Source of the DNA: a virus | Taxonomy: Duplodnaviria > Heunggongvirae > Uroviricota > Caudoviricetes | Reading direction: 5' to 3' (one strand) | DNA length: 64,000 nt | IMG/VR virus record: IMGVR_UViG_3300026549_000033 | Location: 64,001 to 128,000 of that record | Shown here: one piece after another, positions 1-64,000 of the stretch | How positions within the stretch are numbered: position 1 is the stretch's first letter | Layout: every line of letters starts with the position of its first letter | Program-made: the position numbers and the translations under genes | The notes under the pieces: generated by a model | Seen by the model: only the letters and a program-made list of their open reading frames with translations | Databases searched by the model: none | Told to the model about the DNA's origin: nothing

Positions 1-346
1 TAACGTGGTTAAGAGATTCGTCAGTAACCTTAGTTGGTAGAACAATTGAGCTCTTATTTCGAATAATACTATTTTTTCTCCCGTTAGGGGTGTACCTTTT
101 GATAGTACAATCAAGGGAGAAGGCCTCCAAAATAAGTAGTATTAATGTTTATACGAAAGACGAGAGTAGATGGCAGCATGTTTTCCCTGGATTCATATTA
201 GTCTCTATTGAGCCTGACAGCTTTAAGAGTGCTTGGATTCGTAGAAAAGCAAACTTCCAAAGTTGGGTTGCGTCAAATAAGTACCTTCTTGAAGTTTTGT
301 TTATGATTTTAATAATAGTACTAATGGTAGTAAGCGGGGTAGTAAA

Positions 347-1228
347 ATGATTAAAAATTGCTTTAATTATGTAGGTAGTAAAGACCGTATATTCCCTCTT
401 ATAGACGAAAATCTTGACAAAACTAAGAAGAATTTTATAGATTTATTTTGTGGGAGCGGAGTAGTTGGAGTAAATGAACTCCCAAATTACAAAAATATAG
501 TATTAAATGATGCTTGCTGGCAAATGACAGAAACTCTTAAATTTCTAAGAGATAATAGTTACGAAAAAGTTATTACTGCTATTGATAAATATATTAAGGA
601 ATATAAACTTTCCAAAGAGAATAAAGAAGGGTACTTAAAGTTAAGGGAAGACTACAATTTCGACCCGTACTTAAGACTTGTGTTTGACCCTGCAATGTTT
701 TACTGTTTGGTAACACATTCTTTTAACTATAATATTCATATTAATAGCGAAGGGAAATTTAGTGTTCCGTCAGGATACAATAGGTGCTACTTTAATAAGA
801 ACATAAGGACAAACTTAGAGGCTTTTCAGTGGGAGCTTCACGATAATAAAGATAGGATAGCTATTAAAAACGAGGACTTTAAAACATTAATTAGTAAAGC
901 TGAAAGAATAATTCCAAATTCAATGTTTTATGTAGACCCTCCTTATTATTCTTCTGACAGCTCTTACGGTCGTATACATTACTTGGGTAAATGGGATGAA
1001 CCTAAAGAATATGCTTTATACAATACTCTTGATTACATTGATTCTAAAGGTGGTAGCTTCCTATTATCTAACGTTGTAGAAAATAACGGGAGAGTTAATC
1101 TTATTCTCAAGGAATGGTACAGAAGAAAGTGCTATAATGTCGTTGAGGTGCCTTCTGACTTTACAAATTGTAACTATCAAAGAAAGAATAAAGGTAAAAC
1201 AGTAGAAATTTTAGTGAGGAATTATTAA
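347..1228 (+). CDS. dam: Dam-like (D12 class) N6-adenine DNA methyltransferase
   Basis: N-terminal NYVGSK, motif I FIDLFCGSGVV, catalytic YVDPPY, FLLSN motif. Confidence 0.9.
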   Translation: MIKNCFNYVGSKDRIFPLIDENLDKTKKNFIDLFCGSGVVGVNELPNYKNIVLNDACWQMTETLKFLRDNSYEKVITAIDKYIKEYKLSKENKEGYLKLREDYNFDPYLRLVFDPAMFYCLVTHSFNYNIHINSEGKFSVPSGYNRCYFNKNIRTNLEAFQWELHDNKDRIAIKNEDFKTLISKAERIIPNSMFYVDPPYYSSDSSYGRIHYLGKWDEPKEYALYNTLDYIDSKGGSFLLSNVVENNGRVNLILKEWYRRKCYNVVEVPSDFTNCNYQRKNKGKTVEILVRNY

Positions 1229-2109
1229 TGAAATATGACTTTCGTACTGAAAGGACAAAAGGAAGAGTTCAAATAAATATAGGGGAATGGCAGTCTCCTG
1301 ATTCTGATCTTATTCATATATACAGGATGAATGGAAAGGCTCATGTTACTTACATAACTAAGGCGTGTTATGTAGGTGAGGAAGTTAACGGAGTACAAAA
1401 AGACGACTCCCTCCTCTTATCAAAGGTAGCATGTGACGTTGCTACTACCCCTTTTGCTTCTTATAAGATAGAAGAAAATAGTTATTTTGATATTCCCGAA
1501 GAGCAAATAATGGGGGTATTTTCTAATAATAAAATAAATATCAACTCTTTAAGAATGCGCGGGAAGAATATCCTTTTTAAGAAAATTGAAAAAAGACAAA
1601 ATTCCACCCTCGTCATAGAAGAAAAGAATACTATGATAGGTGAGGTAGTTAAGGTAGGAGAAGACTCTTCCTTAAAAATAGGAGACCTCGTAGCTGTTGG
1701 GGATAATGTATCCACTCCTGTAGAAATAGCAGGAGGAAATTACTTTGCGGTAGAAGAGAAATTTATAGTAGGAGTTCTCCAAAAGGACTTACAAATAGAG
1801 AACATGAAAATTATAAATGAGTATGTTTTAATGAAATCTTATATCGCTAAAAATGTATTAAATTCTACAGTATTAGAGACCTCGGGTATAGACTATGATT
1901 ACTTGGATTATTCAGATATAAATAATCGAAATTTATTCAAAGTTGAATACGCAGACAGGTCTTTAGGAAATATCAAGAAAGGGGATATCATCCTTTTAGA
2001 TAGGAATTACACAAATTACATGTACTATAACAACGAGAAGTACTTTGTAATAAACGATAAAAAATGGATATTAGGTAAAATTATAGAAAGGGACAAACAA
2101 TGCAATTAG
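1228..2109 (+). CDS. Co-chaperonin GroES/Cpn10-like protein with about three tandem domains
   Basis: Middle unit GEVVKVGEDSSLKIGDLVAVG...NYFAVEEKFIVGVL matches the Cpn10 pattern; similar units end in IPEEQIMGVF and VINDKKWILGKI. Confidence 0.6.
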   Translation: MKYDFRTERTKGRVQINIGEWQSPDSDLIHIYRMNGKAHVTYITKACYVGEEVNGVQKDDSLLLSKVACDVATTPFASYKIEENSYFDIPEEQIMGVFSNNKININSLRMRGKNILFKKIEKRQNSTLVIEEKNTMIGEVVKVGEDSSLKIGDLVAVGDNVSTPVEIAGGNYFAVEEKFIVGVLQKDLQIENMKIINEYVLMKSYIAKNVLNSTVLETSGIDYDYLDYSDINNRNLFKVEYADRSLGNIKKGDIILLDRNYTNYMYYNNEKYFVINDKKWILGKIIERDKQCN

Positions 2110-2711
2110 AAAAAAGTATTATTGAGCAATTACCTCAAATACCTTACGTTATTGACCAAGTTGGGGAAGCCTTGAAGTGGGCTAAAGAAGTTTTGGATGA
2201 GGGTGAATACAATCGTATGCTTAAAATAGCTTATGACGTAACGGAATTTACAAAATCTATCAGTGACCCTAACTTCTTCAAGACCCATTATGTTATAGCT
2301 ACAATTTTGTCGGGGATAGAAAATGCAAAAAGTGACGAAAGATTTGTTAAATTTGATTCTGCTTCTAAAGCGGTAGAAAAGACTTTAGACCTTATTGCTA
2401 TTGACCCTAAAAATATTGAAGAAAAAGGATGCTTTAAGTCAATTATGATGCACTTAATTCCTTTAGCTAAAGAAAACATGGAGCTCTTTACAGTAGAACT
2501 TATAAACATTAAGCATGTGTTAACTGAAATCTTAGAAGGCACTAAAAAGGCTAATGTAAAATCTCCTATTACAGCAGCAAATTATATTTCTATTTTAGGG
2601 TATGCCCTTGTCATAGCAAATATTAGAATGGCTAATTTGAAAATGACAAATGAAGCTTATAAAATATATAACGAAATTTCAGTTATTTTAAATAATGAAC
2701 TTAACTATTAA
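2100..2711 (+). CDS. Hypothetical alpha-helical protein
   Basis: 203-aa ORF overlapping the upstream stop, with an RBS. Confidence 0.75.
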   Translation: MQLEKSIIEQLPQIPYVIDQVGEALKWAKEVLDEGEYNRMLKIAYDVTEFTKSISDPNFFKTHYVIATILSGIENAKSDERFVKFDSASKAVEKTLDLIAIDPKNIEEKGCFKSIMMHLIPLAKENMELFTVELINIKHVLTEILEGTKKANVKSPITAANYISILGYALVIANIRMANLKMTNEAYKIYNEISVILNNELNY

Positions 2712-2725
2712 GAAAGGAAAGAAGA

Positions 2726-3025
2726 ATGAGCATTTTTGACGTATTTTCATTTAAAAAGGAAGCTTCCAAAGTTTTTACTGCTGAAAACTTTAAAGCTGTA
2801 TTAGAAACTGCAAGAGTAGAAATTATTAAACAGGTTAAAGAGAATATCCCAGGTCCTGAAAAGAAAATTTTAGTTGATAACATTGTTATTGTTAAAATAA
2901 GAGAATTCCGTAATTCTTGCAAAAATAAATTAGTTCTTTGGGTAATTGACCAAATAATTAAAGTTATACCGTCAGTAACTCAACTTGTATATAATTTCTT
3001 AAAAGAAAAAGTTGAAAATTTATAA
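2726..3025 (+). CDS. Hypothetical protein
   Basis: 99-aa ORF with AAGGAAAG RBS. Confidence 0.75.
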   Translation: MSIFDVFSFKKEASKVFTAENFKAVLETARVEIIKQVKENIPGPEKKILVDNIVIVKIREFRNSCKNKLVLWVIDQIIKVIPSVTQLVYNFLKEKVENL

Positions 3026-3053
3026 TATTTACATATATAGCACCTCCTCAAAG

Positions 3054-3096
3054 TAATACCATGAAATTTGACACATTCTAAATTTCATGGTATTAT
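3054..3096 (+). promoter_or_regulatory. Sigma70-type promoter of the tRNA cluster embedded in a perfect 16-bp inverted repeat
   Basis: TTGACA 3068-3073, 17 bp, TGgTATTAT; arms TAATACCATGAAATTT / AAATTTCATGGTATTA. Confidence 0.7.
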
Positions 3097-3148
3097 TAAA
3101 TTATAGAGATACGTCAGTCATGTCACTAAAACGTGACTGATCTAATAA

Positions 3149-3223
3149 AGCGGGGTAGAGCAGAGGCAGCTCGTCAGGCTCATAACCTGAAGGTCAGTGG
3201 TTCAATTCCACTCTCCGCAACCA
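3149..3223 (+). tRNA. tRNA-fMet (CAT), initiator type
   Basis: Cloverleaf, anticodon arm TCAGG-CTCATAA-CCTGA, 1:72 mismatch, encoded CCA. Confidence 0.92.
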
Positions 3224-3269
3224 TTTATAAAATACGGCACATTGACAACCGAATCTATTTCATGATAAT

Positions 3270-3972
3270 GCACAGGCTCTTAAACTTGCTTAATAACAGC
3301 CTATAAATAGAATTGTGCAAGTAAGGTATGTTTCGAATGTAAAAGCTATCTTTTAGCCTTTGAAATTATAAAGTAGCTTTATGCAGAAGCCGAGGAAATG
3401 AGGATAGTACTATTTAGTAAACCTTTATTGAAGTCCTCATTTCCTCCGTGGACGCTACCTTTAACTTTTAAATGTGTCGACTATGGTCGGTCTGCTCTGC
3501 TGTCTATAGTAAGTCTCTTCAGCTTACCAGAATTGGCAGTCTTCGAAAGAAGGAATTAAAAGAACCCCTGAGGGCAGTTGCGTCTACCAACTTAGCGTTG
3601 GAGGTAAGGAATTAGGTGCAGATGGAAAAGACTAATTCACGGATGGGTAGGGCGCGGCGCGCTGAGAGAACATAAGTCCGCTTAATTGGTCCCGTTGAGA
3701 AATCTTCAACCCGTTAGTCGACCCATTTAAGAGTTAAAGATATGTCACTGAGAAGTTGCATTCTGAGTGGAAGACGGGCACACTCCTTTAAGTGTGGGCT
3801 AGGTGACAGAGGTTATTGTGGTGGTCAAGGGTTGGGCGGACCGAGAACGCATCCCGTTTTTAATCTTTTAGTTTGTGCGTGAAAACTAAAAGACGTGGTT
3901 CAAGTACTTTAACGAAAAATAAGTACTCGGCTTTTTAGCGACAGGTTAGTACAGTGCAACATGTCTAACCTT
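3270..3972 (+). ncRNA. Candidate large structured ncRNA (about 700 nt)
   Basis: ORF-free, GC-elevated, many helices (13 bp 3392-3404/3434-3446; 11 bp 3864-3874/3883-3893); promoter-like TTGACA 3242. Confidence 0.6.
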
Positions 3973-3975
3973 CAT

Positions 3976-4052
3976 GGCCCTATAGATTAATAGGCTAAAT
4001 CGTTGCCCTTTCACGGCAAAGACTTGGAGTTCGAGCCTCCATGGGGCTACCA
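3976..4052 (+). tRNA. tRNA-Glu (TTC)
   Basis: Anticodon arm TTGCC-CTTTCAC-GGCAA, T arm, CCA. Confidence 0.9.
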
Positions 4053-4079
4053 TTTTTAAAGAAAGAAGAGGAAAAGAGT

Positions 4080-4334
4080 ATGAAAAAAGTATTAGTAGCA
4101 TTAATGTTGATTTCTCTCCCTGTAATGGCAGAAGAAGTAGTCACATCACCTGATCAAACTATTGAAAACACCAAGTCTTACACAGGTATTAACTACAACC
4201 GTCAGGATTCTAAACAAGTAGGTACTCAAAAGATTGTTAATGACCACTCATGGTTTAACATTAACATTCAAATAATCAAAAAGGGCGCTCTTTTTAAAGG
4301 TAAAGACGTTGTAGTTGGTAAAGAAGTTAAGTAA
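4080..4334 (+). CDS. Small secreted protein
   Basis: Start reassigned to ATG 4080 because the track start lies inside tRNA-Glu; signal peptide MKKVLVALMLISLPVMA. Confidence 0.7.
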   Translation: MKKVLVALMLISLPVMAEEVVTSPDQTIENTKSYTGINYNRQDSKQVGTQKIVNDHSWFNINIQIIKKGALFKGKDVVVGKEVK

Positions 4335-4425
4335 AAAGTATAGCATGATCGCCACTACCTGTATAGTGGTTTTAATAAGAGCCTTACAGGAGGTGCTTAT
4401 TAATCGACAAAGGAATCATGCGCCA

Positions 4426-4500
4426 GCCCGCATGGCTCAATGGCAGAGCAACGGTTTTGTAAACCGTAGGTTGGGAGTTCAAGTCTCTCTGTGGGCACCA
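4426..4500 (+). tRNA. tRNA-Thr (TGT)
   Basis: Anticodon arm ACGGT-TTTGTAA-ACCGT, CCA. Confidence 0.92.
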
Positions 4501-4568
4501 TTCAAAGGTACTATCTGACCATAAAGTAGGTTGGAATAGCTCTGGGGGTCCTACGTGGATTCCCATTC

Positions 4569-4641
4569 GGGGGTTTAGCTCAGTTGGTAGAGCGCCTGCT
4601 TTGCAAGCAGGATGTCAGGAGTTCAAGTCTCCTATCCTCCA
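4569..4641 (+). tRNA. tRNA-Ala (TGC)
   Basis: Anticodon arm CCTGC-TTTGCAA-GCAGG; CCA not encoded. Confidence 0.9.
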
Positions 4642-4645
4642 TATG

Positions 4646-4715
4646 TGTTCAGTAGCTTATGAGTAAAGCGGTTCCCGAAAGGACGCAAATAAGGTGCAAG
4701 TCCTTATCTGAGCGA
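4646..4715 (+). ncRNA. tRNA-like cloverleaf lacking an anticodon loop
   Basis: Acceptor TGTTCAG/CTGAGCG, D arm GCTT/AAGC, T-like arm ATAAGG-TGCAAGT-CCTTAT, central arm capped by GAAA. Confidence 0.55.
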
Positions 4716-4813
4716 AAACGGTGATGCGCACACGTAGGTTCTTGTTATTTCTTACTGAGAAGAAGTATTCCTCTGGTTCTGTCTCGTCCAGTGCTTAAAA
4801 AACGGGGCTGCAT

Positions 4814-4891
4814 GGGTTCATAGCTCAGTTTGGTCAGAGCGCGTGCCTGTCACGCACGAGGTCGAGGGTTCAAGCCCCTTTGGACCCGCCA
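4814..4891 (+). tRNA. tRNA-Asp (GTC)
   Basis: Anticodon arm CGTGC-CTGTCAC-GCACG, G73, CCA. Confidence 0.93.
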
Positions 4892-4900
4892 TATTTACAA

Positions 4901-4975
4901 TGCCAAGTAGCTCAATGGCAGAGCAATGGTCTGTTAAACCATAGGTTATTGGTTCGAGCCCAATCTTGGCAGCCA
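4901..4975 (+). tRNA. tRNA-Asn (GTT)
   Basis: Anticodon arm ATGGT-CTGTTAA-ACCAT, CCA. Confidence 0.93.
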
Positions 4976-4980
4976 TTTAT

Positions 4981-5096
4981 AATCACGATGTACGCAGTCT
5001 TGGAAAATTGTTGGCTATAAGCATAACGGTAAGGTCAACTTCCACGTATGATCAAACCGTTCACAATTTACTTGTACTGGGGAACGTGGAGTGATT
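4981..5096 (+). ncRNA. Candidate compact pseudoknotted RNA
   Basis: Closing AATCAC/GTGATT plus crossing helices AACGGT/ACCGTT, TCCACGT/ACGTGGA, AAATTG/CAATTT. Confidence 0.5.
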
Positions 5097-5102
5097 TAAT
5101 AC

Positions 5103-5512
5103 GGGGGTGACAGGTTTTGACAGTATAAAACTTGGCATTCTATAACAGGTAGAGACGCATGACCTCTTTAAATCGTGTACAATGATAAACGCTAATAACG
5201 TAATCAAAGCTGACTTCGGCTACAGAACTGCTTTAGCAGCCTAAGAAGTAACCTATAACAGAAGCTGTATGTTATAACGGTTAGGCGCAGCACGTGGTAG
5301 TTTACATTGCTTATGTGGAATGTACGTGAACCCGTCTTTAGTTTGACCACAACACAAGACGTTAAAGTTAGGGTTAGTGGTAGACCTCGGAGGATATTTG
5401 TTAGCTTTCTCCAACCGATTAAAGGCTAAAAGGCTAAAACTAACTAAACCTGTAATAATTATAGGTGTAGAGATATATTGGACCGTGGGTTCAATTCCCC
5501 GCACCTCCACCA
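5103..5512 (+). ncRNA. ssrA: tmRNA
   Basis: 5' GGGGGTGACAGGTTTTGAC, 3' T arm and CACCTCCACCA; tag frame 5191-5244 ANNVIKADFGYRTALAA*. Confidence 0.93.
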
Positions 5513-5519
5513 TTTTAAA

Positions 5520-6170
5520 ACTTACAAACGCAGGTACAACTTGGTAAGCACCGAGCTGAAACAAAAAGGGCTTACGACAATTACAGAGGCGACTACATCT
5601 TATTTCAGCATGGCATGGTCGAGAAGTAATCTGATAAAAAAGCGTTGTACACAGACTCCACCTCTCTGTAGTGAAAGTGGAAAACTATAGTTAATGAGGT
5701 TGTTCGGGCTGCTTTCCTCCACCAAAAAGCAGCTTGTCCTAAAGTTTATAGGTAGGAGGGTCCACCTTCAAAGCAAATCCGCGATGGTACTTCAACGGGA
5801 AATTCTCTTGGAGTTGAGATATTCAGAAGCTAAGATACAGGGCCTAAACCTACCCTATAATTAATTGGGATATGAAAAACTTAGAGCTCTTCAGTTTTTC
5901 ATTGAACGACCGCCACCGCAAATGGCGGGATATAAAACGTGACCCTTTTGTTCAGTTTCGCTCACGCAAAATAATTGAAACTGGAGCCAAGTTTACAAGA
6001 AGTGAGACGGGAAAGCATAAGACTGTACTTCAGTACTGCTCAAATGTCCCCTGTGAAGAGAGTCGACTTACTCACAGCACTATACCTATATAGGCGGTCA
6101 TAGGGCTTACAGTGTACCAAAAAACTGAAATAGGTGGTTTTACCCTCGTTTTACATTAAATAATGGGGGG
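5520..6170 (+). ncRNA. Candidate large structured ncRNA (about 650 nt)
   Basis: No credible ORF; crossing 7-bp helices 5534-40/5644-50, 5555-61/5603-09, 5582-88/5664-70 and many hairpins. Confidence 0.55.
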
Positions 6171-6174
6171 TCAT

Positions 6175-6261
6175 GTAGCAGGTATGCAAGTGGTTAAAGC
6201 AAGGGGTGCTAAAACGCCCCGCCTAATTTGGCTTCGTTGGTTCAAATCCAACTCTGCTTCA
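6175..6261 (+). tRNA. Atypical class II tRNA-like element (Leu-like) with non-canonical anticodon loop
   Basis: D arm TGC-AAGTGGTTAAA-GCA, variable arm GCC-TAATTT-GGC, T arm GTTGG-TTCAAAT-CCAAC; loop GCTAAAAC is 8 nt (or 6 nt); no CCA. Confidence 0.6.
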
Positions 6262-6269
6262 CTTTTAAA

Positions 6270-6780
6270 ATCCATGAGCGGTTGCACGCAAAAAGGGTAA
6301 GGCATGTTATACTCGTTTAGCCTTGTTATAGGGATAAAATAATAGACTGGTGGATGAATGATTTTATCTTTGACGAATTAAACATTCTCATTAAGTGACT
6401 AGTGATAGACAACACGATTTTGTAGTTTAAAGGTTTAGAAACTATGCGGTAGTTGCTTACGCATTCCTTTAAGTACTTCTCCACAAAGAAAGAAGGTAAA
6501 GATAACGACCAAAGGAAGGTGCAACACTTCCTTTTTCCAAAATTTATAAAGCTTGGTTGAGCCTTTACATGCCAATGCGCACAAAACTGAAGGCGGTTTC
6601 CACGCGTTGTCTCCTTAACAATGTGTCATAGAGCTGGAGGAGTGCCTATCTGTATAACATAGGACTTCCAAGGTACTAAGGGCATGCATAGTACCTACCG
6701 TGGGTCGCTACAAACCTTTTGGCGAAAAAGAGTAGTGTCGGTTTTCCCGAGTTTCCTGAGCTGAAAAAAACTCGGGTATA
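6270..6780 (+). ncRNA. Candidate structured ncRNA(s)
   Basis: ORF-free run of hairpins, e.g. AAAGGAAG-GTGCAACA-CTTCCTTT, AGGTACTA/TAGTACCT, CCCGAGTTT/AAACTCGGG. Confidence 0.45.
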
Positions 6781-6781
6781 T

Positions 6782-6868
6782 GGGGCGGTGTGCCGAGTGG
6801 CGAAGGCAGCGGACTGTAAATCCGTGACGTAAGATACAACGTAGGTTCAACTCCTACCCTCCCCACCA
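6782..6868 (+). tRNA. tRNA-Tyr (GTA)
   Basis: Anticodon arm GCGGA-CTGTAAA-TCCGT, long variable loop, CCA. Confidence 0.92.
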
Positions 6869-6874
6869 TTTAAA

Positions 6875-7281
6875 AATTCTACTTAAGAAATTCATACTCC
6901 CGAAAAAGATGACCCCTTCCGAGAATATGGACGCATATTCAGATACTGGTACTCAATCCAGACGAGCGAAAATAGGAACAACAGGTAGAAGGTACCTGCC
7001 TAACGTGGTTGTATGGTGGAGACGGGAACTCCATGAATAGCGAAACCTATTCTACTAAATCTCTTAAAATTTTGGGTTTTCTTTGTAAGTCATTTCCCAA
7101 CTGTCAAAAATAACTGGACTGCCCCTCTGCTAAGGGAAAGCAGCAGAGCTTGCCAATGACGCATAAAATTGGAGGTTTAAAGCGAGGTTTTACCTAGTCC
7201 AACCTGCCGAGGGGACAATTCGTAAAGTCCTACCTTCTGAGGAGAGTAAATGACAGATTCCCTCTCCTCCGTAAAAGAAGG
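6875..7281 (+). ncRNA. Candidate structured ncRNA(s)
   Basis: ORF-free; hairpins GAATATG/CATATTC, GAATAG/CTATTC, CTCTGCT/AGCAGAG, GAGGAGAG/CTCTCCTC. Confidence 0.4.
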
Positions 7282-7833
7282 TTAAGCAAGAATGTCTAAT
7301 GTGGGTTCATCAGGGAATTGGATTTCGAGTTGTACAGGTACTTTACGCCTTTCTTTTTCTGCTTTTTTGGCTTTATTTCGCATACTTCTTAGAACTTTTT
7401 TAGAAAGCTTCTTTTGAGGTTCAAAATCAGAAAATTCTGAAAGCTTCTTCATGTCTTTCCGACTTTTAACACCGAGTTCCCGACAAGTGGAGCGTATTTG
7501 GTCCTGATATAAAAAGCCATCAAAGATTTGTCCTATTCGAAAATTAAACTGTGATAAATAAGCTTCAAGCATTTCCCAAGATAAAAAATCAGCCAATGGT
7601 TTATTCCCACGGGCTGTATTTCTTTGGCGTTCTGCAAGAGCAAGATTCCTCCATGTTGTTTTACCGCCTTTCGAATGAGGCTTTAAATGCTCTAATGAGG
7701 CATTCCCATTATTCAAAAGACCTCCGTAGAGGCCTCTTTTTACTGAGGGCATTTTACCCTCTTTATATAAATCCTTTAAAGGATGTTGGTATCCATTAAA
7801 ACTAATTTGAGAAATACTTATAGGTTCTGACAA
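7282..7833 (-). CDS. HNH endonuclease-family protein
   Basis: SLEHLKPHSKGG...NLALA...N..RGN HNH signature. Confidence 0.8.
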   Translation of the reverse strand: MSEPISISQISFNGYQHPLKDLYKEGKMPSVKRGLYGGLLNNGNASLEHLKPHSKGGKTTWRNLALAERQRNTARGNKPLADFLSWEMLEAYLSQFNFRIGQIFDGFLYQDQIRSTCRELGVKSRKDMKKLSEFSDFEPQKKLSKKVLRSMRNKAKKAEKERRKVPVQLEIQFPDEPTLDILA

Positions 7834-7933
7834 TTCCTTTCCTCCATTATACTATAGAATTTAAATGATTCTAAAATTTTGACAAAACTCAAAGTTCATG
7901 CTACAATTGTTTTATAAGAGAGAGGAAAACTAC

Positions 7934-8686
7934 ATGTCAAAATTAATTTGTGGAGACTGCTTAGAAGTTATACCTAAGCTTAAGAATGAAATAGTAGATT
8001 TGGTTGTTACTTCACCGCCTTATAATGTGGACTTAGGAAATAACAAGTACAACAAAAACCCATATAGTTTATATAAAGATAATAAAGAGCATAAAGATTA
8101 TATAGCATGGCTAAAATCAATCTTTGAAGCCATAACTCCCAAACTTAAAAAAGGCGGAAGAGTTTGTATAAATATAGGTGACGGAAAAAACGGGCAAGTA
8201 CCTACTTCTAACGATATATTCAACTTTATGATAGAAATGGGTTATATTCAGCTTGCACATATTATTTGGGATAAAAGCCAAATCGGGAATAGAACTGCAT
8301 GGGGGAGTTGGTTATCTCCTTCGCAACCAAGTTATCCGTGCCCTTTTGAGCACATTCTAATTTTTGGCAAAGAAACTAAGAAGTTACAAGAAACAGGAGA
8401 AACGGACCTAACCCGTGATGAATTCATTAAATATGCTAATTCTCTATGGACTTTTGCCCCTGAGAATAAAGCTAAGAAAATAGGACATCCTGCTCCGTTT
8501 CCTCCTGAGCTACCTTATAGATGTATTAAAATGAACACCTATATAGGAGGAGTGGTTCTGGACCCATTTATGGGTAGCGGAACTACAGGTGTAGTTTGTG
8601 AACAACTTAATAGAAAGTTCATAGGGATAGAATTAGATCCTGTGTATTTTGATATAGCTCAAAAACGAATAAAGGAGATCAAATAA
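7934..8686 (+). CDS. Beta-class N4-C/N6-A DNA methyltransferase
   Basis: ICGDC, VTSPPY before HPAPFP and VLDPFMGSGTT; start reassigned to ATG 7934 after an AGAGG RBS. Confidence 0.9.
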   Translation: MSKLICGDCLEVIPKLKNEIVDLVVTSPPYNVDLGNNKYNKNPYSLYKDNKEHKDYIAWLKSIFEAITPKLKKGGRVCINIGDGKNGQVPTSNDIFNFMIEMGYIQLAHIIWDKSQIGNRTAWGSWLSPSQPSYPCPFEHILIFGKETKKLQETGETDLTRDEFIKYANSLWTFAPENKAKKIGHPAPFPPELPYRCIKMNTYIGGVVLDPFMGSGTTGVVCEQLNRKFIGIELDPVYFDIAQKRIKEIK

Positions 8687-9321
8687 TGGGAATAGAATAT
8701 TATTTAGTGAAACCTTTAAAGAAGGAAATTTTCTATCTAGGAAAACATTTTTCAGGATTTAGTGAAATCCCTTCTATAGAGTATAAACCTTCCCTTGAAA
8801 GTGCAGATTTCCCAAATTACGAAGATTGGGATGATTTCTTTTGGAATACCTTGAGGGAGAATTGGGAGTACTTTTTGAGTTGTGATTTAACTTTAGAACA
8901 AGCTTCAGACATAATCCATGAAATTTATGAATGGTGTGTATCTGATAAAGTTATATTTGAGCATGACTGTAGTCCAACAGCGCATATATGGGCTGAATGG
9001 AAAGAAACGGGAAGTATTACTACTCTTCTCGAAGAAGCTCATTCTCTTCCGTGCACAGACAATAGTGATCTTATACAAAATTATTTAGAAGAATGCCAAA
9101 GTATAATATTTGAAAACCCGTCTTACAATAAGTCTATAGTTGGAGTTACAACAGACGGCAGAGCTGTTTATGATTATGCCCGTATGATTCAAGAGCTCTC
9201 TAAAGAGGATAACATGACCTATGAAGACGCTGAAGAGTTTATTCAATACAATACTTTAGGAGTGCTACCTCAAGCTGACGAGAAATATCCTGTTATAATG
9301 CACTATGGAGATACTTTATGA
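8686..9321 (+). CDS. Hypothetical protein
   Basis: 211-aa ORF translationally coupled to the methyltransferase. Confidence 0.75.
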   Translation: MGIEYYLVKPLKKEIFYLGKHFSGFSEIPSIEYKPSLESADFPNYEDWDDFFWNTLRENWEYFLSCDLTLEQASDIIHEIYEWCVSDKVIFEHDCSPTAHIWAEWKETGSITTLLEEAHSLPCTDNSDLIQNYLEECQSIIFENPSYNKSIVGVTTDGRAVYDYARMIQELSKEDNMTYEDAEEFIQYNTLGVLPQADEKYPVIMHYGDTL

Positions 9322-9587
9322 GCTACGAAGGAGAAATATGGAAAGGTAGAGAGCAAATAGCGGAATTTCTTTTTGACGGGGATAAAGAACGGGCAAAGCA
9401 ATTACTTATACTTATTGAAAGCTTTACGTCAGTATCTATTCCACCTGAATTTAAAAATCTCGTTATGAACCTCCCTGAGGATACGTGTAGATGGTGTACT
9501 AACGACGGTGAATGTATGTTTTATATGCCTGATTCAATGTTTATTTGTAAAGGGAAATGCAAAGAATACGAAGAAAAAGAACTATGA
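9318..9587 (+). CDS. Hypothetical Cys-rich protein
   Basis: 89-aa ORF, ATGA overlap. Confidence 0.7.
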   Translation: MSYEGEIWKGREQIAEFLFDGDKERAKQLLILIESFTSVSIPPEFKNLVMNLPEDTCRWCTNDGECMFYMPDSMFICKGKCKEYEEKEL

Positions 9588-9752
9588 GGTACTTATAAAT
9601 GAAACTTGAAGACGAACAGGAAATAATGAATTTAAAAGCTTTAATTGAAGACCGCGAAGAAGAGGCTTTCATTAAGTTTAAATCAATTCTTAAGTATAAA
9701 GACTTATATCAAAATAAAGAATTACTTACAGAAAATAAAGGAATAGCTACTC

Positions 9753-10199
9753 ATGGATAAAGAAAAAGCCATAGTAATAGATATAGACGGAGTTCTTTTA
9801 GATAGTGATCCTATCCTTAAAGAAATCTATAATCTTAAATTGCGCGGAGACGCCATGTGGGATTATTTTCATGCTCACTGTAATGGACCAAGAGTTTCAT
9901 TTCTTAAGGGAATTTACCCACTTTTAGACAGCCTTAAAGGTTCTGTCTATATAGCCCTTTCCACCTCAAGAAATGAATGCTGCAGGGCAGATACTAAAGC
10001 CCGTCTACATGCTGAAGGATTTCCTTATGATTTACTTTATATGCGAAAAGAGGACGACTACAGGCCTTCTCCTGAAGTTAAAAAAGACCACTTAAGCAAA
10101 ATCTTACAAAAATTTGATGTAATTGCTTTCATAGACGACGACTTAGCAAATTGTCAAATGGCTAAAGAAGAGGGTATTTTTTCTTTAAGAAAAGTATAA
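9753..10199 (+). CDS. HAD-superfamily phosphatase (PNKP 3'-phosphatase-like)
   Basis: VIDIDGVL, STSR, K, FIDDD HAD motifs I-IV. Confidence 0.85.
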   Translation: MDKEKAIVIDIDGVLLDSDPILKEIYNLKLRGDAMWDYFHAHCNGPRVSFLKGIYPLLDSLKGSVYIALSTSRNECCRADTKARLHAEGFPYDLLYMRKEDDYRPSPEVKKDHLSKILQKFDVIAFIDDDLANCQMAKEEGIFSLRKV

Positions 10200-10264
10200 C
10201 CTTGCATATTTCTACTTCCTATGATATAATCTTAAAGTTAATTGGTTATAATAGGAGGGAATTT

Positions 10265-11116
10265 ATGAAGTGCCCAAATTGTCAAAGCGATAATGTGCAG
10301 AAAAAAGGGAAAAGGTCAGGGAAGCAAAGATATAGATGTTCTGACTGTGGAGCCAACTTTACAAGAGGTATTGAGTACCGGCCGGCCAAGCAATATCCAC
10401 CTCTTGAAGAAATAAGGTGTCCTCAGTGCAAAGGGGACCATATAATAAGAGATGGTAAATTAGAAGACGGTTCACAAAGGTATCAATGTCAATCTTGTGG
10501 TCTTAATTTTAGTCCTAAGACTGTTTATACCCGTAGAGAGAAAATTCAATGGGATTGCCCTTATTGCGGAGGAACCCTCATTTATTCAGGATATGGTAAA
10601 ACAGGTAACAGGGCATATCTTTGTAAGGGCTGCGGAAAGTCATGCACAGGAGATACTGAAGGTAAACCTGTCAAGAAAGAGCTTCCATTTAACTTAACAA
10701 ATAAGAGTGTGCACTGTCCTCATTGCGGATCTTTAGACTTAAAAAAAGCAGGACACACATCGCAAGGACTTCAGCGCTATGAATGTAATAATTGTAAGCG
10801 CGCTTTCAACGAATGCTCTAAGAAAAGAAAACCTTTAGATAAAGTTATTTCATTAATTTTACAGGGGTACAATGTTAGAAAAGTAGCTAAAGACAGTGGG
10901 TACTCCCCTGAAAGGCTGCGCAAAGTAATGTCCCCTTATTATAAAGCCGAAAAAATTACTAATGAGCAAAGGACGAATATAATAAGATATGGGTATTACT
11001 TAAGAGTTCCTGTGGATTATATGGCTGAGTATGTTAAGTGCTCAGAGCATAAGTGTAAAGAGGTTCTTAGAAAGTTTAAGAAGAATATTATGTCCACCAA
11101 CCACGATGCCATTTAA
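10265..11116 (+). CDS. Protein with four IS1 InsA-like zinc ribbons and a C-terminal HTH
   Basis: Four CPxC...G.QRY.CxxC units; helix GYNVRKVAKDSGYS; start reassigned to ATG 10265 after AGGAGG. Confidence 0.8.
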   Translation: MKCPNCQSDNVQKKGKRSGKQRYRCSDCGANFTRGIEYRPAKQYPPLEEIRCPQCKGDHIIRDGKLEDGSQRYQCQSCGLNFSPKTVYTRREKIQWDCPYCGGTLIYSGYGKTGNRAYLCKGCGKSCTGDTEGKPVKKELPFNLTNKSVHCPHCGSLDLKKAGHTSQGLQRYECNNCKRAFNECSKKRKPLDKVISLILQGYNVRKVAKDSGYSPERLRKVMSPYYKAEKITNEQRTNIIRYGYYLRVPVDYMAEYVKCSEHKCKEVLRKFKKNIMSTNHDAI

Positions 11117-11603
11117 CAAAGTTTTTCCAGAACTTTCTGAAATTCTTTTCTTCGAATTCAGAGGCCCCTAATCTTTGTTTCTCATTTCTTTTAGAGGCAT
11201 AGCACATTCTGACACACCCGTCTTCTGTAGGCTCATAATAAATATCCTCCATAGGATAATAATAGTGCTCCGTCCAATTCAAATACCTGTCAAGTCTTTC
11301 TAAGCATAGGTCAATCTGCTTTATACTTCTCTGAACTTCTTTTTGGTTGTGCCAATAATCCTTTGACATATCCTCTTTTAGTTCTTTCATCTTCATTACT
11401 AATAAATCATAGATATAAGCATAGTCCCACTCTTCCTGATTCCACAAGACAGGTATCCAACGGCATATTCTTTTTATAAATCTACCTATTCTACGCAGGA
11501 AAGCTGCAAATCTATTATATAATAAAAGTTCTATAAGCTCTTCTTTAAAGTTGAGCTCATTACTATCTGCATTTAATCCTTTTACAAAAGAAAATCTTAC
11601 CAT
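11088..11603 (-). CDS. Hypothetical protein
   Basis: 171-aa ORF. Confidence 0.7.
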   Translation of the reverse strand: MVRFSFVKGLNADSNELNFKEELIELLLYNRFAAFLRRIGRFIKRICRWIPVLWNQEEWDYAYIYDLLVMKMKELKEDMSKDYWHNQKEVQRSIKQIDLCLERLDRYLNWTEHYYYPMEDIYYEPTEDGCVRMCYASKRNEKQRLGASEFEEKNFRKFWKNFVKWHRGWWT

Positions 11604-11606
11604 ATA

Positions 11607-11804
11607 TTAGTCCTCTCCACAATAAGCTAAAGGAAGTAATTCTGCCTTTGTAATAGTTGGTAGCCCGTACATTTTAGCGTCGGGAAGTGCCTTTTTATAT
11701 TCTTCCATAAAATCTTGCACAGCCTCTATTAAGTCGGGTTTATCCGTAAGCATATTTAATTTCCCCGTGCCATACTCTACTCTCAAAACAAATTTTTTAT
11801 TCAT
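11607..11804 (-). CDS. Hypothetical protein
   Basis: 65-aa ORF in a minus-strand operon. Confidence 0.6.
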   Translation of the reverse strand: MNKKFVLRVEYGTGKLNMLTDKPDLIEAVQDFMEEYKKALPDAKMYGLPTITKAELLPLAYCGED

Positions 11805-11820
11805 GATAATCCCTTTCTCT

Positions 11821-12063
11821 TTACTCTTCGTCTACAGCTTGAATAATAACTGGAGTCTCAAGTTCTTCCTCTTCTTCATCAAAAAACCACCAAAAGAATG
11901 GGGTTTCCTTCTTTTGAGCAGGAGCAGCACTTACAGGAGACTTGTGAGCAGGTTGTGAAGCATACTCATCATATGTCCAATCCAAAGGTCCTTCTATAGG
12001 GTTTAGCCATCCTACTATAACTCCTAAAACAAATATAATTGCCCCATATAAATATTTTTCCAT
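11821..12063 (-). CDS. Small membrane protein
   Basis: N-terminal hydrophobic helix. Confidence 0.6.
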   Translation of the reverse strand: MEKYLYGAIIFVLGVIVGWLNPIEGPLDWTYDEYASQPAHKSPVSAAPAQKKETPFFWWFFDEEEEELETPVIIQAVDEE

Positions 12064-12196
12064 TATTTTCTTCTCTCCTCTTGTAACTTCTTGAATTCAG
12101 AGTATGTATATCCCTGAATTCTAATTTTATCTTCTTTCCAAAGTTTATCACGGAGAGCTGCTTCATAATCGAGCAGCTCTTTATTGTTATAGTTAT

Positions 12197-12676
12197 TTAA
12201 ATCTTCCCTAATACCCATACCTGAGCCACCTTCTTTCCTTGTTGTATAGCATCCTCATGAGAATTTGTATAAATATCAATTCTATTTTGCTTTATAGCTC
12301 CGCCACAATCTTCTGCAATAAAGTACCCATACCCTTGAATATATACTATGGACCCATAAGGAATAATAGAAGGGTCTACAGCAATAGTTCTTCCTTCTTT
12401 TGGCATAGTTCCTGTAGAAGTTCTTAACTTATTTGCAGGTTTTCCTAATTCCTTAGGAGAATACCACGTAAGTTCAAATCTCCCGAGTTTCCTGTTAGGA
12501 AACTCCTGGATGTCTGGCTGACTTTCTATCATAAGGTCTGTATATTTTTCAGTCAGACGTTTAAGAGCCCTGTCGTGTTGAATTGTTTGAGCTACAAGAG
12601 CTACGCTTAATGAAACAGCTACTATTCCTATGACGAAAGCGTCTTTCTTAATCATTTGTAACATTACTTCTTTCAT
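12197..12676 (-). CDS. 3D-domain (MltA-like cell-wall) protein with N-terminal membrane anchor
   Basis: TIAVDPSIIPYGS...AEDCGGAIKQNRIDIY. Confidence 0.88.
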   Translation of the reverse strand: MKEVMLQMIKKDAFVIGIVAVSLSVALVAQTIQHDRALKRLTEKYTDLMIESQPDIQEFPNRKLGRFELTWYSPKELGKPANKLRTSTGTMPKEGRTIAVDPSIIPYGSIVYIQGYGYFIAEDCGGAIKQNRIDIYTNSHEDAIQQGKKVAQVWVLGKI

Positions 12677-12839
12677 ATTTCTATCTTCTCCTTTCCTATT
12701 TATAAGGTAAAAGGGAGAATGTTCCTACTTAATTTCTGAACTCTCCCTTCAATAATAGTTTCTCTTGCATTAAGACAATGCAGTAAGGAGTTATACTTAT
12801 ATTGTATAATTTTTTCTCCTTTTTGTCAAATTTTCCTTC

Positions 12840-13172
12840 TTAAGCATAAAAAGCTTTTTTATAAGTAACTTCTTCTCCAATAATATATGGAAATCCTGAT
12901 ATTAATTCTTCCATGTAATCCTCAGGTAAAATAGCATACCCATGACTCTCCTTATAGCTACTTATCATGTCTTCAATCTTAGTTTCCATTAAGTTATTAG
13001 TAAAATAAACAGCCTTAATTGTCTCACAAGATTCTTTAAAATAATTTTCTACTAAAGAATTTGCTTCTGCTACAGGATCAATAGAGAATAAAGGAATAAT
13101 TTTCTCACTCTTATCCTGCATAGTTAAAATAGCAACTCCTGTTTGGTCTAAACTTGTCTGTTGTAATTTCAT
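12840..13172 (-). CDS. Hypothetical protein
   Basis: 110-aa ORF with an upstream TAACCTTGCAC-17-TATAAT promoter. Confidence 0.7.
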   Translation of the reverse strand: MKLQQTSLDQTGVAILTMQDKSEKIIPLFSIDPVAEANSLVENYFKESCETIKAVYFTNNLMETKIEDMISSYKESHGYAILPEDYMEELISGFPYIIGEEVTYKKAFYA

Positions 13173-13207
13173 TTTTTGTATAATTTATCCTTTCTAATAG
13201 TATTATA

Positions 13208-13579
13208 CTAAATTCTTTCATGAGGTGCAAGGTTATTTATAACTTCTTCTCTTTTTAAAAGAAATCTTCTCTTAACCATTCTATTCTTCTGACTTATAAT
13301 AATGTATTCTACAGGCCCCGTAAGATTATAATGAAATCTTTCCATATTATTGAATACATGAAATATATCCTCATACTTAAGAGGAATAGTATTATCTATA
13401 TTTAAAGCCCCTGAATAAATCTCCTGTCCACTTTCAGGGTCTCTCATCCAAGTCCGTACCTTTTGAAATTTATAAGAAAGGGAAATAGAAGAAGAGATAC
13501 AAGACTGAGTAATTTCTCTAAGGAGAAACATATCCTTCCCTTTATAAAAATAATCCCCTACACGAAACTCTACTTCCAT
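13208..13579 (-). CDS. Hypothetical protein
   Basis: 123-aa ORF. Confidence 0.65.
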   Translation of the reverse strand: MEVEFRVGDYFYKGKDMFLLREITQSCISSSISLSYKFQKVRTWMRDPESGQEIYSGALNIDNTIPLKYEDIFHVFNNMERFHYNLTGPVEYIIISQKNRMVKRRFLLKREEVINNLAPHERI

Positions 13580-13584
13580 AAAAA

Positions 13585-13848
13585 TTATACTTCTCCTAAA
13601 TCAATAATTCTAACTTTCTTTATAACTAAAATATTTATATTTAATCTTCTAAGCTCCTCTTGAGCCTGCTTAAGAGAATGATAAAAGAAAGCTTTAGCAA
13701 TAGAACTGGAAGTAGTAAGCACAGGATTCTCCTTTGTATATTTAAGACTATCACAAATATATCTTTCTGTTTCTTTATCCTGCAAAACATAGTAAAAAAT
13801 ATTAGCTTTACGGGGTATTCCCAATATCTTATGACACTCTCTTTTCAT
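13585..13848 (-). CDS. Hypothetical protein
   Basis: 87-aa ORF with GGAGAGG RBS. Confidence 0.65.
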   Translation of the reverse strand: MKRECHKILGIPRKANIFYYVLQDKETERYICDSLKYTKENPVLTTSSSIAKAFFYHSLKQAQEELRRLNINILVIKKVRIIDLGEV

Positions 13849-13877
13849 AACTTCCTCTCCTATTTTATCCTATCTAT

Positions 13878-13906
13878 ATTATATAAAATATAAATAAAAG
13901 TGTCAA
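13878..13906 (-). promoter_or_regulatory. Leftward consensus sigma70 promoter
   Basis: TTGACA-17-TATAAT on the minus strand. Confidence 0.8.
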
Positions 13907-13913
13907 ATTTTTT

Positions 13914-14435
13914 GAGAGGGTGTGTATAAAGGGGGGGTGAGTGAAAGGGGTATGGGGAAGGACGAATAGTATGTAGGTATGGTATGGGTAAGATATGTGT
14001 AAGGTGAAGGTAAGATATAAGTAAGATTAAGGTAAGGTATGTGTAGGGTATGTGTAAGAATAAGGGTGATACCTAAATGAAAAGTTCCCGAAAATCTTGA
14101 AAAAATGTGTGTGGGTCTTAACAACACACCACCCCCACCCTTCCCCTTTGGTTCTGTCGCCGTTGAAAAACTTCAAAACCCACACACCACAACCCATCCC
14201 ACCACACCATCCACCGCAAACCCACTAACAACAACCCATCCCACCTCTCATATCCTACAAATCCACCAACTACACGGCATCCCGTCACCCCACCCACCTC
14301 AAACCCTCACACTGCAAGCCATGCCACCCACATCCACCTACACCGCATCCCACAAACCCACTAACAGTAAGGCATCCCACCTCTCATATCCTGTAAACCC
14401 ACACACCACAAGGCACACCACCATCCGCATCCTGT
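13914..14435. other. Non-coding strand-asymmetric region (G-rich then C-rich) with internal direct repeats
   Basis: One C in 13914-14071; G-poor 14121-14435; AAACCCACTAACA and CATCCCACCTCTCATATCCT each twice at 136-bp spacing. Confidence 0.8.
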
Positions 14436-14501
14436 AAACCATTGATATAATTGATGAATAATGAATTGTAACAATTTCTTAACAAAAATGTTTCAAAGGA
14501 C

Positions 14502-14530
14502 TTGACAAAAAAATTTTTTTCGCTTATCAT
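14502..14530 (+). promoter_or_regulatory. Rightward sigma70 promoter
   Basis: TTGACA-17-TATCAT. Confidence 0.75.
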
Positions 14531-14599
14531 GGTAAGTGTAAAGGGTAACACCGCAACCCATTACAAAAGTATTAGTAAAGCGGTATTGAGGTAAACAAA

Positions 14600-15220
14600 A
14601 TGGCAACAATCAACATGAAACAAGCAAAAAAATGGGCTACACATTACGGAATCAACTGTCAGCTAATTCCGGGAGCAAGTGAAACAAATTGCAAAGCAGT
14701 TATTTACAACGGCATTAAACACTCAACATCAAACTGGACGGGAATCATGTTCGACTCTTTCTTCGCAGAGATAGCATGCGGGCAAAATGTAGACGGCTCA
14801 AGCGTAGCAAAACAAAAGATAAATGAAGCACACGGCAGAGCCTATGGTGAAAGACTTGTAAACTTCTTGGAACAGTACATGACCTATGCGGATCCATTTG
14901 AAAATATTCAATTTGTTGGGCAAACTTGGATTTCAGTTTTAAATCAATTAGTTGAAAGAGAGATGGATTTTGCTTTAACAGAAGTAAATCAATGGAAAGA
15001 GAGCATGAAAGAATGGCATGCAAACTCTGATGAAGTTGTAGCAAGAATGATTGAAAGCAAGGAAGTAAGAATTTTAAATAATCATGTAATACCATCAAAG
15101 ACCTTTGAAAGATTTTTAATTCAATATTGTAAAGAAAATAATTATACAGTATTGAGTCAAGATAAAATAAATTTAATGATTGATATGTATTGCAAGAGAT
15201 ATCAAGAGGTTATAGGATAG
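14600..15220 (+). CDS. Hypothetical protein, first gene of the early array
   Basis: 206-aa ORF with TGAGGTAAACAAAATG leader. Confidence 0.85.
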   Translation: MATINMKQAKKWATHYGINCQLIPGASETNCKAVIYNGIKHSTSNWTGIMFDSFFAEIACGQNVDGSSVAKQKINEAHGRAYGERLVNFLEQYMTYADPFENIQFVGQTWISVLNQLVEREMDFALTEVNQWKESMKEWHANSDEVVARMIESKEVRILNNHVIPSKTFERFLIQYCKENNYTVLSQDKINLMIDMYCKRYQEVIG

Positions 15221-15496
15221 GGGAAACCCTATCCTACAAGATAAGAGAGGATTTAAAAAGATGAAAAGATTTATTTTAATTTTAATTTTAGTTTTTGTTT
15301 TTATAGGATTTAATGAAGTAAGAAGTTTTAACAATTCAATAGATGAAAGCATTAAAGCATTAAATGATACAGTGCAAGCATGTACAATAGATATGCAAAA
15401 AGATAAAGATTTAATTTGTGATTAAATAACCTTGAATTTTAAATAAAGATATGATATAATAAGAATGTAAGCAAGTTAAGAAATGAGGTAAACAAA

Positions 15497-15793
15497 ATGA
15501 GCAGAAAAATTACAGAGATTATCACAAGAAAATTTATGAATGATGAATGTTACAGATTAAGCAATTCAGAAGTAAGAACAGATTTTAAAACAACAAGATT
15601 ATATTTATTCGGGAATTGCATAGCAAGGAAAGATAAGGAAAGCGGAAAGATTGAAGTAACACTTGCAGGGTATAACACAGCAACCACAAGAGAAAGATTA
15701 AACGGATTACCAAATGTAAGTATACGCAGTAAGAACTTCACCCCATACTTAAACGGACAAGAGATTGACTCTTGTGAATGGTACGCAGTATAA
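15497..15793 (+). CDS. Hypothetical early protein
   Basis: ORF behind a class A repeat. Confidence 0.8.
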   Translation: MSRKITEIITRKFMNDECYRLSNSEVRTDFKTTRLYLFGNCIARKDKESGKIEVTLAGYNTATTRERLNGLPNVSIRSKNFTPYLNGQEIDSCEWYAV

Positions 15794-15806
15794 AAAATTT
15801 AAATCC

Positions 15807-15835
15807 CTTTGCCACCACAGGCAGAGGGATTTTTG
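15807..15835 (+). terminator. Intrinsic terminator
   Basis: AAATCCCTTTGC-loop-GCAGAGGGATTT followed by a T tract. Confidence 0.75.
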
Positions 15836-15856
15836 TTTATAGGGTATTTATTTATT

Positions 15857-15985
15857 CCCACCCCATTAAGATTTAATTCCCATAGAGAGTGCCATCCCAT
15901 TTCGATTGCCTCAGCACTCAATAACTGTAACTGTTTTCGAGGGTTATACCTATATGAAAGTTTTCTATGATTTTGATTTTTAATT
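15857..15985. repeat. About 130-bp non-coding element, copy 1 of 3 (others 18747-18876 and about 23375-23472)
   Basis: Shared blocks CCCACCCCATTAAGATTTAATTCCC, GATTGCCT, GAGGGTTATACC.ATATGAAA, GATTTTGATTTTTAATT. Confidence 0.8.
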
Positions 15986-16200
15986 ATGGGATAAAATAAC
16001 CTTGACAAATTTACATGGGCATGTATATAATAAATATAAATATATTTTTTATATACATGTAACTTTACAAACCTTTACAATAACCTTGCATTTATAAGCA
16101 AAAGCATGTATAATAGAAGTATAAAGAAAACCGAATAAGGAAATGCCTTCCACCTTATCAAATAGTAGAATAAAACGGACGGGCAGAAAAGGATAAAATC

Positions 16201-16539
16201 ATGTTAGAAAATTCAAACTTGTTAACCGGCGCAGTTGCAAAAGAAGTTAACCAACTTATTGAGGACTATGAAGACATCACCGCAAAAGCAAAAGACCTTG
16301 AAACGAGCAAAAAAGCAATATTAAAAAGACTTTTTGAACTAACTCAAACAGGAGTTAACGAAACAAATAAAGTAGTATTTAATATTGTAAATAACAAAGG
16401 CAGAATTTCAATAGCACCATCAAAGTTGCAAGAGCAAGCACCTGAATTATATGGAGTTATCTCTGGCATGGGTTTAGTTACCATCGGCGAGGATTATTTA
16501 ACCGTCAGAGGAATTAAACACAAAGGCAGTAGGACATAA
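16201..16539 (+). CDS. Hypothetical early protein
   Basis: 112-aa ORF with its own promoter and a longer non-class-A leader. Confidence 0.8.
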   Translation: MLENSNLLTGAVAKEVNQLIEDYEDITAKAKDLETSKKAILKRLFELTQTGVNETNKVVFNIVNNKGRISIAPSKLQEQAPELYGVISGMGLVTIGEDYLTVRGIKHKGSRT

Positions 16540-16738
16540 ATTATATTTTGTTTATCTCAATAAAAGAAAAGCCATGCAAAGCCAAGCATGGCTTTTTAGT
16601 TACTCTTATAAATAACCTTGACAAATTTACATGGGCATGTTCTCATAAACAACTTAACAAACCTTTACAATAACCTTGAATTTAAACCGTAAACATGTTA
16701 TAATAAGAATGTAAGATAAATAAATGAGGTAAACAAAC

Positions 16739-17044
16739 ATGGCTAAATTATTAAGACACACTTTAATCGTAGGACTTAACGACAAGGACACTAAAAAACA
16801 AGTCTGCACTTCAAACCACGCAAAAAAGGTTATTATGGACATTGTAGGCGACTGTACTATAACAGACGCAATCGGACACTACACGCATGAAGACGGTTCA
16901 ACAGTAAAAGAAAATTCCATCAAGGTTGAAATGTTATTCAAAGCGGATAATCAAGTTATAGACTATGCAAAGCAAATTAAAAAAGAATTCAACCAGGAAT
17001 CAGTAGCACTTGTAAAAGACTATATTGAAAGCACTCTAATATAA
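16739..17044 (+). CDS. Hypothetical early protein
   Basis: ORF behind a class A repeat. Confidence 0.8.
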   Translation: MAKLLRHTLIVGLNDKDTKKQVCTSNHAKKVIMDIVGDCTITDAIGHYTHEDGSTVKENSIKVEMLFKADNQVIDYAKQIKKEFNQESVALVKDYIESTLI

Positions 17045-17167
17045 TAGAATTCGGCTATGTGCAAGGGTTGAAAAATACCCTTGCATATCCACCTAAAAAA
17101 TAACCTTGAATTTAAAAACAAAATCATGTATAATAAGAATGTAAGATAAATAAATGAGGTAAATAAA

Positions 17168-17368
17168 ATGTCATACGGCTTATATTATGCAAATACTCTT
17201 CAAAAGGAAGAGCCTGAAACAATTAGCATGGATACTGTAAAATTTATTATAAATGACTTAATTAAGAATGATAAAAAAGTATACTATGAAAACATAGGGA
17301 AAGATAAAACACTATTTTCATGGTTAAATGGTAAAGGGACTTCCACAGTTATAATAAAACATGAATAA
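17168..17368 (+). CDS. Hypothetical early protein
   Basis: Class A repeat; stop codon is the TAA of the next repeat. Confidence 0.75.
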   Translation: MSYGLYYANTLQKEEPETISMDTVKFIINDLIKNDKKVYYENIGKDKTLFSWLNGKGTSTVIIKHE

Positions 17369-17434
17369 CCTTGAACACTAAAACAAAATCATGTATAATA
17401 AGAATGTAAGATAAATAAATGAGGTAAACAAAAC

Positions 17435-17749
17435 ATGCTGAAAATACAAAACAAAACTTATTTAACAAGTAATGAAGTATGCAAATATATAGCCTTTTTA
17501 CAAAGGACTTCCAGCGCTTATATATGTATATCTTATAAGAATTATGCAAACTTATTAAGGGAATACACTACACAGGAATACAGACAGGATAATTTTGATA
17601 TAATAAATATAAATAATACTTATTACTATAACTTTATATCTATATATCAATTTTTATTAAGTCTTAATCTAAAGACCTATAAAAGCCACGAAGTTATAAA
17701 AGACCATATTTATACAAGTCTTATGAACTTCAAGGACAATTTAAAATAA
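17435..17749 (+). CDS. Hypothetical early protein
   Basis: Class A repeat; stop codon inside the next repeat. Confidence 0.75.
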   Translation: MLKIQNKTYLTSNEVCKYIAFLQRTSSAYICISYKNYANLLREYTTQEYRQDNFDIININNTYYYNFISIYQFLLSLNLKTYKSHEVIKDHIYTSLMNFKDNLK

Positions 17750-17816
17750 CCTTGAACACTAAAACAAAATCATGTATAATAAGAATGTAAGCAAGTTAAG
17801 GAATGAGGTAAACAAA

Positions 17817-18035
17817 ATGCAAATTGACAGAACTGAAAGTTTAGAACACACAAATTTTAAAATGTTTTTAGCAACAGTAAGAATGTTATCAAACTCACAA
17901 GGATTTTATTCCAGAATGCAAAGGACAATAGATGAATGGACGGATGCAGAATTTGAACAGGCAAGGGAATATTTTAATAATCTTCCGCAAAGGTTCAATG
18001 ACACAGTAGATGTTGTAATGTTCTTAGAGCAATAG
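17817..18035 (+). CDS. Hypothetical early protein
   Basis: Start reassigned to the ATG after the GAGGT RBS. Confidence 0.8.
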   Translation: MQIDRTESLEHTNFKMFLATVRMLSNSQGFYSRMQRTIDEWTDAEFEQAREYFNNLPQRFNDTVDVVMFLEQ

Positions 18036-18114
18036 AAAAAAAAATAACCTTGAACACTAAAACAAAATCATGTATAATAAGAATGTAAGCAAGTTAAGGA
18101 ATGAGGTAAACAAA

Positions 18115-18666
18115 ATGAAATATGAATTTGACGGAATTAGCACAGAGCAATTCAACGAACAGGATAAGGAATTATTCACAGAATACTATGACGGAACACT
18201 AATTGAAAAAGATAATTTCACCGTAGAATTAGATAGTAAAGAAGTAAAATTGCACCTTTATATTGAACACATAGACATGTCAGAATACGAAGACACAGAT
18301 GACCAAATTATATCCATCGGGGTTGTACCAGCTTTTGAAAGTTTATCAGAAAAACATCAACAGGATATTTTAGGACAATTCACAGAAGACGACCAAGAGT
18401 ATTTTAAAAACCACACAGATGAGTTATTGCAAGACTCTATCTCTTATGGGTTCGGGATTACCTTGAGAAGTGAAACTGTAAAGGAAGACGACGTAGAAAA
18501 TAAAATAAATTCAGCAATAGCAGTAAGACACTCAGTATCAGGCTTAATAGGGTTTGAGCTAGATAGATATGTAAACCGTATTGGTAACACAGGATGGGAT
18601 TTCTTAGCTGATTATTGTGAAGACCAAGATTTAATAAAATCAGCTATGGCAAGATTTAAAAAATAA
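18115..18666 (+). CDS. Hypothetical acidic early protein
   Basis: Start reassigned to the ATG after the GAGGT RBS. Confidence 0.8.
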   Translation: MKYEFDGISTEQFNEQDKELFTEYYDGTLIEKDNFTVELDSKEVKLHLYIEHIDMSEYEDTDDQIISIGVVPAFESLSEKHQQDILGQFTEDDQEYFKNHTDELLQDSISYGFGITLRSETVKEDDVENKINSAIAVRHSVSGLIGFELDRYVNRIGNTGWDFLADYCEDQDLIKSAMARFKK

Positions 18667-19000
18667 TTACTCTCTCTCTCTTAACTTCAATTACTTTATA
18701 GGGTACTACTCACCGCAGTAGTACCTCTTTGTTTTGGGTTTTTACTCCCACCCCATTAAGATTTAATTCCCTGTAGAGAGGAGCCAACCCATAACGATTG
18801 CCTACTCCTCAATAATAACTTAACTTTCAGAGGGTTATACCCATATGAAAGATTTGATTGATTTTGATTTTTAATTCCGAGCCTATTTAACCTTGACAAA
18901 TTTACACAGGCATGTTCTATGGATCCATGCCTGTTAATAACCTTGCACATACTTTATAAATCTATTATAATATAAGTATAAAAAGAAAGAGGAAAAACAA

Positions 19001-19267
19001 ATGGAAAATATGACACTTGAACAGGAACTAACGGCAAGAATTTTTGTGCATAAGGTAGCAGTAGTCGGCGGAGTACTTATGAAAGACTATATCGACCGCC
19101 AACATGGTGAAGTAAACTTGCCGGAATTTACAGTAGAAGAACAGGCAGACCAATACTCAAATGAAGTTATCCAAAAGGCTATGGCAGACGGTACTTTTGA
19201 AGACCTATACCACAGAGCATGGGAAAGTATAAAAAACACACTTGACGAAAATACAAAAGTTATATAA
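19001..19267 (+). CDS. Hypothetical early protein
   Basis: ORF behind a TAACCTTG promoter. Confidence 0.8.
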   Translation: MENMTLEQELTARIFVHKVAVVGGVLMKDYIDRQHGEVNLPEFTVEEQADQYSNEVIQKAMADGTFEDLYHRAWESIKNTLDENTKVI

Positions 19268-19336
19268 TAACCTTGAATTTAAATACAAGGTATGTTATAA
19301 TAAGAATGTAAGCAGTTAAGAAATGAGGTAAACAAA

Positions 19337-19702
19337 ATGAAAGTTAAAGAACTTATTAAACAATTACAAGAACTTCCACAGGAAGACGATATTGTTATCA
19401 CGGCTATGGACGACCACTTTTTTGAAACCGAGTTTGAAGTACATAGTCCTTATGAAGACGGACAAGCACAGGAAATTATAATAAATGCCTACATGAGAGA
19501 AGATGCAGTCATCTCAAGAGAAGAACCCGAAGAAGAAATTGTAACTATACAGGACTTATGTAAACTCTTGACGGCTGAAAATTTAGCAGACTTTTTGCAA
19601 GAGTACAATAAATATGTACAGGAATTCCACGAAACACATGACACAGGCTCAACTCCTGTATCAATCATGGAATTTTACAATAATGACTATTTTGAAGTAT
19701 AA
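19337..19702 (+). CDS. Hypothetical acidic early protein
   Basis: Class A repeat; MKVKELIKQLQELP start typical of small phage proteins. Confidence 0.8.
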   Translation: MKVKELIKQLQELPQEDDIVITAMDDHFFETEFEVHSPYEDGQAQEIIINAYMREDAVISREEPEEEIVTIQDLCKLLTAENLADFLQEYNKYVQEFHETHDTGSTPVSIMEFYNNDYFEV

Positions 19703-19864
19703 CCTTGAACTTATAAAAGAAATCTGTTATACTAATAATGTAAGCAGTTAAGAAACGAAGACTAATAGTCGACGGACCGTCGAGCAAGGGGCGTACGGTT
19801 GACGCTAGCAATACACTGTGCGTCCCTCGTCTGTCCAAATTAAGAAAACAAAGAGGTAATAAAC

Positions 19865-20113
19865 ATGAACTTATCAGAATTTTGCAACAGGGTATACAAT
19901 AACTATAACTTATATGGAACAACGGAATGCACAGTAGACAACTACAAGTTAGAAGTTGAATACACAGACGCTAATGAAGAGCACTGGCGTTGCTATGAAA
20001 TCACCTTAACAGATACAGACTATAACAGTGTAATTTTTCAAGGTCACGTAGATACAGATAATAAGGCACTTCTATTCAAACTTATTGAAGCATGTTATTC
20101 TCTAATGAAATAA
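19865..20113 (+). CDS. Hypothetical early protein
   Basis: ORF behind a promoter with an inserted structured leader. Confidence 0.75.
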   Translation: MNLSEFCNRVYNNYNLYGTTECTVDNYKLEVEYTDANEEHWRCYEITLTDTDYNSVIFQGHVDTDNKALLFKLIEACYSLMK

Positions 20114-20184
20114 CCTTGACTCTAAATACAAAATATGTTATACTAATAATGTAAGCAGTTAAGAAATGAAATGAGGTAAACAAA

Positions 20185-20712
20185 ATGACAAAGAAACACA
20201 CAACAATATGGAAATCCTACGGTATGTATGACCTAAAAGAAATGGAACAGGCAGAACAGGATGCAAGAGAACACTTGAAAGAAAATGACTTTGAAGACTG
20301 GGAAACCGTAGATGTTACAGACACTATATATGAAGACATAGACATGTGGTTTGAGGATGAGCAATCCAACTTATTCAGAATACTTGACGGCAGAATTTTA
20401 TGTATAGCAGACATGGGCTTATGGAACGGCAGAAGAACAGGCTACAAAATCTTAGGCAATAACCTTAATGAAGTCTTAACATGTGGAATAGGATGCGACG
20501 AAAAAGAAATCTATTGCGACGCATACAATGTATATGCAACAGGATACCACCACGACGGCAGAAACCATGTAGAATTCAGAGAAATAAGGGAAGACAGAAA
20601 CATTGACAACTTAACAGATAAACTCTATTCAGGCATGCCTGTTACACGCAGAGAAATAAACTACTATACAAAATCTTTAAGACCTTATGTAAAACAAGTT
20701 TACGGAATTTAA
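20185..20712 (+). CDS. Hypothetical early protein
   Basis: 175-aa ORF behind a class A repeat. Confidence 0.85.
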   Translation: MTKKHTTIWKSYGMYDLKEMEQAEQDAREHLKENDFEDWETVDVTDTIYEDIDMWFEDEQSNLFRILDGRILCIADMGLWNGRRTGYKILGNNLNEVLTCGIGCDEKEIYCDAYNVYATGYHHDGRNHVEFREIREDRNIDNLTDKLYSGMPVTRREINYYTKSLRPYVKQVYGI

Positions 20713-20901
20713 TATTTTACCTCATTATATAAAGAGCCATACCCATACAGGCATGGCTTTTCTTTATACCCAAAATAACCTTGACAAATTTACATGGGCA
20801 TGTTCTAATCTTTTCTTAACATTTCTTATAAATAACCTTGAATTTGACATACTTATATGTTATACTAATAATGTAAACAGTTAAGAAATGAGGTAAACAA
20901 A

Positions 20902-21153
20902 ATGACAAACACATTTAAAAACGACAACGGACAGGAATTCAATGTTATTAGTGTATTAGAATTCAACAAGACAGATGCAGACTACTTCAAGAACTCATGG
21001 CAGAAACACAGAGCCATGCTACTTGAAAGAAATCAAGAATATATTGTAGCATCTTATGTTGGTGAAAGCTCATGGGGATATGGCTACTATGCAGACGGCA
21101 TCAAGGACGCAACCAAAAAATTTAATAGTATAATGGCAGACTATACAAAATAA
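20902..21153 (+). CDS. Hypothetical early protein
   Basis: Class A repeat. Confidence 0.8.
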   Translation: MTNTFKNDNGQEFNVISVLEFNKTDADYFKNSWQKHRAMLLERNQEYIVASYVGESSWGYGYYADGIKDATKKFNSIMADYTK

Positions 21154-21225
21154 CCTTGAATTTAAAAACCAAATCATGTATAATAATAATGTAAACAGTT
21201 AAATAAAAGAAATGAGGTAAACAAA

Positions 21226-21714
21226 ATGTTAGTATCAAAAGAAATTTCAGATTTTTACGAATTAAAAGACAATTCATGGTCAGGTGCTTTAGACACTTTA
21301 GCAGACATTGAAAACGCAGGAAAAGAAGACGAACTCATGCAACACTTAGAAGAAGTCTTTGCAGACGGTGAAACACCAACAGAAACCACTGTTAATGACT
21401 ACTTATGGCATGACAGAGAATATGTATATGAAGCACTTGGCTTGACTTCAAACGGTGAAATCCCAACAGAAGTTGACAAAGCAAGAGAAGACAACGCAAA
21501 TTGGCATGTATCTATTACAGAAATTAAAAAGTCAGGACTTTTTGAACAATCTTTAATTGACTACATTATTGATATGATACAGACCGACGAAGACGAAGAT
21601 GGCAATCCTGTATATGACGAAGATGAAACATATTGGATGGACTTTGAAGAATTGGAAAACAATTCAAACGAAGTAACAGAAGACCAAATCGAATGGCTTA
21701 ATGCTAATGGGTAG
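21226..21714 (+). CDS. Hypothetical acidic early protein
   Basis: Class A repeat. Confidence 0.85.
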   Translation: MLVSKEISDFYELKDNSWSGALDTLADIENAGKEDELMQHLEEVFADGETPTETTVNDYLWHDREYVYEALGLTSNGEIPTEVDKAREDNANWHVSITEIKKSGLFEQSLIDYIIDMIQTDEDEDGNPVYDEDETYWMDFEELENNSNEVTEDQIEWLNANG

Positions 21715-21816
21715 AGGATTTCTCTACCCTTTCAAAATAACCTTGAATTTAAAAACAAAATATGTTATACTAATAATGTAAGCAGTTAAGAAACAAAAAG
21801 AAATGAGGTAAACAAA

Positions 21817-22311
21817 ATGAGTTGGACTACAGAATTTTTAGAAAGCAGTGCTTTCAAAGTAAAACACCCAAAGGAAGTAAAACAAGTATTGGAACTTATG
21901 GGCTTTAGTGTTGACACCCATGATAATCAAATTAACTTCTACTCTACGGATAACGAATACTTTGATGAAGACACAGAAGTTGTACTATCTCTAAAGCCTA
22001 TCACAGTTGAGGGAAAAGAAGAACCTACAAATATTATAGGTATTATTTCAGACAGTTGCATGGAAAGTGTGGACCTAGAAGAACTTGAAAAGGACACATA
22101 CATGGTACAATCTATAACAGAATATTTACAGGATGAACTCACAGACGAAAAACAATATATTACTATAATGAATGTTGGCTTTGAGGGAAGAATAAGCGGA
22201 AACTATAACCCTTTTGGTGATTTAACTTTCATAACTAAAAACACTGTGAAATTTTCTTCACTATGGGCAACCGAACAACAATTCAAAAAAGAATGCGGAA
22301 TTACAGAATAA
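21817..22311 (+). CDS. Hypothetical early protein
   Basis: Class A repeat; stop codon inside the next repeat. Confidence 0.85.
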   Translation: MSWTTEFLESSAFKVKHPKEVKQVLELMGFSVDTHDNQINFYSTDNEYFDEDTEVVLSLKPITVEGKEEPTNIIGIISDSCMESVDLEELEKDTYMVQSITEYLQDELTDEKQYITIMNVGFEGRISGNYNPFGDLTFITKNTVKFSSLWATEQQFKKECGITE

Positions 22312-22377
22312 CCTTGAATTTAAATACAAGATATGTTATACTAATAATGTAAGCAATAAAGAAATGAGGTAACAATT

Positions 22378-22770
22378 ATGGTAACAGAATTAGAAAAACA
22401 ACTTATTCAAATAGGACAAAGAATTACAGACGGAACGGCAGACTATGATGACTTATTCACTTTACAAAGCCACAAAAGAGAAGTATTAGAAATGGGCGAC
22501 ATTGTATTATGTGAACAGGCAGGAATTACAGAAGAAGAATACAACAAAGGCGAACTCAATCCCGAATTATTATTCAAAGAAAACTTTATAAGACTTGAAA
22601 TAGACCAGGACTATGAAGGGAATGCCTTTTGTACTATTAAACTTGACGACGAACAGGAACTCACTATTACAGAAGACGAACTCTTGAACCTTAGAAAAAT
22701 CTTGAATGAAAACTTTGATGAGATACAGGAATATTTTCACCAAATTTATTTAAGATTTAGAGAACAATAA
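22378..22770 (+). CDS. Hypothetical early protein
   Basis: Class A repeat; stop codon inside the next repeat. Confidence 0.8.
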   Translation: MVTELEKQLIQIGQRITDGTADYDDLFTLQSHKREVLEMGDIVLCEQAGITEEEYNKGELNPELLFKENFIRLEIDQDYEGNAFCTIKLDDEQELTITEDELLNLRKILNENFDEIQEYFHQIYLRFREQ

Positions 22771-22844
22771 CCTTGAATTTAAAAACAAAATCATGTATAA
22801 TAATAATGTAAGCAGTTAAGAAACAAAAAGAAATGAGGTAAATT

Positions 22845-23225
22845 ATGGCAGACACAATTTTTGACAAAATTATTTTCAGTGCATTAGACGAAGAAGTTGT
22901 AAACAACGGATACGGAAATTGCCAAAAATATGAAGTAGAATTAAACTACAACGGAAGAACTTATACAACACACTATACTGATTCAGTAATGGCTTATAGA
23001 AATGGAGAAGACTTAGACTTTAGACAAGTTATGGAATGTTTATTATTGGACAAATCAGCATACGATAGTTGCAGAGATATAGATGACTTCCAAGCAGAGT
23101 TTGGATATGAAAAAGTAAGTGAATGCTTAAAGGCATACAACGGATGTAAAGAAACTTCCGAAGGACTTGAAAGACTATTCACAGAAGAAGAATTGGAACA
23201 ACTTCAGGAAGAAATCAACGATTAA
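22845..23225 (+). CDS. Hypothetical early protein
   Basis: Class A repeat. Confidence 0.8.
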   Translation: MADTIFDKIIFSALDEEVVNNGYGNCQKYEVELNYNGRTYTTHYTDSVMAYRNGEDLDFRQVMECLLLDKSAYDSCRDIDDFQAEFGYEKVSECLKAYNGCKETSEGLERLFTEEELEQLQEEIND

Positions 23226-23262
23226 ACTTGACAGACTTATAAATATACGATATAATTATAGT

Positions 23263-23336
23263 AGCAGTTGTTTACCTCAATAAACTTAATTGCTAAGAAA
23301 GAGATAGGACTACGGAACCCCTATCTCTTTTGTTTT
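23263..23336 (+). ncRNA. Candidate antisense sRNA against the shared class A leader
   Basis: TTGACA(23228)-17-TATAAT promoter, no ORF, hairpin with CCTCAA loop, two blocks complementary to the class A leader, 11-bp terminator. Confidence 0.7.
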
Positions 23337-23643
23337 GGGATTTTCTGCCACACCCAAGAGAGCCACATTTCGCGAGAAGCCAACCCATCATGATTGCCTG
23401 CTTCTCATATATACTTTAACTTTCGAGGGGTTAAACCTATATGAAAAATTCCTATGATTTTGATTTTTAATTATGAATGATTTTTATATTTGACTTTCCA
23501 AAAGTTATAACCGAAGTTATGGAAATAACCTTGACAAATTTACATGGGCATGTTCTCAGATCCATGCCTGTTAATAACCTTGAACATGCAAGGGTAATCT
23601 GTTATAATATAAATGTAAGCAATAAAGAAATGAGGTACAAACT

Positions 23644-24570
23644 ATGACAACTTTCACAGACGAAAATTTTACAGGTTACGAATTCAGATGCACAACTGCA
23701 TCAGGAAACACAGGCTTTAAACATATATGCGAAGTCTACAAAAATAATGAACCAATAGACTCATGCATGTCTGTTATAAACTGGGGTAACAGGACTTGGG
23801 AATCCTTCCAATATGCCACAGTATTACAGGACTCTAAGGATAAACTCACAAACCTATTAGACGGTATTGAAAAACCCGAAATAGACTATAACTTCCTATC
23901 CAAATTAGTGGAACAGGATATTATAACAGACTACGGAGAATTAGAGAATGGTGAAACTGTTATAATGTTTGACACTTGGGAACAGGTTGAAGGTAAAGAC
24001 GAAAGAACCTATGTAGAAGGTGAAGGAATGGTGAAGACAGGAAACTTCATTAAATCCCCTTATGCTAAATTAAGAGACTTAGCGGAGAAGGGATTACTTA
24101 AACCTTCAGTTCAACTTACTATAGTTAATGTAGAATATGTATTCACAGACCAATTCATGAAATGCGATGACTGCGGAAGAATTTTTGATTACACTTGGGG
24201 CGACCTTACTTATGTAGAAGAAGAAGGAATGATGCTCTGTGATGATTGCATAAATTCAGAATACAGAATTGAACCTTTGATTGAAAGAGCTAAGGATGAT
24301 TTAAGACAGGCTCTTAAACCAACAGTTGACCAATCTATAATAGAAGGATTAGGATACTCTTTAATTGAAGGTGATAACTTCTCCTTTGCACCTGACAGAT
24401 ACTTTGTAAATAATGTATCAGAAGAATGGGTAGATAAATTTATACATAAGTATAATGGATTTGTTCAAATCTATCAGGTAGAACAATTCGATTGTCCTTT
24501 CCAAATTTGGGTACCTTCGGAAGTATTAGAGAAGGCTCAAAGAGAAGTAGATTTTAAATTTAATAGATAA
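23644..24570 (+). CDS. Hypothetical protein with CxxC pairs
   Basis: 308-aa ORF, last class A gene. Confidence 0.85.
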   Translation: MTTFTDENFTGYEFRCTTASGNTGFKHICEVYKNNEPIDSCMSVINWGNRTWESFQYATVLQDSKDKLTNLLDGIEKPEIDYNFLSKLVEQDIITDYGELENGETVIMFDTWEQVEGKDERTYVEGEGMVKTGNFIKSPYAKLRDLAEKGLLKPSVQLTIVNVEYVFTDQFMKCDDCGRIFDYTWGDLTYVEEEGMMLCDDCINSEYRIEPLIERAKDDLRQALKPTVDQSIIEGLGYSLIEGDNFSFAPDRYFVNNVSEEWVDKFIHKYNGFVQIYQVEQFDCPFQIWVPSEVLEKAQREVDFKFNR

Positions 24571-25919
24571 AAGTCCTGGGGAAACCCTTTCCCCATAAGG
24601 CTTTGCAACCCCTCAATTCTATATGCTTACACTGGTGAAACCCTCTCTATGAGAGGGTAAAGCCATACGCAATTTCAAAATCAACCTCTGGGGAACCCCT
24701 TGCACCACAAGAGCTTTGCCATAGAATGATTTTTATTTTACACTCTCAAACCCCTGCACCATAAGGATTTCCCCATAGATTTTAACAAAACTTAATTAAA
24801 TTTGATTAAATAATTTGACACACTTTAAAATAGGTGATATAATAAAAAGGCTAAAAATTAAAACTCTCTCTCTTTAAGAAAGCTCAAGAGATATATAATA
24901 TAAAAAGAGCTTTGAAGTCTGTAGTTATCCGCTACAGGCTTTTATATTTATTACATTATAAGAGTAGAAAAACTAAATAAGAGAATATAAGAGTTCTTTG
25001 TCCCTTATTCTTTCTCACTTACTTATCTACTTTTATACTTCGGGATATTTCGTACCCACTCTCTCTTTGTTACACTGGTAGATAGCAAAAGTAAGTGAGT
25101 TTTCTTATATAACCTTGACAAATTTACATGAGCATGTTCTAAAATAACCTTGACTATTATACCTATTTTGTGTTATACTTAATCATATAATGGTTAAGTA
25201 TAACACAAAACGAATTGACCTTACACATAGCACATTATACTATATACATAACACCACACCAACAGGAAGAACCCACTGCATATAACTGCACCTTGCATAA
25301 GTACTGTAAAGCCACGCACCACTCCTCTGACACAGAGAACCTTATGCAACCCCACAGAGCTAATGCAATAGTGCATATATATATACATGTATAAGAGGAC
25401 ACCATGAGAATATGCACGCATATACATATAAGAGGACACCATGAGAATATACATGCAAAATCAAATAAAAGTTATTCCAAAGTACATATTAAATTATATA
25501 GTGTAACAAGAGAAATGTTACGAGCAAACTAAATACAATTACAGAAAGTCCTGAAAACAGGCACAGGGCTTGCTTTTTTATGCCACCGCACCCACTTTCC
25601 CTTACAACCACAGTTACTTTACACTTCTTAATAATCCACCAAAATACACTAATTCCTCACATCTCTCACCCAAATCCCTTGCTATACTTACTATTCCACC
25701 TATTTTATATCTACCCGATATAAACCTTTACAAACCTATCTATTCGATATACCGCATAGATATATCTACCCGATACATATTACCACCACAAGTCTTATCT
25801 ATTCTTAATTTCCATACTTTTCATATATCTACACGATATATCTAAAAGGTACATTCTTTACTTTTCTTCATATTTTATGGGATAATATATTCATACCCCT
25901 TTGACTATACTACATGAAA
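24571..25919. other. About 1.35-kb non-coding interval separating class A and class B arrays
   Basis: No credible ORF; orphan promoter TTGACA 24815; 23-bp direct repeat at 25391/25428; G-poor tracts. Confidence 0.75.
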
Positions 25920-25982
25920 TAACCTTGAACATAAATACAATACATGTTATAATAATGGTATAAAGCAAAGGAGTTAAAACTT

Positions 25983-28771
25983 ATGACAATCTATATTACA
26001 CTTACTACTTTCTGTAACATTAAAGACAGAGATAATGTAGACGGTAAAGGAAAGTTATACAGGTATAATAACAAAAGAATTACCAGAAATACTTTTCTTA
26101 AACTTCTTCATTATCTTAATAAGGATAAGGGAAACAAATACATTTTAACAGAACATAATATAGAAACTTCTTCTAATTATATTACTAATGAGAAATATAT
26201 TACCCATATTTACAGGTGGCAACTTCCTATTATTCATCACCCTTTCTTACCTTAAAACAAAACTTATATTAACCTTGAACATAAATACAATACATGTTAT
26301 AATAATAGTATAAGAAAAACAAAAGGAGTTAAATCTTATGGACAATATGAAAGATAAATACATGCTTGACAGAGCAGGACAAGACTATAGACCTAAAGAA
26401 GAAAAACCTAGACATATCTTTTTCTTTAAAGGACACTATATTATGATAAGTGAAGACTATAGAGATGTATGGGTACTTACAAGGAATTCTTATTTTTCTA
26501 CTCATAACAATTCTTTAGACGAGTCTTTAGTTCAAGGTATGGAAGAAGTCTATAATATAAACAAAAGAAACTATGACAGAGAAATAGAAAGAGAAAACAA
26601 AGAAGAAAAAGAAACTGCTATAAGGGAACAATTAGAGCCTTATATGAAAGTTATTATTAAAGAAATTATGGCAAGTAAAGAAAAATAAACCTTGAACATA
26701 AATACAATACATGTTATAATAATAGTATAAGAAAAACAAAAGGAGTTAAAATACTATGAATATTATAGAAAGCATGGAGTCAACAGGTACAATATATCTA
26801 TTAAGATACTCAAGAGGTTACTCATCACAACCCGACGAACTCTTAACTGAAAAAGCACTAATAAATAATGCTGACTGCTCTGCTTATTGTACTGGCTATG
26901 ACAGTATTTGCACCTTAGAGGATGCTATCGAATACTATGAAAGCATAGGTTATGAAATCTATAAACTAACAAATATTCAAGTAGAACACTTAACAAAATA
27001 AAGGAGTTAAAATCTTATGGGAATACATACTATATACATGCAAGATAAATCTATACACCACATACAGGAAGAACATAGAGGTATTATATACTCTTATATA
27101 TCTAACATACAACAGGATAATATCTTTGCTATTATTAAATATACTATGCCTTTAGAAATAGAGAATATATTCAAGAATAGAAATAATATATCTCATACTA
27201 TAAATAACAGGGATACTTTATACATAGCACTTACTTATTCTAATAACAGGTATTATCTTACTATGGATATATGTCAATCAGAGGACTTGGACTATTCTCA
27301 TACAGAGGTATTAAGAATTATAGGCTCAAATATAGATAATGTAATGAGAGCATATCAGAAATTTTATACTACTTCTACTTTCTATAACAGAATTTTATCT
27401 GCTATTAGAGGGGATGCATGCCAGTGGTACTCTTATATAGATGCAGACGAAGAAGAAAATCAAAGGAGTTAAATACTATGGCAAAAATTATAGCAGAAGT
27501 TACATATAGCTTTTATGCAAATACTATTAACAGAGATAAAAATGTGCAAATAGTTACTTCTGAAAATGAAAAGAGCTATTACTGTCAGGCAATAGGAACA
27601 CCCTTTAAGAAAGACAAAGAGAATAAAGTACAGTTTATTGTAGGCGGAGTTGTGCCTTACCTATCTGTATTTAAAACTACTACTATTACAGAAGAAGACT
27701 TTGCAAACGGAAAAATAAAGCAATATGTAGTAGACAACCTTAATGCTGAATTAGTAGAAATCATGAAAGAAGGATTAAAAGAAATACTTGAAAATGTAAA
27801 TATAAAATAACCTTGAATTTTGTCATACTTATCTGTTATAATAATAGTATAAGGAATCAGTTAAACAGAAAACAAAGGAGATAAACTTATGAAAACCATA
27901 GACGTAGATATTGTTAAAGCAATTATCAATTATGTAAATAACGGTAATTCTAACTACAAAGAATTTGCAAGACTTATGTCTTATGAACACAGGACACTTC
28001 AACAACAATTTACTAAGTTATGTATAGCATGGCTTAAGGAATTATCTGAAACTGAAAACTATGACCTTAGAAATGAGGGAAGTGTTAAATTTGCAAAGAG
28101 TGTTAAAGACAAATTAGTAAACTTGCCTTTAATATAATATAGAAAAATAACCTTGAACTTAAATACAATACATGCTATAATAATAGTATAAAACAAAGGA
28201 GTTAAACTATGAAACAATTTTTATGTATATGGGATAAAGAAGTATTCCACACAGAAAACATAACAGAAATTAAAGGTATAGAATTCTTTACTCTTGGGAA
28301 TGGGTATAGTAAAGAAGAAATAGAAGATATAAATAACATGGAAGTCGGAGACTTATACAATACCCCTACATACCCTAATCAGCATATTATTACAAGGATA
28401 AAGGATATATAATCTTAATAAATCTTAATAACCTTGAACATACAAATAAAATCTGTTATAATATAAATGTAAGCAGTTAAAACAAAGGAGTTAAAATCAT
28501 GTACATCAACAAAGTTATTTTTATGGAATTTGACGAAATTGGAAACTTAGATACTAAATACGGAGACCAAATCGTACAAAGAACTGACTACGGCACAACA
28601 GAAATCTTAGCTGACACTATTCAAGACCTTATTGCAGACCTTGAAGGTGATAATGCAGAAGAATACAACTTTACTAAAGAAGAACTATTGGAAGACCTTA
28701 ACAATTCTTTAGGTACTGACGTAGTAGAACTATTACTAAATGACGGCTTGGACTTCATCTTAGTAGTATAA
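25983..28771 (+). CDS. Block of 8 hypothetical class B genes (25983-26255, 26338-26688, 26756-27001, 27017-27472, 27478-27810, 27889-28137, 28209-28412, 28499-28771)
   Basis: Each ORF follows a class B repeat or its RBS; 27478 start reassigned. Confidence 0.8.
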
Positions 28772-28810
28772 CCTTGAACATTAAAAAGAAACATGCTACA
28801 ATAGTATTAT

Positions 28811-28868
28811 AAGGAATGGAAGGGAATATTCGCCCCTTTGGAGTATAGCGACAGGTACTCACATTCCC
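28811..28868 (+). promoter_or_regulatory. 58-bp structured leader element, copy 1 (identical copy 36526-36583)
   Basis: Three-way junction GGAATG/CATTCC, AAGGG/CCCTT, GAGTA/TACTC, between promoter and RBS. Confidence 0.75.
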
Positions 28869-28895
28869 CTTAATAAAATAAAAGGAAATTAAACT

Positions 28896-30082
28896 ATGAC
28901 AAAAGAAATTACATACGCAATTATAGTATACGAGTATCACTCTTTAGACAAAGAAGAATACACCTTATACGGAATAAATAAGGATAGACTACAAAAGACT
29001 ATAGCTGACTGTCTTAAAGAAAATAAATGCTTTAAGGTAGCAGTTTTTGACGGAGAATAAGGAAATGGAGAACACGCAAAAAACTTTCACAATAAAATTA
29101 CATACCACTAATACAAATATTGACAGAGAAACAATCAGAGAATTTCTAAATAATGCTATTGAAAATAGTAGTCTTAAAGAAGACTTAACTTATAGTGTAG
29201 ATGAAAAAGTCGGAGTATTATTTAATTTCTTGAACGATACTATGGCTTTCAGCTCTTTTATAAGAAACACAAAAGAAGACTTCTTAGAGGACTACCCATA
29301 TTTTGCAGAGGAGTATGACTTCTGCTTATCAGAATTCAATAAGCATAAACAAGATGCTCTCATAACCTTCTTAGAAAACACAAGTACCAAAGAACTTACA
29401 GAACCTTATGGCTTATTACCTAAAGACTTTGGGTATTGTGTAGGACAATATATTAAAAACAATATGACACAGGAAGAACAAATCGAATTTTTGAAAGTTA
29501 TAGCAAGTAAAGGACTAAGAATAGAAATTTATTAAAATAACCTTGAACATTAAAAAGAAATATGTTATATTAAAAGTACAAAGTGGTTAAAGCAAAAAGC
29601 GAGTTACACATTAAACAACTCAACACTCTTTGGCACATGCGTCAGAGTATAAAGAATAAATGCGGACGAACGTCTTTCGGGAATTTCTAACATCAAGCAC
29701 AAAACAGTAAATTCCCACTGTATAATAAAACAAAGGAGTTAAAATCATGGGCTTAGACTTAACAATCAGAACACAATCAAACTTTACAACAAATGAAAAA
29801 GGACAGGACACTTGGACTGTTACATGTATCGGAAACTTAAGAAATTGTTGGGAAATCTTAGAAGAAATACAGAACTACACCGAATTAAACAACTGTACTA
29901 CTGTTTCTGTATATGGCAAACACTTCCACAAAATCTTGGAAGACCTTAAAGAAGAACTTCCTACTTTAGATAAAAACAAAGCAGACGTAGAATACGAAAT
30001 TAAATGTCTTGAAGAACTTATTAAAGAGAATAATATTGAAGACAATGACATGGAAAGTTACGAGGTTCATGCTTGGTTCTAA
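28896..30082 (+). CDS. Hypothetical genes 28896-29060, 29065-29535, 29747-30082
   Basis: ORFs with RBSs; the first (54 aa) is not in the track and the second start is reassigned. Confidence 0.75.
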
Positions 30083-30414
30083 AAATTAGAGACCACTCAC
30101 AAGCTCAAGAAGGCACTTAAAATATATAAGGACATAAAAGAATACCTAACTAATATAAAAATCCTCAAGGAATTAAAGCAGACCACCTTAAATAAAGAAA
30201 TAAATATAAGGAGACCACACAAAATGCAAATAGAATTATATGACAAAGTACAAATAAAAGCTCTCTTATCAGAAGGAGACGACACCTACACGGTAGTTAC
30301 AAGAACTAAAGACCGTGAAGGTAATGTAATGTTTGCTTTAGAGGACGAAGACGGCTTTTTATTAGAAGAAGTATTTTACCCCTCTCAACTAATCAAAGTA
30401 CAGGAGAATGACTA

Positions 30415-30795
30415 ATGACAACCGCAGAAAAATTATCATACGAAGAATTCAATAATAACTTAGACCAATTCATAGGTAGCATGAACTTCTACCCTGTAGC
30501 TTTCTCACATATTATATTTACAGACGGTATAAAGTACTTTGCTGAAACTTGTGAATGCTTTTGGCTATTAGACCTCATCGTTTATAACTTGGAAAGAATA
30601 CACAGACAACTTGGTGCTTTATTCATAGACATTGAAGTAAACAAAAGGCACACAGTACACATAACAGTTAGGGAAGACAAAGACATGCCTATAGTATTTG
30701 AAAAGAAACAAAGAGACCTTTGTAAAATAATACCTGTAGGCACATACAGATTCTACCTTATGGATAACACTTTATTATTACCCTCTGAATATTAA
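30415..30795 (+). CDS. Conserved hypothetical protein (DUF6876-like)
   Basis: FTDGIKYFAETCECFWLLDLI motif, recalled family resemblance. Confidence 0.55.
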   Translation: MTTAEKLSYEEFNNNLDQFIGSMNFYPVAFSHIIFTDGIKYFAETCECFWLLDLIVYNLERIHRQLGALFIDIEVNKRHTVHITVREDKDMPIVFEKKQRDLCKIIPVGTYRFYLMDNTLLLPSEY

Positions 30796-30813
30796 CTTGA
30801 AAGGAGTTACACT

Positions 30814-31284
30814 ATGGCTTGGAAGAACACAGATATTGAAAAAATTAGAGAATACAACCGACAATACTATCAAAAGAAAGTAAAAGAAAAACGTGCAAAA
30901 GAAAAAGCAGGACGTAGCATAACTAAGGAATGTCCTATATGCCACACTACTTTTACAACTGATAAGCCAAATCAAAAGTATTGTTGTGATGCGTGCAAGA
31001 AAATTTCTGTTAAAATCAAAGGAATTATTTACAGAAGAACTCAAGAATACAAAGACAAATTAAATGAATACAGGCACTCTGACAAATTCAAAGAACAACA
31101 AAAACAATACAGACAAAGTGAAAAGTACAAAGCATACAGAAAAGAATATGTAAAGACAGACAAGTATAAAGAAATTGCTAAAAGATATTTACAGTCTGAC
31201 AAAGGTAAAGCTACTTTACAAAGGTATGCAGAAAAAAGAAAAGCAAACGGTTGGAAACCGCTTAAAACAAGCAAAGAAGAATAA
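30814..31284 (+). CDS. Basic protein with a CxxC...CCxxC zinc finger and about 13-aa helical repeats
   Basis: CPICHTTF...YCCDACK followed by repeated Y..(S/T)(D/E)K.K units. Confidence 0.7.
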   Translation: MAWKNTDIEKIREYNRQYYQKKVKEKRAKEKAGRSITKECPICHTTFTTDKPNQKYCCDACKKISVKIKGIIYRRTQEYKDKLNEYRHSDKFKEQQKQYRQSEKYKAYRKEYVKTDKYKEIAKRYLQSDKGKATLQRYAEKRKANGWKPLKTSKEE

Positions 31285-31350
31285 CCTTGAACTTAAATAA
31301 TAAATCTGTTATACTAATAATGTAAACAGAAAAACAAAGGAGTTAAAGCT

Positions 31351-34300
31351 ATGGCAAGAACTGTAGAATTAACAGGAGACGAATTAAACTTTCTCCTAAC
31401 AAACAAAGAAATAAATGTACCTACGGCAAGCAGAAGTATTCAAATCTTTACAAATAAAAACGAGAAAGAACTTCTCTTGAACTATGAAGGACAAGGTTAC
31501 AGACCTATTAAAGTTACAATAGAATTCGAGTATGACGAAAATATTCACTTTTCAGAAGGAGACGACTAATGAAAGAACCTTTAGAACTAACTGAAAAAGA
31601 AAGAGACATCTTATTCTCTTTATTATTAAAAGAAATAAGAGATATAGATAACTACAATGCAGTAGTACAGGCACACTTGAAATCTTACAAGGAAGACTTA
31701 CATACAATCTATAATAAAATTGTAGCTAACATGGACGAGGACTAATCAATGTTTGACAGAACCAAAGACCAAATAAAGAAAAAGAAATCAGAACAAGTTA
31801 TAGTAAACGGCAAGGCTTGGGATAAGGAAAGTCTCAAAGACTTATTAGACAGGAATGACAAAGCCGTGTATCGTGCAATACTTCTTATCTATAGTTTTCA
31901 AACAGACGAAGAAAAATACATGGGTACTACAAAAACTGTAAACGGAAAAGGCTTTAGCAAATTTGACGTGGAAGTCTTATCAAGTTTTGCTATGCAATTA
32001 CGCAGAGGACAGGAACTCACACTCAAACAAATGTACGTAGCAAGACCTAAAATTAAAAAGTATGTAGGACAAATCCTACAGTATATGAAAGACAGAGAAG
32101 AAAATAAATAACCTTGAACTTAAATAATAAATCTGTTATAATAAATATGTAAACAGAAAACAAAGGAGTTAAAATCATGACAGAAAACGGAACACTTAGA
32201 GTATATCATATAAGAAACGGACATATTGCTCATCAAGGAAATGTTACAAGTCCTATGCAAGCTATTGCACTTATAGAACAATGGGCAGACGATGACCTTC
32301 ATAATCCGAACGTATCTTTCAATGCTTTTGGCTTGGAAGTCTATGACGACACAGACCTTCCCGAAGGAGACAAGGGAACTAACGAAGGTTGGAGTGAATG
32401 GTATAACAGTGAAGGACAGGACATAGCTGAACTCATGGATAACATTGAGGAAATGCTACAATAACCTTGAACTTAAAAATAAAATACGTTATAATAAATA
32501 TGTAAACAGATAAAACAAAAGGAGTTAAATCATGGGGCAAAGAACCGCAATATTATTAAAGAAAAATTTTGGAAACAACAGAAGTACAATCACACTCATT
32601 CATCACCAATGGGGTATAGGTAAAGTAATGCCTTCTATCTTTATGCAAGAAGTATTGAAGTTGGCTTATCCTATGAATAGAAGTCTTGAGTCTTTCTACA
32701 TAGGAGACTTAAAAGAAAAGAATAAATTACCTATAGACTATTTCTTTACCTTTGAACCTTTGAGCAACACTGACAATAACTATATTACAAACAAAGAAGT
32801 TGCTACAGATGATCCGAATGAGGATATATGGAGACAAGAGGTCAGAGTTAGATATGGAAGACAAACAGATAACAACAACGGACTTATGCTCGTTGAAGTT
32901 ACACAGAACTATGATAAAGAAGGAATGCCTGAAACCTATGGACACATGCTATCTGTTAAAGTTGGCTTTGCTCTTGGCTCGGAAGAAATCTCAATAGAAC
33001 ACCCACACTTACAACGTTGGATAGACGTAGAACCTGAATTTGTACGTCTTGTTAGTATGGAAGAATATGTCTTGAGAACCTTTAGGAGTCGTGATGAAGA
33101 AGTACAAAAGTACTCAAAGAAATTTGTTAAGGCATGCAGAACTCTTATGGAACTTGAAGACATTGAAGAAGTCTATGACAAGAAGGGTTTAAAGAAACGT
33201 GAAGAACGTGAACAACATATCTTGAATTGTATAGACGGACTTACAAAGGACTTACCCGACGGAGTTGAAATAGAAGTACCACTTGAATTTCAAGAAGTAC
33301 AAAACTTATATGTATAGGAGACAAGACCATATAAAATAACCTTGAACTTAAATAATAAATCTGTTATAATATAAATGTAAACAGAACAAAAGGAGTTAAA
33401 ATCATGGCAGACAATGTTACTACAAACTTTACAGAAGAATCTTTAAAAGTTGGAAATACAGTTTATGTTTCTTTAGGCACAGACGACGAAGACTTGGCTG
33501 ACTACCTTGAAGAACACGGAGACCAAATTACTATTACAGAAGTAGAACTTGACGGAGACGAACCCACAGGAAACTTTTGGGGAATATCTGCTGACGGTGA
33601 GGACTGCCCTTACCACTTAGAATGGAGAGACGTCTATGCCGTAGACGTAGATGCCGTAGAAAACTTGGCACTTAAAGTATTTAAAAACTTATCTAATAAA
33701 GAAGTCATAGAGTACACTTGCACGGCAATTAACTCTCTGCAATCAACAGGGGAACCTTTAGACTTATCACAAACAACCACTATTAAAGTCGTTCAATCCT
33801 TCATTATTGACACCCTCATTACAAACGAAATCCGTGAAGGGTTTAGAAATGCAATCACAGGGGAACTTGAATAACCTTGAACATGTAAATCAAATCTGTT
33901 ATAATAAATATGTAAACAGTTAAAACAAAAGGAAGTTAAAATAAAATGAAATGCACAAACAATCAATACAAAAAATTTACAATAAAAAGTTTACTTAACT
34001 CCTTAGAAGAAATAATGGCTCGGAATCCAGAGATAACTTTGGACTCCGAAGTCATTATCTCCGACGTCAACATGAGCTTTTTTAAACAGGAAGTTAAAAT
34101 TTATCCTACACACGACTACAAAGACAGACAAATGAAAGTAGGAATTTATCTCAACCCTTATGAAAAAGACGAACTCATAGACACAACGGAAGAAGAACCT
34201 AAGGAAGAAATAAAAGAAGTAAACCCACACAATGCACAAGCTATTAAACAAATCACAGAAGAACTCTCACAGGTAAATCAACCACAACCACAAGAAGAAC

Positions 34301-34359
34301 CACAACCTATTAAGCAAGATATGAGCTTGGCTTGGATAGATAAGTACACACGGAGATAA
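31351..34359 (+). CDS. Block of hypothetical class B genes (31351-31569, 31749-32111, 32177-32464, 32532-33317, 33404-33874, 33946-34359)
   Basis: ORFs behind class B repeats or their RBSs. Confidence 0.8.
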
Positions 34360-34363
34360 ACTT

Positions 34364-35182
34364 ATGACACAAACTATACAGGAAGTATTTAAACAATTTT
34401 GTAAAGAAAGACACGCAGAGGACAAAGGAAGAAATCATGACCTCTTGCAAGAAGTCTATGCAAGTACGGAATTCTTTGATACAACCTTGTATAAATTTGT
34501 AGGTATAGAATATGACTTTGACAAATTCAATAGCAGAACCTACATGGCTTACTTCTCCACAGAAGACTTATGTATTCCTTTTCAAAATAACTTTATTAAA
34601 ATAGAAGAAAACAAATACATATTCTTGAGAGAGTATGCCCCTGATATCCTGACAGGCACAATGTTTATACCTAACTACATAGACAAAGTATCTTTAAACA
34701 TTCCCTTTAGGATAGAAATAGGAGAGAAAACCTCTGTAATTATATCAGACTTTTATGTAGATATATTAAAAGATAGAATAGAAAGAATAGTCAGAGACTT
34801 ATTTGTAATAGTTATATCAGTATGTAAAACCTTAAGCGAACTTTCAAAGAAGTCTGTAGCCGTTGATAAACCTTCAAATCCAAACCTATGTGAATACTAC
34901 AGAAGGAAAAGAAAACCCACAATTAAAATACCTCAAAGACCTATATATTATATTCTTGGAGAAAAGCATGAGAGTGTATCCGCAAAGTATAAATATATAA
35001 GAACTATAGGAAACTTAGAATATTCTTTTGCCTTCAAAGTTAGAGGACATTGGAGACATATTAACGAAGGAACTTTTGGAAAAGACCGCAACGGAAATTA
35101 TAATGTTAAAGGCTATACTTGGGTTACAGAATATACAAAGGGAGAAGGAGAACTCGCAAAAAGAATAAGAGTTATAGAATAA
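34364..35182 (+). CDS. Conserved phage hypothetical protein
   Basis: C-terminal FKVRGHWRH...WV..YTKG motif seen in phage proteins. Confidence 0.7.
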   Translation: MTQTIQEVFKQFCKERHAEDKGRNHDLLQEVYASTEFFDTTLYKFVGIEYDFDKFNSRTYMAYFSTEDLCIPFQNNFIKIEENKYIFLREYAPDILTGTMFIPNYIDKVSLNIPFRIEIGEKTSVIISDFYVDILKDRIERIVRDLFVIVISVCKTLSELSKKSVAVDKPSNPNLCEYYRRKRKPTIKIPQRPIYYILGEKHESVSAKYKYIRTIGNLEYSFAFKVRGHWRHINEGTFGKDRNGNYNVKGYTWVTEYTKGEGELAKRIRVIE

Positions 35183-35242
35183 CCTTGAACATTAAAAAGT
35201 TATCTGTTATAATATAAATATACAAAACAAAAGGAATATACT

Positions 35243-38200
35243 ATGAGAAACAAATCAGAATACATTAACAACAGAATTGAAAAACTTTTTGGAAAAGTCG
35301 GAAGACGTAAAGGAGACTTTTATTGTTATGGCTCGTCTATTGCAGAAGTTGTAAATGACGGTGGCGGTATTCATATTGTACTCACAGGAAGAACTACTAC
35401 AGACTTAATAGAAAAACTTGATGCAATAAACGACTATATGAACTTTAAAAAGTATCAAGAAAGCAAGTCGCCCGAAGAAAGCATATAGGCAGAACCCGCA
35501 CAGTACTTGGCTTTCCACAGGTGAAACCTAATCAAAAAATTTCATGAAATTTTGAAATTTATATAAGGACAAAATAACCTTGAACTTAAATAATAAATCT
35601 GTTATAATATAAATGTAAACAGAACAAAAGGAGTTAAAATCATGACAAAAGGAATTACAAACAGAGTTAAAATTCAGAAGTTTATAGACGTTCTTAATAC
35701 TCTGACCTTTGAAGAAGTTACGGAAGAAAATCTTAAAAAAGCACTTCCAAATTCAAGAGTGGACTTTGTGAATAAGGTTGAAGAAGACATGACTGACATT
35801 TCAATAGACGACTATACCTTTACTATTCACAAAAAAGTAATAGGTGAAAAATACCCTATAGAATGGGTACTTATTGGAGCAGACACAGACCACCCATATT
35901 TCTTATCTGACTATGTAGAAGTTTACCTTCCTATACAAGAAGACGATAGTACCATGTATTGTGAAATACAAGCTGAAGGCTACATTGAACCACATAATTC
36001 GGGAAAAGAATTTTGGCTTAGACTTCATTTCTACAATAATTAAAAATAACCTTGAACTTAAATAATAAATCTGCTATAATATAAATGTAAACAGAAAAAC
36101 AAAAGGAGTTAAAATCATGTTATTAGGAACATTTTTGACAGACGTAGACAAAGCATACGACTTTCTACAATTAACTAAAAAAGAATTCTTGGAAAGCTAC
36201 TCATACTTAACAGAACAAGAATACGACGAAACAAATGCTGAATTCTTATCAGATAAAACAGGAAACTTGGCAGAACTCATGAGGGATGCTGAAAACATGC
36301 TTATCGAAGAAAACACATATTTTGACAATGAAGATACAAACCCATACAGAGGTGCAACAGTAACAGGTGAACAACTTAAATCAGCCGTATACTGTTATAC
36401 CGTAGAACACTTAAACAAAGAGGAACAACAGGAATTTGAAGAAATATGTGAAGACATGGGTTGTTAAAATAACCTTGAACATACAAAGAAAACCTGTTAT
36501 AATATAAATATAAACAGATAAAACAAAGGAATGGAAGGGAATATTCGCCCCTTTGGAGTATAGCGACAGGTACTCACATTCCCTTATACAAAACAAAAGG
36601 AGTTAAATCATGGAAAACAAAATTGAAATTATTATGTCTGATTCAAATGATAACGACATAAACATAGAAGAAGACTTTGAAAAAGCCGTAGAAAGACTTT
36701 ACGAAGTAGACAAAGTATTTACAAGAGACGAAGTACAAGAAATGCTATACAAAGCAAGAGCTATTGCTGAAAACTTGGACGTATTAGAAAAACAAGCCTA
36801 TCAAGAAGGTAAAGAAACACAAGCTGAAATAGATGGTAAACCTATGAATGAACAATGGATACAGGATTCAAAAGAAATCCCAAATACAAAACGTATCCTT
36901 ATTGATATAGACTGTGCTTACGACGAATTCTATCTTATGCACGATAAAGACAACCTTCTTCCAAATTCTTGCAATTCTGTAGAAGTTGTAACAAAAGAAG
37001 TTGCAGAATCTAACGACAGAGACATGGATGCTACAGAGGACGAAGAAAATTATAAGGTAGGAGAAGGTCTCTCATACTACAGAGAACTTGGAGACAGTGG
37101 CTACTACTTTAGGTTTATGTAAAGGAGTTGTACTATGAACAAAGAAGAATTATTTAGAAAAATTAAGAACTTTTCAAGAAATGACAATGGCAGAATTATT
37201 CTCGGTGATATCCTTGAACTTCGCATATCAGAAGACGGAGAAAACCTTGACGTTTATAAGTACACTAACTTAGACAACGTAAATATTGAAGAATATGACT
37301 TTGACGGAGACTATATAACTTCAATATATCTCAAATAATCCCGAACGGTAATAAAAGTACAAATCAGATAATATATTATCTAAAATATGCCCGAACGGTA
37401 ATAAATAGCTAATATATTATCTATAATAAAATAACCTTGAACATACAAATCAAATCTGTTATAATATAAATGTAAACAGAAAAACAAAGGAGTTAAAATC
37501 ATGGCAGTAATTTTAAAAGACACAGACGTTAAAGAAACAAATTCAAAGTATGGCTATGTCGTAGAAATGTTTGACACAGTAGAAGACTTCAAAGGCTATA
37601 TCAGAGAAGAACTCTTAAATATTAGAAGAAATCTTAGAACTGACGGCATGGAAGACGAGGAATTAGATACTTTAATAGAAAAGAACTTATCAAATTGGAG
37701 CTTTGCTACCTTGTATAACAAATACAAAGAGTATAACTTTGCGTATGAGTTTGAAATCATATAAGGAGATAAGACATGACAAAGAAATGCCTATCAAATA
37801 AAGAATTTCAAGAGGTATTAGAACTCTTAGGAAAACAAGTTTTCCGAAATGGTACAATACACTATGTAGACCACTCAAAGAGATACCACTATGCCCTCTT
37901 TGTATATTTCCCCGAATATTCTGAAAAAGTACTTGACGTTATGGCAGATAAATTCGGAAGAAACATAGACTTTGAAACAGTACATGTACCAAACAAGGAC
38001 TTTTCAAAGTCTGAAATAGAGGACTACACAGAAATTTATAAATTAAACAACAGATTCACAATTACAGAGCAAACACCCATACTTGAATTAAAAGTGCGTG
38101 GGTATATTAACGAATACAAATAAGGAGTTAAAATCATGAAAAAAGAATATACATCAACAGTAGACGGACTTATAGAAGTACTCACAAAAATTAAAGAAAA

Positions 38201-40613
38201 ATGCGGTGGAGACACTTATGTTCAAGTCAATGTCATAGGCGGAGAACGTGCCACAGGCTTAGTATCAATATGCTTAGATAATGACGAAGGTAATGACAAT
38301 GCCTTAGTTTACTTAGAAACAGACATAGAAGAAAACTATTGCCCTAATACGTTTGAATTCTATACACAAGGGAAAGAAATCTAAGAATAACCTTGAACAT
38401 TAAAATAAAATCTGTTATACTATAAATGTAAATAATAGGAGTTAAATCATGACAGAAAAAGTCAAATATAGCTATGCTTATGACAAAGAAAACGACTTGG
38501 TAACAGTTAGTAAAGTTAGCACTTTTCATTTTACACATTATCATCGAGACCTTCTATTACAAGCTCTTTCTAATGGTTATGTAGAAATACGAGGAAAATT
38601 TTTAGAAATTGAAGAATATTCAAAGGCATATCGAGACCTCACTCAATACAATCTATTGAAAAATGACTTAGACGGATGGTATGACACAGGAACTATAATT
38701 AACAAAGAAGAATCTATAAAACTTATAAAATCCTACACCGAAGAAATCTAAGAATAACCTTGAACATTAAAATAAAATCTGTTATACTATAAGTATAAAG
38801 AGTTAAAACAAAGGAGTTAAAATCATGACAACAGAAACAATTCTTAAATTAAATCCCGAAACTTTAATATTTGACGTATACAACGACAAATATTTCTATG
38901 ATAAGGGTACTAAGAAAACACAGTACGAATCTTTTTATGTAGATATTACTACAGAAGTACCTGAAATGGAAGGAGAAAGAAAAGTAGCTACAGTAATGGT
39001 ACAATGTAACGACCACGTGGATGTACTTTACAACGACCAATATATCGTGGACGTAGTAACTTATGACCTTGCTACACAGGAGATTAACGGACAAGTAGAC
39101 CAATCAAGATACGACCGTCAAATGAACGTAGTAGACGGCTTAGAATTGCCTAAAATAGACAACATAACAGTAAACGGAGACACTTTAGACGACTACATTA
39201 TCCGTATGCTGAAAGTAGTCTTTATGGCTTTCTCAAATAAAAATATGTATAACCCCGAAAAATACGAGCTTAAAGTAGGTTATGACAAACAAGAACCAAA
39301 GAAAATCAGACATAGAGGTTGCTTTGCATGGGAAGGTTGCCATAAAATCTACTTATGTCAAAATATGGGAGATATTCAACTCATGTTGGCTTACGGCTAC
39401 GATATTTACCCTATTGAACAACTTAGAACAGTATGGAAGAACTCTTGCTCATTAAGGTTTATACACCCTGTAAACCTTAAAAACGACGATATATTGCCAC
39501 AGTTTGCTAAGTACCCAAAAATTATAGGACATAGAATAAAATAACCTTGAACATTAAAGTAAAATCTGTTATACTATAAGTATAAAGAGTTAAAACAAAA
39601 GGAGTTAAAATCATGACAACAGACTTAAATTACACAAACACTTTCATTCGCTACAACTATGAAGACGAAGACGAAATGGTAGAAGTATATCATGGTGAAT
39701 TAGAACTATACAATGAAACTACACAATTTTACCATAATACCTTTGCTGACGAAGAAGACTACGACGAAAACAAAGAATATACAAATGTGTTAGACTGCGT
39801 AGACCTTTGGGAAGGTAACGGTTACGGCATAGCACAAGTTATTAAAGGAAGATACTAAAATGACCTACGAAGAATTGGCATATACTATTCATATCTTAAT
39901 GGCTGACGGCTATGTTAAACAAGAGAAACCTCTATGGGATCTGGATATGTATAGAATTTTAAATAAAGTAAATAAAGACATAGGAACTTACGAAAGAGAC
40001 AAATAAAATGGCACACGAATTAGAAAAAGAATTACAACAAAGAATTATAAGTCATAAAAATATTGTAATAACTTCTTCTCTTATTATGTTTGAAAACGAA
40101 GGAATATATAATTCTTTCCTACTCAAAGATAAGTACGGAGACGACAAAACTACAGAAAGAGGACAGGGAAGAGCCTTTAAAGTAGTAGACGAACTCGAAG
40201 AACAAGCAGACCAAGAAACATACGACCAAATTTATGAAATGTGCTGGCAAAGAGCCAAACATAGAATATCAGATAGGTTATATGGAATAAACTAATAACC
40301 TTGAACGACACAAGTAAATATGCTATAATAATAGTATAAGAACAAAGGAGTTAAAATCATGACAACAGAATTAAAAGAAATTAAAGTTGGAGACCTCGTT
40401 CTTCTGAAATCTATAGAAGAATATGAAGACGAAGGAGACGAAATCACAGAATTAGTAGAAAAATTTGCGGGAAACACAATGAAAGTTTTACGAGTTGACC
40501 AAAGTCTTAATGAATTCGGTGAAAGAACCTATCAACTTGTCGCTTTAAACAGGGAAGTAGGATTCATAACGGCTACAGACCACGAAATCGCAAAAGTTTA
40601 CAGAGAAATATAA
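35243..40613 (+). CDS. Block of hypothetical class B genes (35243-35488, 35642-36043, 36117-36467, 36610-37122, 37135-37338, 37501-37764, 37776-38123, 38136-38384, 38449-38751, 38825-39544, 39613-39858, 40008-40295, 40359-40613)
   Basis: ORFs behind class B repeats or AAGGAG RBSs. Confidence 0.8.
36526..36583 (+). promoter_or_regulatory. 58-bp structured leader element, copy 2
   Basis: Identical to 28811-28868, again between the -10 box and the RBS. Confidence 0.75.
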
Positions 40614-40625
40614 GGAGACACCACA

Positions 40626-41030
40626 ATGAGTACAAGAAGTGATATAATCATTAAAGACTACGGAATTTATGAAGGAAAAACATGGAAAATGCAACAAAAA
40701 CTATACCACCATCACGACGGTTATCCCGAAGGAGTAGGTGCCTTCTTAATCCAAGAAGTCCTTCCGCAATTAGAAAATTCTAATGATGCGTCTTGCGATA
40801 CGATTGCTAATTTTTTGATTAAGCATAAAGAAGATAACGAATTTGAATGCACAGTGTATAACCATGTAGATATTGAATACCGCTACATAATTGATATTCC
40901 AAAGAAAGAAATAAGATGCCTTGAAGGACACTACACAAATTGGAATTCCCCACGAACAAGATTTATAACTGACCGAGAAATTGATTTATCAAAATTCAAA
41001 TCAGTTAAAGCCGAAGAATTATATAAATAA
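40626..41030 (+). CDS. Conserved phage hypothetical protein
   Basis: MSTRS.I...LYHHHDGYPEGVG motif. Confidence 0.75.
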   Translation: MSTRSDIIIKDYGIYEGKTWKMQQKLYHHHDGYPEGVGAFLIQEVLPQLENSNDASCDTIANFLIKHKEDNEFECTVYNHVDIEYRYIIDIPKKEIRCLEGHYTNWNSPRTRFITDREIDLSKFKSVKAEELYK

Positions 41031-41059
41031 CAATGATATTTTAACTCCCAAATTACAAT

Positions 41060-41091
41060 GTTCAGAGCCAAAAGACTCTGAACTTCTTTTT
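41060..41091 (+). terminator. Intrinsic terminator
   Basis: GTTCAGAG/CTCTGAAC followed by TTCTTTTT. Confidence 0.75.
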
Positions 41092-41154
41092 AAATAAATT
41101 TATGATTATATTTTTATAAGTAGAGAGTATGGTTTAAATTAAGAAGGAGAAAGC

Positions 41155-43230
41155 ATGGCTAAAAAAATTGTTGGTAAAAATGGAAAGAAAGAAACTTATT
41201 TTAATAAGTATGTTATAGGTGATAATAATGTATGCCCCGAATGTCATAGACCGTTCAAAGACTATGACCTCAAGAATATTGAAGAAAGAGGTACAATTTC
41301 CTGTGTTAAGTGCGGAGCAAAATTAAGCAGAAAATAACCTTGAACTTTCATATCAAAAGTGGTATAATAAAAGTATAAAAGATACTAAATAGGAGACACC
41401 ACCAATGATGGACACATACTCAGTTGAATATTGGACAACGGACGGCACAAGAGTAGGAGTACAAATTCAAGCATACTCCTCATACGATGCACAGAGATAT
41501 GCAGAACAAATGCCAAACTTTGATATATTGGCATCTTTCCCTGAAAAAATTGCATCAGGCTAAATTTTATTTTAACTCATTTTGTTTTGACAACTCCTTC
41601 CTTTTATGCTACAATTAAGTTGTAAATAGGAAGGAGTTCTTTTATGTTACAATCAAATAGAGAGAAAGAGATATCTAAAGCAGATATGCGTAAAAAAGTA
41701 GAGGCATGGAAAACAATTAACAGTGTTCTTGTGAAAGCTAATGCAGACTACATGAATTCTTTAGCAAGCCTACTTACCGAAAAGCAAGTGCAATTATCAC
41801 AACTTGAAGAAAAGCTAAAAGGTGAGGGAGCTACAGAAGAAGACAATGCAGAGTACTTATTTCAAGCAGGATATACCCAGTGCTTAAAGGATATCTTAAA
41901 TGCCAAGAAAACCACGCAATCCTAAACGAGATAAGCCTTCGAGTAATCCTTTGAATAACTTAGACTTGTCTGCTTTCTTAGAACCCAAAAAAGACACCAA
42001 AACCACCAAAAAAGAAACTTACAAGGGGTTACAAAAAGAATACGAAAGAATTCTCCATAAAGAAATTCAAAGAGAAAATAGAGCCTATAGAGTAGTTTAT
42101 ATGAACCATCCTGAACTACTCTATGTTGCTTTTAGTAGTAACAGGGAAAATGCTAAATGGCAATCAGCAAAGTACTTTAAAGAAACTTTAAATCCGTTCT
42201 TTACTAAAGACAGTTATAATAAAGAAATGATGAATAGCCGTGCCTACAGGGTACAGGAACTTGATAAGTTTGCTTTAAAAGGAGTTATCCCTATCCCTGA
42301 CTTACTACATGCTCTTGACGTTTCTATGCCCTGTTCTGTTTGCGGAAAAGACCATTTTGACTACTCCGACTATGAAAAGGGAAGGTGCTTTATTGTAGAA
42401 GGAGAAGGAAATCTGAACCCTTTTACACAAGGTTATATCTTATGTTACGAATGTCATAAAAAATACTTAGGAAAGAATTAAATAACCTTGAACATGACCT
42501 AAAAATTCTATATAATATAAGTATAGAAACAAACAAAACAGGAGATAAAATGTCATACATCACATCAAATCTTGCTCCTTATCGTAGCAAGGATATAGGA
42601 AAAGAATTTTCAGAAATATTGGCAGAAGACTATGAATGGGTACGCTCCTCTATAGAAGACAGAGGAATAATCTTTTTCTTAGCTACCGTTTCTGTTATGA
42701 CCTTATCTTTACTTAAGGCTATTTCACACGTCATAACTCAAATGCAGAAACCTGTAATGGAATATAATCACTTGAAATTACATAGAGGTATGGAATCTGA
42801 ATCCATTACTCAAATTCTCACAAGGAGAGAGTGCATAGACGAAGTGAAAAACCATGACAATCTATGCCCAAATAATAAGGTTAAAACCGAGAAAGTAGAA
42901 AAACTAAATACTTTGAGAAACTACTTATATCAGCATGACTTAACCCTTCATGCTACCGTACTTAAAACCATAAATCATAAACTCACAGACGACGAGCTTA
43001 TTGAAATGTATAGGTTAGGTGAAATCACTAAACCTTTAACAACTACTCATATCACCTTTGGAGATAACTTAAATCGTCTATTAAAAGATACCTTAGGAAA
43101 TACTATTGATTTAAAAACAAATCGTGTAACAAAAGAAACCTATCTTAGAATTTTCAACGACGATTATATGCCCATCAAAGAAGGATTACAGAATTTATAC
43201 AATGAAAAAGTAAAGCTCAAATTTGACTAA
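41155..43230 (+). CDS. Hypothetical genes 41155-41337 (zinc ribbon), 41405-41563, 41644-41925, 41900-42481 (CxxC pairs), 42550-43230
   Basis: ORFs with RBSs; 41405-41563 (52 aa) is not in the track. Confidence 0.75.
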
Positions 43231-43275
43231 AACTCAAATGATTGCTATAATAGAACTATAAAAGGAGACAAAGAC

Positions 43276-44265
43276 ATGCAACTAAAAAGATACTCAACAG
43301 AAGAATTACAGGGTATATGTGCTGACATATTTATGACATACATGTCAGCAGTCAATAATGACTCTTATGACTACCCTACCCCCGCTCATCTTCTTCACAA
43401 AGAATATGAGGACAAATTAGAACAGTATAAACATAGGATTCAAATTTACCAAGAAAAATTACGTCAAGGATTAGAGAATGACGTAAGAAATTCATTGGAA
43501 AAACAACTTTGTTACCTTGAAGAAGGAGCAAAACATATAGCTCTTTCTTGCAGACAATACCAAAAACAATTATATAGTATTACTCATTCTACTGATTACG
43601 CACGAACAACTATAAGAATTCCTTTAGATAAAAAGATAAATTCTTATTATGATGATTTTACTTTAGAAGTAGTCTTTTATGACGACGTTTGTACTCTTAG
43701 CGGAAAATTTGAACAATATAAGGCACTCCATACAGAGAAAGAAAGACGTGAATTTATTGAGCGGAACACTGAAATAACCCACATGGGATTACTTTATGTA
43801 AGAAACGAAAAGTTGATTTCAATTATAGCTCTTATGGGCGAACTTAATACAACAGATCCACGAGTAATTGAAAGCGGAGTAGTTCTTCTACCCCAAAAAT
43901 TCTCCAACTTTGATACATTATCCTTAAAAGATACGTCTTCAATAGATAATAATGACCTTAAACAATTTATCCAAAGTAAAATTGATTTAGATAAAGAAAA
44001 TATGGAAGAATTATCGTCAGAAATCATTAGAGGAGATAAGTATAGTATACACCGCTCTCAACAAGATAACGGTAAAATTGATTTATATATTCGTTATACT
44101 TGTAGAGGTACAGGTAGGGTATACTACAACCTGTTAAACTTACATAATTTATCCTTATCTTCTTACTTTAAAGAAAATGATTATGATAGTTATAGTAGAG
44201 CTTGGTGGGATTTAAACACCTTAGGTGGAAACCCTGAAAGCGAAAAACCTGTAATACGTTGCTAA
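43276..44265 (+). CDS. Protein with a C-terminal DUF6745-like region
   Basis: RYTCRGTGRVYY motif. Confidence 0.5.
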   Translation: MQLKRYSTEELQGICADIFMTYMSAVNNDSYDYPTPAHLLHKEYEDKLEQYKHRIQIYQEKLRQGLENDVRNSLEKQLCYLEEGAKHIALSCRQYQKQLYSITHSTDYARTTIRIPLDKKINSYYDDFTLEVVFYDDVCTLSGKFEQYKALHTEKERREFIERNTEITHMGLLYVRNEKLISIIALMGELNTTDPRVIESGVVLLPQKFSNFDTLSLKDTSSIDNNDLKQFIQSKIDLDKENMEELSSEIIRGDKYSIHRSQQDNGKIDLYIRYTCRGTGRVYYNLLNLHNLSLSSYFKENDYDSYSRAWWDLNTLGGNPESEKPVIRC

Positions 44266-44294
44266 ATTAAATTATAAAAAGAAAGGACAGAACA

Positions 44295-44837
44295 ATGCAA
44301 ACAACAATCTTTAGAAATGAAAACAAAGTAAGTAACGAAGAAGTATTAAACTTATTCACACAAACTTTAGAGGACACAGAATTATTTGAAAAAAGCGAAA
44401 TTGAAGAATTATCTGACATTGTAGCTAAAAACCCTGCGGATAAATTCATCGTTTCAGAAAAACCGAGTGTACCTGTAATGCAAGGCGACCTTTTGATTTG
44501 GTCTGACTTAACAGACGAATACAAAAAAGAATTCCCAAGAGTTCACGATTTAGCTCTTACTACACGTATGGTTTTACAAGACGACGATTCTATTACAGGC
44601 GACCATGAACTTGTACCTTTAAGAAATGCTAAATTTACTTTAAGCACAGGTAAATTTGTACCTTCTATACTTGAAGGACATACATGGGGTAGCAACTCTT
44701 ATGATTGCAAAATTCTTGAAATTGATACACCTTTTGTTATCAAGCACAGAGAACACGGAAACATAGCTTTGACAGCTGGTAAATATATGATTTGTTCTTC
44801 ATTAGATTCAGAATCATTAACAAGAATGAGAGATTAG
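44295..44837 (+). CDS. Conserved hypothetical protein (QGD...TGxH...HxEH family)
   Basis: MQGDLLI, ITGDHEL, KHREHGNIALTAGKY. Confidence 0.6.
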   Translation: MQTTIFRNENKVSNEEVLNLFTQTLEDTELFEKSEIEELSDIVAKNPADKFIVSEKPSVPVMQGDLLIWSDLTDEYKKEFPRVHDLALTTRMVLQDDDSITGDHELVPLRNAKFTLSTGKFVPSILEGHTWGSNSYDCKILEIDTPFVIKHREHGNIALTAGKYMICSSLDSESLTRMRD

Positions 44838-44886
44838 TTAAATAAAAGGAGTGGGAACTCCCACTCCTCTTTAAAGGAATAATAAA

Positions 44887-46235
44887 ATGGAAACAACAGA
44901 TAAAGGTAGTATAACCGTAGAAAAAGGAAATAAAAAACAAGTAAAGTGCCATAAGTTTAAGTGTAAACCTATAGACCGTGAACTAATGGTACATGAAGAC
45001 ATAGACAATAAAAATCACACAAGTGTATCTGATTGCATAACGGGATATAGATTATTCGGTTTACCGCAAAAGGTATCATCAGTAAAATCTTCTGACGTTA
45101 TAGAAAAACTTAAATGGTTTATAAATCACTTCACTAAAGAAGGAATTGCTGAGGAATTTAAAAGAATTGAAAATATTCAAGCTCAAAAATAAGAAAGATT
45201 AACGAAATGGAAACTAACGAAAACTTAACATATTTACAAAAAGTAGCACTCAAAGGTGAAATAGGATTTACCCTTAGCACTGCAGCTCACGATGCTGAAA
45301 TTAAATTCAGAACTTATTTAATCTTGCGAGAAATTGAGGACCAATTTAAACCTTTTGTTATTGATTGTATTAAAGAATCAGTTACATTTGACGAAGGTAT
45401 TATTGACCGCATCTACTTAGAGGTGGTAAATAATTCAGTACCTGTTTGGTTATGGGTTGAAGAAATAATTGCTGATTTAAAGCTGCACTTAGCGATTGCT
45501 GACGCAGGTATGGCCGGAATAACAAGCTCTCGTTTAAGTATTAATAAAGTTCAAGAAAGAAAAAATCTAATCGAAAGTGCCTTTGTACTTTTTGCAAGAG
45601 AAGCTATAATGCTCAGCCCTGACGCAGCAGAGCAGCTCTTCGACGAAATCTTAGACGACTATGATTTAAGTTTTTTACATAATGCATGTTTCTATCTAAA
45701 GAGCTCATGCCCTGAGGTTAGAGCTATCAAAAGAACAAATGAAATACCTGAGGAATTAATGTCTTGCCTATTTGATCCAAAAAAGACACTAAGTTTTGCA
45801 GTAGAAACAAAAGCTTTATCTGAAATGAACAGACCTCAAAATAAAAGTATCTATCGTAAAATCACAAACTCTCCGTTACCTACAGGAGAAATAAATGGGG
45901 AAATAACAGTTCACGGAGGATTTGTAGTAGACAACACTATAACTCACGAAGAACTTTCTAATTACATAAGTGAAAAAATTGCAGAACTTTTTGAAGGTCC
46001 TCCACAGCCTACTAAGTCAAAACCTTCCAATAATACTGTATATATTGTAAAAAAAGTATTCACAAATAGTGGGTTGTCTACAAATATCAGAGTTTGCAGA
46101 ACCAAAGAAGAAGCAATAAACTTTATAAATAAAATAGTTAAAGAATACCCAGAACTCACTAACGTATGTGAATTTCAAGTCCACACGGAGAAAACAAATG
46201 ACCAAGAAAAGAACCGTTACCCGAAAAACTCCTAA
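44887..46235 (+). CDS. Hypothetical genes 44887-45192 and 45207-46235
   Basis: ORFs of 101 and 342 aa. Confidence 0.75.
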
Positions 46236-48483
46236 AGAAACGGGTACTTGGTACAAAAGTCTAATAGAAGGGAAAGCTAAAGCTGAATACTATAGACATT
46301 TCATAAAAAAATTAAATGATATTATAACAGAGTACTTTGGGGCTGACGAAGCCTTGAGAGTACTTAAAGCTATAGGAAGCCAAAAAATTCAAGTTACAGG
46401 AATTCAGTCTTTCCTGTTTGACTTTAATAACATTAACGATCCTTCCTTAGAACTTTATAATACGTGCAAAACAGTAGAAGAATTCACTATTAAGAGTATT
46501 CTTAACTTTAAAAAGAGAGCGGAACGAGGAGAAAGCTCCATCTTAATAAAAGAGTTTTTCCTTGTATTAGCTGACTTACTCAAATCTAATGACCTCTACC
46601 CTGAAGGAAGAATTCGTGAAATTCTAAAGAATTTTGTGTCCTCTTTAATAGTTGCAACAGAAGGATCCCCCTATGAATTTGCTCTTATAGAACCTGAATG
46701 GGCAAAAGAAATAGCAAAGAAAATAGGACTTAATAATCAAAGGTATTATAGGATAGCAAGTCTTTTGCTTGACGTGACACGAGAATTAATGCAAGATGTA
46801 ATAGACATTAAAGCCTATTTACCCCGAATTAAAATCATTTACCCCGTTTATTATGACACAAGAGAAAATCAATTATCTTACTTAGTGTCGCATTTTCGTG
46901 CATGTGATAGACCTACTAAAGTAATTAATCCCTTAAAAGATATTCCTAATCTTTCTGAAGATACACCACAGCTGCGGAGTGCCTTAGAGTTAATAAGAAC
47001 AAATATGAACCTGCCCTTCCTAAGTATTGAACCTATTATTCTTAAATTGCGGGAAATAGAGGACATGGCATATTTAAAGCGTTACCCAACACAAAATTCT
47101 TTAACAAAAATTTTCCCTAAAAATGAAATGCCAAAGAACTATTATAATAACTTTGACATAAACCCTATTTTTGTCCAAAAGGAAGCATTTGAAAGTTGCT
47201 TTGTTCCGTACTTTTGTGACGTACAAATTGACTGCACAAAAATTAAAAAAGAAAACTTGGAATCCTTTATAGACGAAGCCAAAATTATCAATCTAACCAA
47301 AGGTTACTATAATAAAACTAAGAGAGATATAAATTCCTTAACATTCAAAATTACTCTTTTAAACGTTAAGGAAGCTACAAAAGAATTCTATGAATTTATA
47401 CAAAATAAACTCCGTCGTATTAGAAGTTTAACAAATAAAAATTTTATAATAGAAATATTTTACGACAGGGACGTTATTAACCAAAGAATACCTGAAGACC
47501 TTATATCACACATTAGAGTTATTAGTGATATTCATGCAGACTACAACGCAGACCATAACTACTACTTCAGCTTTGGTAATGACTTTATTGTTAATTGCGG
47601 AGATACCGCAGGAGACGGAGTAACCGCAGGACATTGGATAACCAACTATATGAAAAAAGGAGTTACAGTTATTGGGAATCACTTGGGGTACTCGTCCTCA
47701 CACCCCGAACGCGACGGAATTCAAAATATGGAAAAATATTCCCATACACGACACCCAAGTAGCACTAAAAGAGAGCAAATTAAAGAACTTTATAATCTTA
47801 TGGATAAGCAAAATGTCGCCCTTCTATCTAATACTTGTTCAGAGTATAAAGGAATGGTAATTATAGGAACTTGTCTATATACAGATTTTAACCTCTACGG
47901 GAAAGAACACCGCGAAGAATGCATGGCTTATGCTAAAAAGAACATGAATGACTTCCGCCTTCCTGTTGTTATGGATAACTCTTACTATACTATAGACGAC
48001 AAAGGTAGGTGGTGGCCTAATAGCAGAAAATTCTCTGAAAGTAAAATTCGCACCTTTGCACCTTCAGATCATGCCTTCTATTTTCAGTTCTCTTTTGAAT
48101 TTATAAAAAAGGCTGTAGAAGAAAATGCTCATAAGCCAATTATTATTGTTACACACCATGCTCCGTCACCTTACTCTATTGATAAAAGGTACGAAGGGAG
48201 CTTATTGAACGCGGCTTTTGCAAGTAACCTTAATAAATATATTATAGAACACCCTCAAATCAGAGTGTGGGCTCACGGGCACGTGCATAACCCGTGTGAC
48301 TATATCTTAGGAGAAACAAGAGTAGTATGTTGCCCTTTTGGTTACAACAATGAAAATAACTTCAACTTACCCTATGAGTACGGCCTTAGAATTGCAATAA
48401 AAGATATAAAGTCTAAAAAATCTTGGAAAACTATCTTAGAGGAAGACATAAATAAAGGTTATGTAAAAGTCTATGAAGAATGA
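46198..48483 (+). CDS. Large protein with a C-terminal calcineurin-like metallophosphoesterase domain
   Basis: ISDIH, NCGD, VIGNH, VTHH, WAHGHVH; start reassigned to ATG 46198. Confidence 0.85.
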   Translation: MTKKRTVTRKTPKETGTWYKSLIEGKAKAEYYRHFIKKLNDIITEYFGADEALRVLKAIGSQKIQVTGIQSFLFDFNNINDPSLELYNTCKTVEEFTIKSILNFKKRAERGESSILIKEFFLVLADLLKSNDLYPEGRIREILKNFVSSLIVATEGSPYEFALIEPEWAKEIAKKIGLNNQRYYRIASLLLDVTRELMQDVIDIKAYLPRIKIIYPVYYDTRENQLSYLVSHFRACDRPTKVINPLKDIPNLSEDTPQLRSALELIRTNMNLPFLSIEPIILKLREIEDMAYLKRYPTQNSLTKIFPKNEMPKNYYNNFDINPIFVQKEAFESCFVPYFCDVQIDCTKIKKENLESFIDEAKIINLTKGYYNKTKRDINSLTFKITLLNVKEATKEFYEFIQNKLRRIRSLTNKNFIIEIFYDRDVINQRIPEDLISHIRVISDIHADYNADHNYYFSFGNDFIVNCGDTAGDGVTAGHWITNYMKKGVTVIGNHLGYSSSHPERDGIQNMEKYSHTRHPSSTKREQIKELYNLMDKQNVALLSNTCSEYKGMVIIGTCLYTDFNLYGKEHREECMAYAKKNMNDFRLPVVMDNSYYTIDDKGRWWPNSRKFSESKIRTFAPSDHAFYFQFSFEFIKKAVEENAHKPIIIVTHHAPSPYSIDKRYEGSLLNAAFASNLNKYIIEHPQIRVWAHGHVHNPCDYILGETRVVCCPFGYNNENNFNLPYEYGLRIAIKDIKSKKSWKTILEEDINKGYVKVYEE

Positions 48484-49109
48484 GGTCTCAAACCCATCCT
48501 TATAATATCCTCTAAATCTACAATTTTAAAATAAGGCTTATTTCTTAGAAAATCTGAACATGACTTTGTAACTCCTGAAGAAGCTATAAGTATCAAATTA
48601 TCAGCTTTAAAATCTTCTTTCAAACCATTTAGCTCTCTCGCTACAGAGACCCCCACAGGGCTTGAATAGTGCTTGCACTGAGCTATAATCTTTTTTCCGT
48701 CTTTATACATCAGGATGTCTATACCACCGTCACTTGTTTTCTGAGTTACTTCTGCCTTATAGCCATTTAATCTAAATACTTTTGCAGCTTCTTCCTCAAA
48801 TTCCCATCCGTCTAATTTCCACCACCAATTTCTATCAGCCCATTTGGGGTTAGCCTTTACAGAAGTAATCTTCTCAACCTGAAAAAGGTAAATCCAATAA
48901 AGTACGAACACTGAAATAGGTACTGCAAAAACCCATGTATATGTACTTCCAAGAGTAAATAATAAGTAATAAGCCCCTGTGAGCGCCCCAAAGGACACTA
49001 CAAGCTCTAATAAGCGACCCCTTTTATAAGCCCCTTTTATAAAATTTACAATAAAAGTTACGCCCCATACTATAAAAAGGGTAAATATATCTCCTGTTTT
49101 TCTTGCCAT
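48471..49109 (-). CDS. Membrane-anchored Mrr-like (type IV) restriction endonuclease domain protein
   Basis: N-terminal TM helices; FEE...SDGGIDI...IAQCKHY (D...QxK). Confidence 0.85.
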   Translation of the reverse strand: MARKTGDIFTLFIVWGVTFIVNFIKGAYKRGRLLELVVSFGALTGAYYLLFTLGSTYTWVFAVPISVFVLYWIYLFQVEKITSVKANPKWADRNWWWKLDGWEFEEEAAKVFRLNGYKAEVTQKTSDGGIDILMYKDGKKIIAQCKHYSSPVGVSVARELNGLKEDFKADNLILIASSGVTKSCSDFLRNKPYFKIVDLEDIIRMGLRPHSS

Positions 49110-49146
49110 ACTTATATTATAGCATAAATTTAATGTATGTGCAAGG

Positions 49147-49617
49147 TTATCCCTTAATATCTAACTTATGCTTCTTAGACTTGTACTCTTCTATTTCTCC
49201 TGAAATAAAAGCTGTGGCAACAGGGAGAGCCCATCTCATTAAAATAGCTGTAGTAACCAAAGGTAAAGCTACTCTTATGCCTCCCATAATCTTATGAGCG
49301 TCAGGTACTAACTCAGGTTTTAAATTATTTATAATATTTTCCCCAAATTTAAAAACCTTCCTGTTTAAGTAAGTTCCTGCAGCCATTCCGAATAATGCAG
49401 GAAGGACATTCTGCCACTGCAGAACATTTTTCTCTCTGCGGGAGAGCTTTTGCCTTTCCGTTGCATATACATAGCACCCTGTAGCGACAACTGTTTCTAA
49501 TGTAGGAAGAGACTCATAAAGCCATTTTTGCCCCTTTTCACTTGAAGCCCATTTATAAAGTTTCACCCCCGTTTTGGAAGTAGCAAATTTTTCTAAAGCA
49601 CGTACTACTAAGCCCAT
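49147..49617 (-). CDS. Hypothetical membrane protein
   Basis: Several hydrophobic or amphipathic helices. Confidence 0.75.
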   Translation of the reverse strand: MGLVVRALEKFATSKTGVKLYKWASSEKGQKWLYESLPTLETVVATGCYVYATERQKLSRREKNVLQWQNVLPALFGMAAGTYLNRKVFKFGENIINNLKPELVPDAHKIMGGIRVALPLVTTAILMRWALPVATAFISGEIEEYKSKKHKLDIKG

Positions 49618-50102
49618 TTGTCCATCTTCCTTTCTGCTACTTTCTGAGGTTTATCCTTGAACATGCTGTTAAGCAATGGTTTAATTAAAGCAAACCTTGC
49701 TAAACTCATAGGAATTATAAATAGCATCTTTGCCCCTCTGTTTGTTACACTCTTGAATTGCCTTAAAGCTGAGTTGTTTCCCTCATAAAAAGTCCCTTTA
49801 CTGTTATAAAGGGACTTTGAAACTTTTTCTATACTTTTATTTAGTGGAACGAATATAGCTATAGTAGAAGCTAACTCTATTAACCCTGCTGAGACGGCGG
49901 AAGCTTGTGAGCACTTTTTATCCTTATCGTTTTTAAATGGGAGTGCTCCTATAGCAACAGGTCTTAGAATAGAAGCTAACCCAAAAGATACCACGGCTGA
50001 AAAAACGGCAGGGTTCTTATTAATACCCTTTAGAGCTTTCTGAACCTTCGGACTTCTTCCGATCCAGTTTGCTACCCTTTTTGCTACACCGTCTACTTTC
50101 AT
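49608..50102 (-). CDS. Hypothetical membrane protein
   Basis: Similar architecture to 49147-49617. Confidence 0.75.
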   Translation of the reverse strand: MKVDGVAKRVANWIGRSPKVQKALKGINKNPAVFSAVVSFGLASILRPVAIGALPFKNDKDKKCSQASAVSAGLIELASTIAIFVPLNKSIEKVSKSLYNSKGTFYEGNNSALRQFKSVTNRGAKMLFIIPMSLARFALIKPLLNSMFKDKPQKVAERKMDKWA

Positions 50103-50163
50103 GAACCTCCTAATTGTACTTCTTACACTAAAAAATTTAATAAGAAGGTTTCTTTAAAAATCT

Positions 50164-53100
50164 TCACAATTTAAATCCAAAAGTAAGAATCTTAGCATGC
50201 TCAAAAATAATTTCTCTTTCTATAGCTCTTTGTTTCTCCACGTCTTCCAAGAAGTCCGCAAATTCCATTACTTCCTCTATACTCAACTTCCCTTTTTTAT
50301 ATTCTTTTACAAGGTAGGAAATATCCATATTTTTTAAATCAGGGTACTTTGTAGCTGCTATACTCTCAGGAATATCATAATAAGTCCTGATATGAAAAAT
50401 AAAATCTTCAATTTCCTCTGTCATTGAAACTTCCATGCTCATACAATCATCTAAAGTTTCATAAGCCTTCAGCTCCATTAAATGAAGTAACAAGTTGTCT
50501 TCATCTTCAAAAAAGTACTTAATAATATTTAGTAATTTCTTAATCTTTCTTAACATAAAAACTCCGCTCTCTATAATAAGCATAACACATTATATCAAAC
50601 CTGTCAAATTTATCAAACCTATTAAATTTTATAAAAAAGGAGAACTTTATGAATAAGCAAATCTTAAAAGAAATGCTAAAACAAGCAGGAAAATACATTT
50701 TATCTTACTTCACGCAGTTCCTATGGCCTGTTATACAAAACGCATTAAATCAAACCCAAGAATACTTTATAAATATCCTTTGGGATTCCGTAAAAGACCA
50801 ATTCGCTGATATAGCTAAGTCTACTGTAGAATTCATAGAGAGATTCTTTGACAGCCCCGACTATAAAGAGAAAGAGAAGGCAATAATAGACACTCTTTTT
50901 CAAAACGTGGACCTACCTATCCTGCTTAAACCTTTTAAACCCATTCTTAAAAAAGTTCTCAAAGGGAAAGTCAGGAAGCTTATAGGAAAGTATATCAAAA
51001 AGCTTGACGCTAAATTTTAACTTTTTCTTTTCTCTTCTTATTAGGAAATTGAATTGGACCAAACTCCACTTTTTTCAGGAATTTTATGTCTTCTTCTATA
51101 GCTTCCAAATTATTTACATAGAAATCCGTCACTTTTTCGAGGAACAGCTCTTCCTCATCCGTGAGTTGGTTTGCTTCAAGGAATTTCATTCCTGCGTGAT
51201 AAAACCACTGTTTAATAGTTCTTTTTAAAGGTCTTACCCTTCTAATTAAATCTAAAACACTTTTCTGACGTAAACTTAGCTCTTCCATTTTCTTGCACCT
51301 CTCTTCTTTATTTAGTAACTATCCGACCATTTTACGAAATATTCTCATACTGTGTTTATAATTTCTTGTAAATATTAAATCTAAACTTTCGTTCCTCTCC
51401 TTTATTACCCTTTTCTTTTCTATATATTTTGCCCATTCTTCTGGGTTTTTCTTTAACTGTTTCTTGATCTTCCTAGGAAGTCTGTCGTACTTAGACATTT
51501 AATCTCCTTTCGGTTTCTCCTTATTTTTTCGCATTTTAACCTTCTCTAAAGTTCTCTCAGAGGGTTCATAAAATAAATCATTCCCATCCGCTATACCTAA
51601 AGCCCACAAAGCTTGTATAAACCTTAAATCAGGGTTGTCTATTAAATAATCTAATAGCTCATATGCTATAAGTAAGTTTACAATCTGTTGCTTTTTCATT
51701 AGTATATCCACTCCTCAGGAATTCCTGCGTCTATAGACATAAACATTACTTTAGCACCCCACTTTTCTGCCCATTTCTTAGCCTCGTACATATCTCCTGC
51801 CCGAGAAGCTGTATCTTCTACATAAAAGGCAGCTACCCCCTGTTGAGGAAGCTTACGGGCTCTCCATGCAGCTGTAGTTACACCACGTGACCAAGCTGAT
51901 AACGGAAAGAAAGATATAGCAGAGTCCTCTGTTAAACAATCTATCTTTCCTACATGCTTAGTTCCGTCACACCAAACATTTATATAATCCTCTTTCTTGT
52001 AAAGCTGCGCTTTACGAGTACTATAACTTTGAACATAGCCGGCCGGAGAAACAGGAAGCTTATCTTCCCTTCCTCTGTAACCTTCAACATTTATTTTATA
52101 ATAAGAATCATAATCTACTGTAGGTTGAATCACCTGCGAAATGCGCGGAATTTTCTCAGGATGCGGAGGCTTTATATAAGAACCCTTAATCTCACCTCTT
52201 GCGTCCATATAATAACCGTCTTCAGTTACCCATGTACTCTCGCAGAAACAAGGAAGACCACTAAGCAAAATAACCACTAAAACTGCAGAAAAACTTTTTA
52301 AAAATACCACTTAGGCACCTCCTCAAATGCTTTTTCAATTTCAGGATCATTTATGTAGCTTAATAAGAGCTCGTCAGCTTCAGAATGAGCTACTTCAGGG
52401 TCATGCTTCAGCTCTGCAAGCTCCTTTAACTTTCTTAACAAATCTTCGCGAGAAATCTTAGAATCGCCCTTTTCTACTATAGCCTTAATTTTATCAACGT
52501 AAGGTTCATCCGTATTTACAACATAGTATTTATATTCAGGTTTATTTTCTGTAATTATAGAAAGCAAATGGTATAAGTCATTTAGCTCGCTATCCGTAAG
52601 AGCTTCTTCAATCCAATCCCATTTTACAACCAAAAATTTATTAAACACTATTTATTTCCTTTCAAATAATTTCTTATTTTTCTATAAGCTGCAATACCAA
52701 TTCCTGCAAAACCAGCTACAAAGAAAGACACATATAAAACGCATAAGCAATCTTCCTCTGTTATTTTCAATTCTTCTGCAAGTTCTTTTATTTGTTCTTT
52801 TACTTTTTGTCTGCTTTGCGGGTTATGAAGGGCTCTTGTACCCCATACAAGGGCTACAAGTCCTGTAGTTATCCATATTCCTGCAATTATCTTTGTAATT
52901 GAAATCATTAGCATGGTTTCCTTTCTTCTTTATAATAACACATAGTTAAAGTATGTTCAAGGTTATTCTGTGTCTTCAATAAATTCTATATCTAACAATT
53001 CAAGGCACTTATGAGCTTCATAAGTACCACAACAGTCGTCCAAACAACCTTCGTTGTACCCAATACCGTCACAACTATCACATAAATGGCTATTAACCAC

Positions 53101-53604
53101 TTTTAAAAGGTTATTTGCTATCCGCTTTAAGTAGCAATCCGAAATGTCATAGCACTTTTTGTCTTTCGTAGAATTTCCACATTCGTTACAAATTTCACTT
53201 CCGTCAAAATACACAGACTTCACTAAGTTATGACAACTTTTAATAATAAACTTATTATCGTTAAGCGAAGCCTTTTCTTCGCCCTCTTGGAAATTTATAG
53301 TACCTCTCATCAGGTAATTTCCCGTGTCTTTATCTTGTATGTACTCAACATTTTTTATGTTAAATTCTACGATACCACAATTATTTAAGTCCTCTTCTTC
53401 TATCGCTTCAAGGACTTTATCCCTTAAATCTACAGCTATTTGCTCAAGCTCCTTTGAAGTTATTGGACACCTAAAACTTTTAGCAAACCACCTCTTATAA
53501 TTCAACAGGTCTGCTTTTACTTCTGTTAGCCCACTTTCTTTTAACTTATTTGTAAGTTCGCTCTCAATAAACTTTACAATAGTATCTACATCATGCAATA
53601 ACAC
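50164..53604. CDS. Hypothetical genes 50164-50583(-), 50649-51020(+), 51010-51288(-), 51499-51711(-), 51699-52310(-, signal peptide), 52298-52648(-), 52648-52914(-, TM), 52963-53604(-)
   Basis: ORFs with RBSs and coupling overlaps. Confidence 0.7.
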
Positions 53605-53725
53605 TTTGACCTCTCTTTCTTGTATGTCCCCATGCTTTTATTATATCATCCTTAAAATTTTTGTCAAATAAAAAGGGGAGCACCGCACTCCCCTGAGTCA
53701 AAATCATGCAAAATAAAATATAGTG

Positions 53726-53971
53726 TTATTTGTTATTTTCTATTATTTCTTCAATTTTAGACTGTGTGAGCATGCCTACAGTCCTATGAACTTCTTTACC
53801 GTCTTCGTTAAGAAATATTAAGGTAGGTGTGGTACATATATTATAACGGTCCACGTTCTCAATATCTTCCATAGCATTAATATTTTCCACTTCTACGTCT
53901 ATTTTTTCTAATATTTTTCCTAAAGTTCTACAAGGCATACACGTCGGTGTATAAAATTTTAAAATCTTCAT
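53726..53971 (-). CDS. Thioredoxin/glutaredoxin-like protein
   Basis: FYTPTCMPCR CxxC motif, TPTLIF cis-Pro motif. Confidence 0.88.
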   Translation of the reverse strand: MKILKFYTPTCMPCRTLGKILEKIDVEVENINAMEDIENVDRYNICTTPTLIFLNEDGKEVHRTVGMLTQSKIEEIIENNK

Positions 53972-54280
53972 GCTTCGTCTTCTCCATTATCGTCTGTCTC
54001 ATTTTCGTCTTCTGCCATAATATCGTCAAAAGGAATTTCGTCGTCTTCCATCCCAATTAAATCAGGATTCTCTATACATAACTTATCCAAATAAGCTAAT
54101 TTATCGTCATATTCTTCTCTGTAGCACCTTAGAGGTAGAACCTTAAAATCTACTCCCACAACCTCAGACTTCATAAACAAAGTTCTTTGAAGTCCTGAAA
54201 AGAAAAATATCGCTGTCCAAATTAATAAGCGAGCAAAAGCTATTATATAACTTCCTATTTCTTTAAAAAATCTAACAACT

Positions 54281-54847
54281 TTAGACCACAGACATTCCAT
54301 CAAAGTCACCTGTCATTTCTTTTAGTTTTTCTAGTACCACATTTATACGCTCTTTATCAGGACACTCTAAAATAGTATATTCATACCCCTCTTTGTTCAG
54401 CCACTCTTTTAACTGAAACGCAAGAGCATCCGCTTCCTCTTGGGTCTGATATCGTCCTTTAGCTACATACTTTTTCTTTCTTGGTAAAAAGAAGTTCACA
54501 ACTTCAACACCTGCTTCTTCTGCCAAGTTGTAAAAGTTATGGCACACCTCATTAAGAGCTTCATTACCATTATAAAAATAGTGGTAAAAAGCTGTAAGCA
54601 TTACAGGACTATCTGAAATAATAAAATCTACTTTATCAAAAAGACGAGACTGGTTATGAGTTTCTTTACCAAAAATATAGAACTGATCAAACGGTCCTAC
54701 TTTCTTTCCTTCCCATGCCCAACCTTTAACATATTCACTTGTATACTCTGCATTCAAGTCCATAGCTTTTAGCTGAGCAAATAACTTAGCACTTAAGCTT
54801 GTCTTACCTGAACTTGGGCATCCTAACATATTTATCAGAATAGTCAA
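54281..54847 (-). CDS. P-loop nucleoside/nucleotide kinase-like protein (AAA_28/NadR-like)
   Basis: GCPSSGKTS Walker A, EYVK, ISDSP. Confidence 0.75.
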   Translation of the reverse strand: MTILINMLGCPSSGKTSLSAKLFAQLKAMDLNAEYTSEYVKGWAWEGKKVGPFDQFYIFGKETHNQSRLFDKVDFIISDSPVMLTAFYHYFYNGNEALNEVCHNFYNLAEEAGVEVVNFFLPRKKKYVAKGRYQTQEEADALAFQLKEWLNKEGYEYTILECPDKERINVVLEKLKEMTGDFDGMSVV

Positions 54848-55636
54848 TTTCTCTCTCCTTTTCTCTATAATTTAATTATAGCATGGGAGAGAGAAACTGT
54901 CAAAATATAAAACAAAAATTTGCCAAATTATAAATTAAAACTTCACGAATAACATCCAAGTAACTATAATAGCCATAGATATAAGCCAAAAAACTATACC
55001 AAACTTATCTGCTAAAGATAACTCAAATTCTTTTCTGAATTCATCTGCATAATCAGGAACGCAAGGGTCCTTATGACAACAAAACTCACACTTTGTATAT
55101 GGGTTTTGGCAGTTATATCTTTTCGGAAATTTCCCGTTCCAATCTGACAGCTCCGTTCCTTTCTTCATAGTCCTTTTTCCTCTTTCCACTTATTATAACA
55201 CTCTTCATCACAAAAGGTATAACTAAACTTAGTATAACCACCGTCAGCTTTTACCTTCTTCAAAACTTCTTTTACAGAATCCGAAGCAGGGTAGTGCTTT
55301 ATGCAGTCACCACAATAGTCACAAGTTACTTCTATCCATTTACGTATCATTACACGTCTACCTTCTCATAATGGTACTTTTCGACTCTATTGGCTTTACC
55401 ATAAGCCTCTATATCGTCTATTTCAAATAAGTCAGTTTGCCATTCTCCGGGCCACGCAGCATAGAGCTTGCTCCCTTCATACTTAACCCTATAGTAAACA
55501 GCTCGCTTATCATCAACATAATTAGGTACTTGGTCTATCTTACCTTTAGAAGTTTGCTCTATGAAACAAACCTCTTTTGAATCATATGGAAATTTGTCAT
55601 ACTTACTTCTCTTATCTACGTCAGATGCTTTTCTCA

Positions 55637-56104
55637 TTACATACCTTCCTTCTCATGAAATTCTTTCCAACATTTATCCTTTTCACTATAACATTTACAT
55701 TCAGGAATTCTCATTCCAAGTTCTAAGTTCTTTCTGCATTTATCTAAAGGCTCACTTCCTATACCTTTATTGTAGTACAAATAAGGACACGCAAGTTCTT
55801 CCATAGGCTTCGGCTCAACTCCATTTAACCAGTCACCATAGGTACAACCATATTGTGAAAAATGAAGTACTACCCCATCTTCACATCTATAGTCTTCAGG
55901 ACCATGAACAATCCCACAGGTCTTTCCAAAAACTCTTTTTATACCTTCCTTTACTTTCTTGCCTGTGAACTCATTATACTGAAAAGCAGTGTAACCTTTA
56001 CCGTCACACTTAGTACAAACAACAGCACAGCCGTCTTGTTCACACATTCCTTGGTATAAACCTGTTCCGTGACAAGCAGGGCACTCTATCTGTATTTCTT
56101 TCAT
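55637..56104 (-). CDS. Protein with DnaJ-type CxxCxGxG zinc finger
   Basis: CPACHGTG, CTKCDGKG; start reassigned to the ATG inside the 32-bp repeat. Confidence 0.7.
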   Translation of the reverse strand: MKEIQIECPACHGTGLYQGMCEQDGCAVVCTKCDGKGYTAFQYNEFTGKKVKEGIKRVFGKTCGIVHGPEDYRCEDGVVLHFSQYGCTYGDWLNGVEPKPMEELACPYLYYNKGIGSEPLDKCRKNLELGMRIPECKCYSEKDKCWKEFHEKEGM

Positions 56105-57185
56105 TCCAAAATTCCTTTCACTTGTTGCTTTTATTTTCTCCAAGTTATTCATAAATCATCTTAATTAGTTCTATTAGTATCATACATATATCTGGACAAT
56201 TCTCTTGCCCAATTTCAATACCTTTAAATACTCCATTTTCATAGTTAATTATATACTTCATTCCAAAATTCCTTTCACTTGTTGCTTTTCTTCTTCGTTC
56301 ATAAACTACCTCTATAATTCTTTAAAAGCTTTTAATAAATTTTCTGCTTGAGTTTGAAAAATATCAAACTTTTCTTGAGTTTCAATTGTTATCCTGTATT
56401 TAGGCGAGGATAATAAGCATGGTTTAGAGCCACTCTTTATAAGCTCATAATTAGAACATTTATATAATTTTTCGTCAATATAAATTTCTAATGTTTTACA
56501 GTCTTTTTCATAATCGCCATAAATACGCATCGGAGGTATGTTAGGAAATTCACTCCCAATCGTGCATTTGAGATTACTCTCATCCATCTCTTTATCTAAT
56601 CTTTTTTCAACTTCTTGCATCTCATAATCATTAATTATTCTTATTTCTGATACGCACTTTAAAAATTTAATATTAAAGTTAATCGTGCCTAATTGATAAG
56701 TTAATTTCATATGCCCACCGCCTTTCATATATTCTTCTGTTTCATCTGTGCATAATGCAACTTTATCAAATTCAACTTCTTCGCATACTCCTGTAAAACT
56801 CTGCGTATTATTAAAATCACTAAATATGTTTTTTAGTATTGTTTCAATATCCGAACTATTAAAAGTTGTTCCCATTACTGGTAAATCATCAGGGGATGAA
56901 ATTTCATTCCTATAGGCATCATTTATTGTTGTTATATTCCTACTTTTATCTTCACTTCTCATTGGTTATCCTCTATTACTTCTGACTCTAAAATCTTTTT
57001 TCTAATTATTGCAACTTCATCACTTAATAAATAGTTGTCACAATTTTTAATTTCACCGTCTTCCAATACATTATCAATAAAATAAAATGTATTCTCGTTT
57101 TTATTAGGTAGTTTATTATAAGTATTTTGATTCATAGCTAATTTTATCATTCCAAAATTCCTTTCACTTGTTGCTTTTCTTCTTC
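56101..57185 (-). repeat. Three exact 32-bp stop/RBS/start junction repeats (56101-56132, 56258-56289, 57147-57178)
   Basis: AAAAGCAACAAGTGAAAGGAATTTTGGAATGA on the minus strand. Confidence 0.9.
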
Positions 57186-59668
57186 TGTTAGGTCTTGCCA
57201 AATATCGTTGATAATACTTGCAATTAAAATCTCAATATCCGCATTCAAAAAATTTGAATAAGGATATTTTGGGTCAGGATTTTTATCAGTTTTCCTATTA
57301 AAATAAAAATTAAATATAAATTTTTCTTTATTATATGTGCAAGTTATTTCAAGTTTTCCGTCTAATTTCCCTAACCACTTAATCAACTCAAGCTGTTTCT
57401 CTGCAGTGAATGGTGGGTAATTCTCTCTATTATCACAATTCGGGCAGTCGTGTGCTTTTCGCCAAGTTTTATTTATATAACAAGGGGACAGACATTCTTT
57501 TAACACCCCTGCATTCTCATACATCTTTTCTATTTCATTCAGCATCTTTCTCAAGCTCCTTCAATATTCTTTTAAACAAACCCGCGTCTTTGCAAGCTCT
57601 TAAGTTCTCAATAACTGTAAACTTATTGCAATCAAGCCACATAGCATTTATAAGGTTCTCAGGTTTAACTACCCAATGTAGGCAGCCTGTATATCTATCT
57701 GTATAAGTCAGCTTTTTCTTATTTATCTTATTTATACCACAAATATAAGAAACCTTTGTCTCACCGTCTATTTCGTGAATTTGAAGTCTGGTACGAAATC
57801 TTGGCAAGTTAATAACTTTACCAAAACCACCGTCATCTAACTCATAGAAGCAGTTCTCTTTTATTTCTATACCAGCTTCTTCTAAAGCTTTCTTTATCTG
57901 CTCTTCTGTTACTATCTGCATTTATTCTTCCTCCGAGAAATAATCATCTTCGTCTTGTAAATATTGTTTATCTACATTGCCCTTTATGTTACATAACTCG
58001 ACAAGTTTCTCTGCAATCCAAATAGCAGACTCACATTGTCCTTCTTGTAATTCTCCGATATCAAATAATTTTTCTTCCCCATATCTTTCCAACAACTGCG
58101 GATATGGTTTCTGCCTCATTTGCAAACATTTGTAAATATTGCATTACTTTATCGGGAATTCTTATATTTCTTTTAGGTCTACTCATCAAGTACCTCCATA
58201 GAGCCTACTTGCTTTGCTACACCTCTCAGCCTATAATATTCTTGTCTACTTATTTCTTTAGAGGTTTCAACACCTACACCATATTCAGCAGCGTCTACCA
58301 AAAAGTCATGCATGCACATAATATCAGAGACTTCATCCTCAGACATATTATTTATTTCTGCAAGTTCTGTGAGAAGTTCTCTTTCAAGTTTTCTGTGCTG
58401 TTCAGCTAATTTTCCCAAACGACCACATAAGCCCCAAGCTTTCCTAGAGACTTTCATTACAACAGGTGCGTCTTGCCCATCTGTACTATCTGCGTTTATG
58501 TGTAGGTAGTTCATATTTATTTACCCTCCCATACGTCACAAGTACCACAAATTTCCACTTCTTTGACTACATCGTCTATATTACACCAAGTAGACGCAAG
58601 CGTGAAATAGCAGTGCCTACAATTTTGACAGCACTTTTCAATCCTATAACTTTTATCTCTTATTTCTTTGGCTGTAATCATCTACAACATCTCCTTAAGT
58701 TCTTCTGTCTTATAAGTAGTTTCTTCCACAAATGTTACAGTTTTGTACTGAGCATGAGCTTCAAATCTCAACCTCTTGTAAAATTCTAATGCTTTTTTCT
58801 TATCCGTAAATACCTTAACATCAGGTCTTACAGAATTATCCCAAGCACAAAGTCTATATTTTACTAAATATTTTGTGTCTGCCATTATCTATTCCTCCAT
58901 TCTTTATAAGGTATGGAATTTCCGTCAAAACAAGTTACATATATCTGAAAATCGTGTATTTCTGCATAGCCTACAGAAAACATCTTGTCTATAATCTCAT
59001 AAATATTCTGAGAGCTATAAACAAATTGCTCAGAACCTTCATAGCTGTGGTCTCTTTGTGTTAATGTAAATACTTCATCCATAAGTTATTCTCCTATGTA
59101 CATTATTTCTACATTAGTCAATAGTGTCTCAGCAAAGCCCTCCACATAGTAGCTATTACACCCTTGGCATTCGTCGCCTTTATACGCACAGGACTTCTGG
59201 TGCTCTGTTATATTTAGGCATAATCTTACTATCTTTTTAAAAGGACATTCTTTATTGTAACAGAATCCTTCATTTCCAGAAGTACACCCATTATCAGCTC
59301 TAAAGAATGAAGGGCAGTTTTTAATAACAAAGAGTCTATTCTTGTTCATCAGAAACCTCCCTTATAAGAAAATCTTCATAATCTTTTATATACTTCAAAG
59401 GTTCTTTAGTTCTTTTTACAATATATGGTGTATCCTCATGAAGCGGAGGAAAGCACTTATTCGGTTCTGTGAGAATTTCAATAAGGCATTCTCTTGGAAT
59501 TGACCTTTCCCAATGGCTATCTCCGAAGTCTTTATATCTCCACAAAATAGAATTTGCATACGTATTTTCTTCTTCTGTACAAGAATATAAGACCTCGTAG
59601 TGTACATCCCACTCAGTAGCACTTATCTTATTTTCTCTATATCCTATTATTTGAATTTGATCCGTCAT
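56312..59668 (-). CDS. Block of hypothetical genes (56312-56962, 56959-57150, 57147-57554, 57535-57921, 57922-58125, 58179-58514, 58682-58885, 58885-59082, 59086-59349, 59336-59668)
   Basis: Tightly coupled minus-strand ORFs. Confidence 0.7.
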
Positions 59669-60079
59669 CTAAGCCCCCACCAATTCATAGTACTTATAAA
59701 CTTTTGATCCGTAGTCTTCTTGTAAATCCAAATATTTACCGTTAACCACTGCTATATCATGGTGAGCCGTAGTTAATATGTACTTTCCTTTTCTGTGCTT
59801 TTCACAAAACTTTCGTACAGTCATAGACCTTTCACCCTTTTTAGGAGCAGGAATAACTCTTGGCTCTAAGCCAAAAGCTTCTGCTCTTATTCCTGAGTAT
59901 TTCTTTCCGCTTGCATTAGGCATTACACCGTACTCTTTTCCAATTTCACAGCACTTATCATAAACTTCATACCATGATAAACCTGTAGCAGCACAAAGAG
60001 CCCTTACAACGCAGTCACACGCATCTTCGTGACCTTCAGGGTTTGGGTTATAATACTTGAAATACTTGTCTTTTATCAT
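59669..60079 (-). CDS. Conserved phage protein with a DCVVRA...H motif (possible papain-like fold)
   Basis: YYNPNP...DCVVRALCAATG...HDIAV. Confidence 0.55.
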   Translation of the reverse strand: MIKDKYFKYYNPNPEGHEDACDCVVRALCAATGLSWYEVYDKCCEIGKEYGVMPNASGKKYSGIRAEAFGLEPRVIPAPKKGERSMTVRKFCEKHRKGKYILTTAHHDIAVVNGKYLDLQEDYGSKVYKYYELVGA

Positions 60080-60120
60080 ATCTTTGTTAGCTCCTTTACT
60101 TTATAAGTATAACAATTTTT

Positions 60121-60540
60121 TTATGTAAGTTCAAGGTTATTTTTCTCTTCCTCAATCGCCTTATTCAATTTATTTACTTCCATAGTGGCTTTTGCCTTTG
60201 AAGTAAACACCTTTTCAGCAGGAAAGCCATTACACTCGTCCCAGTACAGGACTCTATATTTATCTGAACCTTGTACTTGCTGAACGTCAACCCTAGTTAC
60301 AACCCAATAGTCATGACACCAATGCTCATTTATATGCCACTCTACAGGTCTTTCTTCTCTCTTATAACCTATACCATGGCACTCAGGACACTCATATTCT
60401 TTCCCTTCAAGCTTTATTTCACCCTTACCTTTACAAACAGGGCATTTTATTTTCTTTCCTTCAGAATAAAAACTTATAGTCCAGAAAGGAGTTCCTGGCT
60501 TTAATATTTCGTCCCATGCCAACAAATTTTTATCTTTCAT
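60121..60540 (-). CDS. Protein with DnaJ-type CxxCxGxG zinc finger
   Basis: CPVCKGKG, CPECHGIG. Confidence 0.7.
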   Translation of the reverse strand: MKDKNLLAWDEILKPGTPFWTISFYSEGKKIKCPVCKGKGEIKLEGKEYECPECHGIGYKREERPVEWHINEHWCHDYWVVTRVDVQQVQGSDKYRVLYWDECNGFPAEKVFTSKAKATMEVNKLNKAIEEEKNNLELT

Positions 60541-60541
60541 T

Positions 60542-61003
60542 TTATTCTCCTTTCCACTTATCTTTTTTAAACTCTACATATTTCTCGTATTCTTTTATAG
60601 CTATTTCTATAGGAAGCTCCGCATTTGTGGAATATTCTGTGAATTCTTCATATTCCTTAACATATCTAAATACAGCTGTTTCTAAGTTGGGAACAATAAT
60701 AGGAATTCTTCCTTCAATATCTCTGCAGGACTCTTCAAGTAAATCTAACAAGCAGTTGTACTTTATAAGTGTCTCCCTACTTAAGCTCAAGTTATTTCTA
60801 AGAACTTTTGCATAAACAAGTACCCACTCCTTATTCTTTCCTATCCACTCTTTAAGCTTCTTGCCTGTCGGAATACGGGCATAGCCAAAATGTAGGACAT
60901 CTGAGAGCATTTGCATGAGCTCTAATAACTGTTTATGTCTTATGCCTTTAGGTACCTTCACTGCAGCTTCTGCGGGGTTCTTATCTAAAATTAAAAGCAT
61001 CAT
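60542..61003 (-). CDS. Pyrimidine-dimer DNA glycosylase-like protein (diverged)
   Basis: N-terminus LILDKNPAEAA...HKQLLELMQMLS resembles the family start. Confidence 0.45.
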   Translation of the reverse strand: MMLLILDKNPAEAAVKVPKGIRHKQLLELMQMLSDVLHFGYARIPTGKKLKEWIGKNKEWVLVYAKVLRNNLSLSRETLIKYNCLLDLLEESCRDIEGRIPIIVPNLETAVFRYVKEYEEFTEYSTNAELPIEIAIKEYEKYVEFKKDKWKGE

Positions 61004-62343
61004 GACTCCACCATCTTTCTATATTCTTCCATCCATACCATAGCTTTCTCATAAGGTACTTCTTTACTGAAATCTATAGTAATAAATTTTCTAAGACGCT
61101 GCCCATAGTACTCGTCACTCAACCATATTATAGGCTCCGTGTAATCTACCGCAGCTTCCGTAATTCCTTTTTCAGTTAGTATATCTTTCAATCTATCAAA
61201 ATACCAACAGGTATTACTCACATCCCTATTCTTGTAAGTCAGCTCCACTTCATATACTAACTCTATCTTACACTCATAGTCTACTTTCTGCCTTCTAAAT
61301 TCATTAAGAGCTGATAAATGACCATAAGTTGCATACTCGAGGTGCCTTTCCATTTCTTGACTTTCGGGAGACATTAAGTAGTGTGGAGTACATGTTAACC
61401 CAAAAGACTTCGTTTCTATAGAAAGACTAACATTATCTAATATTCCACCACAGTACCTCTCGCTATACTCAATTAAAGCCTTCCTCAACTTAGAATCACA
61501 AATATTATAATAACTAAGCATTTCTGCAGGGTACCATTCTTCTCTTGTTATCATATTAGGTAAGACTGCCATCTATTAATTTTCCTCCTTAAAAACCTTA
61601 TATAATACCATCTCCGTTTTCTTTTTAGCGTGGAGCGGCTTTACCATACAATAAAGTATACCTGCTTCGAACATTTTGTGTAACTCTTTTTCTATAACTG
61701 CATCTCCTATTTGAGCTTCATAAAGTTGTACTACAGTTTTTATCATTAATGGAAGCCGCCTATAGTCATTATCACTGGCATATAAATGGACATGGTATTG
61801 TCCTGATACCTTAGTTTTATGAGGCACTCCCAATTCTAAATACATAACTTTCTCCTTAATCATAGTAATCCAAAGCGTCTACACAGTTTTCTCTTATTAC
61901 TGCTTGCTGCGCCAAGTATGTCTCAAGCATATTTATGGCATGCACCAAATGAGAGGTAGTCATATCCTTTACATTTACAGCAGAGCCATTTGCACACCGC
62001 CACATATAATTAAATCTATTGGCAAGCTCTTGTCTCAAAACATGTAAGGCTTCTTCATCGTAGTTCAAAATTCTATCTTTCACTATTTGCCCTCCTATCT
62101 ATAAAATCCTGTATTCTCTAAATAAGGTTTAAAGATAAATTTTATCTCCATGCGCCCCTTCATACAAGCAACTTGAGATAAATCCTTTTCGCGCGCCGCA
62201 TAATAATGGAATCCCACACCTTTCCTTTCTATCCTTACTATCGAAAATATATCGTCAGGATGACCCCTCCTTACTAGAGCGTCCCCTACTTCGTAGCAGA
62301 CACAATCATTCTTACCAGTTTCCATATTCATTTCGCAGTACAT
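61000..62343 (-). CDS. Hypothetical genes 61000-61572, 61576-61863, 61856-62083, 62095-62343
   Basis: Coupled minus-strand ORFs. Confidence 0.7.
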
Positions 62344-62721
62344 CTACACCTCCTGCTTATAATAGCCCTCACCTACTTTAAGGACACTCATTTCTATAAC
62401 ATCTCCAAGTAATTCTGTAATTTTGTTCACAGTACTTAGGTCTTCTACTTTAGCTGTAATACTTAAAGTGTAAACCCCCTCTGACATGCGCTCTCTATTG
62501 GCTTCCACTTTCACAGCATTCCCTACATTCATTGATCTATAGAAGTCTATGCCAAAATTACTTAAAGCTTTTATAATACTCTTAGGAACTTCTCTTTGTC
62601 CTTTTTCAATCATAGCTATAATTTGCTGGACAGAACCAAGCTTTTGTGCAAATTCCCTTTGGGTTAAACCCATTTTATATCTTATATCTCTTAGAAGTTT
62701 TCCTTCAGTTATTTCAGCCAT
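62344..62721 (-). CDS. XRE-family HTH DNA-binding protein
   Basis: LRDIRYKMGLTQREFAQKLG...IAMIEKGQR. Confidence 0.85.
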   Translation of the reverse strand: MAEITEGKLLRDIRYKMGLTQREFAQKLGSVQQIIAMIEKGQREVPKSIIKALSNFGIDFYRSMNVGNAVKVEANRERMSEGVYTLSITAKVEDLSTVNKITELLGDVIEMSVLKVGEGYYKQEV

Positions 62722-63945
62722 TTACACCTCCTGTAAAAAATCTTTCAACTTTGTAATTCTTGGTCTATAACTGTTATTCTCTATACATTTATCCACTAAG
62801 TAAGGTTTCGTTAATATGTAAACTTTACTCTTACCCCTACTTACAGCTGTATAAAGTAGCCTTCTTATATGTAAGAAGCTATTCACAGAGGTATCATCAA
62901 GTATTACAAATACCACTTTGTACTCTGAACCCTGACTTGCATGAACCGTAGAAGCATAGGATAAAGTAAGCTCAGCAACATCTAACCTGTTATAAGGGAC
63001 TAACCTATCCCCGTAATCAACAAGCATAATGTCTTCTTCTGAGTCGTAGCTTAAAATTACACCCGTCTCACCATTAAAAACGTCCTTCTTATAGTTATTT
63101 TGCGTGTGCCTTACCTTGTCCCCGACTTTATAGCCCTCAAGAGCTTCTTTACCTTTAGCATTCATCTCTTTCTGAAGTATAGTGTTAAGGTTATTCATGC
63201 CTATTTCCCCTTTCTTATAAGGAGCTATAACCTGAACCTCATTTAACCCTACAGCTTTTACTTCTGCTTTATACAAAGGTAAAAACTTTTCCTTAAGCTC
63301 ATCAGCAGTTCCGAATTCCTCATAAAGAAAATCTTCTTTCTCTACAGGCTCAAATACCTTTCCGTTATTTATCATGGAACAGTACTTAATAATACTACTA
63401 TTTTCCTGTTGTCTCATAATGTCTGTCAATAAAGAAACATGAACATTCTCAGAATCTATAGTATCTCCTAAAACGTTCCCTGCTTGAACCGAAGGAAGTT
63501 GGTTATTATCCCCTACTAAAAGAACTCTTGTACTCATTGTAGCTCCTTTAAGTAAGTTATTAAACAAAATAATATCCATCATACTTGCTTCGTCTATTAT
63601 AAGAACTGTATCTTTTATATAGTCCTCATAAAGGTGAGAGTCACCGTCTTTAGTCATTTTAAGAAACTTGTGAATAGTTCTTGCTTCACCGCCTGTGCAC
63701 TCTTCGAGTCTTCTTGCAGCTTTAGCAGTAGGACTTAATAGTACTACGTTAAACCCACATCTACTATAAATCCTGTAAAGTGCCTTTGTAATACTTGACT
63801 TTCCTGAACCTGCCGGTCCTGACAGAACTGCCACATTTGTGTTTAAGCAATCATGAACCGCTTTTTTCTGCTGTTCGTTTAAAGTATAGGGGAAATTCCC
63901 TATTTCCTCTTCTACAATATCTTCTTTTATCTTCTTACTTGGCAT
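62722..63945 (-). CDS. RecD/Dda-like SF1B helicase
   Basis: GPAGSGKS, IIDEASM, VGDNNQLPSV, TVHASQGSEY, LLYTAVSR. Confidence 0.9.
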   Translation of the reverse strand: MPSKKIKEDIVEEEIGNFPYTLNEQQKKAVHDCLNTNVAVLSGPAGSGKSSITKALYRIYSRCGFNVVLLSPTAKAARRLEECTGGEARTIHKFLKMTKDGDSHLYEDYIKDTVLIIDEASMMDIILFNNLLKGATMSTRVLLVGDNNQLPSVQAGNVLGDTIDSENVHVSLLTDIMRQQENSSIIKYCSMINNGKVFEPVEKEDFLYEEFGTADELKEKFLPLYKAEVKAVGLNEVQVIAPYKKGEIGMNNLNTILQKEMNAKGKEALEGYKVGDKVRHTQNNYKKDVFNGETGVILSYDSEEDIMLVDYGDRLVPYNRLDVAELTLSYASTVHASQGSEYKVVFVILDDTSVNSFLHIRRLLYTAVSRGKSKVYILTKPYLVDKCIENNSYRPRITKLKDFLQEV

Positions 63946-64000
63946 ATAAGACTTCTCAAGAGACTTAACTTTCTCAGCTATTTCCCTTTCTATATCTAAG

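Follow-up and report, generated by a model that had tools for sequence, protein, structure and literature searches.

Promoter-leader repeats as likely recombination sites in a probable accessory gene bank of an uncultured rumen phage

Small orphan genes occupy about 27 kb of the window (the 64,000-nucleotide stretch of DNA analyzed here), and nearly throughout this array one or a few of them follow each copy of a promoter-leader repeat. The arrangement raises the question of whether the repeat only starts transcription or is also the place where genes enter and leave the array. The row of about 60 small open reading frames is probably an early "accessory gene bank", to judge from its sequence, and the carrier is a 195-kb uncultured rumen phage that is predicted to be large and lytic.

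Layout of the array and anatomy of the repeat

The motif TAACCTTG has 54 exact matches in the window, as against 2.95 +/- 1.66 expected (100 shuffles; maximum 7). The + strand carries 48 of these and 47 lie within positions 15427–42490, which agrees with the manual count of about 48 repeats in the preliminary description. Two − strand matches inside the array span, at 31499 and 42435, are both in coding sequence and look like chance occurrences. The whole 195-kb genome has 54 forward and 13 reverse copies, and 45 of the forward copies are found within genome positions 80–105 kb. Five isolated copies outside of the array share the promoter anatomy and head other genes; the motif is thus also a general promoter class, as had been suspected. 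The positions of all features are given in Table 1.

The TAACCTTG sequence represents the upstream edge and the −35 of a sigma-70-type promoter, TAACC-TTGAAC-17-TATAAT, which is often TG-extended. The order within the unit is an A-rich edge, TAACC, the −35 TTGAAC, a 17-nt spacer, the −10, a conserved leader, a Shine-Dalgarno sequence and ATG. The unit is 61–81 bp in size, with the ATG located 61–81 nt past the TAA of the motif. Most copies score at least 10 of 12 against the −35/−10 consensus, and TG is present at −15/−14 in most. Going by this consensus, every copy is predicted to be active and to be read by the host primary sigma factor, and the units would presumably act as promoters with early timing.

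Exact identity runs between unit copies span 15–77 bp, however most pairs reach only 15–40 bp, which is short for some recombination systems. An identity of 73 bp had been noted between neighbouring copies, and copies 17747 and 18045 do match over 77 bp, 73 of them counted from the TAA. The preliminary description needs correction in that six of the 47 copies form a separate class C (TAACCTTGACAAATTTACATGGGCATGTTCT). Class C elements are positioned 35–84 nt upstream of a normal promoter copy at block boundaries, each placed after a terminator or a non-coding stretch. The class A sub-array is split into blocks by terminators that have class C elements after them; the class B sub-array has a single + strand terminator, at 41060–41083.

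Ordinary units display no stem-loop or terminator. Units of 90 nt fold with a mean MFE of −7.8 kcal/mol (mean z −0.5), as against −11.0 kcal/mol for other array windows. Class B units have a weak A/U-rich hairpin of 6–9 bp over the −10, and unit folding gives strong hairpins only at 15997, 18888, 23526 and 25145. An Rfam search of the sequence at gathering score returned tRNAs and tmRNA only, and in the array nothing credible at E ≤ 1.

Table 1. Features of the array and of the loci that differ among relatives (positions in the window; G and L numbers denote compared sequences)
Feature	Position	Strand	Remarks
Whole array	15427–42563	+	47 TAACCTTG copies; about 60 small ORFs, all +; 78% coding; few terminators
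Class A sub-array	15427–23650	+	17 promoter repeats; leader ...AATGTAAGCAGTTAAGAAATGAGGTAAACAAAATG
Class B sub-array	25920–42563	+	about 23 promoter repeats; leader ...AAATGTAAACAGAAAACAAAGGAGTTAAAATCATG
Isolated promoter copy outside array	10197–10204	+	
Isolated promoter copies outside array	13228–13235, 49142–49149, 52958–52965, 60132–60139	−	
Repeat copy	17743–17819	+	77 bp identical to 18041–18117; promoter through ATG
Repeat copy 33337	33333–33406	+	74 bp identical to 35571–35644 (copy 35575)
Class C element (TAACCTTGACAAATTTACATGGGCATGT...)	15997–16027	+	five others at 16613, 18888, 20776, 23526, 25110
Intrinsic-terminator-like hairpin, block end	15801–15832	+	
Further terminator-like hairpins	16566–16597, 18701–18726, 24914–24942, 41060–41083		
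101-aa ORF	16739–17044	+	
272-aa ORF	34364–35182	+	
Two cassettes, 121-aa and 82-aa ORFs	19341–20108	+	absent in L154; junction with 75-bp promoter-repeat overlap, offsets −2 to +72
164-aa-ORF cassette	21821–22300	+	absent in L156, 84-bp repeat overlap; missing too from L154, L155, L159
90-aa-ORF cassette	25964–26269	+	in window, L154, L155, L157; absent in G001, L156, L158; junction with 44–59-bp overlap within promoter repeat
81-aa ORF inside operon	26754–26990	+	absent in L154, L155, L157; junction with 25-bp overlap in leader/RBS micro-repeat, no promoter involved
Single repeat copy	28132–28223	+	in all relatives two repeat copies enclose one more cassette of about 445 bp (97-aa and 56-aa ORFs); overlap 83–92 bp
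Single repeat copy	28427–28514	+	relatives have an extra cassette of 55-aa and 68-aa ORFs; some also with an 87-aa ORF, the insertion being at a leader repeat of 22 bp
95-aa-ORF cassette	32180–32459	+	absent in L156; 75-bp promoter-repeat overlap
Orphan RBS (AGGAGACAAGACCAT)	33318–33336	+	53-aa ORF (151 bp) of all relatives missing
Two cassettes, 81-aa and 133-aa ORFs	35233–36044	+	absent in L156, overlap 54–86 bp; 81-aa ORF swapped for a 60-aa ORF in L154
Single repeat copy	35574–35645	+	a further cassette of 631 bp (81-aa and 128-aa ORFs) in G001 and L158; 72-bp overlap
100-aa-ORF cassette	38433–38740	+	absent in L156; 59-bp promoter-repeat overlap
Two cassette ORFs	22378–23225	+	dS 0.4–0.53, about 5-fold raised, vs L154 and L156
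Cassette ORF replaced as allele	35642–36043	+	dS 0.56 vs G001, neighbours 0.05–0.1; mismatch block begins past repeat and stops before next repeat
Putative free-standing sRNA	23228–23336		complementary to class A leader
3′-UTR element	41033–41091		complementary to class B leader

Gene content and packing

The array ORFs are small and acidic (median 100 aa, pI 5.0). In a comparison of three relatives dN/dS is well under 1 for most of them, thus they are real genes. Nearly all are orphans, since among 66 ORFs there are seven Pfam matches and 15 PHROG matches, the latter mostly unnamed. The ten largest proteins of the array and flank gave no PHROG match except for a metallo-phosphoesterase outside of the array, and no usable result came from the ESM Atlas for the ORFs of 308 and 261 aa.

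Two ORFs provide functional candidates. The 272-aa ORF is a lead for an AcrVA2-like protein, i.e. a possible member of that anti-CRISPR family. Its ESM Atlas feature score is 0.97–0.98, and PF26125 is found on 29–45% of cluster members. The AF2 model (pLDDT 86) gives VIA-align Z scores of 7.4 to 7ci1_B (over 160 residues, rmsd 4.3) and 7.2 to 7ci2_A, with the next unrelated fold at 5.4. A Foldseek search against the PDB shows no significant match (E = 0.11), and there is no HMM or PDB sequence match, although the local Pfam copy may lack PF26125. The 101-aa ORF is a borderline candidate for the S-adenosylmethionine lyase family, with 27.9 bits to PF23780 (cut-off 28) and 25.5 to DUF3574 (cut-off 25). 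A host-takeover or anti-defence role of the bank is suggested by only these two leads, together with the generic profile of small acidic orphans.

The stop codons of the array ORFs had been described as part of the next repeat. This is true for the 16 ORFs that were listed (17368 to 41337), all 16 of which stop exactly on the motif TAA, and nine further ORFs stop 3–6 nt upstream of the motif. However there is no special stop-codon device. If the TAA ended ORFs irrespective of frame, one-third of the stops would fall on it; the observed 16 of 35 is not significantly more (P = 0.087), and the motif TAA is conserved equally at copies where no ORF ends. The 16 ORFs end on it because they are packed tightly against a motif that starts with TAA. 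The real feature is flush ORF packing against the repeat. Translational coupling through the shared TAA was considered and rejected, as the next ATG is 61–81 nt away.

Segments of 24 kb and 21 kb from the window gave no megablast match among 50,697 phage records. Gp23 (PF07068) and the T4 portal (PF07230) have no match in the complete genome, but the controls were silent as well. The best helicase identity is 36%, and terminase and tape-measure PHROG matches are weak. The evidence points away from a T4-type carrier. The host is probably a Gram-positive-type rumen bacterium. Of two scans of genome contigs, one gave no match and the other a single 40%-identical copy. Its contig, assigned to the MAG of an uncultured member of the Clostridia, is without the TAACC extension and may be taken as a weak hint of the host.

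Differences among relatives and their junctions

At least nine metagenomic relatives, 91–98% identical and from independent samples and assemblers, were compared; all are metagenome assemblies. The event tally is from seven compared sequences. G003 covers only the last 6 kb of the array and G002 stops short of it. The relatives are collinear in the backbone and display about 20 distinct indel or replacement events. In eleven of these, both breakpoints lie in register within the promoter repeat, between −2 and +92 of the motif, and four of the eleven are known from one contig only, L156. Four others are in a leader/RBS micro-repeat of 17–27 bp. The repeats make up 13.8% of the array, and the probability that at least 11 of 20 events have both ends in them by chance is 1.6e-14. 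The preliminary description had envisaged gain and loss of cassettes with breakpoints in the repeat, and this is what the relatives display, with eleven in-register and four micro-repeat junctions; a fixed gene order without repeat-bounded indels is not found.

The extra cassettes of the relatives are not present anywhere in the whole genome of this phage. Single cassettes show a synonymous divergence that is 5–10-fold higher. The blocks of divergence are limited to single cassette bodies with raised dS, therefore these cassettes were replaced as alleles. In addition, cassette X5 (83% aa identity) is found in different array slots in G001 and L168.

In more distant relatives, with an anchor protein that is 52–80% identical, the motif is retained and the backbone is loosely recognizable, but many genes are new and the order is changed in places. 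The anchor protein has 178 homologues. A pattern scan of viral contigs gave three related contigs only. In the metagenome pattern scan, three of 118 loci were genome-similar among the matches listed, and the others were single chance matches. A search for related loci with the upstream flank protein gave no match.

Taken with the anatomy of the repeat, these comparisons make it likely that the bank is shuffled in a modular, PeSL-like manner by homologous recombination at the promoter-leader repeats. Between the window and G001 there are six in-array indels in 19 kb and five indels in 21 kb of the adjoining − strand small-gene region. The latter has hardly any repeat copies and no in-register junctions. 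With indels equally dense beside the array, the repeat channels recombination but is not needed for plasticity.

This last observation bears on a different explanation, in which the repeat is a strong promoter class only, illegitimate recombination takes place anywhere and selection keeps the breakpoints that fall between genes. The − strand region at 55–62 kb is equally variable with hardly any repeat, and some events, i.e. the 151-bp loss between positions 33330 and 33331 and the 27468–27866 difference, are not repeat-mediated. However, joins filtered by selection would be expected to be out of register, with partial or duplicated promoter fragments. In the eleven in-register events one genome instead has two copies of the junction sequence where the other has one, and the overlaps open at −2 to 0 of the motif and close within the unit. 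We therefore regard this explanation as unlikely.

An integron-like site-specific system that cuts and joins at an invariant TAACCTTG core and moves cassettes as circles is very unlikely. Throughout the sub-clade TAACC-TTG does not vary, whereas the remainder of the −35 hexamer is different from lineage to lineage (TTGAAC, TTGCAC, TTGACA/TTGAAA, TTGAAT), and many overlaps start at −2 to 0 of the motif, as such a system would have it. There is, however, no fixed crossover point: the right overlap ends fall anywhere between +43 and +92, and in four events the leader/RBS repeat alone was used, without the 8-mer. The complete 195-kb genome is also without a tyrosine or serine recombinase (PF00589, PF00239), where both controls were positive, in 14/14 and 12/14 genomes. 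The 8-mer heads isolated operon promoters outside of the array, thus promoter recognition explains its conservation. The invariant TAACC beside a variable −35 could be a candidate binding site of a phage or host factor.

Metagenome assembly could in principle produce such differences by collapse of repeats or by strain chimaeras. Repeats do break assemblies, many contigs begin or end at a copy, four deletions are seen in L156 alone and there are scaffold gaps in L155. Nevertheless the repeats are at most 92 bp, which is shorter than the k-mers given in contig names (k119, k141), and the main alleles are found repeatedly in samples and pipelines that are independent of one another. Twenty-four contigs, read from 26 index blocks, carry the 97-aa cassette; the 90-aa cassette is absent in two JGI assemblies and one ENA assembly, and the window arrangement around 27.5–28.8 kb is found again in Logan contigs. 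The extra ORFs are unrelated and under purifying selection, which is beyond what collapse can create. An artefact is thus highly improbable as the source of the differences.

A true genomic accordion, i.e. selected increases and decreases in the tandem copy number of one gene, as in poxviruses, is scarcely credible: tandem direct repeats could allow unequal crossing-over and the distant relative L170 has three ORFs resembling the 156-aa ORF at 30814, but the cassette ORFs are mutually unrelated, with no cluster containing more than one window ORF and a sole weak pair (29065 and 36117, 30% identity), and no relative has a duplicated neighbour cassette, bar L159 with its second, diverged copy of the 22378-type gene. 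The accordion proposed in the preliminary description, read as gene amplification, is not seen, because the cassette ORFs are not paralogues.

Proposed mechanism and comparison with known systems

In the proposed shuffling at promoter-leader repeats, units that are alike over tens of bases would allow general homologous recombination to cross between allelic or non-allelic copies, during replication or in mixed infection. A crossover between two direct copies would result in loss of the intervening DNA, and one between co-infecting relatives would insert or swap cassettes. Now and then a cassette would be relocated to another slot. Each recombinant product would still have its promoter and RBS, and the reading frame upstream would remain closed. 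Deletion, insertion, swap and relocation are shown as outcomes when the relatives are compared, whereas the machinery of recombination and a circular intermediate, if any, are presumed. As terminators are rare, transcripts of successive promoters should overlap, and early transcription would reach every gene.

We tentatively suggest, as a possibility of lesser weight, that the leaders may be kept uniform because small phage RNAs, which are exact complements of leader and RBS, silence translation of a whole class at once. Two candidate elements of this kind are present, a putative free-standing sRNA against the class A leader and a 3′-UTR element against the class B leader (Table 1). If this were so, the regulatory need for identical leaders would maintain the homology that drives shuffling, and a gene that enters the bank by recombination would immediately come under early transcription as well as timed silencing.

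The closest known system is that of the PeSL cassettes in the hyperplastic regions of T4-type phages (Arbiol, Comeau & Krisch 2010, PMC2839356; Comeau, Arbiol & Krisch 2014, PMC4122927). PeSLs had been invoked for this locus, and with respect to mechanism the comparison is apt, in view of the repeat-bounded junctions, the allele replacements and the one moved cassette, but the defining stem-loop is missing. Both have a composite unit with an upstream stop in an A/T-rich edge, sigma-70-like −35/−10 sequences, a Shine-Dalgarno sequence and ATG. In both, the units flank orphan ORFs and mark the ends of indels or replacements between very close relatives, with a homology of 60–100 bp and crossover points spread from the −35 to the ATG. 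The ordinary copies here are without a stem-loop or terminator, thus the cassettes are not transcriptionally insulated. The array is also much more crowded and more regular, one strand having 47 copies within 27 kb, and there are two leader classes; the phage is no recognisable T4 relative and has no nucleotide match to any cultured phage.

The analogy between PeSLs and integrons was made by Arbiol et al. themselves (PMC2839356). The array resembles an integron in its ORF-sized cassettes, its recurring boundary site and the varying presence of cassettes among relatives. Unlike an integron it has no integrase, each cassette has its own promoter, and crossovers occur at no fixed point. The morons of lambdoid phages are likewise accessory genes that were inserted singly into the backbone, each with a promoter of its own; they have their own terminators and no shared flanking homology, whereas here the shared regulatory unit is the recombination site itself and terminators are rare.

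Large phages of Gram-positive bacteria carry host-takeover or early modules, e.g. the terminal-redundancy module of SPO1, in which strong early promoters are numerous. The similarity is in the dense one-direction run of small, mostly acidic genes of unknown function with many host-sigma promoters. However the bank here is internal to the genome and not in a terminal repeat, and it has near-identical promoter-leader repeats at which recombination is documented from relatives.

The descriptions so far of conserved promoter cassettes that serve as recombination sites are from T4-type phages, whose hosts are Gram-negative (PMC2839356, PMC4122927), and a literature search on such recombination gave nothing beyond papers citing the PeSL work. 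The present array would represent this evolutionary device, cleaner and more densely packed, in a lineage of uncultured rumen phages that is apparently unrelated to the T4 type, and its support comes from natural population data, as compared with one pair of isolates. The stem-loop appears to be dispensable, the promoter-leader repeat alone being enough. The array provides a ready list of about 60 presumed early genes, together with the alternates of the relatives, to search for anti-defence or host-takeover functions, and the repeat is a simple search key for similar banks in metagenomes.

The promoter-leader unit and its copies

The 8-mer TAACCTTG occurs 54 times in the window, where 2.95 occurrences are expected and shuffles (n=100) reach at most 7. 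On the + strand 47 copies lie between 15427 and 42490, which bears out the dense repeat bank of the preliminary description. In context, the 8-mer is the upstream edge of a promoter together with the first bases of its -35 box. In full, the unit is (A)AAA-TAACC-TTGAAC, 17 nt, TATAAT (or TATACT), with TG before the -10 in most copies. Downstream come a conserved initial transcribed stretch (ATAAATGTAAACAG...), then the leader, and finally the ATG behind a strong Shine-Dalgarno sequence; the distance from TAA to ATG is 61–81 nt. Two leader classes, A and B, and a third kind of copy, class C, are listed in the table. Class C copies display a perfect -35 and a mostly poor -10, and every one sits 35–84 nt upstream of a normal copy, where a terminator or non-coding stretch closes a block. 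Exact identity between most pairs of copies is 15–40 bases. The long identities described earlier are also present: copies 17747 and 18045 share 77 bp, and copies 33337 and 35575 share 74 bp. Ordinary units display no stem folding; the mean MFE is -7.8 kcal/mol (90-nt units) compared with -11.0 for other array windows, and the mean folding z of the units is -0.5.

Isolated operons outside of the array are headed by the same type of promoter, as had been cautioned. The unit thus belongs to a general class of host-sigma promoters, presumably early in timing, whose density becomes extreme within the array. Across the sub-clade (first 10 kb each of the deeper relatives L168, L169 and L170), TAACC stays directly in front of TTG, and what remains of the -35 hexamer varies by lineage (TTGCAC, TTGACA/TTGAAA and TTGAAT). 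TAACC is missing from a 40%-identical relative, L171, a contig binned with a Clostridia MAG. This distribution suggests that TAACC is recognised in its own right.

The TAA of the motif had been described as a stop codon that is part of the repeat. All 16 open reading frames named for this do end there and nine others stop 3–6 nt before the motif, thus the genes are packed flush against the next unit. However, stops on the TAA (16 of 35) are not clearly above the one-in-three random-frame expectation (P = 0.087), and the TAA is equally conserved in copies that no open reading frame reaches. We take TAACC for a promoter (or homology) element which closes one reading frame incidentally. The A/T-rich unit closes more than one frame, since an extra open reading frame of the relative G001 enters the unit by six codons and stops on a spacer TAA.

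Features of the array and its surroundings (window coordinates)
Feature	Position	Strand	Remark
Class A leader	15.4–23.6 kb	+	ends in AATGAGGTAAACAAAATG
Class B leader	25.9–42.5 kb	+	ends in AAAGGAGTTAAAATCATG
Class C (TAACCTTGACAAATTTACATGGGCATGTTCT)		+	six copies
Isolated operon promoter	10197	+	outside array
Isolated operon promoters	13235, 49149, 52965, 60139	-	outside array
Terminator-like hairpins	15801, 16566, 18701, 24914, 41060	+	only ones on this strand
In-register window cassettes	25964–26269, 19341–20108, 21821–22300, 32180–32459, 35233–36044, 38433–38740	+	6 of 11 events
In-register cassettes of relatives, at window units	28148, 28429, 35575	+	3 of 11 events
In-register events in contig L159			2 of 11 events
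Leader-repeat events	26756 (81-aa ORF)		also 87-aa ORF, 99-aa ORF, 1-kb deletion in L159 and L160
Predicted RNA, ~75 nt	23228–23336	+	promoter TTGACA-17-TATAAT at 23228, 5′ hairpin, intrinsic terminator
Class B leader complement ATGATATTTTAACTCCC	41033–41091	+	between stop codon and terminator 41060
Class A leader complement, one mismatch	16545–16597	+	before terminator 16566
~165-nt non-coding element	~15826–15996, ~18722–18887, ~23322–23490	+	three copies, 79% column identity
58-bp insert	28811–28868, 36526–36583	+	100% identical between both sites
Seven tRNA genes, clustered	3149–6868	+	just upstream of array
tmRNA, phage-borne	5103–5512		104.7 bits, within tRNA cluster stretch
Odd tRNA-like call	6175–6262		two-base anticodon, within tRNA cluster

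Cassette differences between relatives

Relatives are present in public metagenomes. One, the IMG/VR contig 3300028886_000103 (G001), is 60.8 kb and about 97.5% identical. Look-up of one of its extra proteins gave nine more contigs from rumen-type assemblies (L154–L162), and four contigs from other assemblies (L151, L152, L173 and L174) are identical to the window over parts of the array. The relatives have one collinear backbone in which whole cassettes are present or absent. Chained BLAST alignments of all pairs of seven sequences gave 88 junctions, which collapse to about 20 distinct events. Cassette gain and loss with breakpoints in the repeat, proposed as a check in the preliminary description, was found: 11 of the events have junctions that lie in register within the promoter unit. 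Here the flanking alignments overlap by 44–92 bp in the cassette-less genome, and the overlaps begin at motif position -2 to 0 and finish within the unit. Four further events involve the leader/RBS repeat alone, with an overlap of 17–27 bp. The rest are not repeat-mediated or have a single end in the unit, e.g. the loss of a 53-aa open reading frame at 33330/33331 that left its RBS behind. Units make up 13.8% of the array, and for 20 events placed at random the probability that 11 or more fall in units at both ends is 1.6e-14, as computed before any register requirement.

The cassette body at 35642–36043 is 85.5% identical between the window and G001, whereas its neighbours are 97–99% identical; the mismatches begin just past one unit and cease just short of the next. 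Its dS is 0.56 versus 0.05–0.1 around it. The body is an imported allele and not a product of fast protein evolution. The open reading frames at 17168, 22378, 22845 and 27017 display the same pattern when compared with other relatives. The extra cassettes of relatives have no copy anywhere in the whole genome of this phage.

The anchor protein immediately right of the array (43276–44265) has 178 homologues, many on 180–216-kb contigs, and the arrays upstream of three of these (80%, 61% and 52% identity) were compared. All three retain TAACC-TTG, and the class B leader is retained in part. They display a loose common backbone with the window, with many new open reading frames interspersed and some order changes. 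In L168 one cassette, X5 (83% aa identity), is flanked by homologues of the genes at 31749 and 32532, but in G001 it comes after the genes at 34364 and 35243. This is a move and goes beyond mere gain or loss. L159 has two diverged copies of the 22378-type gene in separate array places (709–1089 and 5460–5840 of the contig) and four cassettes found nowhere else.

The simplest reading is general homologous recombination between unit copies. Recombination within one genome would give deletions, perhaps via a circle, and recombination between co-infecting relatives would give insertions, swaps and allele replacements. The recombination mechanism proposed at the outset is thus largely upheld by the in-register junctions and the allele exchange, but the term “accordion” is to be dropped, as nothing is amplified and the open reading frames are unrelated to one another. 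That the differences are an assembly artefact is unlikely, because the units are shorter than assembler k-mers, the main alleles recur across independent samples and conserved open reading frames are encoded in the extra DNA, although four deletions have the single contig L156 as their sole basis. Movement of cassettes by a site-specific system is also unlikely, since tyrosine and serine recombinases are both absent from the complete genome (both controls were positive), crossover intervals are spread along the unit and the leader repeat alone suffices for some events.

A second variable region, at 55349–62091, has small genes on the - strand and five replacement-type differences from G001 in 7 kb. 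It differs between the window and G001 as often as the array does, with no in-register repeat junctions in this comparison. Plasticity in this phage therefore does not require the repeat; what the repeat does is steer recombination to sites that are safe and ready for expression.

Genes and non-coding elements of the array

The array has about 60 open reading frames with a median length of 100 aa and a median pI of 5.0, and 78% of its span is coding. By their substitution pattern these are real genes, since most have a dS of 0.03–0.15 and a dN near zero (three relatives compared). No kinship was found among them. With the right flank included (66 open reading frames), seven match Pfam and 15 match PHROG, nearly all in families without known function. 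Two are leads that point to counter-defence. The 101-aa sequence at 16739 is borderline for the S-adenosylmethionine lyase family, scoring 27.9 bits where the cut-off is 28. For the 272-aa sequence at 34364, the nearest ESM Atlas clusters score 0.97–0.98 and have PF26125 AcrVA2-like on 29–45% of members. Its AF2 model is confident (pLDDT 86) and aligns best with both AcrVA2 crystal structures (Z 7.4 and 7.2, 160 residues), the next unrelated fold having a Z of 5.4. Foldseek and sequence profiles are below significance, thus the predicted AcrVA2-like assignment stays a lead.

About 30 class B promoters follow in succession across 15 kb with no terminator between them. In its 5′ part, the predicted RNA at 23228 carries the complement of the class A leader and RBS. 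Duplexes predicted between this part and 14 class A leaders have energies of -21 to -29 kcal/mol, compared with about -9 kcal/mol for class B leaders or shuffled controls, and the RNA is conserved in all relatives spanning it (L151, L154–L157 and L159). Despite differing flanks, both G001 and the 80% relative L168 retain the class B leader complement. Complementarity raises the somewhat doubtful possibility that these RNAs silence whole leader classes; if so, the substrate for recombination would be kept up by the very requirement that leaders be identical.

Between the sub-arrays is a nearly ORF-free stretch of 1.35 kb (24570–25920). Within it, a perfect TTGACA-17-TATAAT with TG lies at 24815 and a terminator at 24914–24942, and these could represent another small RNA. 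Promoter copy 25145 (25145–25225, +) displays a perfect 21-bp hairpin over the -10/start region (MFE -23.6, z -4.6) that may be an operator or attenuator. Each copy of the ~165-nt element has a terminator before it and a class C element after it, and one internal helix co-varies between copies (GAGTGC/GCACTC, GAGGAG/CTCCTC, GAGAAGC/GCTTCTC). The 58-bp insert is part of the leaders that follow promoters 28769 and 36470, and its predicted fold is a closed two-hairpin junction of -18 to -20 kcal/mol; leaders in L168 and L169 hold a diverged form (GGAACGGAATATTCGCCCGTTTGG..ATAGCGA). Neither element has a match in Rfam.

The carrier phage and comparison with PeSL cassettes

The IMG/VR record, of which the window is bases 64001–128000, is 195,221 bp with a G+C of 33%. 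Its ends overlap by 127 bp, thus the assembly is complete and circular. The terminal overlap (G000:C1:1–127, identical to the last 127 bases) matches at 43, 85 and 127 bases and so has a 42-bp period, probably a tandem repeat where the assembly closes. The cultured-phage collection has nothing similar to the window at the nucleotide level. T4 capsid and portal have no match in the phage, a weak negative because the controls of these searches were silent too. The tape-measure and terminase have distant matches, and the Dda/RecD-like helicase is only 36% identical to that of any cultured phage.

The PeSL is a unit of about 100 bp with an AT-rich stretch containing an upstream stop codon, sigma-70-like boxes, a stem-loop, a Shine-Dalgarno sequence and ATG (PMC2839356). 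The stem-loop has terminator activity, PeSLs are found at indel ends between RB49 and phi1, and mini-circle formation was shown (Arbiol et al., PMC2839356). These findings were extended to other T4-like pairs (Comeau et al., PMC4122927). The array displays all of the PeSL sequence features but the stem-loop, and here again the units are at the ends of cassette differences between relatives. Unlike PeSLs, its ordinary units have no stem-loop and its carrier probably belongs to a phage lineage different from the T4-type carriers. The stem-loop is missing, no match to the T4 capsid or portal was obtained for the carrier, and its tape-measure, terminase and helicase are only distantly similar to known ones; the array is therefore not a PeSL in the strict sense. 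We file it as an array of promoter-leader cassettes that lack the stem-loop, in a probably different phage lineage, that would work like PeSLs, a clean natural example of PeSL-like cassettes and a source of early-gene candidates.

Follow-up and report, generated by a model that had tools for sequence, protein, structure and literature searches.

Organisation of the early gene blocks

The stretch of DNA analysed here, the window, comprises 64,000 nucleotides (positions 64,001 to 128,000 of IMG/VR record IMGVR_UViG_3300026549_000033) and is part of the 195-kb genome of an uncultured rumen-type phage. The early genes are arranged in blocks, and the untranslated 3' tails of these blocks hold mirrors of the ribosome-binding leaders of the same genes (Table 1). 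Within a block every gene is preceded by a promoter of its own and by a near-identical leader, and there is no terminator inside any block, which gives nested transcripts that would all begin with a leader and end with a shared anti-leader. At every block end there are a terminator, a boundary motif and a promoter.

Three of the tails carry the elements called (i), (ii) and (iii). The first-pass annotation had placed each of them directly before a terminator hairpin, and this position was found for all three. The seeds start 2-5 nt after the stop codon and are directly followed by hairpins with U-tracts. Element (i) begins 5 nt past the stop of the 112-aa gene and ends 9 nt short of the terminator stem, whereas (ii) is placed 2-3 nt past the stop codon (20710-20712) of the 175-aa gene. 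A mirror of the class B leaders lies 3 nt past a stop codon (41028-41030) and precedes the only plus-strand terminator of the class B array. The terminator at 15801, which is the first block terminator of the window, is without an anti-leader element.

Table 1. Leaders, 3' elements, terminators, genes and small RNAs (positions in the window)
Feature	Position	Strand	Details
Span of the class A leader cores (TGAGGTAAACAAAATG and close variants), proposed targets	14587..21819	+	
112-aa gene, mRNA carries (i)	16201..16539	+	non-class-A RBS
Element (i), ATTTTGTTTATCTCA, anti-leader seed in 3'UTR of 112-aa gene	16545..16559	+	duplex scan, shuffles
Intrinsic terminator closing the (i) transcript	16566..16600	+	stem 16569-16594
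Element (iii), CU-repeat module (CTCTCTCTCTCTTAACTTC) in 3'UTR of gene 18115-18666	18667..18700	+	
Intrinsic terminator after (iii)	18701..18735	+	hairpin 18701-18726
175-aa gene, final gene of the (ii) block	20185..20712	+	
Element (ii), TTTTACCTCATT, anti-leader seed in 3'UTR of 175-aa gene	20715..20726	+	duplex scan, shuffles
Intrinsic terminator closing the (ii) block	20732..20766	+ (- in one terminator listing)	hairpin 20732-20761
23.27-kb small RNA	23228..23336	+	perfect promoter, ~74 nt, terminator, seed as (i)
24.86-kb small RNA	24815..24945	+	own promoter, CU-repeat seed resembling (iii)
Class B mirror, ATGAT-A-TTTTAACTCC, complement of GGAGTTAAAATCAT	41034..41048	+	
Terminator ending the class B array	41060..41092	+	

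The block boundaries resemble the PeSL (promoter-early/stem-loop) cassettes of T4-type phages (PMC2839356, PMC4122927), in which repeats of a terminator and an early promoter flank small variable genes and mediate shuffling. Here too the terminator and early promoter are repeated, the genes between them are small and variable, and insertions and deletions occur at the repeats; the whole (i) block is missing from one related genome (L062), and the relatives differ in gene content. This likeness describes the setting and not the anti-leader itself. The phages are unrelated, and PeSLs are not known to carry anti-leader sequences.

Searched by megablast, the phage collection had no match to the region, and the 18-nt leader pattern gave single chance matches only in IMG/VR. 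Tblastn with a 771-aa protein found distant phosphoesterase matches only. The 112-aa protein had only weak matches in Pfam and PHROGs, no PDB match at E<=0.001 for its AlphaFold model (pLDDT 80.6), and no relatives in a scan of IMG/VR. No relatives of the 175-aa protein were found in the same kind of scan; its gene has 594 metagenome homologues, and 69 homologues are counted for the 112-aa gene.

Complementarity between 3' elements and leaders

The plus strand from 14.0 to 43.5 kb (29.5 kb) was scanned with RNAduplex against the class A RBS core AAAUGAGGUAAACAAAAUG. The best three sites were element (i), the 23.27-kb RNA and element (ii), in that order. The whole 36-nt leader proved too permissive as a query for a genome scan, with (i) only at about rank 22, and the RBS core was used instead.

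Element (i) pairs over 15 bp (one G-U) with the class A cores, as first described, and the pairing extends to 19 bp in the case of the gene 14600 leader. The duplex with the RBS core reaches -17.7 kcal/mol, and none of 5000 dinucleotide shuffles was as low (p<2e-4). In the whole 195-kb genome it is the sole plus-strand 15-mer with at most one mismatch to the anti-leader, and this mismatch keeps a G-U pair. When 318 start regions were compared as targets of (i), the best 12 were all class A leaders. The RBS of the 112-aa gene is AAAAGGATAAAATC followed by ATG and does not belong to class A, which agrees with the first-pass annotation. Its conclusion that (i) cannot target its own start also holds, in that the own leader offers 7 bp and -7.3 kcal/mol compared with -15 to -21 kcal/mol for class A leaders. 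Element (i) is in this respect a conserved seed complementary to mRNAs other than its parent, like the seeds of 3'UTR-derived small RNAs.

Element (ii) contains an 11-mer (20716-20726) that is the exact complement of AATGAGGTAAA, in accordance with the 11 bp originally noted. Its energy with the RBS core is -13.8 kcal/mol (dinucleotide shuffle p=0.0004). It is less specific than (i): with the whole 3'UTR as query, six unrelated start regions outscore the class A leaders.

The first-pass annotation had proposed that such matches be compared with shuffled sequences. Elements (i) and (ii) withstand this comparison but (iii) does not, since its pairing with the class A RBS core is no better than that of shuffles (-7.2 kcal/mol, p=0.14). 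With the entire leader of its own block (iii) is moderately unusual (-18.6 kcal/mol, p=0.006). The element does exist before a terminator and is conserved among relatives. It is not a class A anti-RBS element; its affinity is to the 24.86-kb RNA, which has a CU-repeat seed.

The class B mirror beats shuffles (p=2e-4). Its motif TTTAACTCC has a single plus-strand occurrence in the window, before the class B terminator, while there are 21 GGAGTTAAA leaders. Beyond the window, comparison of class B was restricted to the only copy found in IMG/VR, which is 99% identical.

The 23.27-kb RNA shows two-helix pairing with class A leaders and is found in all relatives. Its near-identity to (i) was borne out, with TTGTTTAYCTCAATAAA common to both, and its layout of seed and hairpin loop is copied in (i). 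No promoter was found directly upstream of (i), (ii) or (iii) in the window, where no internal site was better than 8/12.

Conservation and covariation among related phages

In eight genomes, exact matches to the reverse complement of the leaders were compared with matches to the plain complement. There were 24 versus 3 matches of at least 11 nt and 12 versus 0 of at least 13 nt, and nearly all of the reverse-complement matches lie between a stop codon and a terminator or in homologues of the 23.27-kb RNA. A reversed leader was unsuitable as a control, being A-rich like the leaders, and the plain complement was used.

Elements (i) and (ii) are kept in related contigs of ruminant-gut phages despite differing terminator hairpins. 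Element (i) is unchanged in four genomes (the window, L105, L108 and L118) although the proteins are about 72-79% identical and the hairpins differ; it is absent downstream of the 112-aa gene in L113 and L117. Element (ii) is retained in every genome where the 175-aa gene ends a block, and is conserved and co-varies with the leaders in 10 genomes. The changes can be followed in pairs of leader and element: GTTGAGGT with ACCTCAAC in L114, GGAGTAAAT with ATTTACTC in L117, the leaders GAGAATTTA and GTAAAACAAAAG with the element TAAATTCTC...CTTTTGTTTTAC in L116, AATGAAAGAGGTAAAT with ATTTACCTTATTTCATT in L112, and a two-part TTACCTCAT+AACTGCTT in L118.

For the element behind the 175-aa gene, pairing with the cognate leaders is stronger than with non-cognate leaders (-15.2 versus -11.2 kcal/mol), and 0 of 50,000 permutations were as good (p<1e-4), a value that overstates independence because the compared genomes are kin. 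A coarse cross-genome matrix of 11-mers does not separate the cognate combinations (3.6 sites on average on the diagonal versus 2.9), since the genomes have leaders and T-rich tails in common. Within genomes the preference is slight. Among 93 block ends, leaders of the own block are better targets by only -0.6 kcal/mol (Wilcoxon p=0.04), and for (ii) some other leader is the best target in about half of the cases.

Selection for pairing between element and leader is well supported by these comparisons, because the elements are conserved amid variable flanks, co-vary with the leaders and have a counterpart in class B.

Proposed mode of action and relation to known systems

Given their conservation and their joint change with the leaders, the mirrors probably damp early translation by RNA pairing. 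The elements are accordingly read, with a probability of roughly 0.55, as selected anti-ribosome-site RNA modules. They lie after the stop codon of the last gene and before the terminator that the transcripts of an early block have in common. By base-pairing with the start region and its Shine-Dalgarno sequence, the 3' element would lower initiation and probably also mRNA stability.

How each element would reach its target may differ. In folds of full transcripts the seed of (ii) is paired to the 5'-proximal leader with a probability of 0.95 and 0.94, and the values for the class B element and (iii) are 0.84 and 0.78. Element (i) is paired with its own RBS with a probability of only 0.26. These are equilibrium predictions that ignore ribosomes and folding kinetics. 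Intramolecular 5'-3' closure on the 5'-proximal leader would be the most likely mode of (ii) and the class B element and, with less clarity, of (iii), although closure across up to 15 kb, as in the class B array, is doubtful. For (i), closing on its own RBS in cis was rejected as the main mode. Its own gene has a different ribosome site and its layout copies the 23.27-kb RNA, so that it would have to act either in trans, with class A leaders as targets and that of gene 14600 as the best of them, or on read-through transcripts. The first-pass annotation had proposed 3'UTR-derived antisense RNAs with negative feedback on the whole class A bank. The leader pairing in this proposal is upheld by conservation and covariation, whereas the predicted closure of (ii), (iii) and the class B element on the leaders of their own transcripts would be cis control of the icaR type and not bank-wide feedback.

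Pairing between 5'-UTR and 3'-UTR has been described for icaR mRNA in Staphylococcus aureus (PMC3868564) and for hbs mRNA in B. subtilis (PMC5737220). As in icaR, a pyrimidine-rich anti-SD motif in the 3'UTR would pair with the ribosome site of its own mRNA, with less initiation and duplex-dependent decay as the predicted outcome. Both (ii) and the class B element have a 3'UTR motif complementary to the SD region of the same transcript, and (iii) has one in part; (i), on a monocistronic transcript, does not match its own mRNA. The phage elements also differ from icaR in that one 3' element would serve nested co-terminal transcripts all starting with the same repeated leader, and in that they occur in leader-class-specific versions in a lytic-type phage genome. 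Repression by anti-SD-like 8-mers that lie hundreds of nt downstream and pair with the RBS has been described in B. subtilis (Gill et al., bioRxiv 2025, PMC12697547). The likeness would lie in a far-downstream anti-SD-like sequence with cis pairing to the RBS, a block of initiation and faster decay; native genes avoid such sequences according to that study, while the phage keeps extended versions (11-19 nt) at a fixed place. No clear depletion of anti-SD-like k-mers was seen in the early coding sequences.

The c4 antisense RNA of phages P1 and P7, a processed RNA located upstream, has a single target operon and controls immunity. It is similar in that a phage RNA made from the transcription unit of its target masks a phage ribosome site by pairing, but the elements described here are 3'-terminal and would address many leaders. 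Class-wide shut-down of early mRNA through ribosome sites is known from T4, by the translational repressor RegA and the endoribonuclease RegB (review PMC3014915). RegA and RegB are proteins whereas the effector here would be RNA, and no homology is implied.

It is also conceivable, but unlikely, that processing releases all three elements as stable 3' fragments, which would serve as trans-acting small RNAs and give negative feedback across the class A bank. This would suit (i), with its twelve best targets among class A leaders, its mismatch to its own RBS and its resemblance to the free-standing RNA, and the seeds are unpaired or in a loop within short 3' fragments. Small RNAs derived from 3'UTRs are common in bacteria; CpxQ, SroC and DapZ are base-pairing examples and IpeX is prophage-borne. 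The phage elements share the location of these RNAs, being in an mRNA 3'UTR and using its intrinsic terminator, and (i) fits a conserved seed just upstream of the parent terminator that is complementary to ribosome sites of other mRNAs. They would, however, target the phage's own early genes and not host genes. Release by internal transcription is opposed by the lack of a promoter above 8/12 upstream of any element, and no processing site can be inferred. Furthermore, (ii) offers only 11 bp and six unrelated start regions score above the class A leaders when its whole 3'UTR is the query, (iii) is not significant against the RBS core, and in the predicted folds of full-length transcripts cis pairing already takes up the seeds of (ii), (iii) and the class B element. 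A homologue of (iii) is on the other hand free-standing in L109.

Very unlikely is a role as read-through insulators, in which the element would pair with the leader that opens the next block, but solely on transcripts running past the terminator, so that downstream genes would be translated only from their own promoters. A class A leader does follow within about 175 nt after (i) and (ii), and in L105 (-18.9 kcal/mol) and L118 (-17.4 kcal/mol) this following leader ranks with the best targets of (i). In the window, however, every other class A leader is a stronger target of (i) than the next one (-15.1 kcal/mol), the (ii) family has no preference for the next leader, and the gene after the class B element has a different RBS.

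The idea that the elements have no function, as inverted leader scraps from cassette recombination or chance matches in AT-rich DNA, agrees with the shuffling of cassettes (the (i) block and gene content vary) and with the low complexity of the A- or T-rich leaders and terminator tails, but is already disfavoured and the least probable of all, given the shuffle and complement controls, the fixed place between stop codon and terminator, the constancy of (i) next to varying coding sequences and hairpins, and compensatory changes in distant genomes, since scraps would decay and not track the leaders.

Pairing of UTRs as in icaR and small RNAs from 3'UTRs are already known, and the phage arrangement is a variation on them. 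If the pairing is functional, a few short RNA motifs would be enough for a large phage to exert post-transcriptional control over dozens of early genes with separate promoters, which would explain the near-identity of the cassette leaders. It would also join 3'UTR-5'UTR closure and 3'UTR-derived small RNAs, which have been studied separately in bacteria, and would show both forms trading places with free-standing small RNA genes within a single virus lineage. The natural relatives, with their covarying leaders and elements, amount to a ready-made set of compensatory mutants.

A wider and more tentative suggestion is that this family of ruminant-gut phages of about 195 kb times its early programme by a distributed RNA system, in which the genes of a bank share a leader and class-specific anti-leader modules would silence the bank at its ribosome sites; this if true would be an RNA counterpart of T4 RegA/RegB. 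Some modules would possibly sit at the common 3' end of nested transcripts and others be free-standing small RNA genes. With the same reservation, leaders and anti-leaders might co-evolve and modules might switch between the 3'UTR and the independent-gene form. Interchange of this kind is indicated by the homologue of (iii) in L109, which has its own promoter, and by the seed that (i) has in common with an RNA transcribed from a promoter of its own.

Anti-leader elements at the ends of early gene blocks

The window corresponds to positions 64001-128000 of one contig, which is 195,221 bp long with 34% G+C, and tRNA genes and one tmRNA gene are found at 3-7 kb of the window. From 14.5 to 43 kb the + strand carries about 50 units, in each of which a small gene stands behind a sigma-70-like promoter of the AATAACCTTGA type and a short leader. 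There are two leader classes: class A, with 14 copies of the core AATGAGGTAAACAAAATG at 14.6-21.8 kb, and class B (AAAGGAGTTAAAATCATG), which spans 25.9-40.4 kb. The early genes are grouped in blocks of nested, co-terminal transcripts because terminators are rare in this array.

The first-pass annotation described three anti-leader candidates, (i) to (iii), and each is indeed at its given coordinates, with a stop codon before it and a terminator hairpin behind it. Element (i) is the sole + strand 15-mer in the genome at no more than one mismatch from the anti-leader. When the + strand from 14.0 to 43.5 kb was scanned for duplexes with the class A RBS core, the top sites were (i) at -17.7 kcal/mol, a free-standing RNA with its own promoter at about 23.27 kb (-16.9) and (ii) (-13.8). 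Element (i) outperforms dinucleotide shuffles of its 3'UTR at p<2e-4, and (ii) does so at p=4e-4. The gene preceding (i) has, as claimed, an RBS outside class A, and the likeness of (i) to the 23.27-kb RNA holds in that the seed and loop display are repeated. Of 318 start regions, the 12 that (i) targets best all belong to class A leaders, headed by gene 14600 with 19 bp.

A fourth case was found for class B. The sequence ATGAT-A-TTTTAACTCC, complementary to GGAGTTAAAATCAT (shuffle p = 2e-4), is located 3 nt past the stop codon at 41028-41030, where the class B array ends, and is followed by the sole + strand terminator of that 15-kb array. On the window + strand TTTAACTCC occurs once, at this array end, versus 21 GGAGTTAAA leaders, so that anti-leader and array agree in leader class. 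A second T-rich stretch nearby shows complementarity to the unit 33873 leader (14 + 9 nt flanking an internal mismatch) and overlaps a TTGACA-N17-TACAAT promoter at 41587; no terminator follows this stretch.

The proposed class A match of (iii) fails against the RBS core (p=0.14) and is moderately unusual when the complete leader of the block it belongs to is the target (p=0.006). The element is conserved in the relatives L105 and L106, and in L109 its homologue is free-standing with a cassette promoter upstream. Its CU-repeat seed resembles that of another RNA with its own promoter, at 24.86 kb, which every relative has. In the genome, both find their best complements in AG-repeat ribosome sites of genes that lie outside the early region, such as AAAGAGAGAGAGAGG. 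Its conservation and these complements argue that (iii) is a real module, yet not one to be classed as a class A anti-RBS element. The seed of the 24.86-kb RNA is kept as far out as L116 and L117, the most distant relatives. In the terminator of (iii), the 3' half with the U-tail (18722-18735, TACCTCTTTGTTTT) forms a 14-nt exact complement of the gene 19865 leader (AAAACAAAGAGGTA), exceeding every complement-control match (maximum 12).

Positions of the features (window coordinates unless a relative is named)
Feature	Position	Strand	Remarks
Element (i)	16545-16559	+	3'UTR of 112-aa gene 16201-16539
Element (ii)	20715-20726		3'UTR of 175-aa gene 20185-20712
Element (iii)	18667-18700
Second RNA candidate	24815-24945	+	perfect TTGACA-N17-TATAAT with TG; CU-repeat seed CTCTCTCTCTTTAAG; terminator 24914-24942
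Second T-rich stretch	41567-41592		past stop 41561-41563
Boundary motif AACCTTGACAAATTTACATGGGCATGTTCT	15998, 16614, 18889, 20777, 23527, 25111		~30 nt each
~150-nt repeat	15835-15990, 18730-18880, 23335-23475		directly after terminators ending in TTTGTTTTGGG
tRNA-like piece, L108	about 9000-9130		after gene 8131-8769
tRNA-like piece, L113	about 5944-6080		after gene 5812-5943

Conservation and covariation in relatives

The relatives are ruminant-gut metagenome assemblies, several of them contigs of 192-200 kb; a nucleotide search of a phage collection and tblastn with a 771-aa protein found no cultured relative. Twelve usable loci were obtained from 594 homologous proteins for the 175-aa gene and 69 for the 112-aa gene. 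Element (ii) is retained wherever the 175-aa gene is the last of a block, while spacers and hairpins vary. Element (i), TTTTGTTTATCTC, is unchanged in L105, L108 and L118, where the 112-aa proteins are ~72-79% identical and two different hairpins follow the element. It is absent behind the 112-aa gene in L113 and L117, and in L116 its position is taken by CCTTTGTTTTA, which is complementary to the TAAAACAAAGG leaders of L116 itself.

Exact reverse-complement matches to own leaders in 8 genomes number 24 at a length of at least 11 nt versus 3 in a plain complement control, and 12 versus 0 at 13 nt or more. Nearly all those of at least 11 nt are found either in homologues of the 23.27-kb RNA or at most a few nucleotides past a stop codon, with a terminator soon after.

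Leader differences between genomes are paralleled by compensating differences in the elements.

Leaders and corresponding elements in five relatives
Relative	Leader	Element
L114	GTTGAGGT	ACCTCAAC
L117	GGAGTAAAT	ATTTACTC
L116	GAGAATTTA and GTAAAACAAAAG	TAAATTCTC...CTTTTGTTTTAC
L112	AATGAAAGAGGTAAAT	ATTTACCTTATTTCATT
L118	both conserved leader halves matched, as by the 23.27-kb RNA	two-part, TTACCTCAT + AACTGCTT

When the 3'UTR behind the 175-aa gene was paired with the leader of that gene in 10 genomes, the mean energy was -15.2 kcal/mol for cognate and -11.2 for non-cognate pairs. In 50,000 permutations the cognate pairing was never equalled (p=3e-4 without near-duplicates), p-values that are generous because the genomes are related. 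Complementarity in such distant genomes would not survive neutral drift.

Mode of action and known systems

The component parts here are of known kinds: 3'UTRs that pair with an SD, small RNAs derived from 3'UTRs, and antisense RNAs of phages, of which c4 is one. The systematic, class-matched anti-leaders at common 3' ends of phage cassette arrays are new; so would be their co-evolution with repeated leaders and an apparent interchange of 3'UTR-embedded and free-standing forms. Literature searches on small RNAs of phages and 3'UTRs, and on pairing between 5' and 3'UTRs, revealed no phage with this arrangement, at which they were not aimed. The initial observation of anti-leader elements is largely confirmed and its interpretation as antisense feedback partly supported.

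A promoter search found no internal promoters upstream of the elements. Partition-function folds of full-length transcripts predict that the (ii) seed pairs with the 5'-proximal leader (P 0.95 in the one-gene and 0.94 in the three-gene transcript), the class B seed with the 40360 leader (0.84) and (iii) with its own 5'UTR (0.78). These predicted folds fit icaR, where the 3'UTR pairs with the SD of the same mRNA (PMC3868564), and anti-SD-like words in B. subtilis that repress in cis from far downstream (PMC12697547). The nested transcripts of a block would share a leader at the start and an anti-leader at the end, a layout that suggests a simple logic with both on every transcript. For (i), predicted pairing with its own RBS is only 0.26. 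Because its top targets are class A, its energy against its own gene's leader is -7.3 kcal/mol and its seed and loop are those of the 23.27-kb RNA, (i) is expected to work in trans, or else on read-through transcripts. Overall, the elements prefer leaders of their own block only slightly (-0.6 kcal/mol, p=0.04), and action in cis and in trans is inseparable by sequence alone.

Block boundaries, repeats and other genes

The boundary motif follows every block terminator, ahead of the first cassette promoter, and is kept in all relatives. It holds the near-palindrome ACATG-NN-CATGT, is extended at 15998 to a perfect TTGACA-N18-TATAAT promoter, and could serve as an operator or as a weak promoter of the block. 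The ~150-nt repeat (CCCACCCCATTAA ... GATTGCCT ... GAGGGTTA.ACC.ATATGAAAGATTT ... GATTTTGATTTTTAATT) is found after terminators in every relative. L062, about 70% identical, lacks the whole (i) block 16032-16613 (promoter, 112-aa gene, element and terminator), and the neighbours are joined at the boundary motif, which is consistent with cassette gain or loss through recombination at repeats.

The 112-aa protein is predicted to form a 38-residue helix and a small beta domain (pLDDT 80.6), a model with no PDB match at E<=0.001. The 5'UTR of its gene has a conserved hairpin, ATAAGG...CCTTAT. Two relatives carry intergenic tRNA-like pieces with GGTTCGAGTCC T-arm motifs behind cassette promoters.

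Follow-up and report, generated by a model that had tools for sequence, protein, structure and literature searches.

A small RNA gene complementary to the common leader of an ORFan gene bank in an uncultured rumen phage, a probable class-specific translational repressor

The locus described here belongs to an uncultured rumen phage, whose record comprises 195,221 bp with direct terminal repeats and 34% G+C; the window, i.e. the whole stretch of 64,000 nucleotides that was analysed, corresponds to bases 64001-128000 of this record. The sequencing runs that contain the phage are nearly all bovine or sheep gut metagenomes, and the combination of strong Shine-Dalgarno sequences (SDs) and sigma-70-type hexamers suggests a Firmicute-like host. 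The stretch 3149-6865 carries a phage tmRNA (5103-5512, 104.7 bits) and seven tRNA genes. On the + strand, between 10 and 43 kb of the window, there are about 50 promoters of one type, aATAACCTTGAAc-17-tgTTATAAT, nearly each of which drives one small ORFan gene. The leaders of this gene bank fall into two classes that have the promoter type in common: the class A leader (15.4-23.6 kb) consists of GTAAGCAGTTAAG, a linker of 3-13 nt, and TGAGGTAAACAAaATG, and the class B leader (25.9-42.5 kb) of GTAAACAG...AAAGGAGTTAAAATCATG. For the ten proteins tested, class A proteins included, searches of Pfam and PHROGs revealed no function.

Several further features accompany the bank. A gene-free stretch of 1.35 kb (24571-25920) separates class A from class B and contains repeated motifs (CTGGTGAAACCCTCTCTA-like units) and a direct repeat at about 25380-25450; longer arrays are found in relatives. 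The sequence ATAACCTTGACAAATTTACATGGGCATGT occurs six times on the + strand (16000, 16616, 18891, 20779, 23529 and 25113), each time 3' of a terminator and at the opening of a gene block, with an intact -10 box in the 16000 copy only; relatives carry such copies too. Behind bank promoters there is also a G+C-rich structured leader (GGAATGGAAGGGAATATTCGCCCCTTTGGAG...) in two copies (28813-28862 and 36528-36577, + strand), and another structured leader (19740-19860, + strand) follows a promoter at 19705; all three may be cis-regulatory RNAs.

The element of interest, here called sRNA1, begins immediately behind gene 22845-23225, whose stop codon occupies 23223-23225, with a -35 box at 23228 (Table 1). 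Its promoter is a perfect plain consensus, as a preliminary description of this DNA had claimed, unlike the about 50 ATAACCTTGAAc-type promoters of the bank, whose ATAACC motif it lacks. The absence of a credible ORF, also claimed there, is borne out: the sole frame, a TTG-initiated ORF of 41 codons (23268-23393), was discounted because it has no SD and because indels in the seed and stems of different alleles would shift it. The RNA 23263-23336 is predicted to fold into two hairpins (-22.2 kcal/mol, z = -4.4, with 0 of 200 shuffled sequences folding as well), and this computed fold agrees with the one proposed earlier, in which an exposed CCUCAA loop is followed by a terminator and a U tract. 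No terminator was found between the upstream gene and sRNA1 before position 23297, and since the two use one terminator, the anti-leader element is also the 3' end of the upstream mRNA.

Table 1. Positions of sRNA1, of the class A leaders predicted to pair with it and of related elements, in window coordinates (ddG, net pairing energy with sRNA1, kcal/mol)
Feature	Position	Strand	Remarks
sRNA1 promoter	23228-23256	+	TTGACA 23228-23233, 17-nt spacer, TATAAT 23251-23256; 12/12 consensus
Predicted sRNA1 transcript	23263-23336	+	about 74 nt; start inferred from the -10 box
sRNA1 5' hairpin	23263-23294	+	23263-23274 with 23281-23294; apical loop CCUCAA 23275-23280 (anti-SD)
sRNA1 seed	23268-23279	+	TTGTTTACCTCA; exact complement of TGAGGTAAACAA (SD and spacer)
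sRNA1 second antisense block	23285-23294	+	CTTAATTGCT; complements leader 5' block AGCAGTTAAG, one G-U
Rho-independent terminator	23297-23336	+	12-bp stem 23297-23308/23320-23331, 11-nt loop, U tract; common to upstream gene 22845-23225
Leader target site, gene 14600	14585-14598	+	14-nt match; ddG -15.7
Class A leader, gene 15497	15467-15495	+	ddG -17.1
Class A leader, gene 16739	16711-16736	+	ddG -13.5
Class A leader, gene 17168	17141-17166	+	TGAGGTAAATAA, pairs via one G-U; ddG -8.4
Class A leader, gene 17435	17406-17431	+	ddG -14.4
Class A leader, gene 17817	17787-17815	+	ddG -21.4
Class A leader, gene 18115	18085-18113	+	ddG -17.8
Class A leader, gene 19337	19308-19335	+	ddG -20.8
Class A leader, gene 20185	20151-20183	+	ddG -19.7
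Class A leader, gene 20902	20873-20900	+	ddG -15.9
Class A leader, gene 21226	21191-21224	+	ddG -12.0
Class A leader, gene 21817	21778-21815	+	ddG -18.1
Class A leader, gene 22378	22349-22377	+	TGAGGTAAC...; ddG -11.3
Class A leader, gene 22845	22808-22844	+	TGAGGTAAATT; gene whose mRNA ends in sRNA1; ddG -15.9
Class A leader, gene 23644	23615-23643	+	TGAGGTAC...; ddG -13.9
Promoter-less seed paralogue	16545-16559	+	ATTTTGTTTATCTCA; between stop 16539 and terminator 16566-16597; 15 bp, one G-U
Promoter-less anti-SD	20715-20726	+	TTTTACCTCATT; between stop 20712 and a terminator
sRNA2, second small RNA gene	24815-24950	+	TTGACA-17(TG)-TATAAT, unpaired CUCUCUCUCUUU seed, AAGCUC/GAGCUU hairpin, terminator

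Transcription of the locus was followed in assembled metatranscriptome contigs, which carry no strand, 5' end or level. One RNA contig of 298 nt, from run X21, covers 23033-23330 with zero mismatches and ends at the 3' foot of the terminator; the contigs of runs X5 and X6 end at 23234 and 23267. Not one RNA contig extends past the terminator, while a DNA contig reaches from 23223 to 23512, and in run X21 88% of the sRNA1 stretch is present against 24% of the surrounding 4 kb. The end of the X21 contig is compatible with termination at 23331-23336, and its extent makes the anti-leader the 3' end of the upstream mRNA as well. As the upstream gene is also covered, the contig is evidence of read-through no less than of a separate transcript. 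The term 'stand-alone', as used in the preliminary description, is not strictly apt, since the terminator is common to the upstream mRNA and one RNA contig extends over both.

The seed of sRNA1 is complementary to a sequence that is characteristic of the bank. TGAGGTAAACAA occurs in the window in 11 sense (+) copies, directly before the ATG of all 11 genes that had been named as targets, and in one inverted copy at 23268 (12 matches against 0.01 expected); the remaining 131 kb of the genome contain no further copy in either sense, so that the inverted one is the sole minus-sense copy in 195 kb. Two other pairings proposed earlier were recovered as well, namely the 14-nt match to the leader of gene 14600 (ATTGAGGTAAACAA) and that of the second block with the upstream part of the leader. 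The two antisense blocks of sRNA1 correspond exactly to both conserved leader blocks, and the 5-nt spacer between them faces the leader linker of variable length. The seed match is plainly no chance event, and the element is plainly a leader copied in inverted orientation. Net pairing energies, calculated as the cofold duplex energy minus both unfolded partners, average -15.0 kcal/mol for the 16 class A initiation regions with GAGGTA, -1.7 kcal/mol for 30 class B regions and -1.8 kcal/mol for 19 others, i.e. class A sites are predicted to be favoured over class B sites by about 13 kcal/mol. Among the long intergenic stretches sRNA1 was also by far the best partner of the class A consensus (-27.7, with the runner-up at -16.1); the genome-wide search for complementary stretches was a run-length scan.

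Relatives of the locus were identified in metagenome contigs by means of homologues of the upstream 126-aa gene, and one JGI contig by a search with the promoter sequence. The sRNA1 unit was found directly 3' of the stop codon of the upstream gene in nine contigs, i.e. the window and eight contigs from rumen metagenomes, where it occurs as five alleles (allele 1 in the window and L015; allele 2 in L008, L009 and L010; allele 3 in L016; allele 4 in L017 and L018; allele 5 in L019). The bank itself recombines: L015 has an upstream gene of another type, yet its sRNA1 is identical to that of the window. Alleles 1 and 2 have all 29 nt of the promoter in common, and allele 3 departs from them by one base; alleles 4 and 5 have TTGACA-17-TAAAAT/TATAAT with a different spacer sequence. 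The seed TTGTTT(T)ACCTCA lies in or at the apical loop of all alleles and is invariant in alleles 1, 3, 4 and 5, with one extra T in allele 2. The stems of the 5' hairpin vary (AGCAGTT/AATTGCT; AAGCA with GTTG; TAAGCA with AGTT and GTTT; AATAAGTA/TACTTATT), and those of the terminator have almost no sequence in common and are still paired. Single-sequence folds yielded the same two hairpins for all five alleles (z from -4.4 to -6.7), with the whole or most of (U)ACCUCA exposed in the apical loop of each, as the kissing interaction postulated earlier would demand. In each of the five alleles, the sequence that follows the loop is complementary to one of the known forms of the mRNA 5' end; in allele 3 this is GTAAGCAAGTTAAG (14 of 14 positions), in alleles 4 and 5 GTAAGCAATAA. 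Since both antisense blocks have been kept while the rest drifts, the phage leader fits better as the target than a generic SD.

A combination of MAFFT and RNAalifold predicted no structure for the alleles, because the stems are too diverged for sequence alignment; single-sequence folds and a model-based alignment were used instead. A covariance model built from allele 1 alone detected all nine copies, with E values between 1e-28 and 5e-4, and no other credible match in 187 kb; weak matches at 44769 and 15143 turned out to be ordinary terminator hairpins. In the resulting alignment, which is fitted to the structure of the model, 14 of the 25 pairs are changed on both sides (6 of 13 in the 5' hairpin and 8 of 12 in the terminator), 93.1% of all cells and 98.5% of those in the terminator are paired, none of 500 shuffles equals this, and sliding the partners by one column reduces pairing to about 50%. 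Given five alleles in nine contigs, a promoter that has been kept, an invariant seed and covarying stems, we regard sRNA1 as very probably a genuine gene under selection.

One lineage, however, lacks it at the syntenic site. In L004/L005, whose upstream protein is 75% identical and which carry ten targetable leaders of class A type, 15.7 kb of a 49-kb contig were covered, and the site contains the terminator and the conserved downstream element only, with neither sRNA1 promoter nor anti-leader hairpin. The preliminary description had held that relatives with class A leaders and without the element would speak against it; such a case is in part at hand at this site, while the other lineages keep the element. 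It had also suggested that sRNA and leader might co-vary among relatives, and no lineage-specific co-variation of seed and leader was observed: every allele is predicted to bind the leaders of each lineage, with alleles 3 and 4 binding the leaders of the window better than allele 1 does, and the leader spacers of relatives vary (AAAATT, AATAAC, ACGAA) while the seed stays invariant. Searches of IMG/VR with the seed hairpin, the class A leader, the promoter and the combined pattern recovered no further copy, and the upstream gene has no relative there; the only relative in that database breaks off 130 bp before gene 23644. No match was found in the phage GenBank collection, a pattern scan of the 185,579 species genomes of GTDB returned 20 matches, all of unrelated architecture, with no copy of sRNA1 among them, and a comparison of 23228-23340 with Rfam yielded no family, whether at the gathering threshold or with E relaxed to 5.

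Anti-leader sequences are not confined to sRNA1. Two promoter-less elements directed against class A lie 3' of stop codons (Table 1): the one at 16545 (TTGTTTAtCTCAATAAA) is identical to the core of sRNA1 at 16 of 17 positions, and the one at 20715 is kept in L004, L009, L010, L017, L018 and L019 in front of unrelated terminators. Class B anti-leader elements were observed likewise 3' of stop codons, at 41038-41048 and 41569-41588 (+ strand). Besides, AACTCCTTCCT, within the spacer of a TTGACA-17-TACAAT promoter at 41590-41639 (+ strand), complements the SD AGGAAGGAGTT of gene 41644, which it would mask only in read-through transcripts.

We propose that sRNA1 would act as a trans-acting antisense RNA of about 74 nt, transcribed by a host sigma-A-type polymerase from its own consensus promoter up to the terminator that it has in common with the upstream gene. 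The loop of the 5' hairpin would display ACCUCA and kiss the GAGGU SD of class A leaders, whereupon the hairpin would open to form two duplexes, one of 12 bp over the SD and spacer and another of about 10 bp over the 5' block of the mRNA, separated by an internal loop that would tolerate the linker of 3-13 nt. Binding of the 30S subunit would be blocked, a substrate of RNase III would probably be made, and about 16 ORFan genes with the common leader would be lowered together; class B genes, which have the same promoter type but a AAGGAGTT leader, would be spared. That sRNA1 pairs with class A leaders and lowers their translation seems to us fairly likely. What the analysis establishes is the gene, the way it is conserved and folded, and its complementarity to one leader class; that transcription starts at 23263, that the effect is repression, and when it takes place are what we infer, and the promoter could fire before, during or after those of the bank. 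The proposal poses a problem of stoichiometry, because one sRNA1 promoter faces at least 16 target promoters, and sRNA1 would have to be far more stable than the mRNAs, to act catalytically through RNase III, or to be supplemented by the 3'UTR copies.

Other readings have to be weighed against repression in trans. The element might act in cis from the 3' end of upstream mRNAs, either as a read-through insulator that masks the next leader or by 5'-3' pairing that limits translation of its own mRNA, with the promoter adding little. Such a role would suit the promoter-less anti-leaders between stop and terminator at 16545 and 20715, the latter conserved in six other contigs, and their class B equivalent at 41038; it would also suit the anti-SD in the promoter spacer at 41590-41639, which can work only on read-through transcripts, and the RNA contig that runs from gene 22845-23225 into sRNA1 with no intervening terminator. 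We nevertheless consider it unlikely as the main explanation, for a consensus promoter is present in five of five alleles and placed for a start at the foot of the hairpin, a hairpin with the seed in its loop is how a free antisense RNA is built, and the next leader lies 300 nt downstream, beyond a strong terminator. The cis and trans roles of sRNA1 are, however, compatible with each other. It has also to be asked whether sRNA1 acts mainly on host mRNAs, or on any mRNA led by an SD, the class A match merely reflecting leaders that copy a strong host-type SD. The invariance of the seed in the face of varying spacers, with no cognate co-variation, points in that direction, and known phage sRNAs act mostly on host genes (PMC12197685). 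This reading is quite unlikely in our opinion, because a host target leaves unexplained the second block, which every allele keeps antisense to the phage-specific 5' end GUAAGCA(G/A)UUAAG; moreover, the element is an inverted copy of the whole phage leader, and the scan of species genomes returned unrelated matches only.

The outcome of pairing with class A leaders might on the other hand be positive, with the mRNA 5' end shielded against 5'-dependent decay, or consist in trimming of the leader by RNase III. In alleles 3 to 5 the second block indeed reaches the mRNA 5' end (GCUUAC with GUAAGC), but the longest and only invariant duplex is the one over the SD and the spacer up to the AUG. Occupation of this stretch normally blocks initiation, as established for sar of P22, c4 of P1 and many bacterial sRNAs, and an outcome other than repression is accordingly very unlikely. 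Finally, the element could be a neutral scar left when promoter-leader cassettes recombined or were duplicated in inverted orientation, or a palindrome that matters at the DNA level, with no function as RNA: its origin from a leader is clear, the bank recombines, as seen in L015, and one lineage lacks it at the syntenic site. An invariant seed and compensated stems across five alleles, a promoter that has been kept, terminator stems that have been fully rewritten and are yet paired, and folding z-scores of -4.4 to -6.7 make this explanation, already disfavoured, highly improbable. Repression in trans is our preferred reading of sRNA1.

The second small RNA gene, sRNA2, has a promoter that is identical to that of sRNA1 at 23 of 29 positions, and it is kept in all relatives, L004 included. 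Its CU-repeat seed complements the GA-repeat SDs behind the 13 perfect-consensus promoters of the genome, with the best match, of 14 nt, at genome position 6090; the predicted pairing energy is about -15.7 kcal/mol for nine GA-repeat genes (mean of the listed values) against -9.2 kcal/mol for all 306 ORFs. The existence of another sRNA, whose seed matches the leaders of another class, increases our confidence in anti-leader RNAs as a strategy of this group of phages. We tentatively envisage an early programme that is governed by a distributed RNA network, and not by protein repressors, in which each leader class possibly has matching antisense modules: sRNA1 and the 3'UTR copies at 16545 and 20715 for class A (GAGGUAAACAA), the 3'UTR copies at 41038 and 41569 for class B (AAGGAGUUAAAAU), and sRNA2 for the GA-repeat leaders behind consensus promoters. 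If this were true, any ORFan that recombination places behind a cassette leader would come under translational control that is class-specific and self-limiting.

In large phages of the virulent type, the timing of early genes is known to depend on proteins (sigma-like factors, RegA and RegB, for example), and the phage sRNAs described to date have, to our knowledge, mostly single phage genes or host genes as targets. The sar RNA of P22 and the OOP RNA of lambda resemble sRNA1 in that they too are short, carry a terminator hairpin and pair across a ribosome-binding site; however, they are encoded opposite a single target, whereas the gene of sRNA1 lies apart from its targets, though on their strand, and what it matches is a leader that is repeated. 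Type I 3'UTR sRNAs (DapZ, MicL) are made from an internal promoter and have their terminator in common with the mRNA. sRNA1 has this anatomy, its promoter lying where the upstream ORF ends and one terminator serving both sRNA and mRNA, and the elements at 16545 and 20715, which have no promoter, would be the counterparts of type II, which is processed; the DapZ/MicL type is, however, bacterial and Hfq-dependent and has unrelated targets, while the predicted targets of sRNA1 include the leaders of its own parent operon. At the level of sequence sRNA1 also has the attributes of a trans-encoded anti-SD sRNA, namely its own promoter, a Rho-independent terminator, no conserved ORF, and a conserved, accessible seed against the initiation regions of several genes that lie elsewhere.

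The closest likeness among phage RNAs is to c4 of P1/P7, a small RNA in which two short complementary blocks occlude a ribosome-binding region elsewhere in the phage transcriptome rather than on the strand opposite to it (PMC12197685). However, c4 is cut from the operon transcript of its single target (icd/ant) and serves prophage immunity, whereas sRNA1 has a promoter of its own and about 16 predicted targets dispersed across 9 kb, which sets it apart from processed operon RNAs of the c4 type; nor does it belong to the c4 family as judged by Rfam, no model of which matches even at E of 5 or less. In T4, the RegB endoribonuclease cuts GGAG in early mRNAs (PMC1702504). RegB and RegA are comparable to sRNA1 in that one phage product silences many early mRNAs via a short motif in the ribosome-binding site and provides a class-specific post-transcriptional switch, but they are proteins, while here an RNA would act and the discriminating motif would be GAGGUAAACAA versus AAGGAGUU. 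The bank itself resembles the PeSL cassettes of T4-like phages, in which ORFans each stand behind a repeated early promoter motif and are shuffled by recombination; the abstracts of the two reports treat PeSLs as motifs of recombination and regulation and mention no antisense RNA against a common leader (PMC2839356, PMC4122927). sRNA1 itself is no PeSL, since its order is promoter, hairpin and terminator, with no ORF after them. The preliminary description knew of no equivalent, and we found none in Rfam or in a 2025 review of phage sRNAs, which lists no sRNA of a lytic-type phage that acts on a common leader of its own genes and in which c4 of P1/P7 is the nearest case (PMC12197685). We conclude that sRNA1 represents a real new sRNA family and is probably a class-specific translational repressor; the class-wide switch-down of leader-sharing phage genes that it probably exerts is new to both sources. 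A conserved sRNA directed against the leader of a recombining ORFan bank would be a cheap and modular device that regulates any newly captured gene, and the correspondence of leader class and seed would provide a readable code for the prediction of regulons in the genomes of uncultured phages.

A further conserved non-coding element, of about 140 nt, was observed on the + strand 3' of three terminators, at 15850-15990, 18745-18885 and 23340-23500. It comprises a covarying hairpin (GAGTGC/GCACTC, GAGGAG/CTCCTC, GAGAAGC/GCTTCTC) around the loop CCAaCCCAT..GATTGCCT, followed by TTTCGAGGGGTTA.ACC.ATATGAAA, and it has been also kept in L004, L008 and L016-L019.

What the first reader, a model, noticed from the sequence alone, without database searches (positions are those of the whole stretch)
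28811..36583. Identical 58-nt three-way-junction RNA inserted into two unrelated leaders 7.7 kb apart
Seen: 28811-28868 equals 36526-36583, each between the -10 box and the RBS. P1 is GGAATG/CATTCC, P2 AAGGG/CCCTT, P3 GAGTA/TACTC; the loops AATATTCGC and TAGCGACAGG can kiss via TCGC/GCGA. Established: purine riboswitches share this topology, but the junction nucleotides here do not match, and the hammerhead core is absent. Inference: a portable regulatory or protective RNA module (new aptamer, nuclease block, or protein decoy).
Basis: partly seen in the sequence, partly recalled or inferred. Interest (0 to 1): 0.7.

Follow-up and report, generated by a model that had tools for sequence, protein, structure and literature searches.

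The report
New kissing-loop RNA module in phages
The identical 58-base repeat is a real, previously uncatalogued folded RNA that unrelated phages carry just upstream of genes; its three stems vary in a compensating way while its two loops never change, so it is under selection, but what it does is not yet known.

Summary
Observation confirmed. 28811-28868 and 36526-36583 are identical. They are the only two copies in a 195-kb rumen phage, and each lies between a strong early promoter and an RBS of unrelated genes.

The element is not a neutral duplicate. Two unrelated phage lineages (marine L087/L019; L066) carry the same motif: a three-way junction with invariant loops AAUAUUCGC and AGCGACAG (closed by U·G) but different stems. 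11 of 18 pairs show double compensatory changes, 96% of cells pair, and 0 of 500 shuffles match this. P2 and P3 keep equal length, and the loops can form a 4-bp UCGC/GCGA kiss.

Rfam 15 gives no match even at E≤10, and 185,579 prokaryote genomes hold no copy with these loops. Near relatives of the other two phages lack it at the same site, so it is sporadic and portable. It is always on the sense strand in a non-coding gap, 27-28 nt before the AUG in three of four contexts.

Function is unresolved. My best guess (about 0.4) is a cis-acting leader module that affects stability or translation of the next cistron through its rigid loop-loop surface. Rivals are a host-factor decoy, a new ribozyme and a new riboswitch. 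Kissing could not be tested by covariation because the loops are invariant.

The parts
28811..28868 (+). Element copy 1 (58 nt). P1 28813-28818/28862-28867; P2 28819-28824/28834-28839; L2 28825-28833 (AAUAUUCGC); J2/3 G28840; P3 28841-28846/28855-28860; L3 28847-28854 (AGCGACAG); J3/1 A28861.
36526..36583 (+). Element copy 2, identical. P1 36528-36533/36577-36582; P2 36534-36539/36549-36554; L2 36540-36548; P3 36556-36561/36570-36575; L3 36562-36569.
28774..28802 (+). Early promoter of copy 1 (TTGAAC-17-TACAAT, TG-extended). The inferred start is about 28809-28811, so P1 begins 3-5 nt from the 5' end.
   Evidence: start site inferred from usual spacing
36475..36503 (+). Early promoter of copy 2 (TTGAAC-17-TATAAT). 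The inferred start is about 36510, leaving roughly 18 single-stranded nt before P1.
   Evidence: start site inferred
28868..28898 (+). Spacer, SD (AAGGA, 28882-28886) and ATG (28896) of the 54-aa gene. There are 28 nt between the end of P1 and the AUG. CCUU at 28868-28871 is predicted to pair weakly with the AAGG of the SD.
36583..36612 (+). Spacer, SD (AAGGAG, 36597-36602) and ATG (36610) of the 170-aa gene. There are 27 nt between the end of P1 and the AUG.
28896..29535 (+). Genes led by copy 1 (54 aa, then 162 aa). No family assignment; only a sub-threshold EF-P OB hit.
36610..37338 (+). Genes led by copy 2 (170 aa, then 67 aa). No family; unrelated to the copy-1 genes.
28816..28848 (+). 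Mini-ORF inside the element (AUG GAA GGG AAU AUU CGC CCC UUU GGA GUA UAG). Its stop is the UAG of L3 and its AUG abuts the old SD with 0-nt spacing. The same occurs at 36531-36563. It is probably not translated here.
   Evidence: read; compared with L066

Best explanation
The repeat is a member of an uncatalogued family of small structured RNAs carried sporadically by unrelated phages.

Fold. On the mRNA sense strand it forms an almost perfect three-way junction. P1 is followed directly by P2, then one purine, then P3, then one purine, then the return strand of P1. P2 and P3 have equal length. Their terminal loops (AAUAUUCGC; AGCGACAG closed by U·G) are invariant and can pair with each other through UCGC/GCGA. 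The predicted shape is a rigid 'tuning fork' like that of the purine aptamer, but with no junction pocket.

Mobility. The module is autonomous and portable. In this phage it sits as a roughly 73-nt insertion at the Shine-Dalgarno sequence of two otherwise generic early leaders.

Mechanism I consider most likely (inferred, not shown). It acts in cis at the RNA level on the cistron that follows, which starts 27-28 nt downstream. The folded body would be a barrier or insulator at the 5' edge of the ribosome-binding region. The invariant loop-loop surface would be recognised by a universally conserved partner, such as the 30S platform or a ribonuclease. The result would set the stability or translation of the downstream message, constitutively rather than as a metabolite switch.

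How likely. That it is a real, selected, structured RNA family: about 0.9. That it works in cis on stability or translation of the downstream cistron: about 0.4.
For: Structure and selection
- A model built only from the window copies finds L066 at 55 bits (E about 1e-12) and L087 at 30 bits.
- About 57 decoy loci that carry both exact loops score 20 bits or less.
- The L087/L019 lineage was found with the L2 hairpin alone and still has the full L3 10-mer in place.
- On three distinct sequences, 96% of cells pair and 11 of 18 pairs change on both sides. No shuffle in 500 reaches this, and slid registers give at most 5 such pairs.
- The invariant U·G and the G·U pair point to RNA on this strand; the opposite strand folds worse.
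- P2 and P3 have equal length in all lineages.
- A relative that differs by 3-15% in the flanks has no change in either copy.

Portability
- Copy 2's leader equals the generic leaders at 37428 and 36043 plus an insertion after AAACAAAGGA that ends in a second AAAAGGA. Copy 1 shows the same pattern.
- Relatives of the L066 and L087 lineages lack the element at the orthologous site and anywhere in their records.
- The three phages share no protein near the element.

Context
- The element is always on the sense strand in a non-coding gap.
- The distance from the end of P1 to the AUG is 28, 27 and 28 nt in copy 1, copy 2 and L066.
- The L066 gene behind it has no SD, although other genes of that contig do, and its orthologue without the element has GAGGAGG.
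- The junction is the MFE in all leaders and leaves the RBS mostly open.
Against: - Only three independent lineages are known. The two window copies are not independent for the spacing argument.
- In L087 the AUG is about 57 nt away, with an extra hairpin in between.
- A possible diverged copy (L023) sits after the last gene of an operon with no downstream cistron. If it is real, it argues against any role tied to the next gene.
- A simple nuclease barrier or insulator does not need 17 invariant loop nucleotides.
- No partner has been identified.
- The kissing interaction has no covariation support, because the loops never vary.
- No transcript ends could be read, since the RNA runs are held only as contigs.
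Confidence: 0.42

Rival explanations
1. Decoy or recruiter for a conserved host macromolecule, acting independently of the neighbouring gene. Examples would be an inhibitor RNA of a host nuclease or defence protein, or a put-like RNA that modifies the transcribing RNA polymerase. It would ride on abundant early transcripts.
For: - The loops are invariant across phages that share no protein, which implies a universal partner.
- The motif was seen only in phages. No structured copy exists among the 25 exact-loop hits in 185,579 prokaryote genomes.
- It is sporadic and has no gene association.
- There are two copies behind strong early promoters.
- In L087 it lies about 255 nt downstream of a consensus promoter, after a first small ORF.
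- The possible L023 copy at an operon end would fit this model.
Against: - No partner is known.
- No + strand terminators lie downstream in this phage that a put-like element would need to override.
- The 27-28 nt spacing to the AUG would be coincidence.
Confidence: 0.2
2. A new class of small self-cleaving ribozyme whose active site is built by the two invariant loops.
For: - The size (about 58 nt), the 17 or more invariant unpaired nucleotides, the covarying stems, the pseudoknot-like loop pairing and the sporadic intergenic distribution in phages without gene association all resemble twister, pistol and hatchet contexts. That resemblance rests on general knowledge.
Against: - No similarity to any ribozyme model in Rfam, even at E≤10.
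- No cleavage evidence: could not show RNA ends.
- Most conserved small motifs are not ribozymes.
Confidence: 0.12
3. A new riboswitch aptamer. A ligand would bind at the loop-loop interface and stabilise P1, changing access to the RBS or formation of a downstream hairpin.
For: - It has a purine-aptamer-like topology with invariant unpaired nucleotides.
- It lies directly upstream of RBSs.
- In L087 the following hairpin contains GGGGCGAA, the exact complement of UUCGCCCC (the 3' half of L2 plus P2). This could be a mutually exclusive structure.
- In copy 1, CCUU after P1 pairs with the AAGG of the SD.
Against: - The downstream genes are unrelated and unannotated.
- The motif is absent from bacterial genomes and sporadic in phages.
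- The junction has only 0, 1 and 1 unpaired nt.
- The L087 alternative fold is 8 kcal/mol worse than the MFE.
- No comparable alternative pairing exists in copy 2 or L066.
Confidence: 0.12
4. Leader-peptide device. A short ORF that reads N-I-R-P through L2 and stops at the UAG of L3 is translated, and its translation unfolds the structure or couples ribosomes to the next gene.
For: - The same frame is open in the window (MEGNIRPFGV*) and in L066 (MIKIQIQVERNIRPLGL*), and the stop is the L3 UAG in both.
- In L066 the mini-ORF has a typical SD at about 11 nt and starts 1 nt after the upstream stop, while the next gene has no SD.
Against: - In the window the AUG abuts the SD with 0-nt spacing.
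- In L087 the frame does not stop at the UAG.
- The conserved CGACAGG and the compensating 3' strands of P3 and P1 lie after the stop, so coding cannot explain them.
- The L066 SD-AUG is more simply the stranded original start site of the 350-aa gene.
Confidence: 0.06
5. No RNA function: a recent neutral duplication, or a DNA-level site such as a protein-binding site, promoter or ssDNA signal.
For: - The two copies are identical, which alone would also fit a recent duplication or gene conversion.
- GCGACA in L3 is weakly -35-like.
Against: - The duplication predates the split from a 3-15% diverged relative.
- Unrelated phages keep the loops while changing 11 of 18 pairs in a compensating way.
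- The conserved U·G pair favours RNA.
- The element is in the sense orientation in every context.
Confidence: 0.03

Closest known systems
Purine riboswitch aptamer (Rfam RF00167) and its variants
   Same: Three-way junction with P2 and P3 of equal length lying side by side and joined by a loop-loop interaction. Small size. Located in a 5' leader.
   Different: The junction strands are 0, 1 and 1 nt instead of the conserved ligand-binding core. Conservation sits in the loops, not the junction. No Rfam score. No association with purine genes. Not found in bacteria.
Phage phi29 pRNA (RF00044)
   Same: A phage RNA with a three-way junction and two loops carrying a 4-nt complementarity.
   Different: pRNA loops pair between molecules to build a ring on the packaging motor, and it is a free-standing 120-174 nt RNA. 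Here the element is embedded in mRNA leaders of early genes, and equal P2/P3 lengths favour pairing within one molecule. No Rfam match.
HK022 putL/putR antitermination RNAs
   Same: Two near-identical structured RNA modules per phage genome, each shortly downstream of an early promoter. They act without gene-specific context on a universally conserved host machine.
   Different: put consists of two tandem stem-loops, not a three-way junction with complementary loops. No terminators were predicted downstream here. Not tested.
Exonuclease-resistant RNAs (xrRNA) of flaviviruses and plant viruses; 5' stabilisers of Bacillus phage SP82 and ermC
   Same: Compact viral three-way-junction or pseudoknot folds, or leader structures, that protect the RNA downstream. 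Fold-critical nucleotides are highly conserved.
   Different: xrRNAs thread the 5' end through a ring built with junction nucleotides. Here the only predicted tertiary contact is L2-L3. No Rfam match. No decay data.
Kissing-loop leader RNAs of phage homing-endonuclease genes
   Same: An uncatalogued, portable phage leader RNA with a three-way junction and loop-loop pairing, repeated before unrelated genes.
   Different: In those leaders one loop pairs with the RBS held in another loop, and the genes are nucleases. Here neither loop contains or pairs with the RBS, the genes are not recognisable nucleases, and a sequence look-up found no look-alike.

Membership tests
Purine riboswitch (RF00167) | Covariance-model score at or near the gathering threshold | tested here: not met
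   cmscan of 28700-28960 at E≤10 returns only a spurious miRNA hit. The whole window at gathering threshold gives only tRNAs and a tmRNA.
Purine riboswitch (RF00167) | Conserved J1/2, J2/3 and J3/1 nucleotides forming the ligand pocket | tested here: not met
   The junction strands are 0 nt, 1 purine and 1 purine in all three lineages.
Purine riboswitch (RF00167) | Three-way junction with an L2-L3 tertiary contact | tested here: inconclusive
   The three-way junction is supported by covariation. UCGC/GCGA complementarity exists, but the loops are invariant, so there is no covariation. Scans for covarying variants found none.
Hammerhead, twister, twister-sister, pistol, hatchet and hairpin ribozymes | Match to the family model, or presence of the conserved catalytic core (e.g. 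CUGANGA...GAAA) | tested here: not met
   No Rfam hit at E≤10. The core sequences are absent from the 58 nt.
Any self-cleaving ribozyme | Site-specific self-cleavage | not testable with these tools
   The RNA runs are held only as contigs, so no 5' or 3' ends are visible.
tRNA-like / tmRNA / Y-RNA tRNA-like domains | Detected by ARAGORN or the Rfam tRNA clan; T-loop and D-loop consensus | tested here: not met
   ARAGORN and Rfam find tRNAs and a tmRNA only at 3.1-6.9 kb.
phi29-type pRNA (RF00044) | Model match; free-standing RNA next to packaging genes | tested here: not met
   No Rfam hit. The element is inside early-gene leaders.
Flavivirus and plant-virus xrRNA | Model match; pseudoknot between the 5' end and the junction forming a ring | tested here: not met
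   No Rfam hit. The junction has no spare nucleotides to pair with the 5' end. Resistance itself was not testable.
HK022 put RNA | Cis-acting modification of RNA polymerase to read through downstream terminators | not testable with these tools
   Only indirect evidence: no + strand intrinsic terminators were predicted at 27.5-38.5 kb.

The most novel reading that the evidence does not exclude
The motif is a new functional RNA class restricted to phages. It could be a new self-cleaving ribozyme, a phage-only riboswitch, or an RNA decoy that neutralises a universally conserved host nuclease or defence factor. In each case the active or binding site would be the invariant L2-L3 kissing surface.
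Probability: 0.4. Interest if true: 0.85.

Novelty: new variant of a known kind. Interest (0 to 1): 0.66.

Why it matters
Small RNAs with about 17 invariant nucleotides and fully covarying stems have often turned out to be ribozymes, aptamers or specific protein-binding sites.

This one is absent from Rfam 15 and from one genome each of 185,579 prokaryote species. It occurs in phages from at least a bovine gut and two other metagenome sources, and those phages share no detectable genes. Its partner must therefore be something common to very different hosts, or the RNA itself.

At 58 nt it is small enough for immediate biochemical tests and structure determination.

If it is a portable stabiliser or translation module, it is also a candidate part for synthetic biology. 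If it is a decoy, it would add to the few known RNA-based phage counter-measures.

Tried and rejected
- GenBank phages: no match by megablast with the 9.5-kb region or by blastn with the 71-nt element.
- Rfam: nothing at gathering threshold or at E≤10.
- Literature search for the loop sequences and for similar phage motifs: only primers and unrelated papers.
The S-restricted version and a scan freeing the non-kissing loop positions returned only known members plus chance or coding hits. The kiss therefore remains untested.
- Exact-loop scans: metagenomes added only L066, and the genome collection added no member at all. All other hits lack the stems.
- Protein-guided search for relatives of the L087 and L066 lineages: four more contigs, none with the element.
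- Shared protein partner: blastp of all ORFs of L066, the 28-kb marine contig and the 195-kb phage found no protein common to all three.
- Reads: only contigs were available, and they break at the repeat. They give no information on RNA ends or on variants inside the element. No conclusion drawn.
- rRNA complementarity: abandoned, because only a partial 16S could be fetched. The 9-nt GGGAAUAUU resemblance to 16S, recalled from memory, is within chance.
- Complementarity of the loops to other parts of the phage genome: at chance level. A third TAGCGACAGGT at 3936 has no surrounding structure.
- L087 'switch': the fold that pairs GGGGCGAA with UUCGCCCC is 8 kcal/mol worse than the MFE.
- L023 candidate: scores only 19.8 bits, and RNAfold prefers a different P3. 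Not counted as a member.
- Protein atlas for the downstream genes: uninformative.


Full report
**1. The observation**

Positions 28811-28868 and 36526-36583 are identical over 58 nt (D14). The window is bases 64001-128000 of a 195,221-bp IMG/VR phage record with direct terminal repeats. A DNA search and a covariance-model search of the whole record find only these two copies.

Sequencing runs that hold the region are almost all labelled bovine gut metagenomes. The region from 15 to 42 kb is a typical early, host-takeover block. It has dozens of small + strand genes, each behind a copy of the cassette ATAACCTTGAAC-N17-TATAAT plus a short A-rich leader with AAAGGAG.

Both element copies lie between such a promoter and an RBS.
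- Copy 1: the -10 ends at 28802. The SD is at 28882-28886 and the ATG at 28896.
- Copy 2: the -10 ends at 36503. The SD is at 36597-36602 and the ATG at 36610.

The genes that follow (54 and 162 aa; 170 and 67 aa) are unrelated to each other and match no family.

**2. The fold**

P1 is GGAAUG/CAUUCC. P2 is GAAGGG/CCCUUU, directly abutting P1. After G30 comes P3, GAGUAU/GUACUC, with a closing U·G. A51 precedes the return strand of P1. The loops are AAUAUUCGC (L2) and AGCGACAG (L3). The opposite strand folds worse. The junction stays the MFE in the full leaders.

**3. It is an insertion**

The copy-2 promoter and leader align base for base with the generic leaders at 37428 and 36043. The exception is a segment of about 73 nt inserted after AAACAAAGGA, which ends in a second ...ACAAAAGGA. 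Copy 1 shows the same pattern in the short leader type seen at 28145. The module thus sits at the Shine-Dalgarno sequence and brings or recreates an SD behind it.

**4. Homologues elsewhere**

Rfam 15 has nothing, even at E≤10. GenBank phages have no match.

Pattern scans gave the following.
- (a) A closely related rumen phage contig (L014/L037 = L075/L080) carries both copies unchanged, although its flanks differ by 3-15%.
- (b) A contig from marine-labelled viromes (L019 = L041 = L087) was found with the L2 hairpin 15-mer alone. It nevertheless carries the complete L3 10-mer at the right distance.
- (c) A 6.1-kb metagenome contig (L066) also carries the motif.

A covariance model built only from the window copies scores L066 at 55 bits (E about 1e-12) and L087 at 30 bits. 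About 57 decoy loci that contain both exact loops at similar spacing reach at most 20 bits.

On the three distinct sequences, 96% of cells are standard pairs and 11 of 18 pairs have changes on both sides. No shuffle in 500 reaches these values, and slid registers give at most 5 such pairs.
- P1 is GGAAUG/CAUUCC, CAAGUG/CACUUG or (GA)UCUUUAG/CUAAAGA(UC).
- P2 is GAAGGG/CCCUUU, GAAAGG/CCUCUC or UAGCGGG/CCCGCUA.
- P3 is GAGUAU/GUACUC, GUUUGU/GCAAAC or G·GUCU/GGAC·C.

The closing U·G of P3 and the two G-C pairs closing L2 never change. P2 and P3 have equal height in each lineage. The junction is always 0 / purine / purine. The U·G and G·U pairs and the sense orientation everywhere argue for RNA on this strand.

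**5. Distribution**

With these loops the motif was found in no genome of 185,579 prokaryote species. It was found in only three lineages across the viral and metagenome collections.

Moderately distant relatives of the L066 and L087 phages have short ordinary intergenic regions at the orthologous sites and no copy elsewhere in their records. The three carriers share no detectable protein near the element. They also differ in G+C content and RBS usage. The module is therefore sporadic, portable and under strong selection on every loop nucleotide.

Scans that freed the putative kissing positions or the other loop positions found no variants. One of these scans was truncated. The UCGC/GCGA kiss therefore remains a structural inference, supported only by the complementarity and the equal stem lengths.

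**6. Context clues**

The element is always in a non-coding gap, on the sense strand.

The distance from the end of P1 to the next AUG is 28 nt in copy 1, 27 nt in copy 2 and 28 nt in L066. In L087 it is about 57 nt, with a GNRA-capped hairpin in between.

In copy 1 the inferred transcription start puts P1 3-5 nt from the 5' end. In copy 2 there is a tail of about 18 nt.

In L066 and L087 the element follows the stop codon of the preceding gene by 18 and about 8 nt.

In L066 the 350-aa ATPase-like gene behind the element has no SD, although other genes of the contig do. Its orthologue in a relative without the element has GAGGAGG. The old SD-AUG now heads a 16-codon ORF that runs through the element and stops at the UAG of L3.

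The window copies contain an ORF in the same frame (MEGNIRPFGV*), but its AUG abuts the SD. L087 does not stop at that UAG. Nucleotides after the stop are equally conserved. Coding therefore cannot explain the motif.

In L087 the hairpin after the element contains GGGGCGAA, the exact complement of UUCGCCCC in L2/P2. The alternative fold is 8 kcal/mol worse than the MFE.

A possible diverged copy (L023) has an exact L2, L3 AGCGAUAG and P1 GGCGGU/ACCGCC. It lies after the last gene of an operon, but it scores only 19.8 bits and RNAfold prefers another P3. I do not count it.

**7. Interpretation**

Shown:
- A new, selected, structured RNA family with a three-way junction and invariant, mutually complementary loops.
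- It is portable between unrelated phages and leaders.

Inferred:
- The loops pair within one molecule to give a purine-aptamer-like tuning fork.
- The invariant surface is the functional site.
- Its partner is common to very different hosts, or is the RNA itself.

The position at the 5' edge of ribosome-binding regions, the near-constant spacing, and the SD-less gene in L066 lead to my favoured model. I favour a cis-acting leader module that sets stability and/or translation of the next cistron (about 0.4).

The alternatives are:
- a gene-independent decoy or recruiter of a host factor (0.2);
- a new self-cleaving ribozyme (0.12);
- a new riboswitch (0.12);
- a leader-peptide device (0.06);
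- no RNA function (0.03).

**8. Comparison with known systems**

The closest in shape is the purine riboswitch aptamer, but both its defining junction core and its model score were tested and not met. The phi29 pRNA, HK022 put RNAs, xrRNAs and the kissing-loop leaders of homing-endonuclease genes noted earlier in this scan share single aspects only. None is a family match. The earlier-noted leaders pair a loop with the RBS, which this element does not do, and a sequence look-up found no look-alike.

**9. Verdict**

The finding is a real new RNA motif of unknown function. It is modestly sampled (three lineages) but has unusually clean covariation and loop invariance. It merits an exhaustive Infernal search and simple bench tests.

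Noticed in passing
window 15400-42600: More than 40 copies of an early promoter-leader cassette (ATAACCTTGAAC-N17-TATAAT, A-rich leader, AAAGGAGTTAAAATCATG) each precede one to three small genes. This is the layout of a host-takeover region. A few copies point the other way, at 49.1, 52.9 and 60.1 kb.
   Followed up: partly
window 15887-15985, 18778-18876, 23374-23472, with 51-nt units at 15977, 16593, 18868, 20756, 23506, 25090: A second repeated non-coding module. A roughly 99-nt unit begins with a GAGGAGCC...CTCCTC hairpin. It is followed by a different promoter-like box, ATAACCTTGACAAATTTACATGGGCATGTTCT. This may be another structured leader or a regulatory site.
   Followed up: no
window 3149-6868: A phage-encoded tmRNA (5103-5512, tag ANNVIKADFGYRTALAA) lies in a cluster of eight tRNA genes. 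One is an odd 88-nt tRNA-like gene with a two-base 'anticodon' call, at 6175-6262.
   Followed up: no
window 14195-14426: A C/A-rich degenerate tandem region (CATCCCACC...CCACC repeats; units of about 53-96 nt at 60-74% identity). It is very unlike the AT-rich remainder of the window.
   Followed up: no
window 25383-25456: Two tandem 37-nt units (ATACATGTATAAGAGGACACCATGAGAATATGCACGC) at 86% identity.
   Followed up: no
window 3936-3946: A third occurrence of TAGCGACAGGT (the L3 sequence), just upstream of tRNA-Glu. It has no L2 and no surrounding three-way junction, so it is probably chance (about 0.05 expected per strand).
   Followed up: yes
L023:3767-3830 (+), IMGVR_UViG_3300005573_000006: A possible diverged relative of the motif. 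L2 and its closing pairs are exact, L3 is AGCGAUAG, P1 is GGCGGU/ACCGCC and J2/3 is long. It starts 1 nt after the stop codon of the last gene of an operon. It scores weakly (19.8 bits) and has a competing P3.
   Followed up: partly
L066:3625-3678 (-) and window 28816-28848, 36531-36563: A short ORF in the same frame runs through the element (…N-I-R-P-F/L-G-V/L-stop) and ends at the UAG of L3. In L066 it carries a normal SD and starts 1 nt after the upstream stop, while the 350-aa gene behind the element has lost its SD.
   Followed up: partly
L087:11663-11685: A GNRA-capped hairpin GGGGCGAAAGCCCC follows the marine copy. Its 5' arm is the exact 8-nt complement of UUCGCCCC in L2/P2 of the element.
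   Followed up: partly
window 10202-11116: A 304-aa ORF with a transposase-like region (phrog_1191, E 5e-21) lies inside the phage genome, next to a DNA methyltransferase gene (7898-8686).
   Followed up: no

Follow-up and report, generated by a model that had tools for sequence, protein, structure and literature searches.

Two short elements, (i) and (ii), lie just past the class B array of an uncultured rumen phage, in which early genes with a common ribosome-binding leader fill a 15-kb bank. Both elements are complementary to that leader, and both matches are real and beyond chance. We consider the odds slightly better than even that they are RNA-level anti-leader elements limiting the translation of early genes. 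The argument is carried by conservation and co-variation rather than by duplex energy. The window analyzed is the whole 64,000-nt stretch, and the features concerned are listed in Table 1.

Table 1. Features of the class B region and of its downstream end, in window coordinates
Feature	Position	Strand	Description
Class B array	25915–40357	+	About 25 promoter-RBS cassettes: AATAACCTTGAAC-N14-TGnTATAAT, then ...AAAGGAGTTAAAATCATG
Last class B cassette before element (i)	40301–40357	+	Promoter TTGAAC-17-TATAAT, 40301–40329; leader GGAGTTAAAAT, 40347–40357; gene 40359–40613
Candidate anti-leader (i)	41033–41053	+	ATGAT, AT, TTTTAACTCCCAAAT; core 41038–41048 exactly complements GGAGTTAAAAT; conserved block 41039–41053
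Intrinsic terminator	41060–41091	+	Stem 41060–41083 and T-run; first plus-strand terminator past the class B array
Class-B-type promoter	41340–41368	+	TTGAAC-17-TATAAT with TG; drives 52-aa gene 41405–41563
Candidate anti-leader (ii)	41569–41588	+	19/20 complementary to AAAACAAAAGGAGTTAAAAT; also precedes the -35 box of the promoter that follows
Consensus promoter	41587–41615	+	TTGACA-17-TACAAT with TG; 11/12 matches; conserved in all relatives
Hairpin	41592–41638	+	Left arm AACTCCTTCCT, 41592–41602, in the promoter spacer; right arm AGGAAGGAGTT, 41628–41638, is the RBS of gene 41644–41925

Complementary elements behind the class B array

A sequence-only reading of this DNA had described the class B genes as sharing a leader. 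The matches are real, but each leader actually forms the RBS end of a complete promoter-RBS cassette; there are about 25 such cassettes, the presumed targets of the anti-leaders. The 11-mer GGAGTTAAAAT, said to occur in about a dozen class B leaders, was counted in 13 exact copies on the plus strand, all of them as the SD and spacer of a promoter-RBS cassette. On the reverse strand, the window contains a single copy, which is the core of element (i), about 11 nt ahead of a terminator, the only one found on the plus strand past the array. No plus-strand terminator-like hairpin was found between 25572 and 41060, despite the presence of about 25 promoters. Cassette repeats of 50–95 nt, which are able to recombine, abound in the genome.

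Element (i) has the order of a 3'-UTR. As the sequence-only reading had it, a stop codon (TAA, 41028–41030) is followed after 8 nt by ATTTTAACTCC at 41038–41048, with ATGAT adjoining at 41033–41037 and a terminator behind it, whose T-run reaches 41091. Sequence inspection and a consensus scan found no promoter directly upstream of 41038 in the window. An extended -10 motif, TGnTACAAT, about 15 nt upstream of the element, shared by relatives L016 and L021 only, was not called by the consensus scan. In the predicted fold of RNA 40335–41095, the leader of the last class B cassette pairs with element (i) and closes both the MFE and the centroid structures. The duplex is short and AU-rich, at about -14 kcal/mol. 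In the relative L014, the leader of the nearest cassette mismatches element (i), and the long-range helix does not hold there. A minus-strand ORF for which the reversed leader would serve as RBS was also considered and ruled out, as its start and frame are not conserved.

Element (ii) would be carried in the 3' part of the mRNA of the 52-aa gene. It follows the stop codon at 41561–41563 and, apart from one mismatch, equals the reverse complement of AAAACAAAAGGAGTTAAAAT, as claimed; the 20-mer is exact in the cited leaders of genes 26756, 36117 and 39613 (matches at 26733, 36096 and 39592). The same reading had assigned to both elements the layout of class A, i.e., stop, anti-leader and hairpin. 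Both elements do show this layout, as at class A terminators. The hairpin behind element (ii) is not a plain terminator, however; it holds a consensus promoter and the RBS of the next gene.

The helix of that second hairpin comprises nine pairs, five of which show compensatory changes among 14 sequences, and 11 U-G wobbles are workable only on plus-strand RNA. A short T-run follows the hairpin. In read-through RNA, its anti-SD arm, the third complementary element of the region, would mask the ribosome-binding site of gene 41644. The expected RNA start of the consensus promoter is predicted to fall in the hairpin loop; since the -10 box lies in the loop, the gene's own transcript should lack the inhibitory arm. 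Gene 41644 would thus be translated solely from its own promoter within the hairpin.

The possibility that the matches are insignificant given the AT content, which the sequence-only reading had named as a possible refutation, is countered by comparison with shuffled sequences. Dinucleotide shuffles gave 0.13 expected matches to GGAGTTAAAAT on both strands, and 0.07 matches are expected for element (ii) at three or fewer mismatches. When 6,400 overlapping 32-nt plus-strand windows from 14–46 kb were ranked by duplex energy, element (ii) paired best with the class B leader and element (i) was in the top 0.2%. Duplex energy alone is nevertheless a weak test of significance: T-rich stretches across from minus-strand genes reach almost the same values as element (ii), and for some 28-mers outside the element, most of them at such places, the difference is no more than 1 kcal/mol.

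Conservation and co-variation in related phages

Ten related phage genomes carrying the element (i) region were collected (labeled L008 and so on); their neighboring protein is 39–76% identical to that of the window, and in the 11-genome comparison the identity ranges from 39 to 99%. The best-conserved intergenic block is TTTTAACTCC-AAAT with its terminator. Its AACTCC core is present in 11/11 genomes, and the upstream flank and the loops vary. The order of stop codon, core and terminator is likewise the same in all 11, the core is predicted to be unpaired or weakly paired in every genome, and the adjacent terminator stem is maintained by compensatory changes. Reverse GGAGTTAAAA was counted in seven loci of 12–20 kb; it occurs exactly once per locus and always 8–11 nt ahead of the terminator that follows the array.

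Variants of the leader are mirrored in element (i). L014 has AAAAC in both partners and L023 has AAAAATC in both, and in L021 GGAGTTGA stands against TCAACTCC (a TTGA variant). In element (ii), the TTAACT(C/T) core is kept in 10/13 genomes with a readable, intact junction (L024 is about identical to L008 here), and the A/T part follows each genome's own leader (ACAAAA, ACATA, AATAA, ATATA). Deviations opposite GGAG are mostly U, i.e., G-U wobbles, which suits pairing between RNAs and not DNA identity. L025, L022 and L020 lack element (ii), and L014 lost it to an IS insertion; it is therefore dispensable. The own-versus-cross test gave 27/20000 and 149/20000 permutations when double-centered and, on duplex energies, 50/5000 for element (i) and 9/5000 for element (ii); as the core is near-invariant in both partners, most of this co-variation comes from a small number of flanking positions and from genomes that are related and hence not independent.

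Further searches added few sequences. A metagenome scan with a protein profile yielded three further loci only, and an IMG/VR promoter scan matched only one near-identical contig in which both elements are the same as in the window and which is therefore uninformative. A megablast of positions 38000–44000 against cultured phage records gave no match and the 771-aa neighbor showed distant phosphoesterase-domain matches only; thus, the region has no annotated relative. Family searches with the flanking ORFs returned no function except a zinc ribbon in a 60-aa gene, and Rfam at the gathering score yielded only tRNAs and a tmRNA in the window. The region is also present in three bovine rumen RNA runs, as assembled contigs that give neither strand, start, end nor level and may reflect DNA carry-over.

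Class preference and competing explanations

The preference for one leader class is clear for element (i) and weaker for element (ii). Element (i) forms a duplex of -13.7 kcal/mol with the class B leader versus -5.9 kcal/mol with that of class A. The small RNA of class A shows the reciprocal pattern, with -21.3 kcal/mol for class A versus -7.5 kcal/mol for class B. For element (ii), the values are -16.9 kcal/mol with class B versus -11.9 kcal/mol with class A, and it pairs with class A leaders as well because both leaders are A-rich. At the terminators, anti-A sequences occur in the class A block and anti-B sequences at the class B end. The proposal that each class possesses a cognate antisense, forming orthogonal channels, hence agrees with the duplex energies of element (i) and the class A small RNA, but less so with those of the weakly class-specific element (ii).

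A core that is invariant in both partners could also be read by a protein. TTTTAACTCC-AAAT may be the binding site of a phage or host factor, on RNA or double-stranded DNA, or a signal for termination or pausing, and the complementarity to the leader would then be secondary, e.g., if one factor reads the GGAGTTAAAA duplex either way. The near-fixed spacing of 8–11 nt to the terminator stem and the extra conserved CAAAT, which has no partner in the leader, are consistent with such a site. Yet it fails to predict that the flanks track lineage-specific leader variants, that element (ii) tracks the variable A-rich part, or that deviations are compatible with G-U pairing, and a DNA-binding candidate was not identified; we regard this explanation as rather unlikely. 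Alternatively, the elements might be by-products of recombination among the roughly 25 cassettes, i.e., functionless inverted leader fragments held alike by gene conversion. The cassette repeats can recombine, repeat-mediated shuffling is documented for the PeSL cassettes of T4-type phages (PMC2839356, PMC4122927), and element (ii) has been lost in some relatives. However, the homology needed to drive conversion is absent, because the shared stretch measures only 10–20 nt and its flanks are unlike the cassettes. Moreover, the position before the terminator is the same in 11 genomes though the neighboring sequence, and even the upstream gene, differs, and each counted locus holds a single inverted copy without scatter. 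Such an origin is quite improbable.

Two further explanations concern the promoters around element (ii). It might be a T-rich, UP-like part of the consensus promoter, with its leader match and the 11-mer of element (i) both due to chance in AT-rich DNA. Indeed, it is composed of T-tracts, spans roughly positions -22 to -41 when counted from the -10 box, and abuts and overlaps the first two bases of the -35 box, and T-rich windows pair fairly well with the A-rich leader. Nevertheless, only 0.07 matches are expected even at three mismatches, element (ii) is first of the 6,400 windows, and element (i) is conserved in 11/11 genomes. In the relatives, anything between 2 and 10 nt separates the TTAACTC core from the -35 box, and L025 keeps the promoter without the T-rich element, unlike what would be expected of an UP element. 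This already disfavored explanation is very unlikely. As for the other, the scan listed a minus-strand promoter, TTGTCA-18-TAAAAT (41593 to 41564, 10/12 matches), which would include element (ii) and produce an RNA antisense to the 52-aa gene, and similar sites exist in L016 and L021. The match arises because TTGACAA is nearly palindromic. Its -10-like hexamer and spacing are not preserved in L008, L010 and L012, and the conserved TTAACT core would sit in the spacer, where conservation is unexpected. The candidate was ruled out as not conserved, which makes this explanation hardly credible.

Proposed control and its relation to known systems

Returning to the anti-leader reading, we infer from the sequence that the elements would be transcribed, would pair in vivo and would thereby repress. 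Both would remain single-stranded, just before a hairpin and toward the 3' end of an early mRNA. Element (i) would lie in the 3' end common to all transcripts of the class B array, which lacks internal terminators, and element (ii) would lie behind the 52-aa gene. Each would pair with the SD, the spacer and part of the AUG of the class B leader, which would keep ribosomes from binding and would probably leave the mRNA open to degradation. The action may be in cis, through a 5'/3'-UTR helix within the shortest transcript, or in trans, through the full-length RNA or a 3' fragment protected by the terminator; we judge the two routes about even. Trans action would need a stable 3' fragment because there is one anti-leader per transcript versus many leaders. 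By either route, expression of the early bank would become self-limiting as its transcripts build up.

Among phage antisense RNAs, c4 of P1 and P7 and sar of P22 occlude a ribosome-binding site. Like these, the elements are phage RNA sequences complementary to an RBS region beside a stable hairpin, and element (i) offers a seed, predicted to be accessible, that matches the target RBS in reverse complement and has a terminator hairpin with a U-tail behind it. In contrast to c4 and sar, they are parts of mRNAs, in this window without a dedicated promoter or a processed small-RNA gene, and have many potential targets instead of one operon. Within the same phage, the class A anti-leader small RNA (23228–23336) likewise mirrors an early leader that many genes share and has a terminator behind it, and the class preferences are reciprocal. 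That RNA, however, has its own 12/12 consensus promoter, whereas the class B elements are embedded in 3'-UTRs.

Pairing between the ends of a bacterial mRNA has been described for icaR of Staphylococcus aureus, where an anti-SD motif in the 3'-UTR pairs with the mRNA's own 5'-UTR (PMC3868564), and a 5'/3'-UTR interaction is known for hbs of B. subtilis (PMC5737220). As in icaR, a C/U-rich anti-SD motif complementary to the transcript's own SD is located in the 3'-UTR right before the terminator, and the predicted long-range helix closes the transcript. Unlike icaR, the element belongs to a phage and the pairing spans the SD and spacer to the first two bases of the AUG. The leader is, moreover, common to about 20 other cistrons, so that an entire class of genes could come under its control.

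T4 provides further parallels. In genes e, soc, 49 and I-TevI, read-through transcripts form a hairpin that masks the RBS, and the gene's own promoter lies inside this hairpin (PMC3014915). The hairpin ahead of gene 41644 has the same arrangement: an upstream arm pairs with the SD of this gene in a co-varying helix, and the -10 box (41610–15) lies in the loop between the arms. It differs in that the inner promoter is of the sigma-70 type and not a T4 late promoter, and in that the left arm lies in the promoter spacer. T4-type phages also contain promoter-early stem-loop (PeSL) cassettes (PMC2839356, PMC4122927). The class B array resembles these in its dozens of repeated early-promoter modules flanking small accessory genes in a hyperplastic region, but the class B cassettes do not each carry a stem-loop, and only one terminator was found behind the whole array. 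Finally, the T4 proteins RegB and RegA shut off early mRNAs class-wide at GGAG-type initiation regions (PMC3014915). The proposed outcome here would be similar, as many early messages would be inactivated together via a shared GGAG and A-rich initiation region, but the proposed effector is RNA complementarity and not a protein. Antisense and UTR-pairing control are thus already known, and the anti-leader elements would vary on that theme.

How large phages shut down the dozens of genes for early host takeover has been worked out chiefly in T4, where the proteins RegA and RegB are responsible. Should the anti-leader reading prove wrong, a strongly conserved non-coding signal beside a terminator would remain. 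If it is true, the elements would represent an RNA-only route to early shut-off, built into the common 3' end of early transcripts, and would account for the uniform leaders inside cassette banks. Short orthogonal leader/anti-leader pairs would also be of use as parts for synthetic biology. More broadly, and tentatively, large phages with cassette banks may possibly rely on RNA-only feedback, in which each bank ends with, or is accompanied by, a sequence mirroring the leader of that bank, either within a 3'-UTR or as a small RNA, and accumulating transcripts titrate their own RBSs. In the present phage, the class A and class B circuits would then barely cross-talk, so that two sets of early genes could be timed independently of each other with no protein regulator involved.

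Reversed leader copies at the end of the class B bank

The window comprises bases 64001–128000 of one 195,221-bp contig with 34% G+C and encodes tRNAs and a tmRNA. A rumen phage origin agrees with the source of the RNA runs that contain the window and with that of most related contigs. In each class B cassette, an extended −35 block (AATAACCTTGAAC) is separated by 14 nt from TGnTATAAT, which precedes a short 5′ leader rich in A and, behind it, AAAGGAGTTAAAATCATG; what the sequence-only reading called the "class B leader" is the cassette's RBS end. From 25572 to 41060, a stretch of ~15.5 kb with ~25 strong promoter-like sites, a terminator scan called no + strand terminator-like hairpin, which suggests that class B transcripts run to the terminator beside element (i). 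In several class B leaders (38793–38823, 39581–39611 and others), a second (G)AGTTAAAAC copy lies directly 5′ of the SD, so that each has two partial anti-leader sites; L021, a related phage locus, also shows the doubled feature (AAGAAGTTAAATAT). The −35 block is reversed twice, at 52955 and 60129 on the minus strand, in a minus-strand gene region, with no copy of GGAGTTAAA nearby on that strand.

Coordinates of the features (window positions unless a locus is named)
Feature	Position	Strand	Description
tRNA cluster	3149–6868		7–8 tRNA genes
tmRNA gene	5103–5512		within tRNA cluster; tag peptide ends in ALAA
Class B cassettes	~25.9–40.4 kb	+	~25 copies of one promoter-RBS cassette
Element (i)	41038–41048		anti-leader
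Terminator	41060–41091	+	behind element (i)
Element (ii)	41569–41588		anti-leader
Consensus promoter	41587–41615		TTGACA-17-TACAAT with TG; directly behind element (ii)
Hairpin left arm	41592–41602		AACTCCTTCCT; in promoter spacer; pairs with RBS of gene 41644
RBS of gene 41644	41628–41638		AGGAAGGAGTT
TnpB-like gene	L014:8140–9285	−	381 aa; Cas12f1-like_TNB domain; between 53-aa and 93-aa genes

Both anti-leader matches of the sequence-only reading are present where it placed them, and both far exceed expectation. The window has 13 forward copies of GGAGTTAAAAT and a single reversed one, at element (i), against 0.13 matches expected; a 20-mer class B leader is reversed with one mismatch at element (ii), where the expectation is 0.07 matches even if three mismatches are allowed. 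When 6,400 overlapping 32-nt windows across the early region were ranked by their duplex with a class B leader, element (ii) came first and element (i) fell in the top 0.2%. The next-best site after element (ii), 23376–23417 (CATGATT and ACTTTAACTTTC; −15.3 kcal/mol), lies directly behind the gene for the class A small RNA. Genome-wide, element (i) is the only TTAACTCC ahead of a terminator, the remaining copies lying within genes.

Conservation and co-variation in related phages

Related contigs were fetched for 12 of the 48 homologues of a neighbouring 193-aa protein, and a metagenome scan gave three more loci; the relatives' homologues show 39–99% identity, and gene order is conserved. In seven counted loci of 12–20 kb, GGAGTTAAAA is the commonest SD-plus-spacer of SD-bearing leaders in four (L008, L014, L016 and L017) and occurs just once or twice in L010, L012 and L015, and every one of the seven has exactly one reversed copy, 8–11 nt 5′ of the terminator behind the cassette array. 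When the window was aligned with the ten relatives having this region, the AACTCC core and the AAAT that follows were invariant or nearly so, while the 22 columns upstream and the loop varied, as did the stem in four genomes, its pairing being maintained by compensatory changes. For every genome, the predicted fold leaves the motif unpaired or places it in a weak loop. Since a different gene lies upstream in L012, L016 and L021, the motif belongs with the terminator rather than with a coding end. L016 (9355–9400) and L021 (2990–3025) have in common a ~27-nt block, ~15 nt upstream of element (i), with an extended −10 motif (TGATACAAT) at its end; the consensus scan called no promoter there, and in these two phages element (i) may exist as a ~65-nt stand-alone small RNA. 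In L012 (4975–5010), a second TTTAACTCC lies within the spacer of the 53-aa gene's promoter (CCTTGAAT-TTAACTCC...TGCTATAAT).

Where the leader is altered, element (i) has changed alongside it. The C of the L014 leaders (GGAGTTAAAAC) is mirrored in element (i), as is the L023 leader (GGAGTTAAAAATC) across 14 nt; in L016 and L017, element (i) fits their own spacer variants across 13 nt, and in L021, with a single observed leader GGAGTTGA, it reads TCAACTCC. In an own-versus-cross comparison of nine lineages, with row and column effects removed, the longest match was equalled in 27 of 20,000 permutations, the mean match in 149 of 20,000 and the duplex energies in 50 of 5,000, figures that overstate independence because related genomes have states common by descent.

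The core of element (ii), TTAACT(C/T) behind the 52/53-aa gene, is conserved in 10 of 13 genomes with a readable, intact junction, a count that includes L024, nearly identical to L008 at the junction. Its T-rich part tracks the A-rich leader part of its own genome (ACAAAA in the window, ACATA in L012, AATAA in L017, AATAAA in L015 and ATATA in L016), with own-versus-cross energies reached in 9 of 5,000 permutations. In most copies, the bases facing the two G's of GGAG are U rather than C, retaining a G-U pair, which fits + strand RNA-RNA pairing and not DNA identity; one A-G mismatch is present in the copy of the window. Element (ii) is absent from L025, L022 and L020 and altered in L019, and in L014 an IS insertion removed it, the TnpB-like gene sitting exactly at its position with the right-side promoter and hairpin retained. 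Element (ii) is therefore dispensable.

Class specificity and a hairpin with an inner promoter

Upstream sequence was inspected at nine early-region sites, namely the + strand terminator-like hairpins, the hairpin at 20735 (a minus-strand call in the scan) and that of element (ii). Anti-A sequence lies 5′ of the hairpins at 16566, 20735 and 23300 and anti-B sequence 5′ of those at 41060 and 41591, so the mirrored layout described by the sequence-only reading is real; terminators 15801, 24914 and 25558 have neither upstream, and at 18701 pairing with class A leaders is only weak (−10.2 kcal/mol). The proposed orthogonality holds for element (i), with mean duplex energies of −13.7 kcal/mol against class B and −5.9 against class A leaders, and only weakly for element (ii) (−16.9 versus −11.9); the class A small RNA (23263–23300) gave −7.5 and −21.3, respectively.

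A promoter-hairpin unit (41587–41646) falls just beyond the region covered by that reading. Nine pairs of its helix are retained across 14 sequences, five with compensatory double changes, and its 11 U-G wobbles would be A-C mismatches on the opposite strand. Read-through RNA from the 52-aa gene is predicted to sequester the RBS of gene 41644, and RNA begun at the inner promoter would lack the inhibitory arm, as the −10 box is within the loop. This is the RBS-sequestering arrangement with an inner promoter known from T4 genes e, soc, 49 and I-TevI (PMC3014915). Behind the hairpin comes a short T-run, giving element (ii) the layout of element (i): anti-leader, spacer, hairpin and T-run.

Possible action and rival readings

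Transcription, RNA ends, pairing and repression are inferred throughout. All RNA data come from three bovine rumen metatranscriptomes, as assembled contigs that reveal neither ends nor strand. The shortest transcript ending at 41091 would start at promoter 40301; in its predicted MFE and centroid folds, the 5′ leader (SD, spacer and the AU of AUG) is paired to ATGAT..TTTTAACTCC in the 3′-UTR, resembling the anti-SD 3′-UTR of icaR (PMC3868564). In trans, element (i) could pair with any of ~20 leaders, which would need surplus 3′ fragments, possibly protected by the terminator hairpin. Action in cis and in trans appear about equally probable.

A protein-binding or termination-linked motif would explain the invariant core and the otherwise unexplained conserved CAAAT, but leaves the flank co-variation and wobble pattern unexplained. 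Recombination debris is unlikely, as only 10–20 nt are common to cassette and element, the element flanks are unlike cassettes and the position is constant in 11 genomes. Chance, or an UP element, is opposed by the match statistics, by L025 and by the distance of element (ii) to the −35 box, which at 2–10 nt among relatives is too variable for a plain UP element. A minus-strand promoter at element (ii) was also considered and is not conserved in relatives.

Antisense RBS occlusion, 5′/3′-UTR pairing and RBS sequestration with an inner promoter are known kinds of component, and the open-access literature text searched yielded no published description of a bank-wide leader mirror in a common 3′ end. 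The early transcripts of the class B bank would have one common 3′ end, and what is distinctive is that a mirror of the leader common to the whole early-cassette bank lies in that end and is conserved across the phage family.
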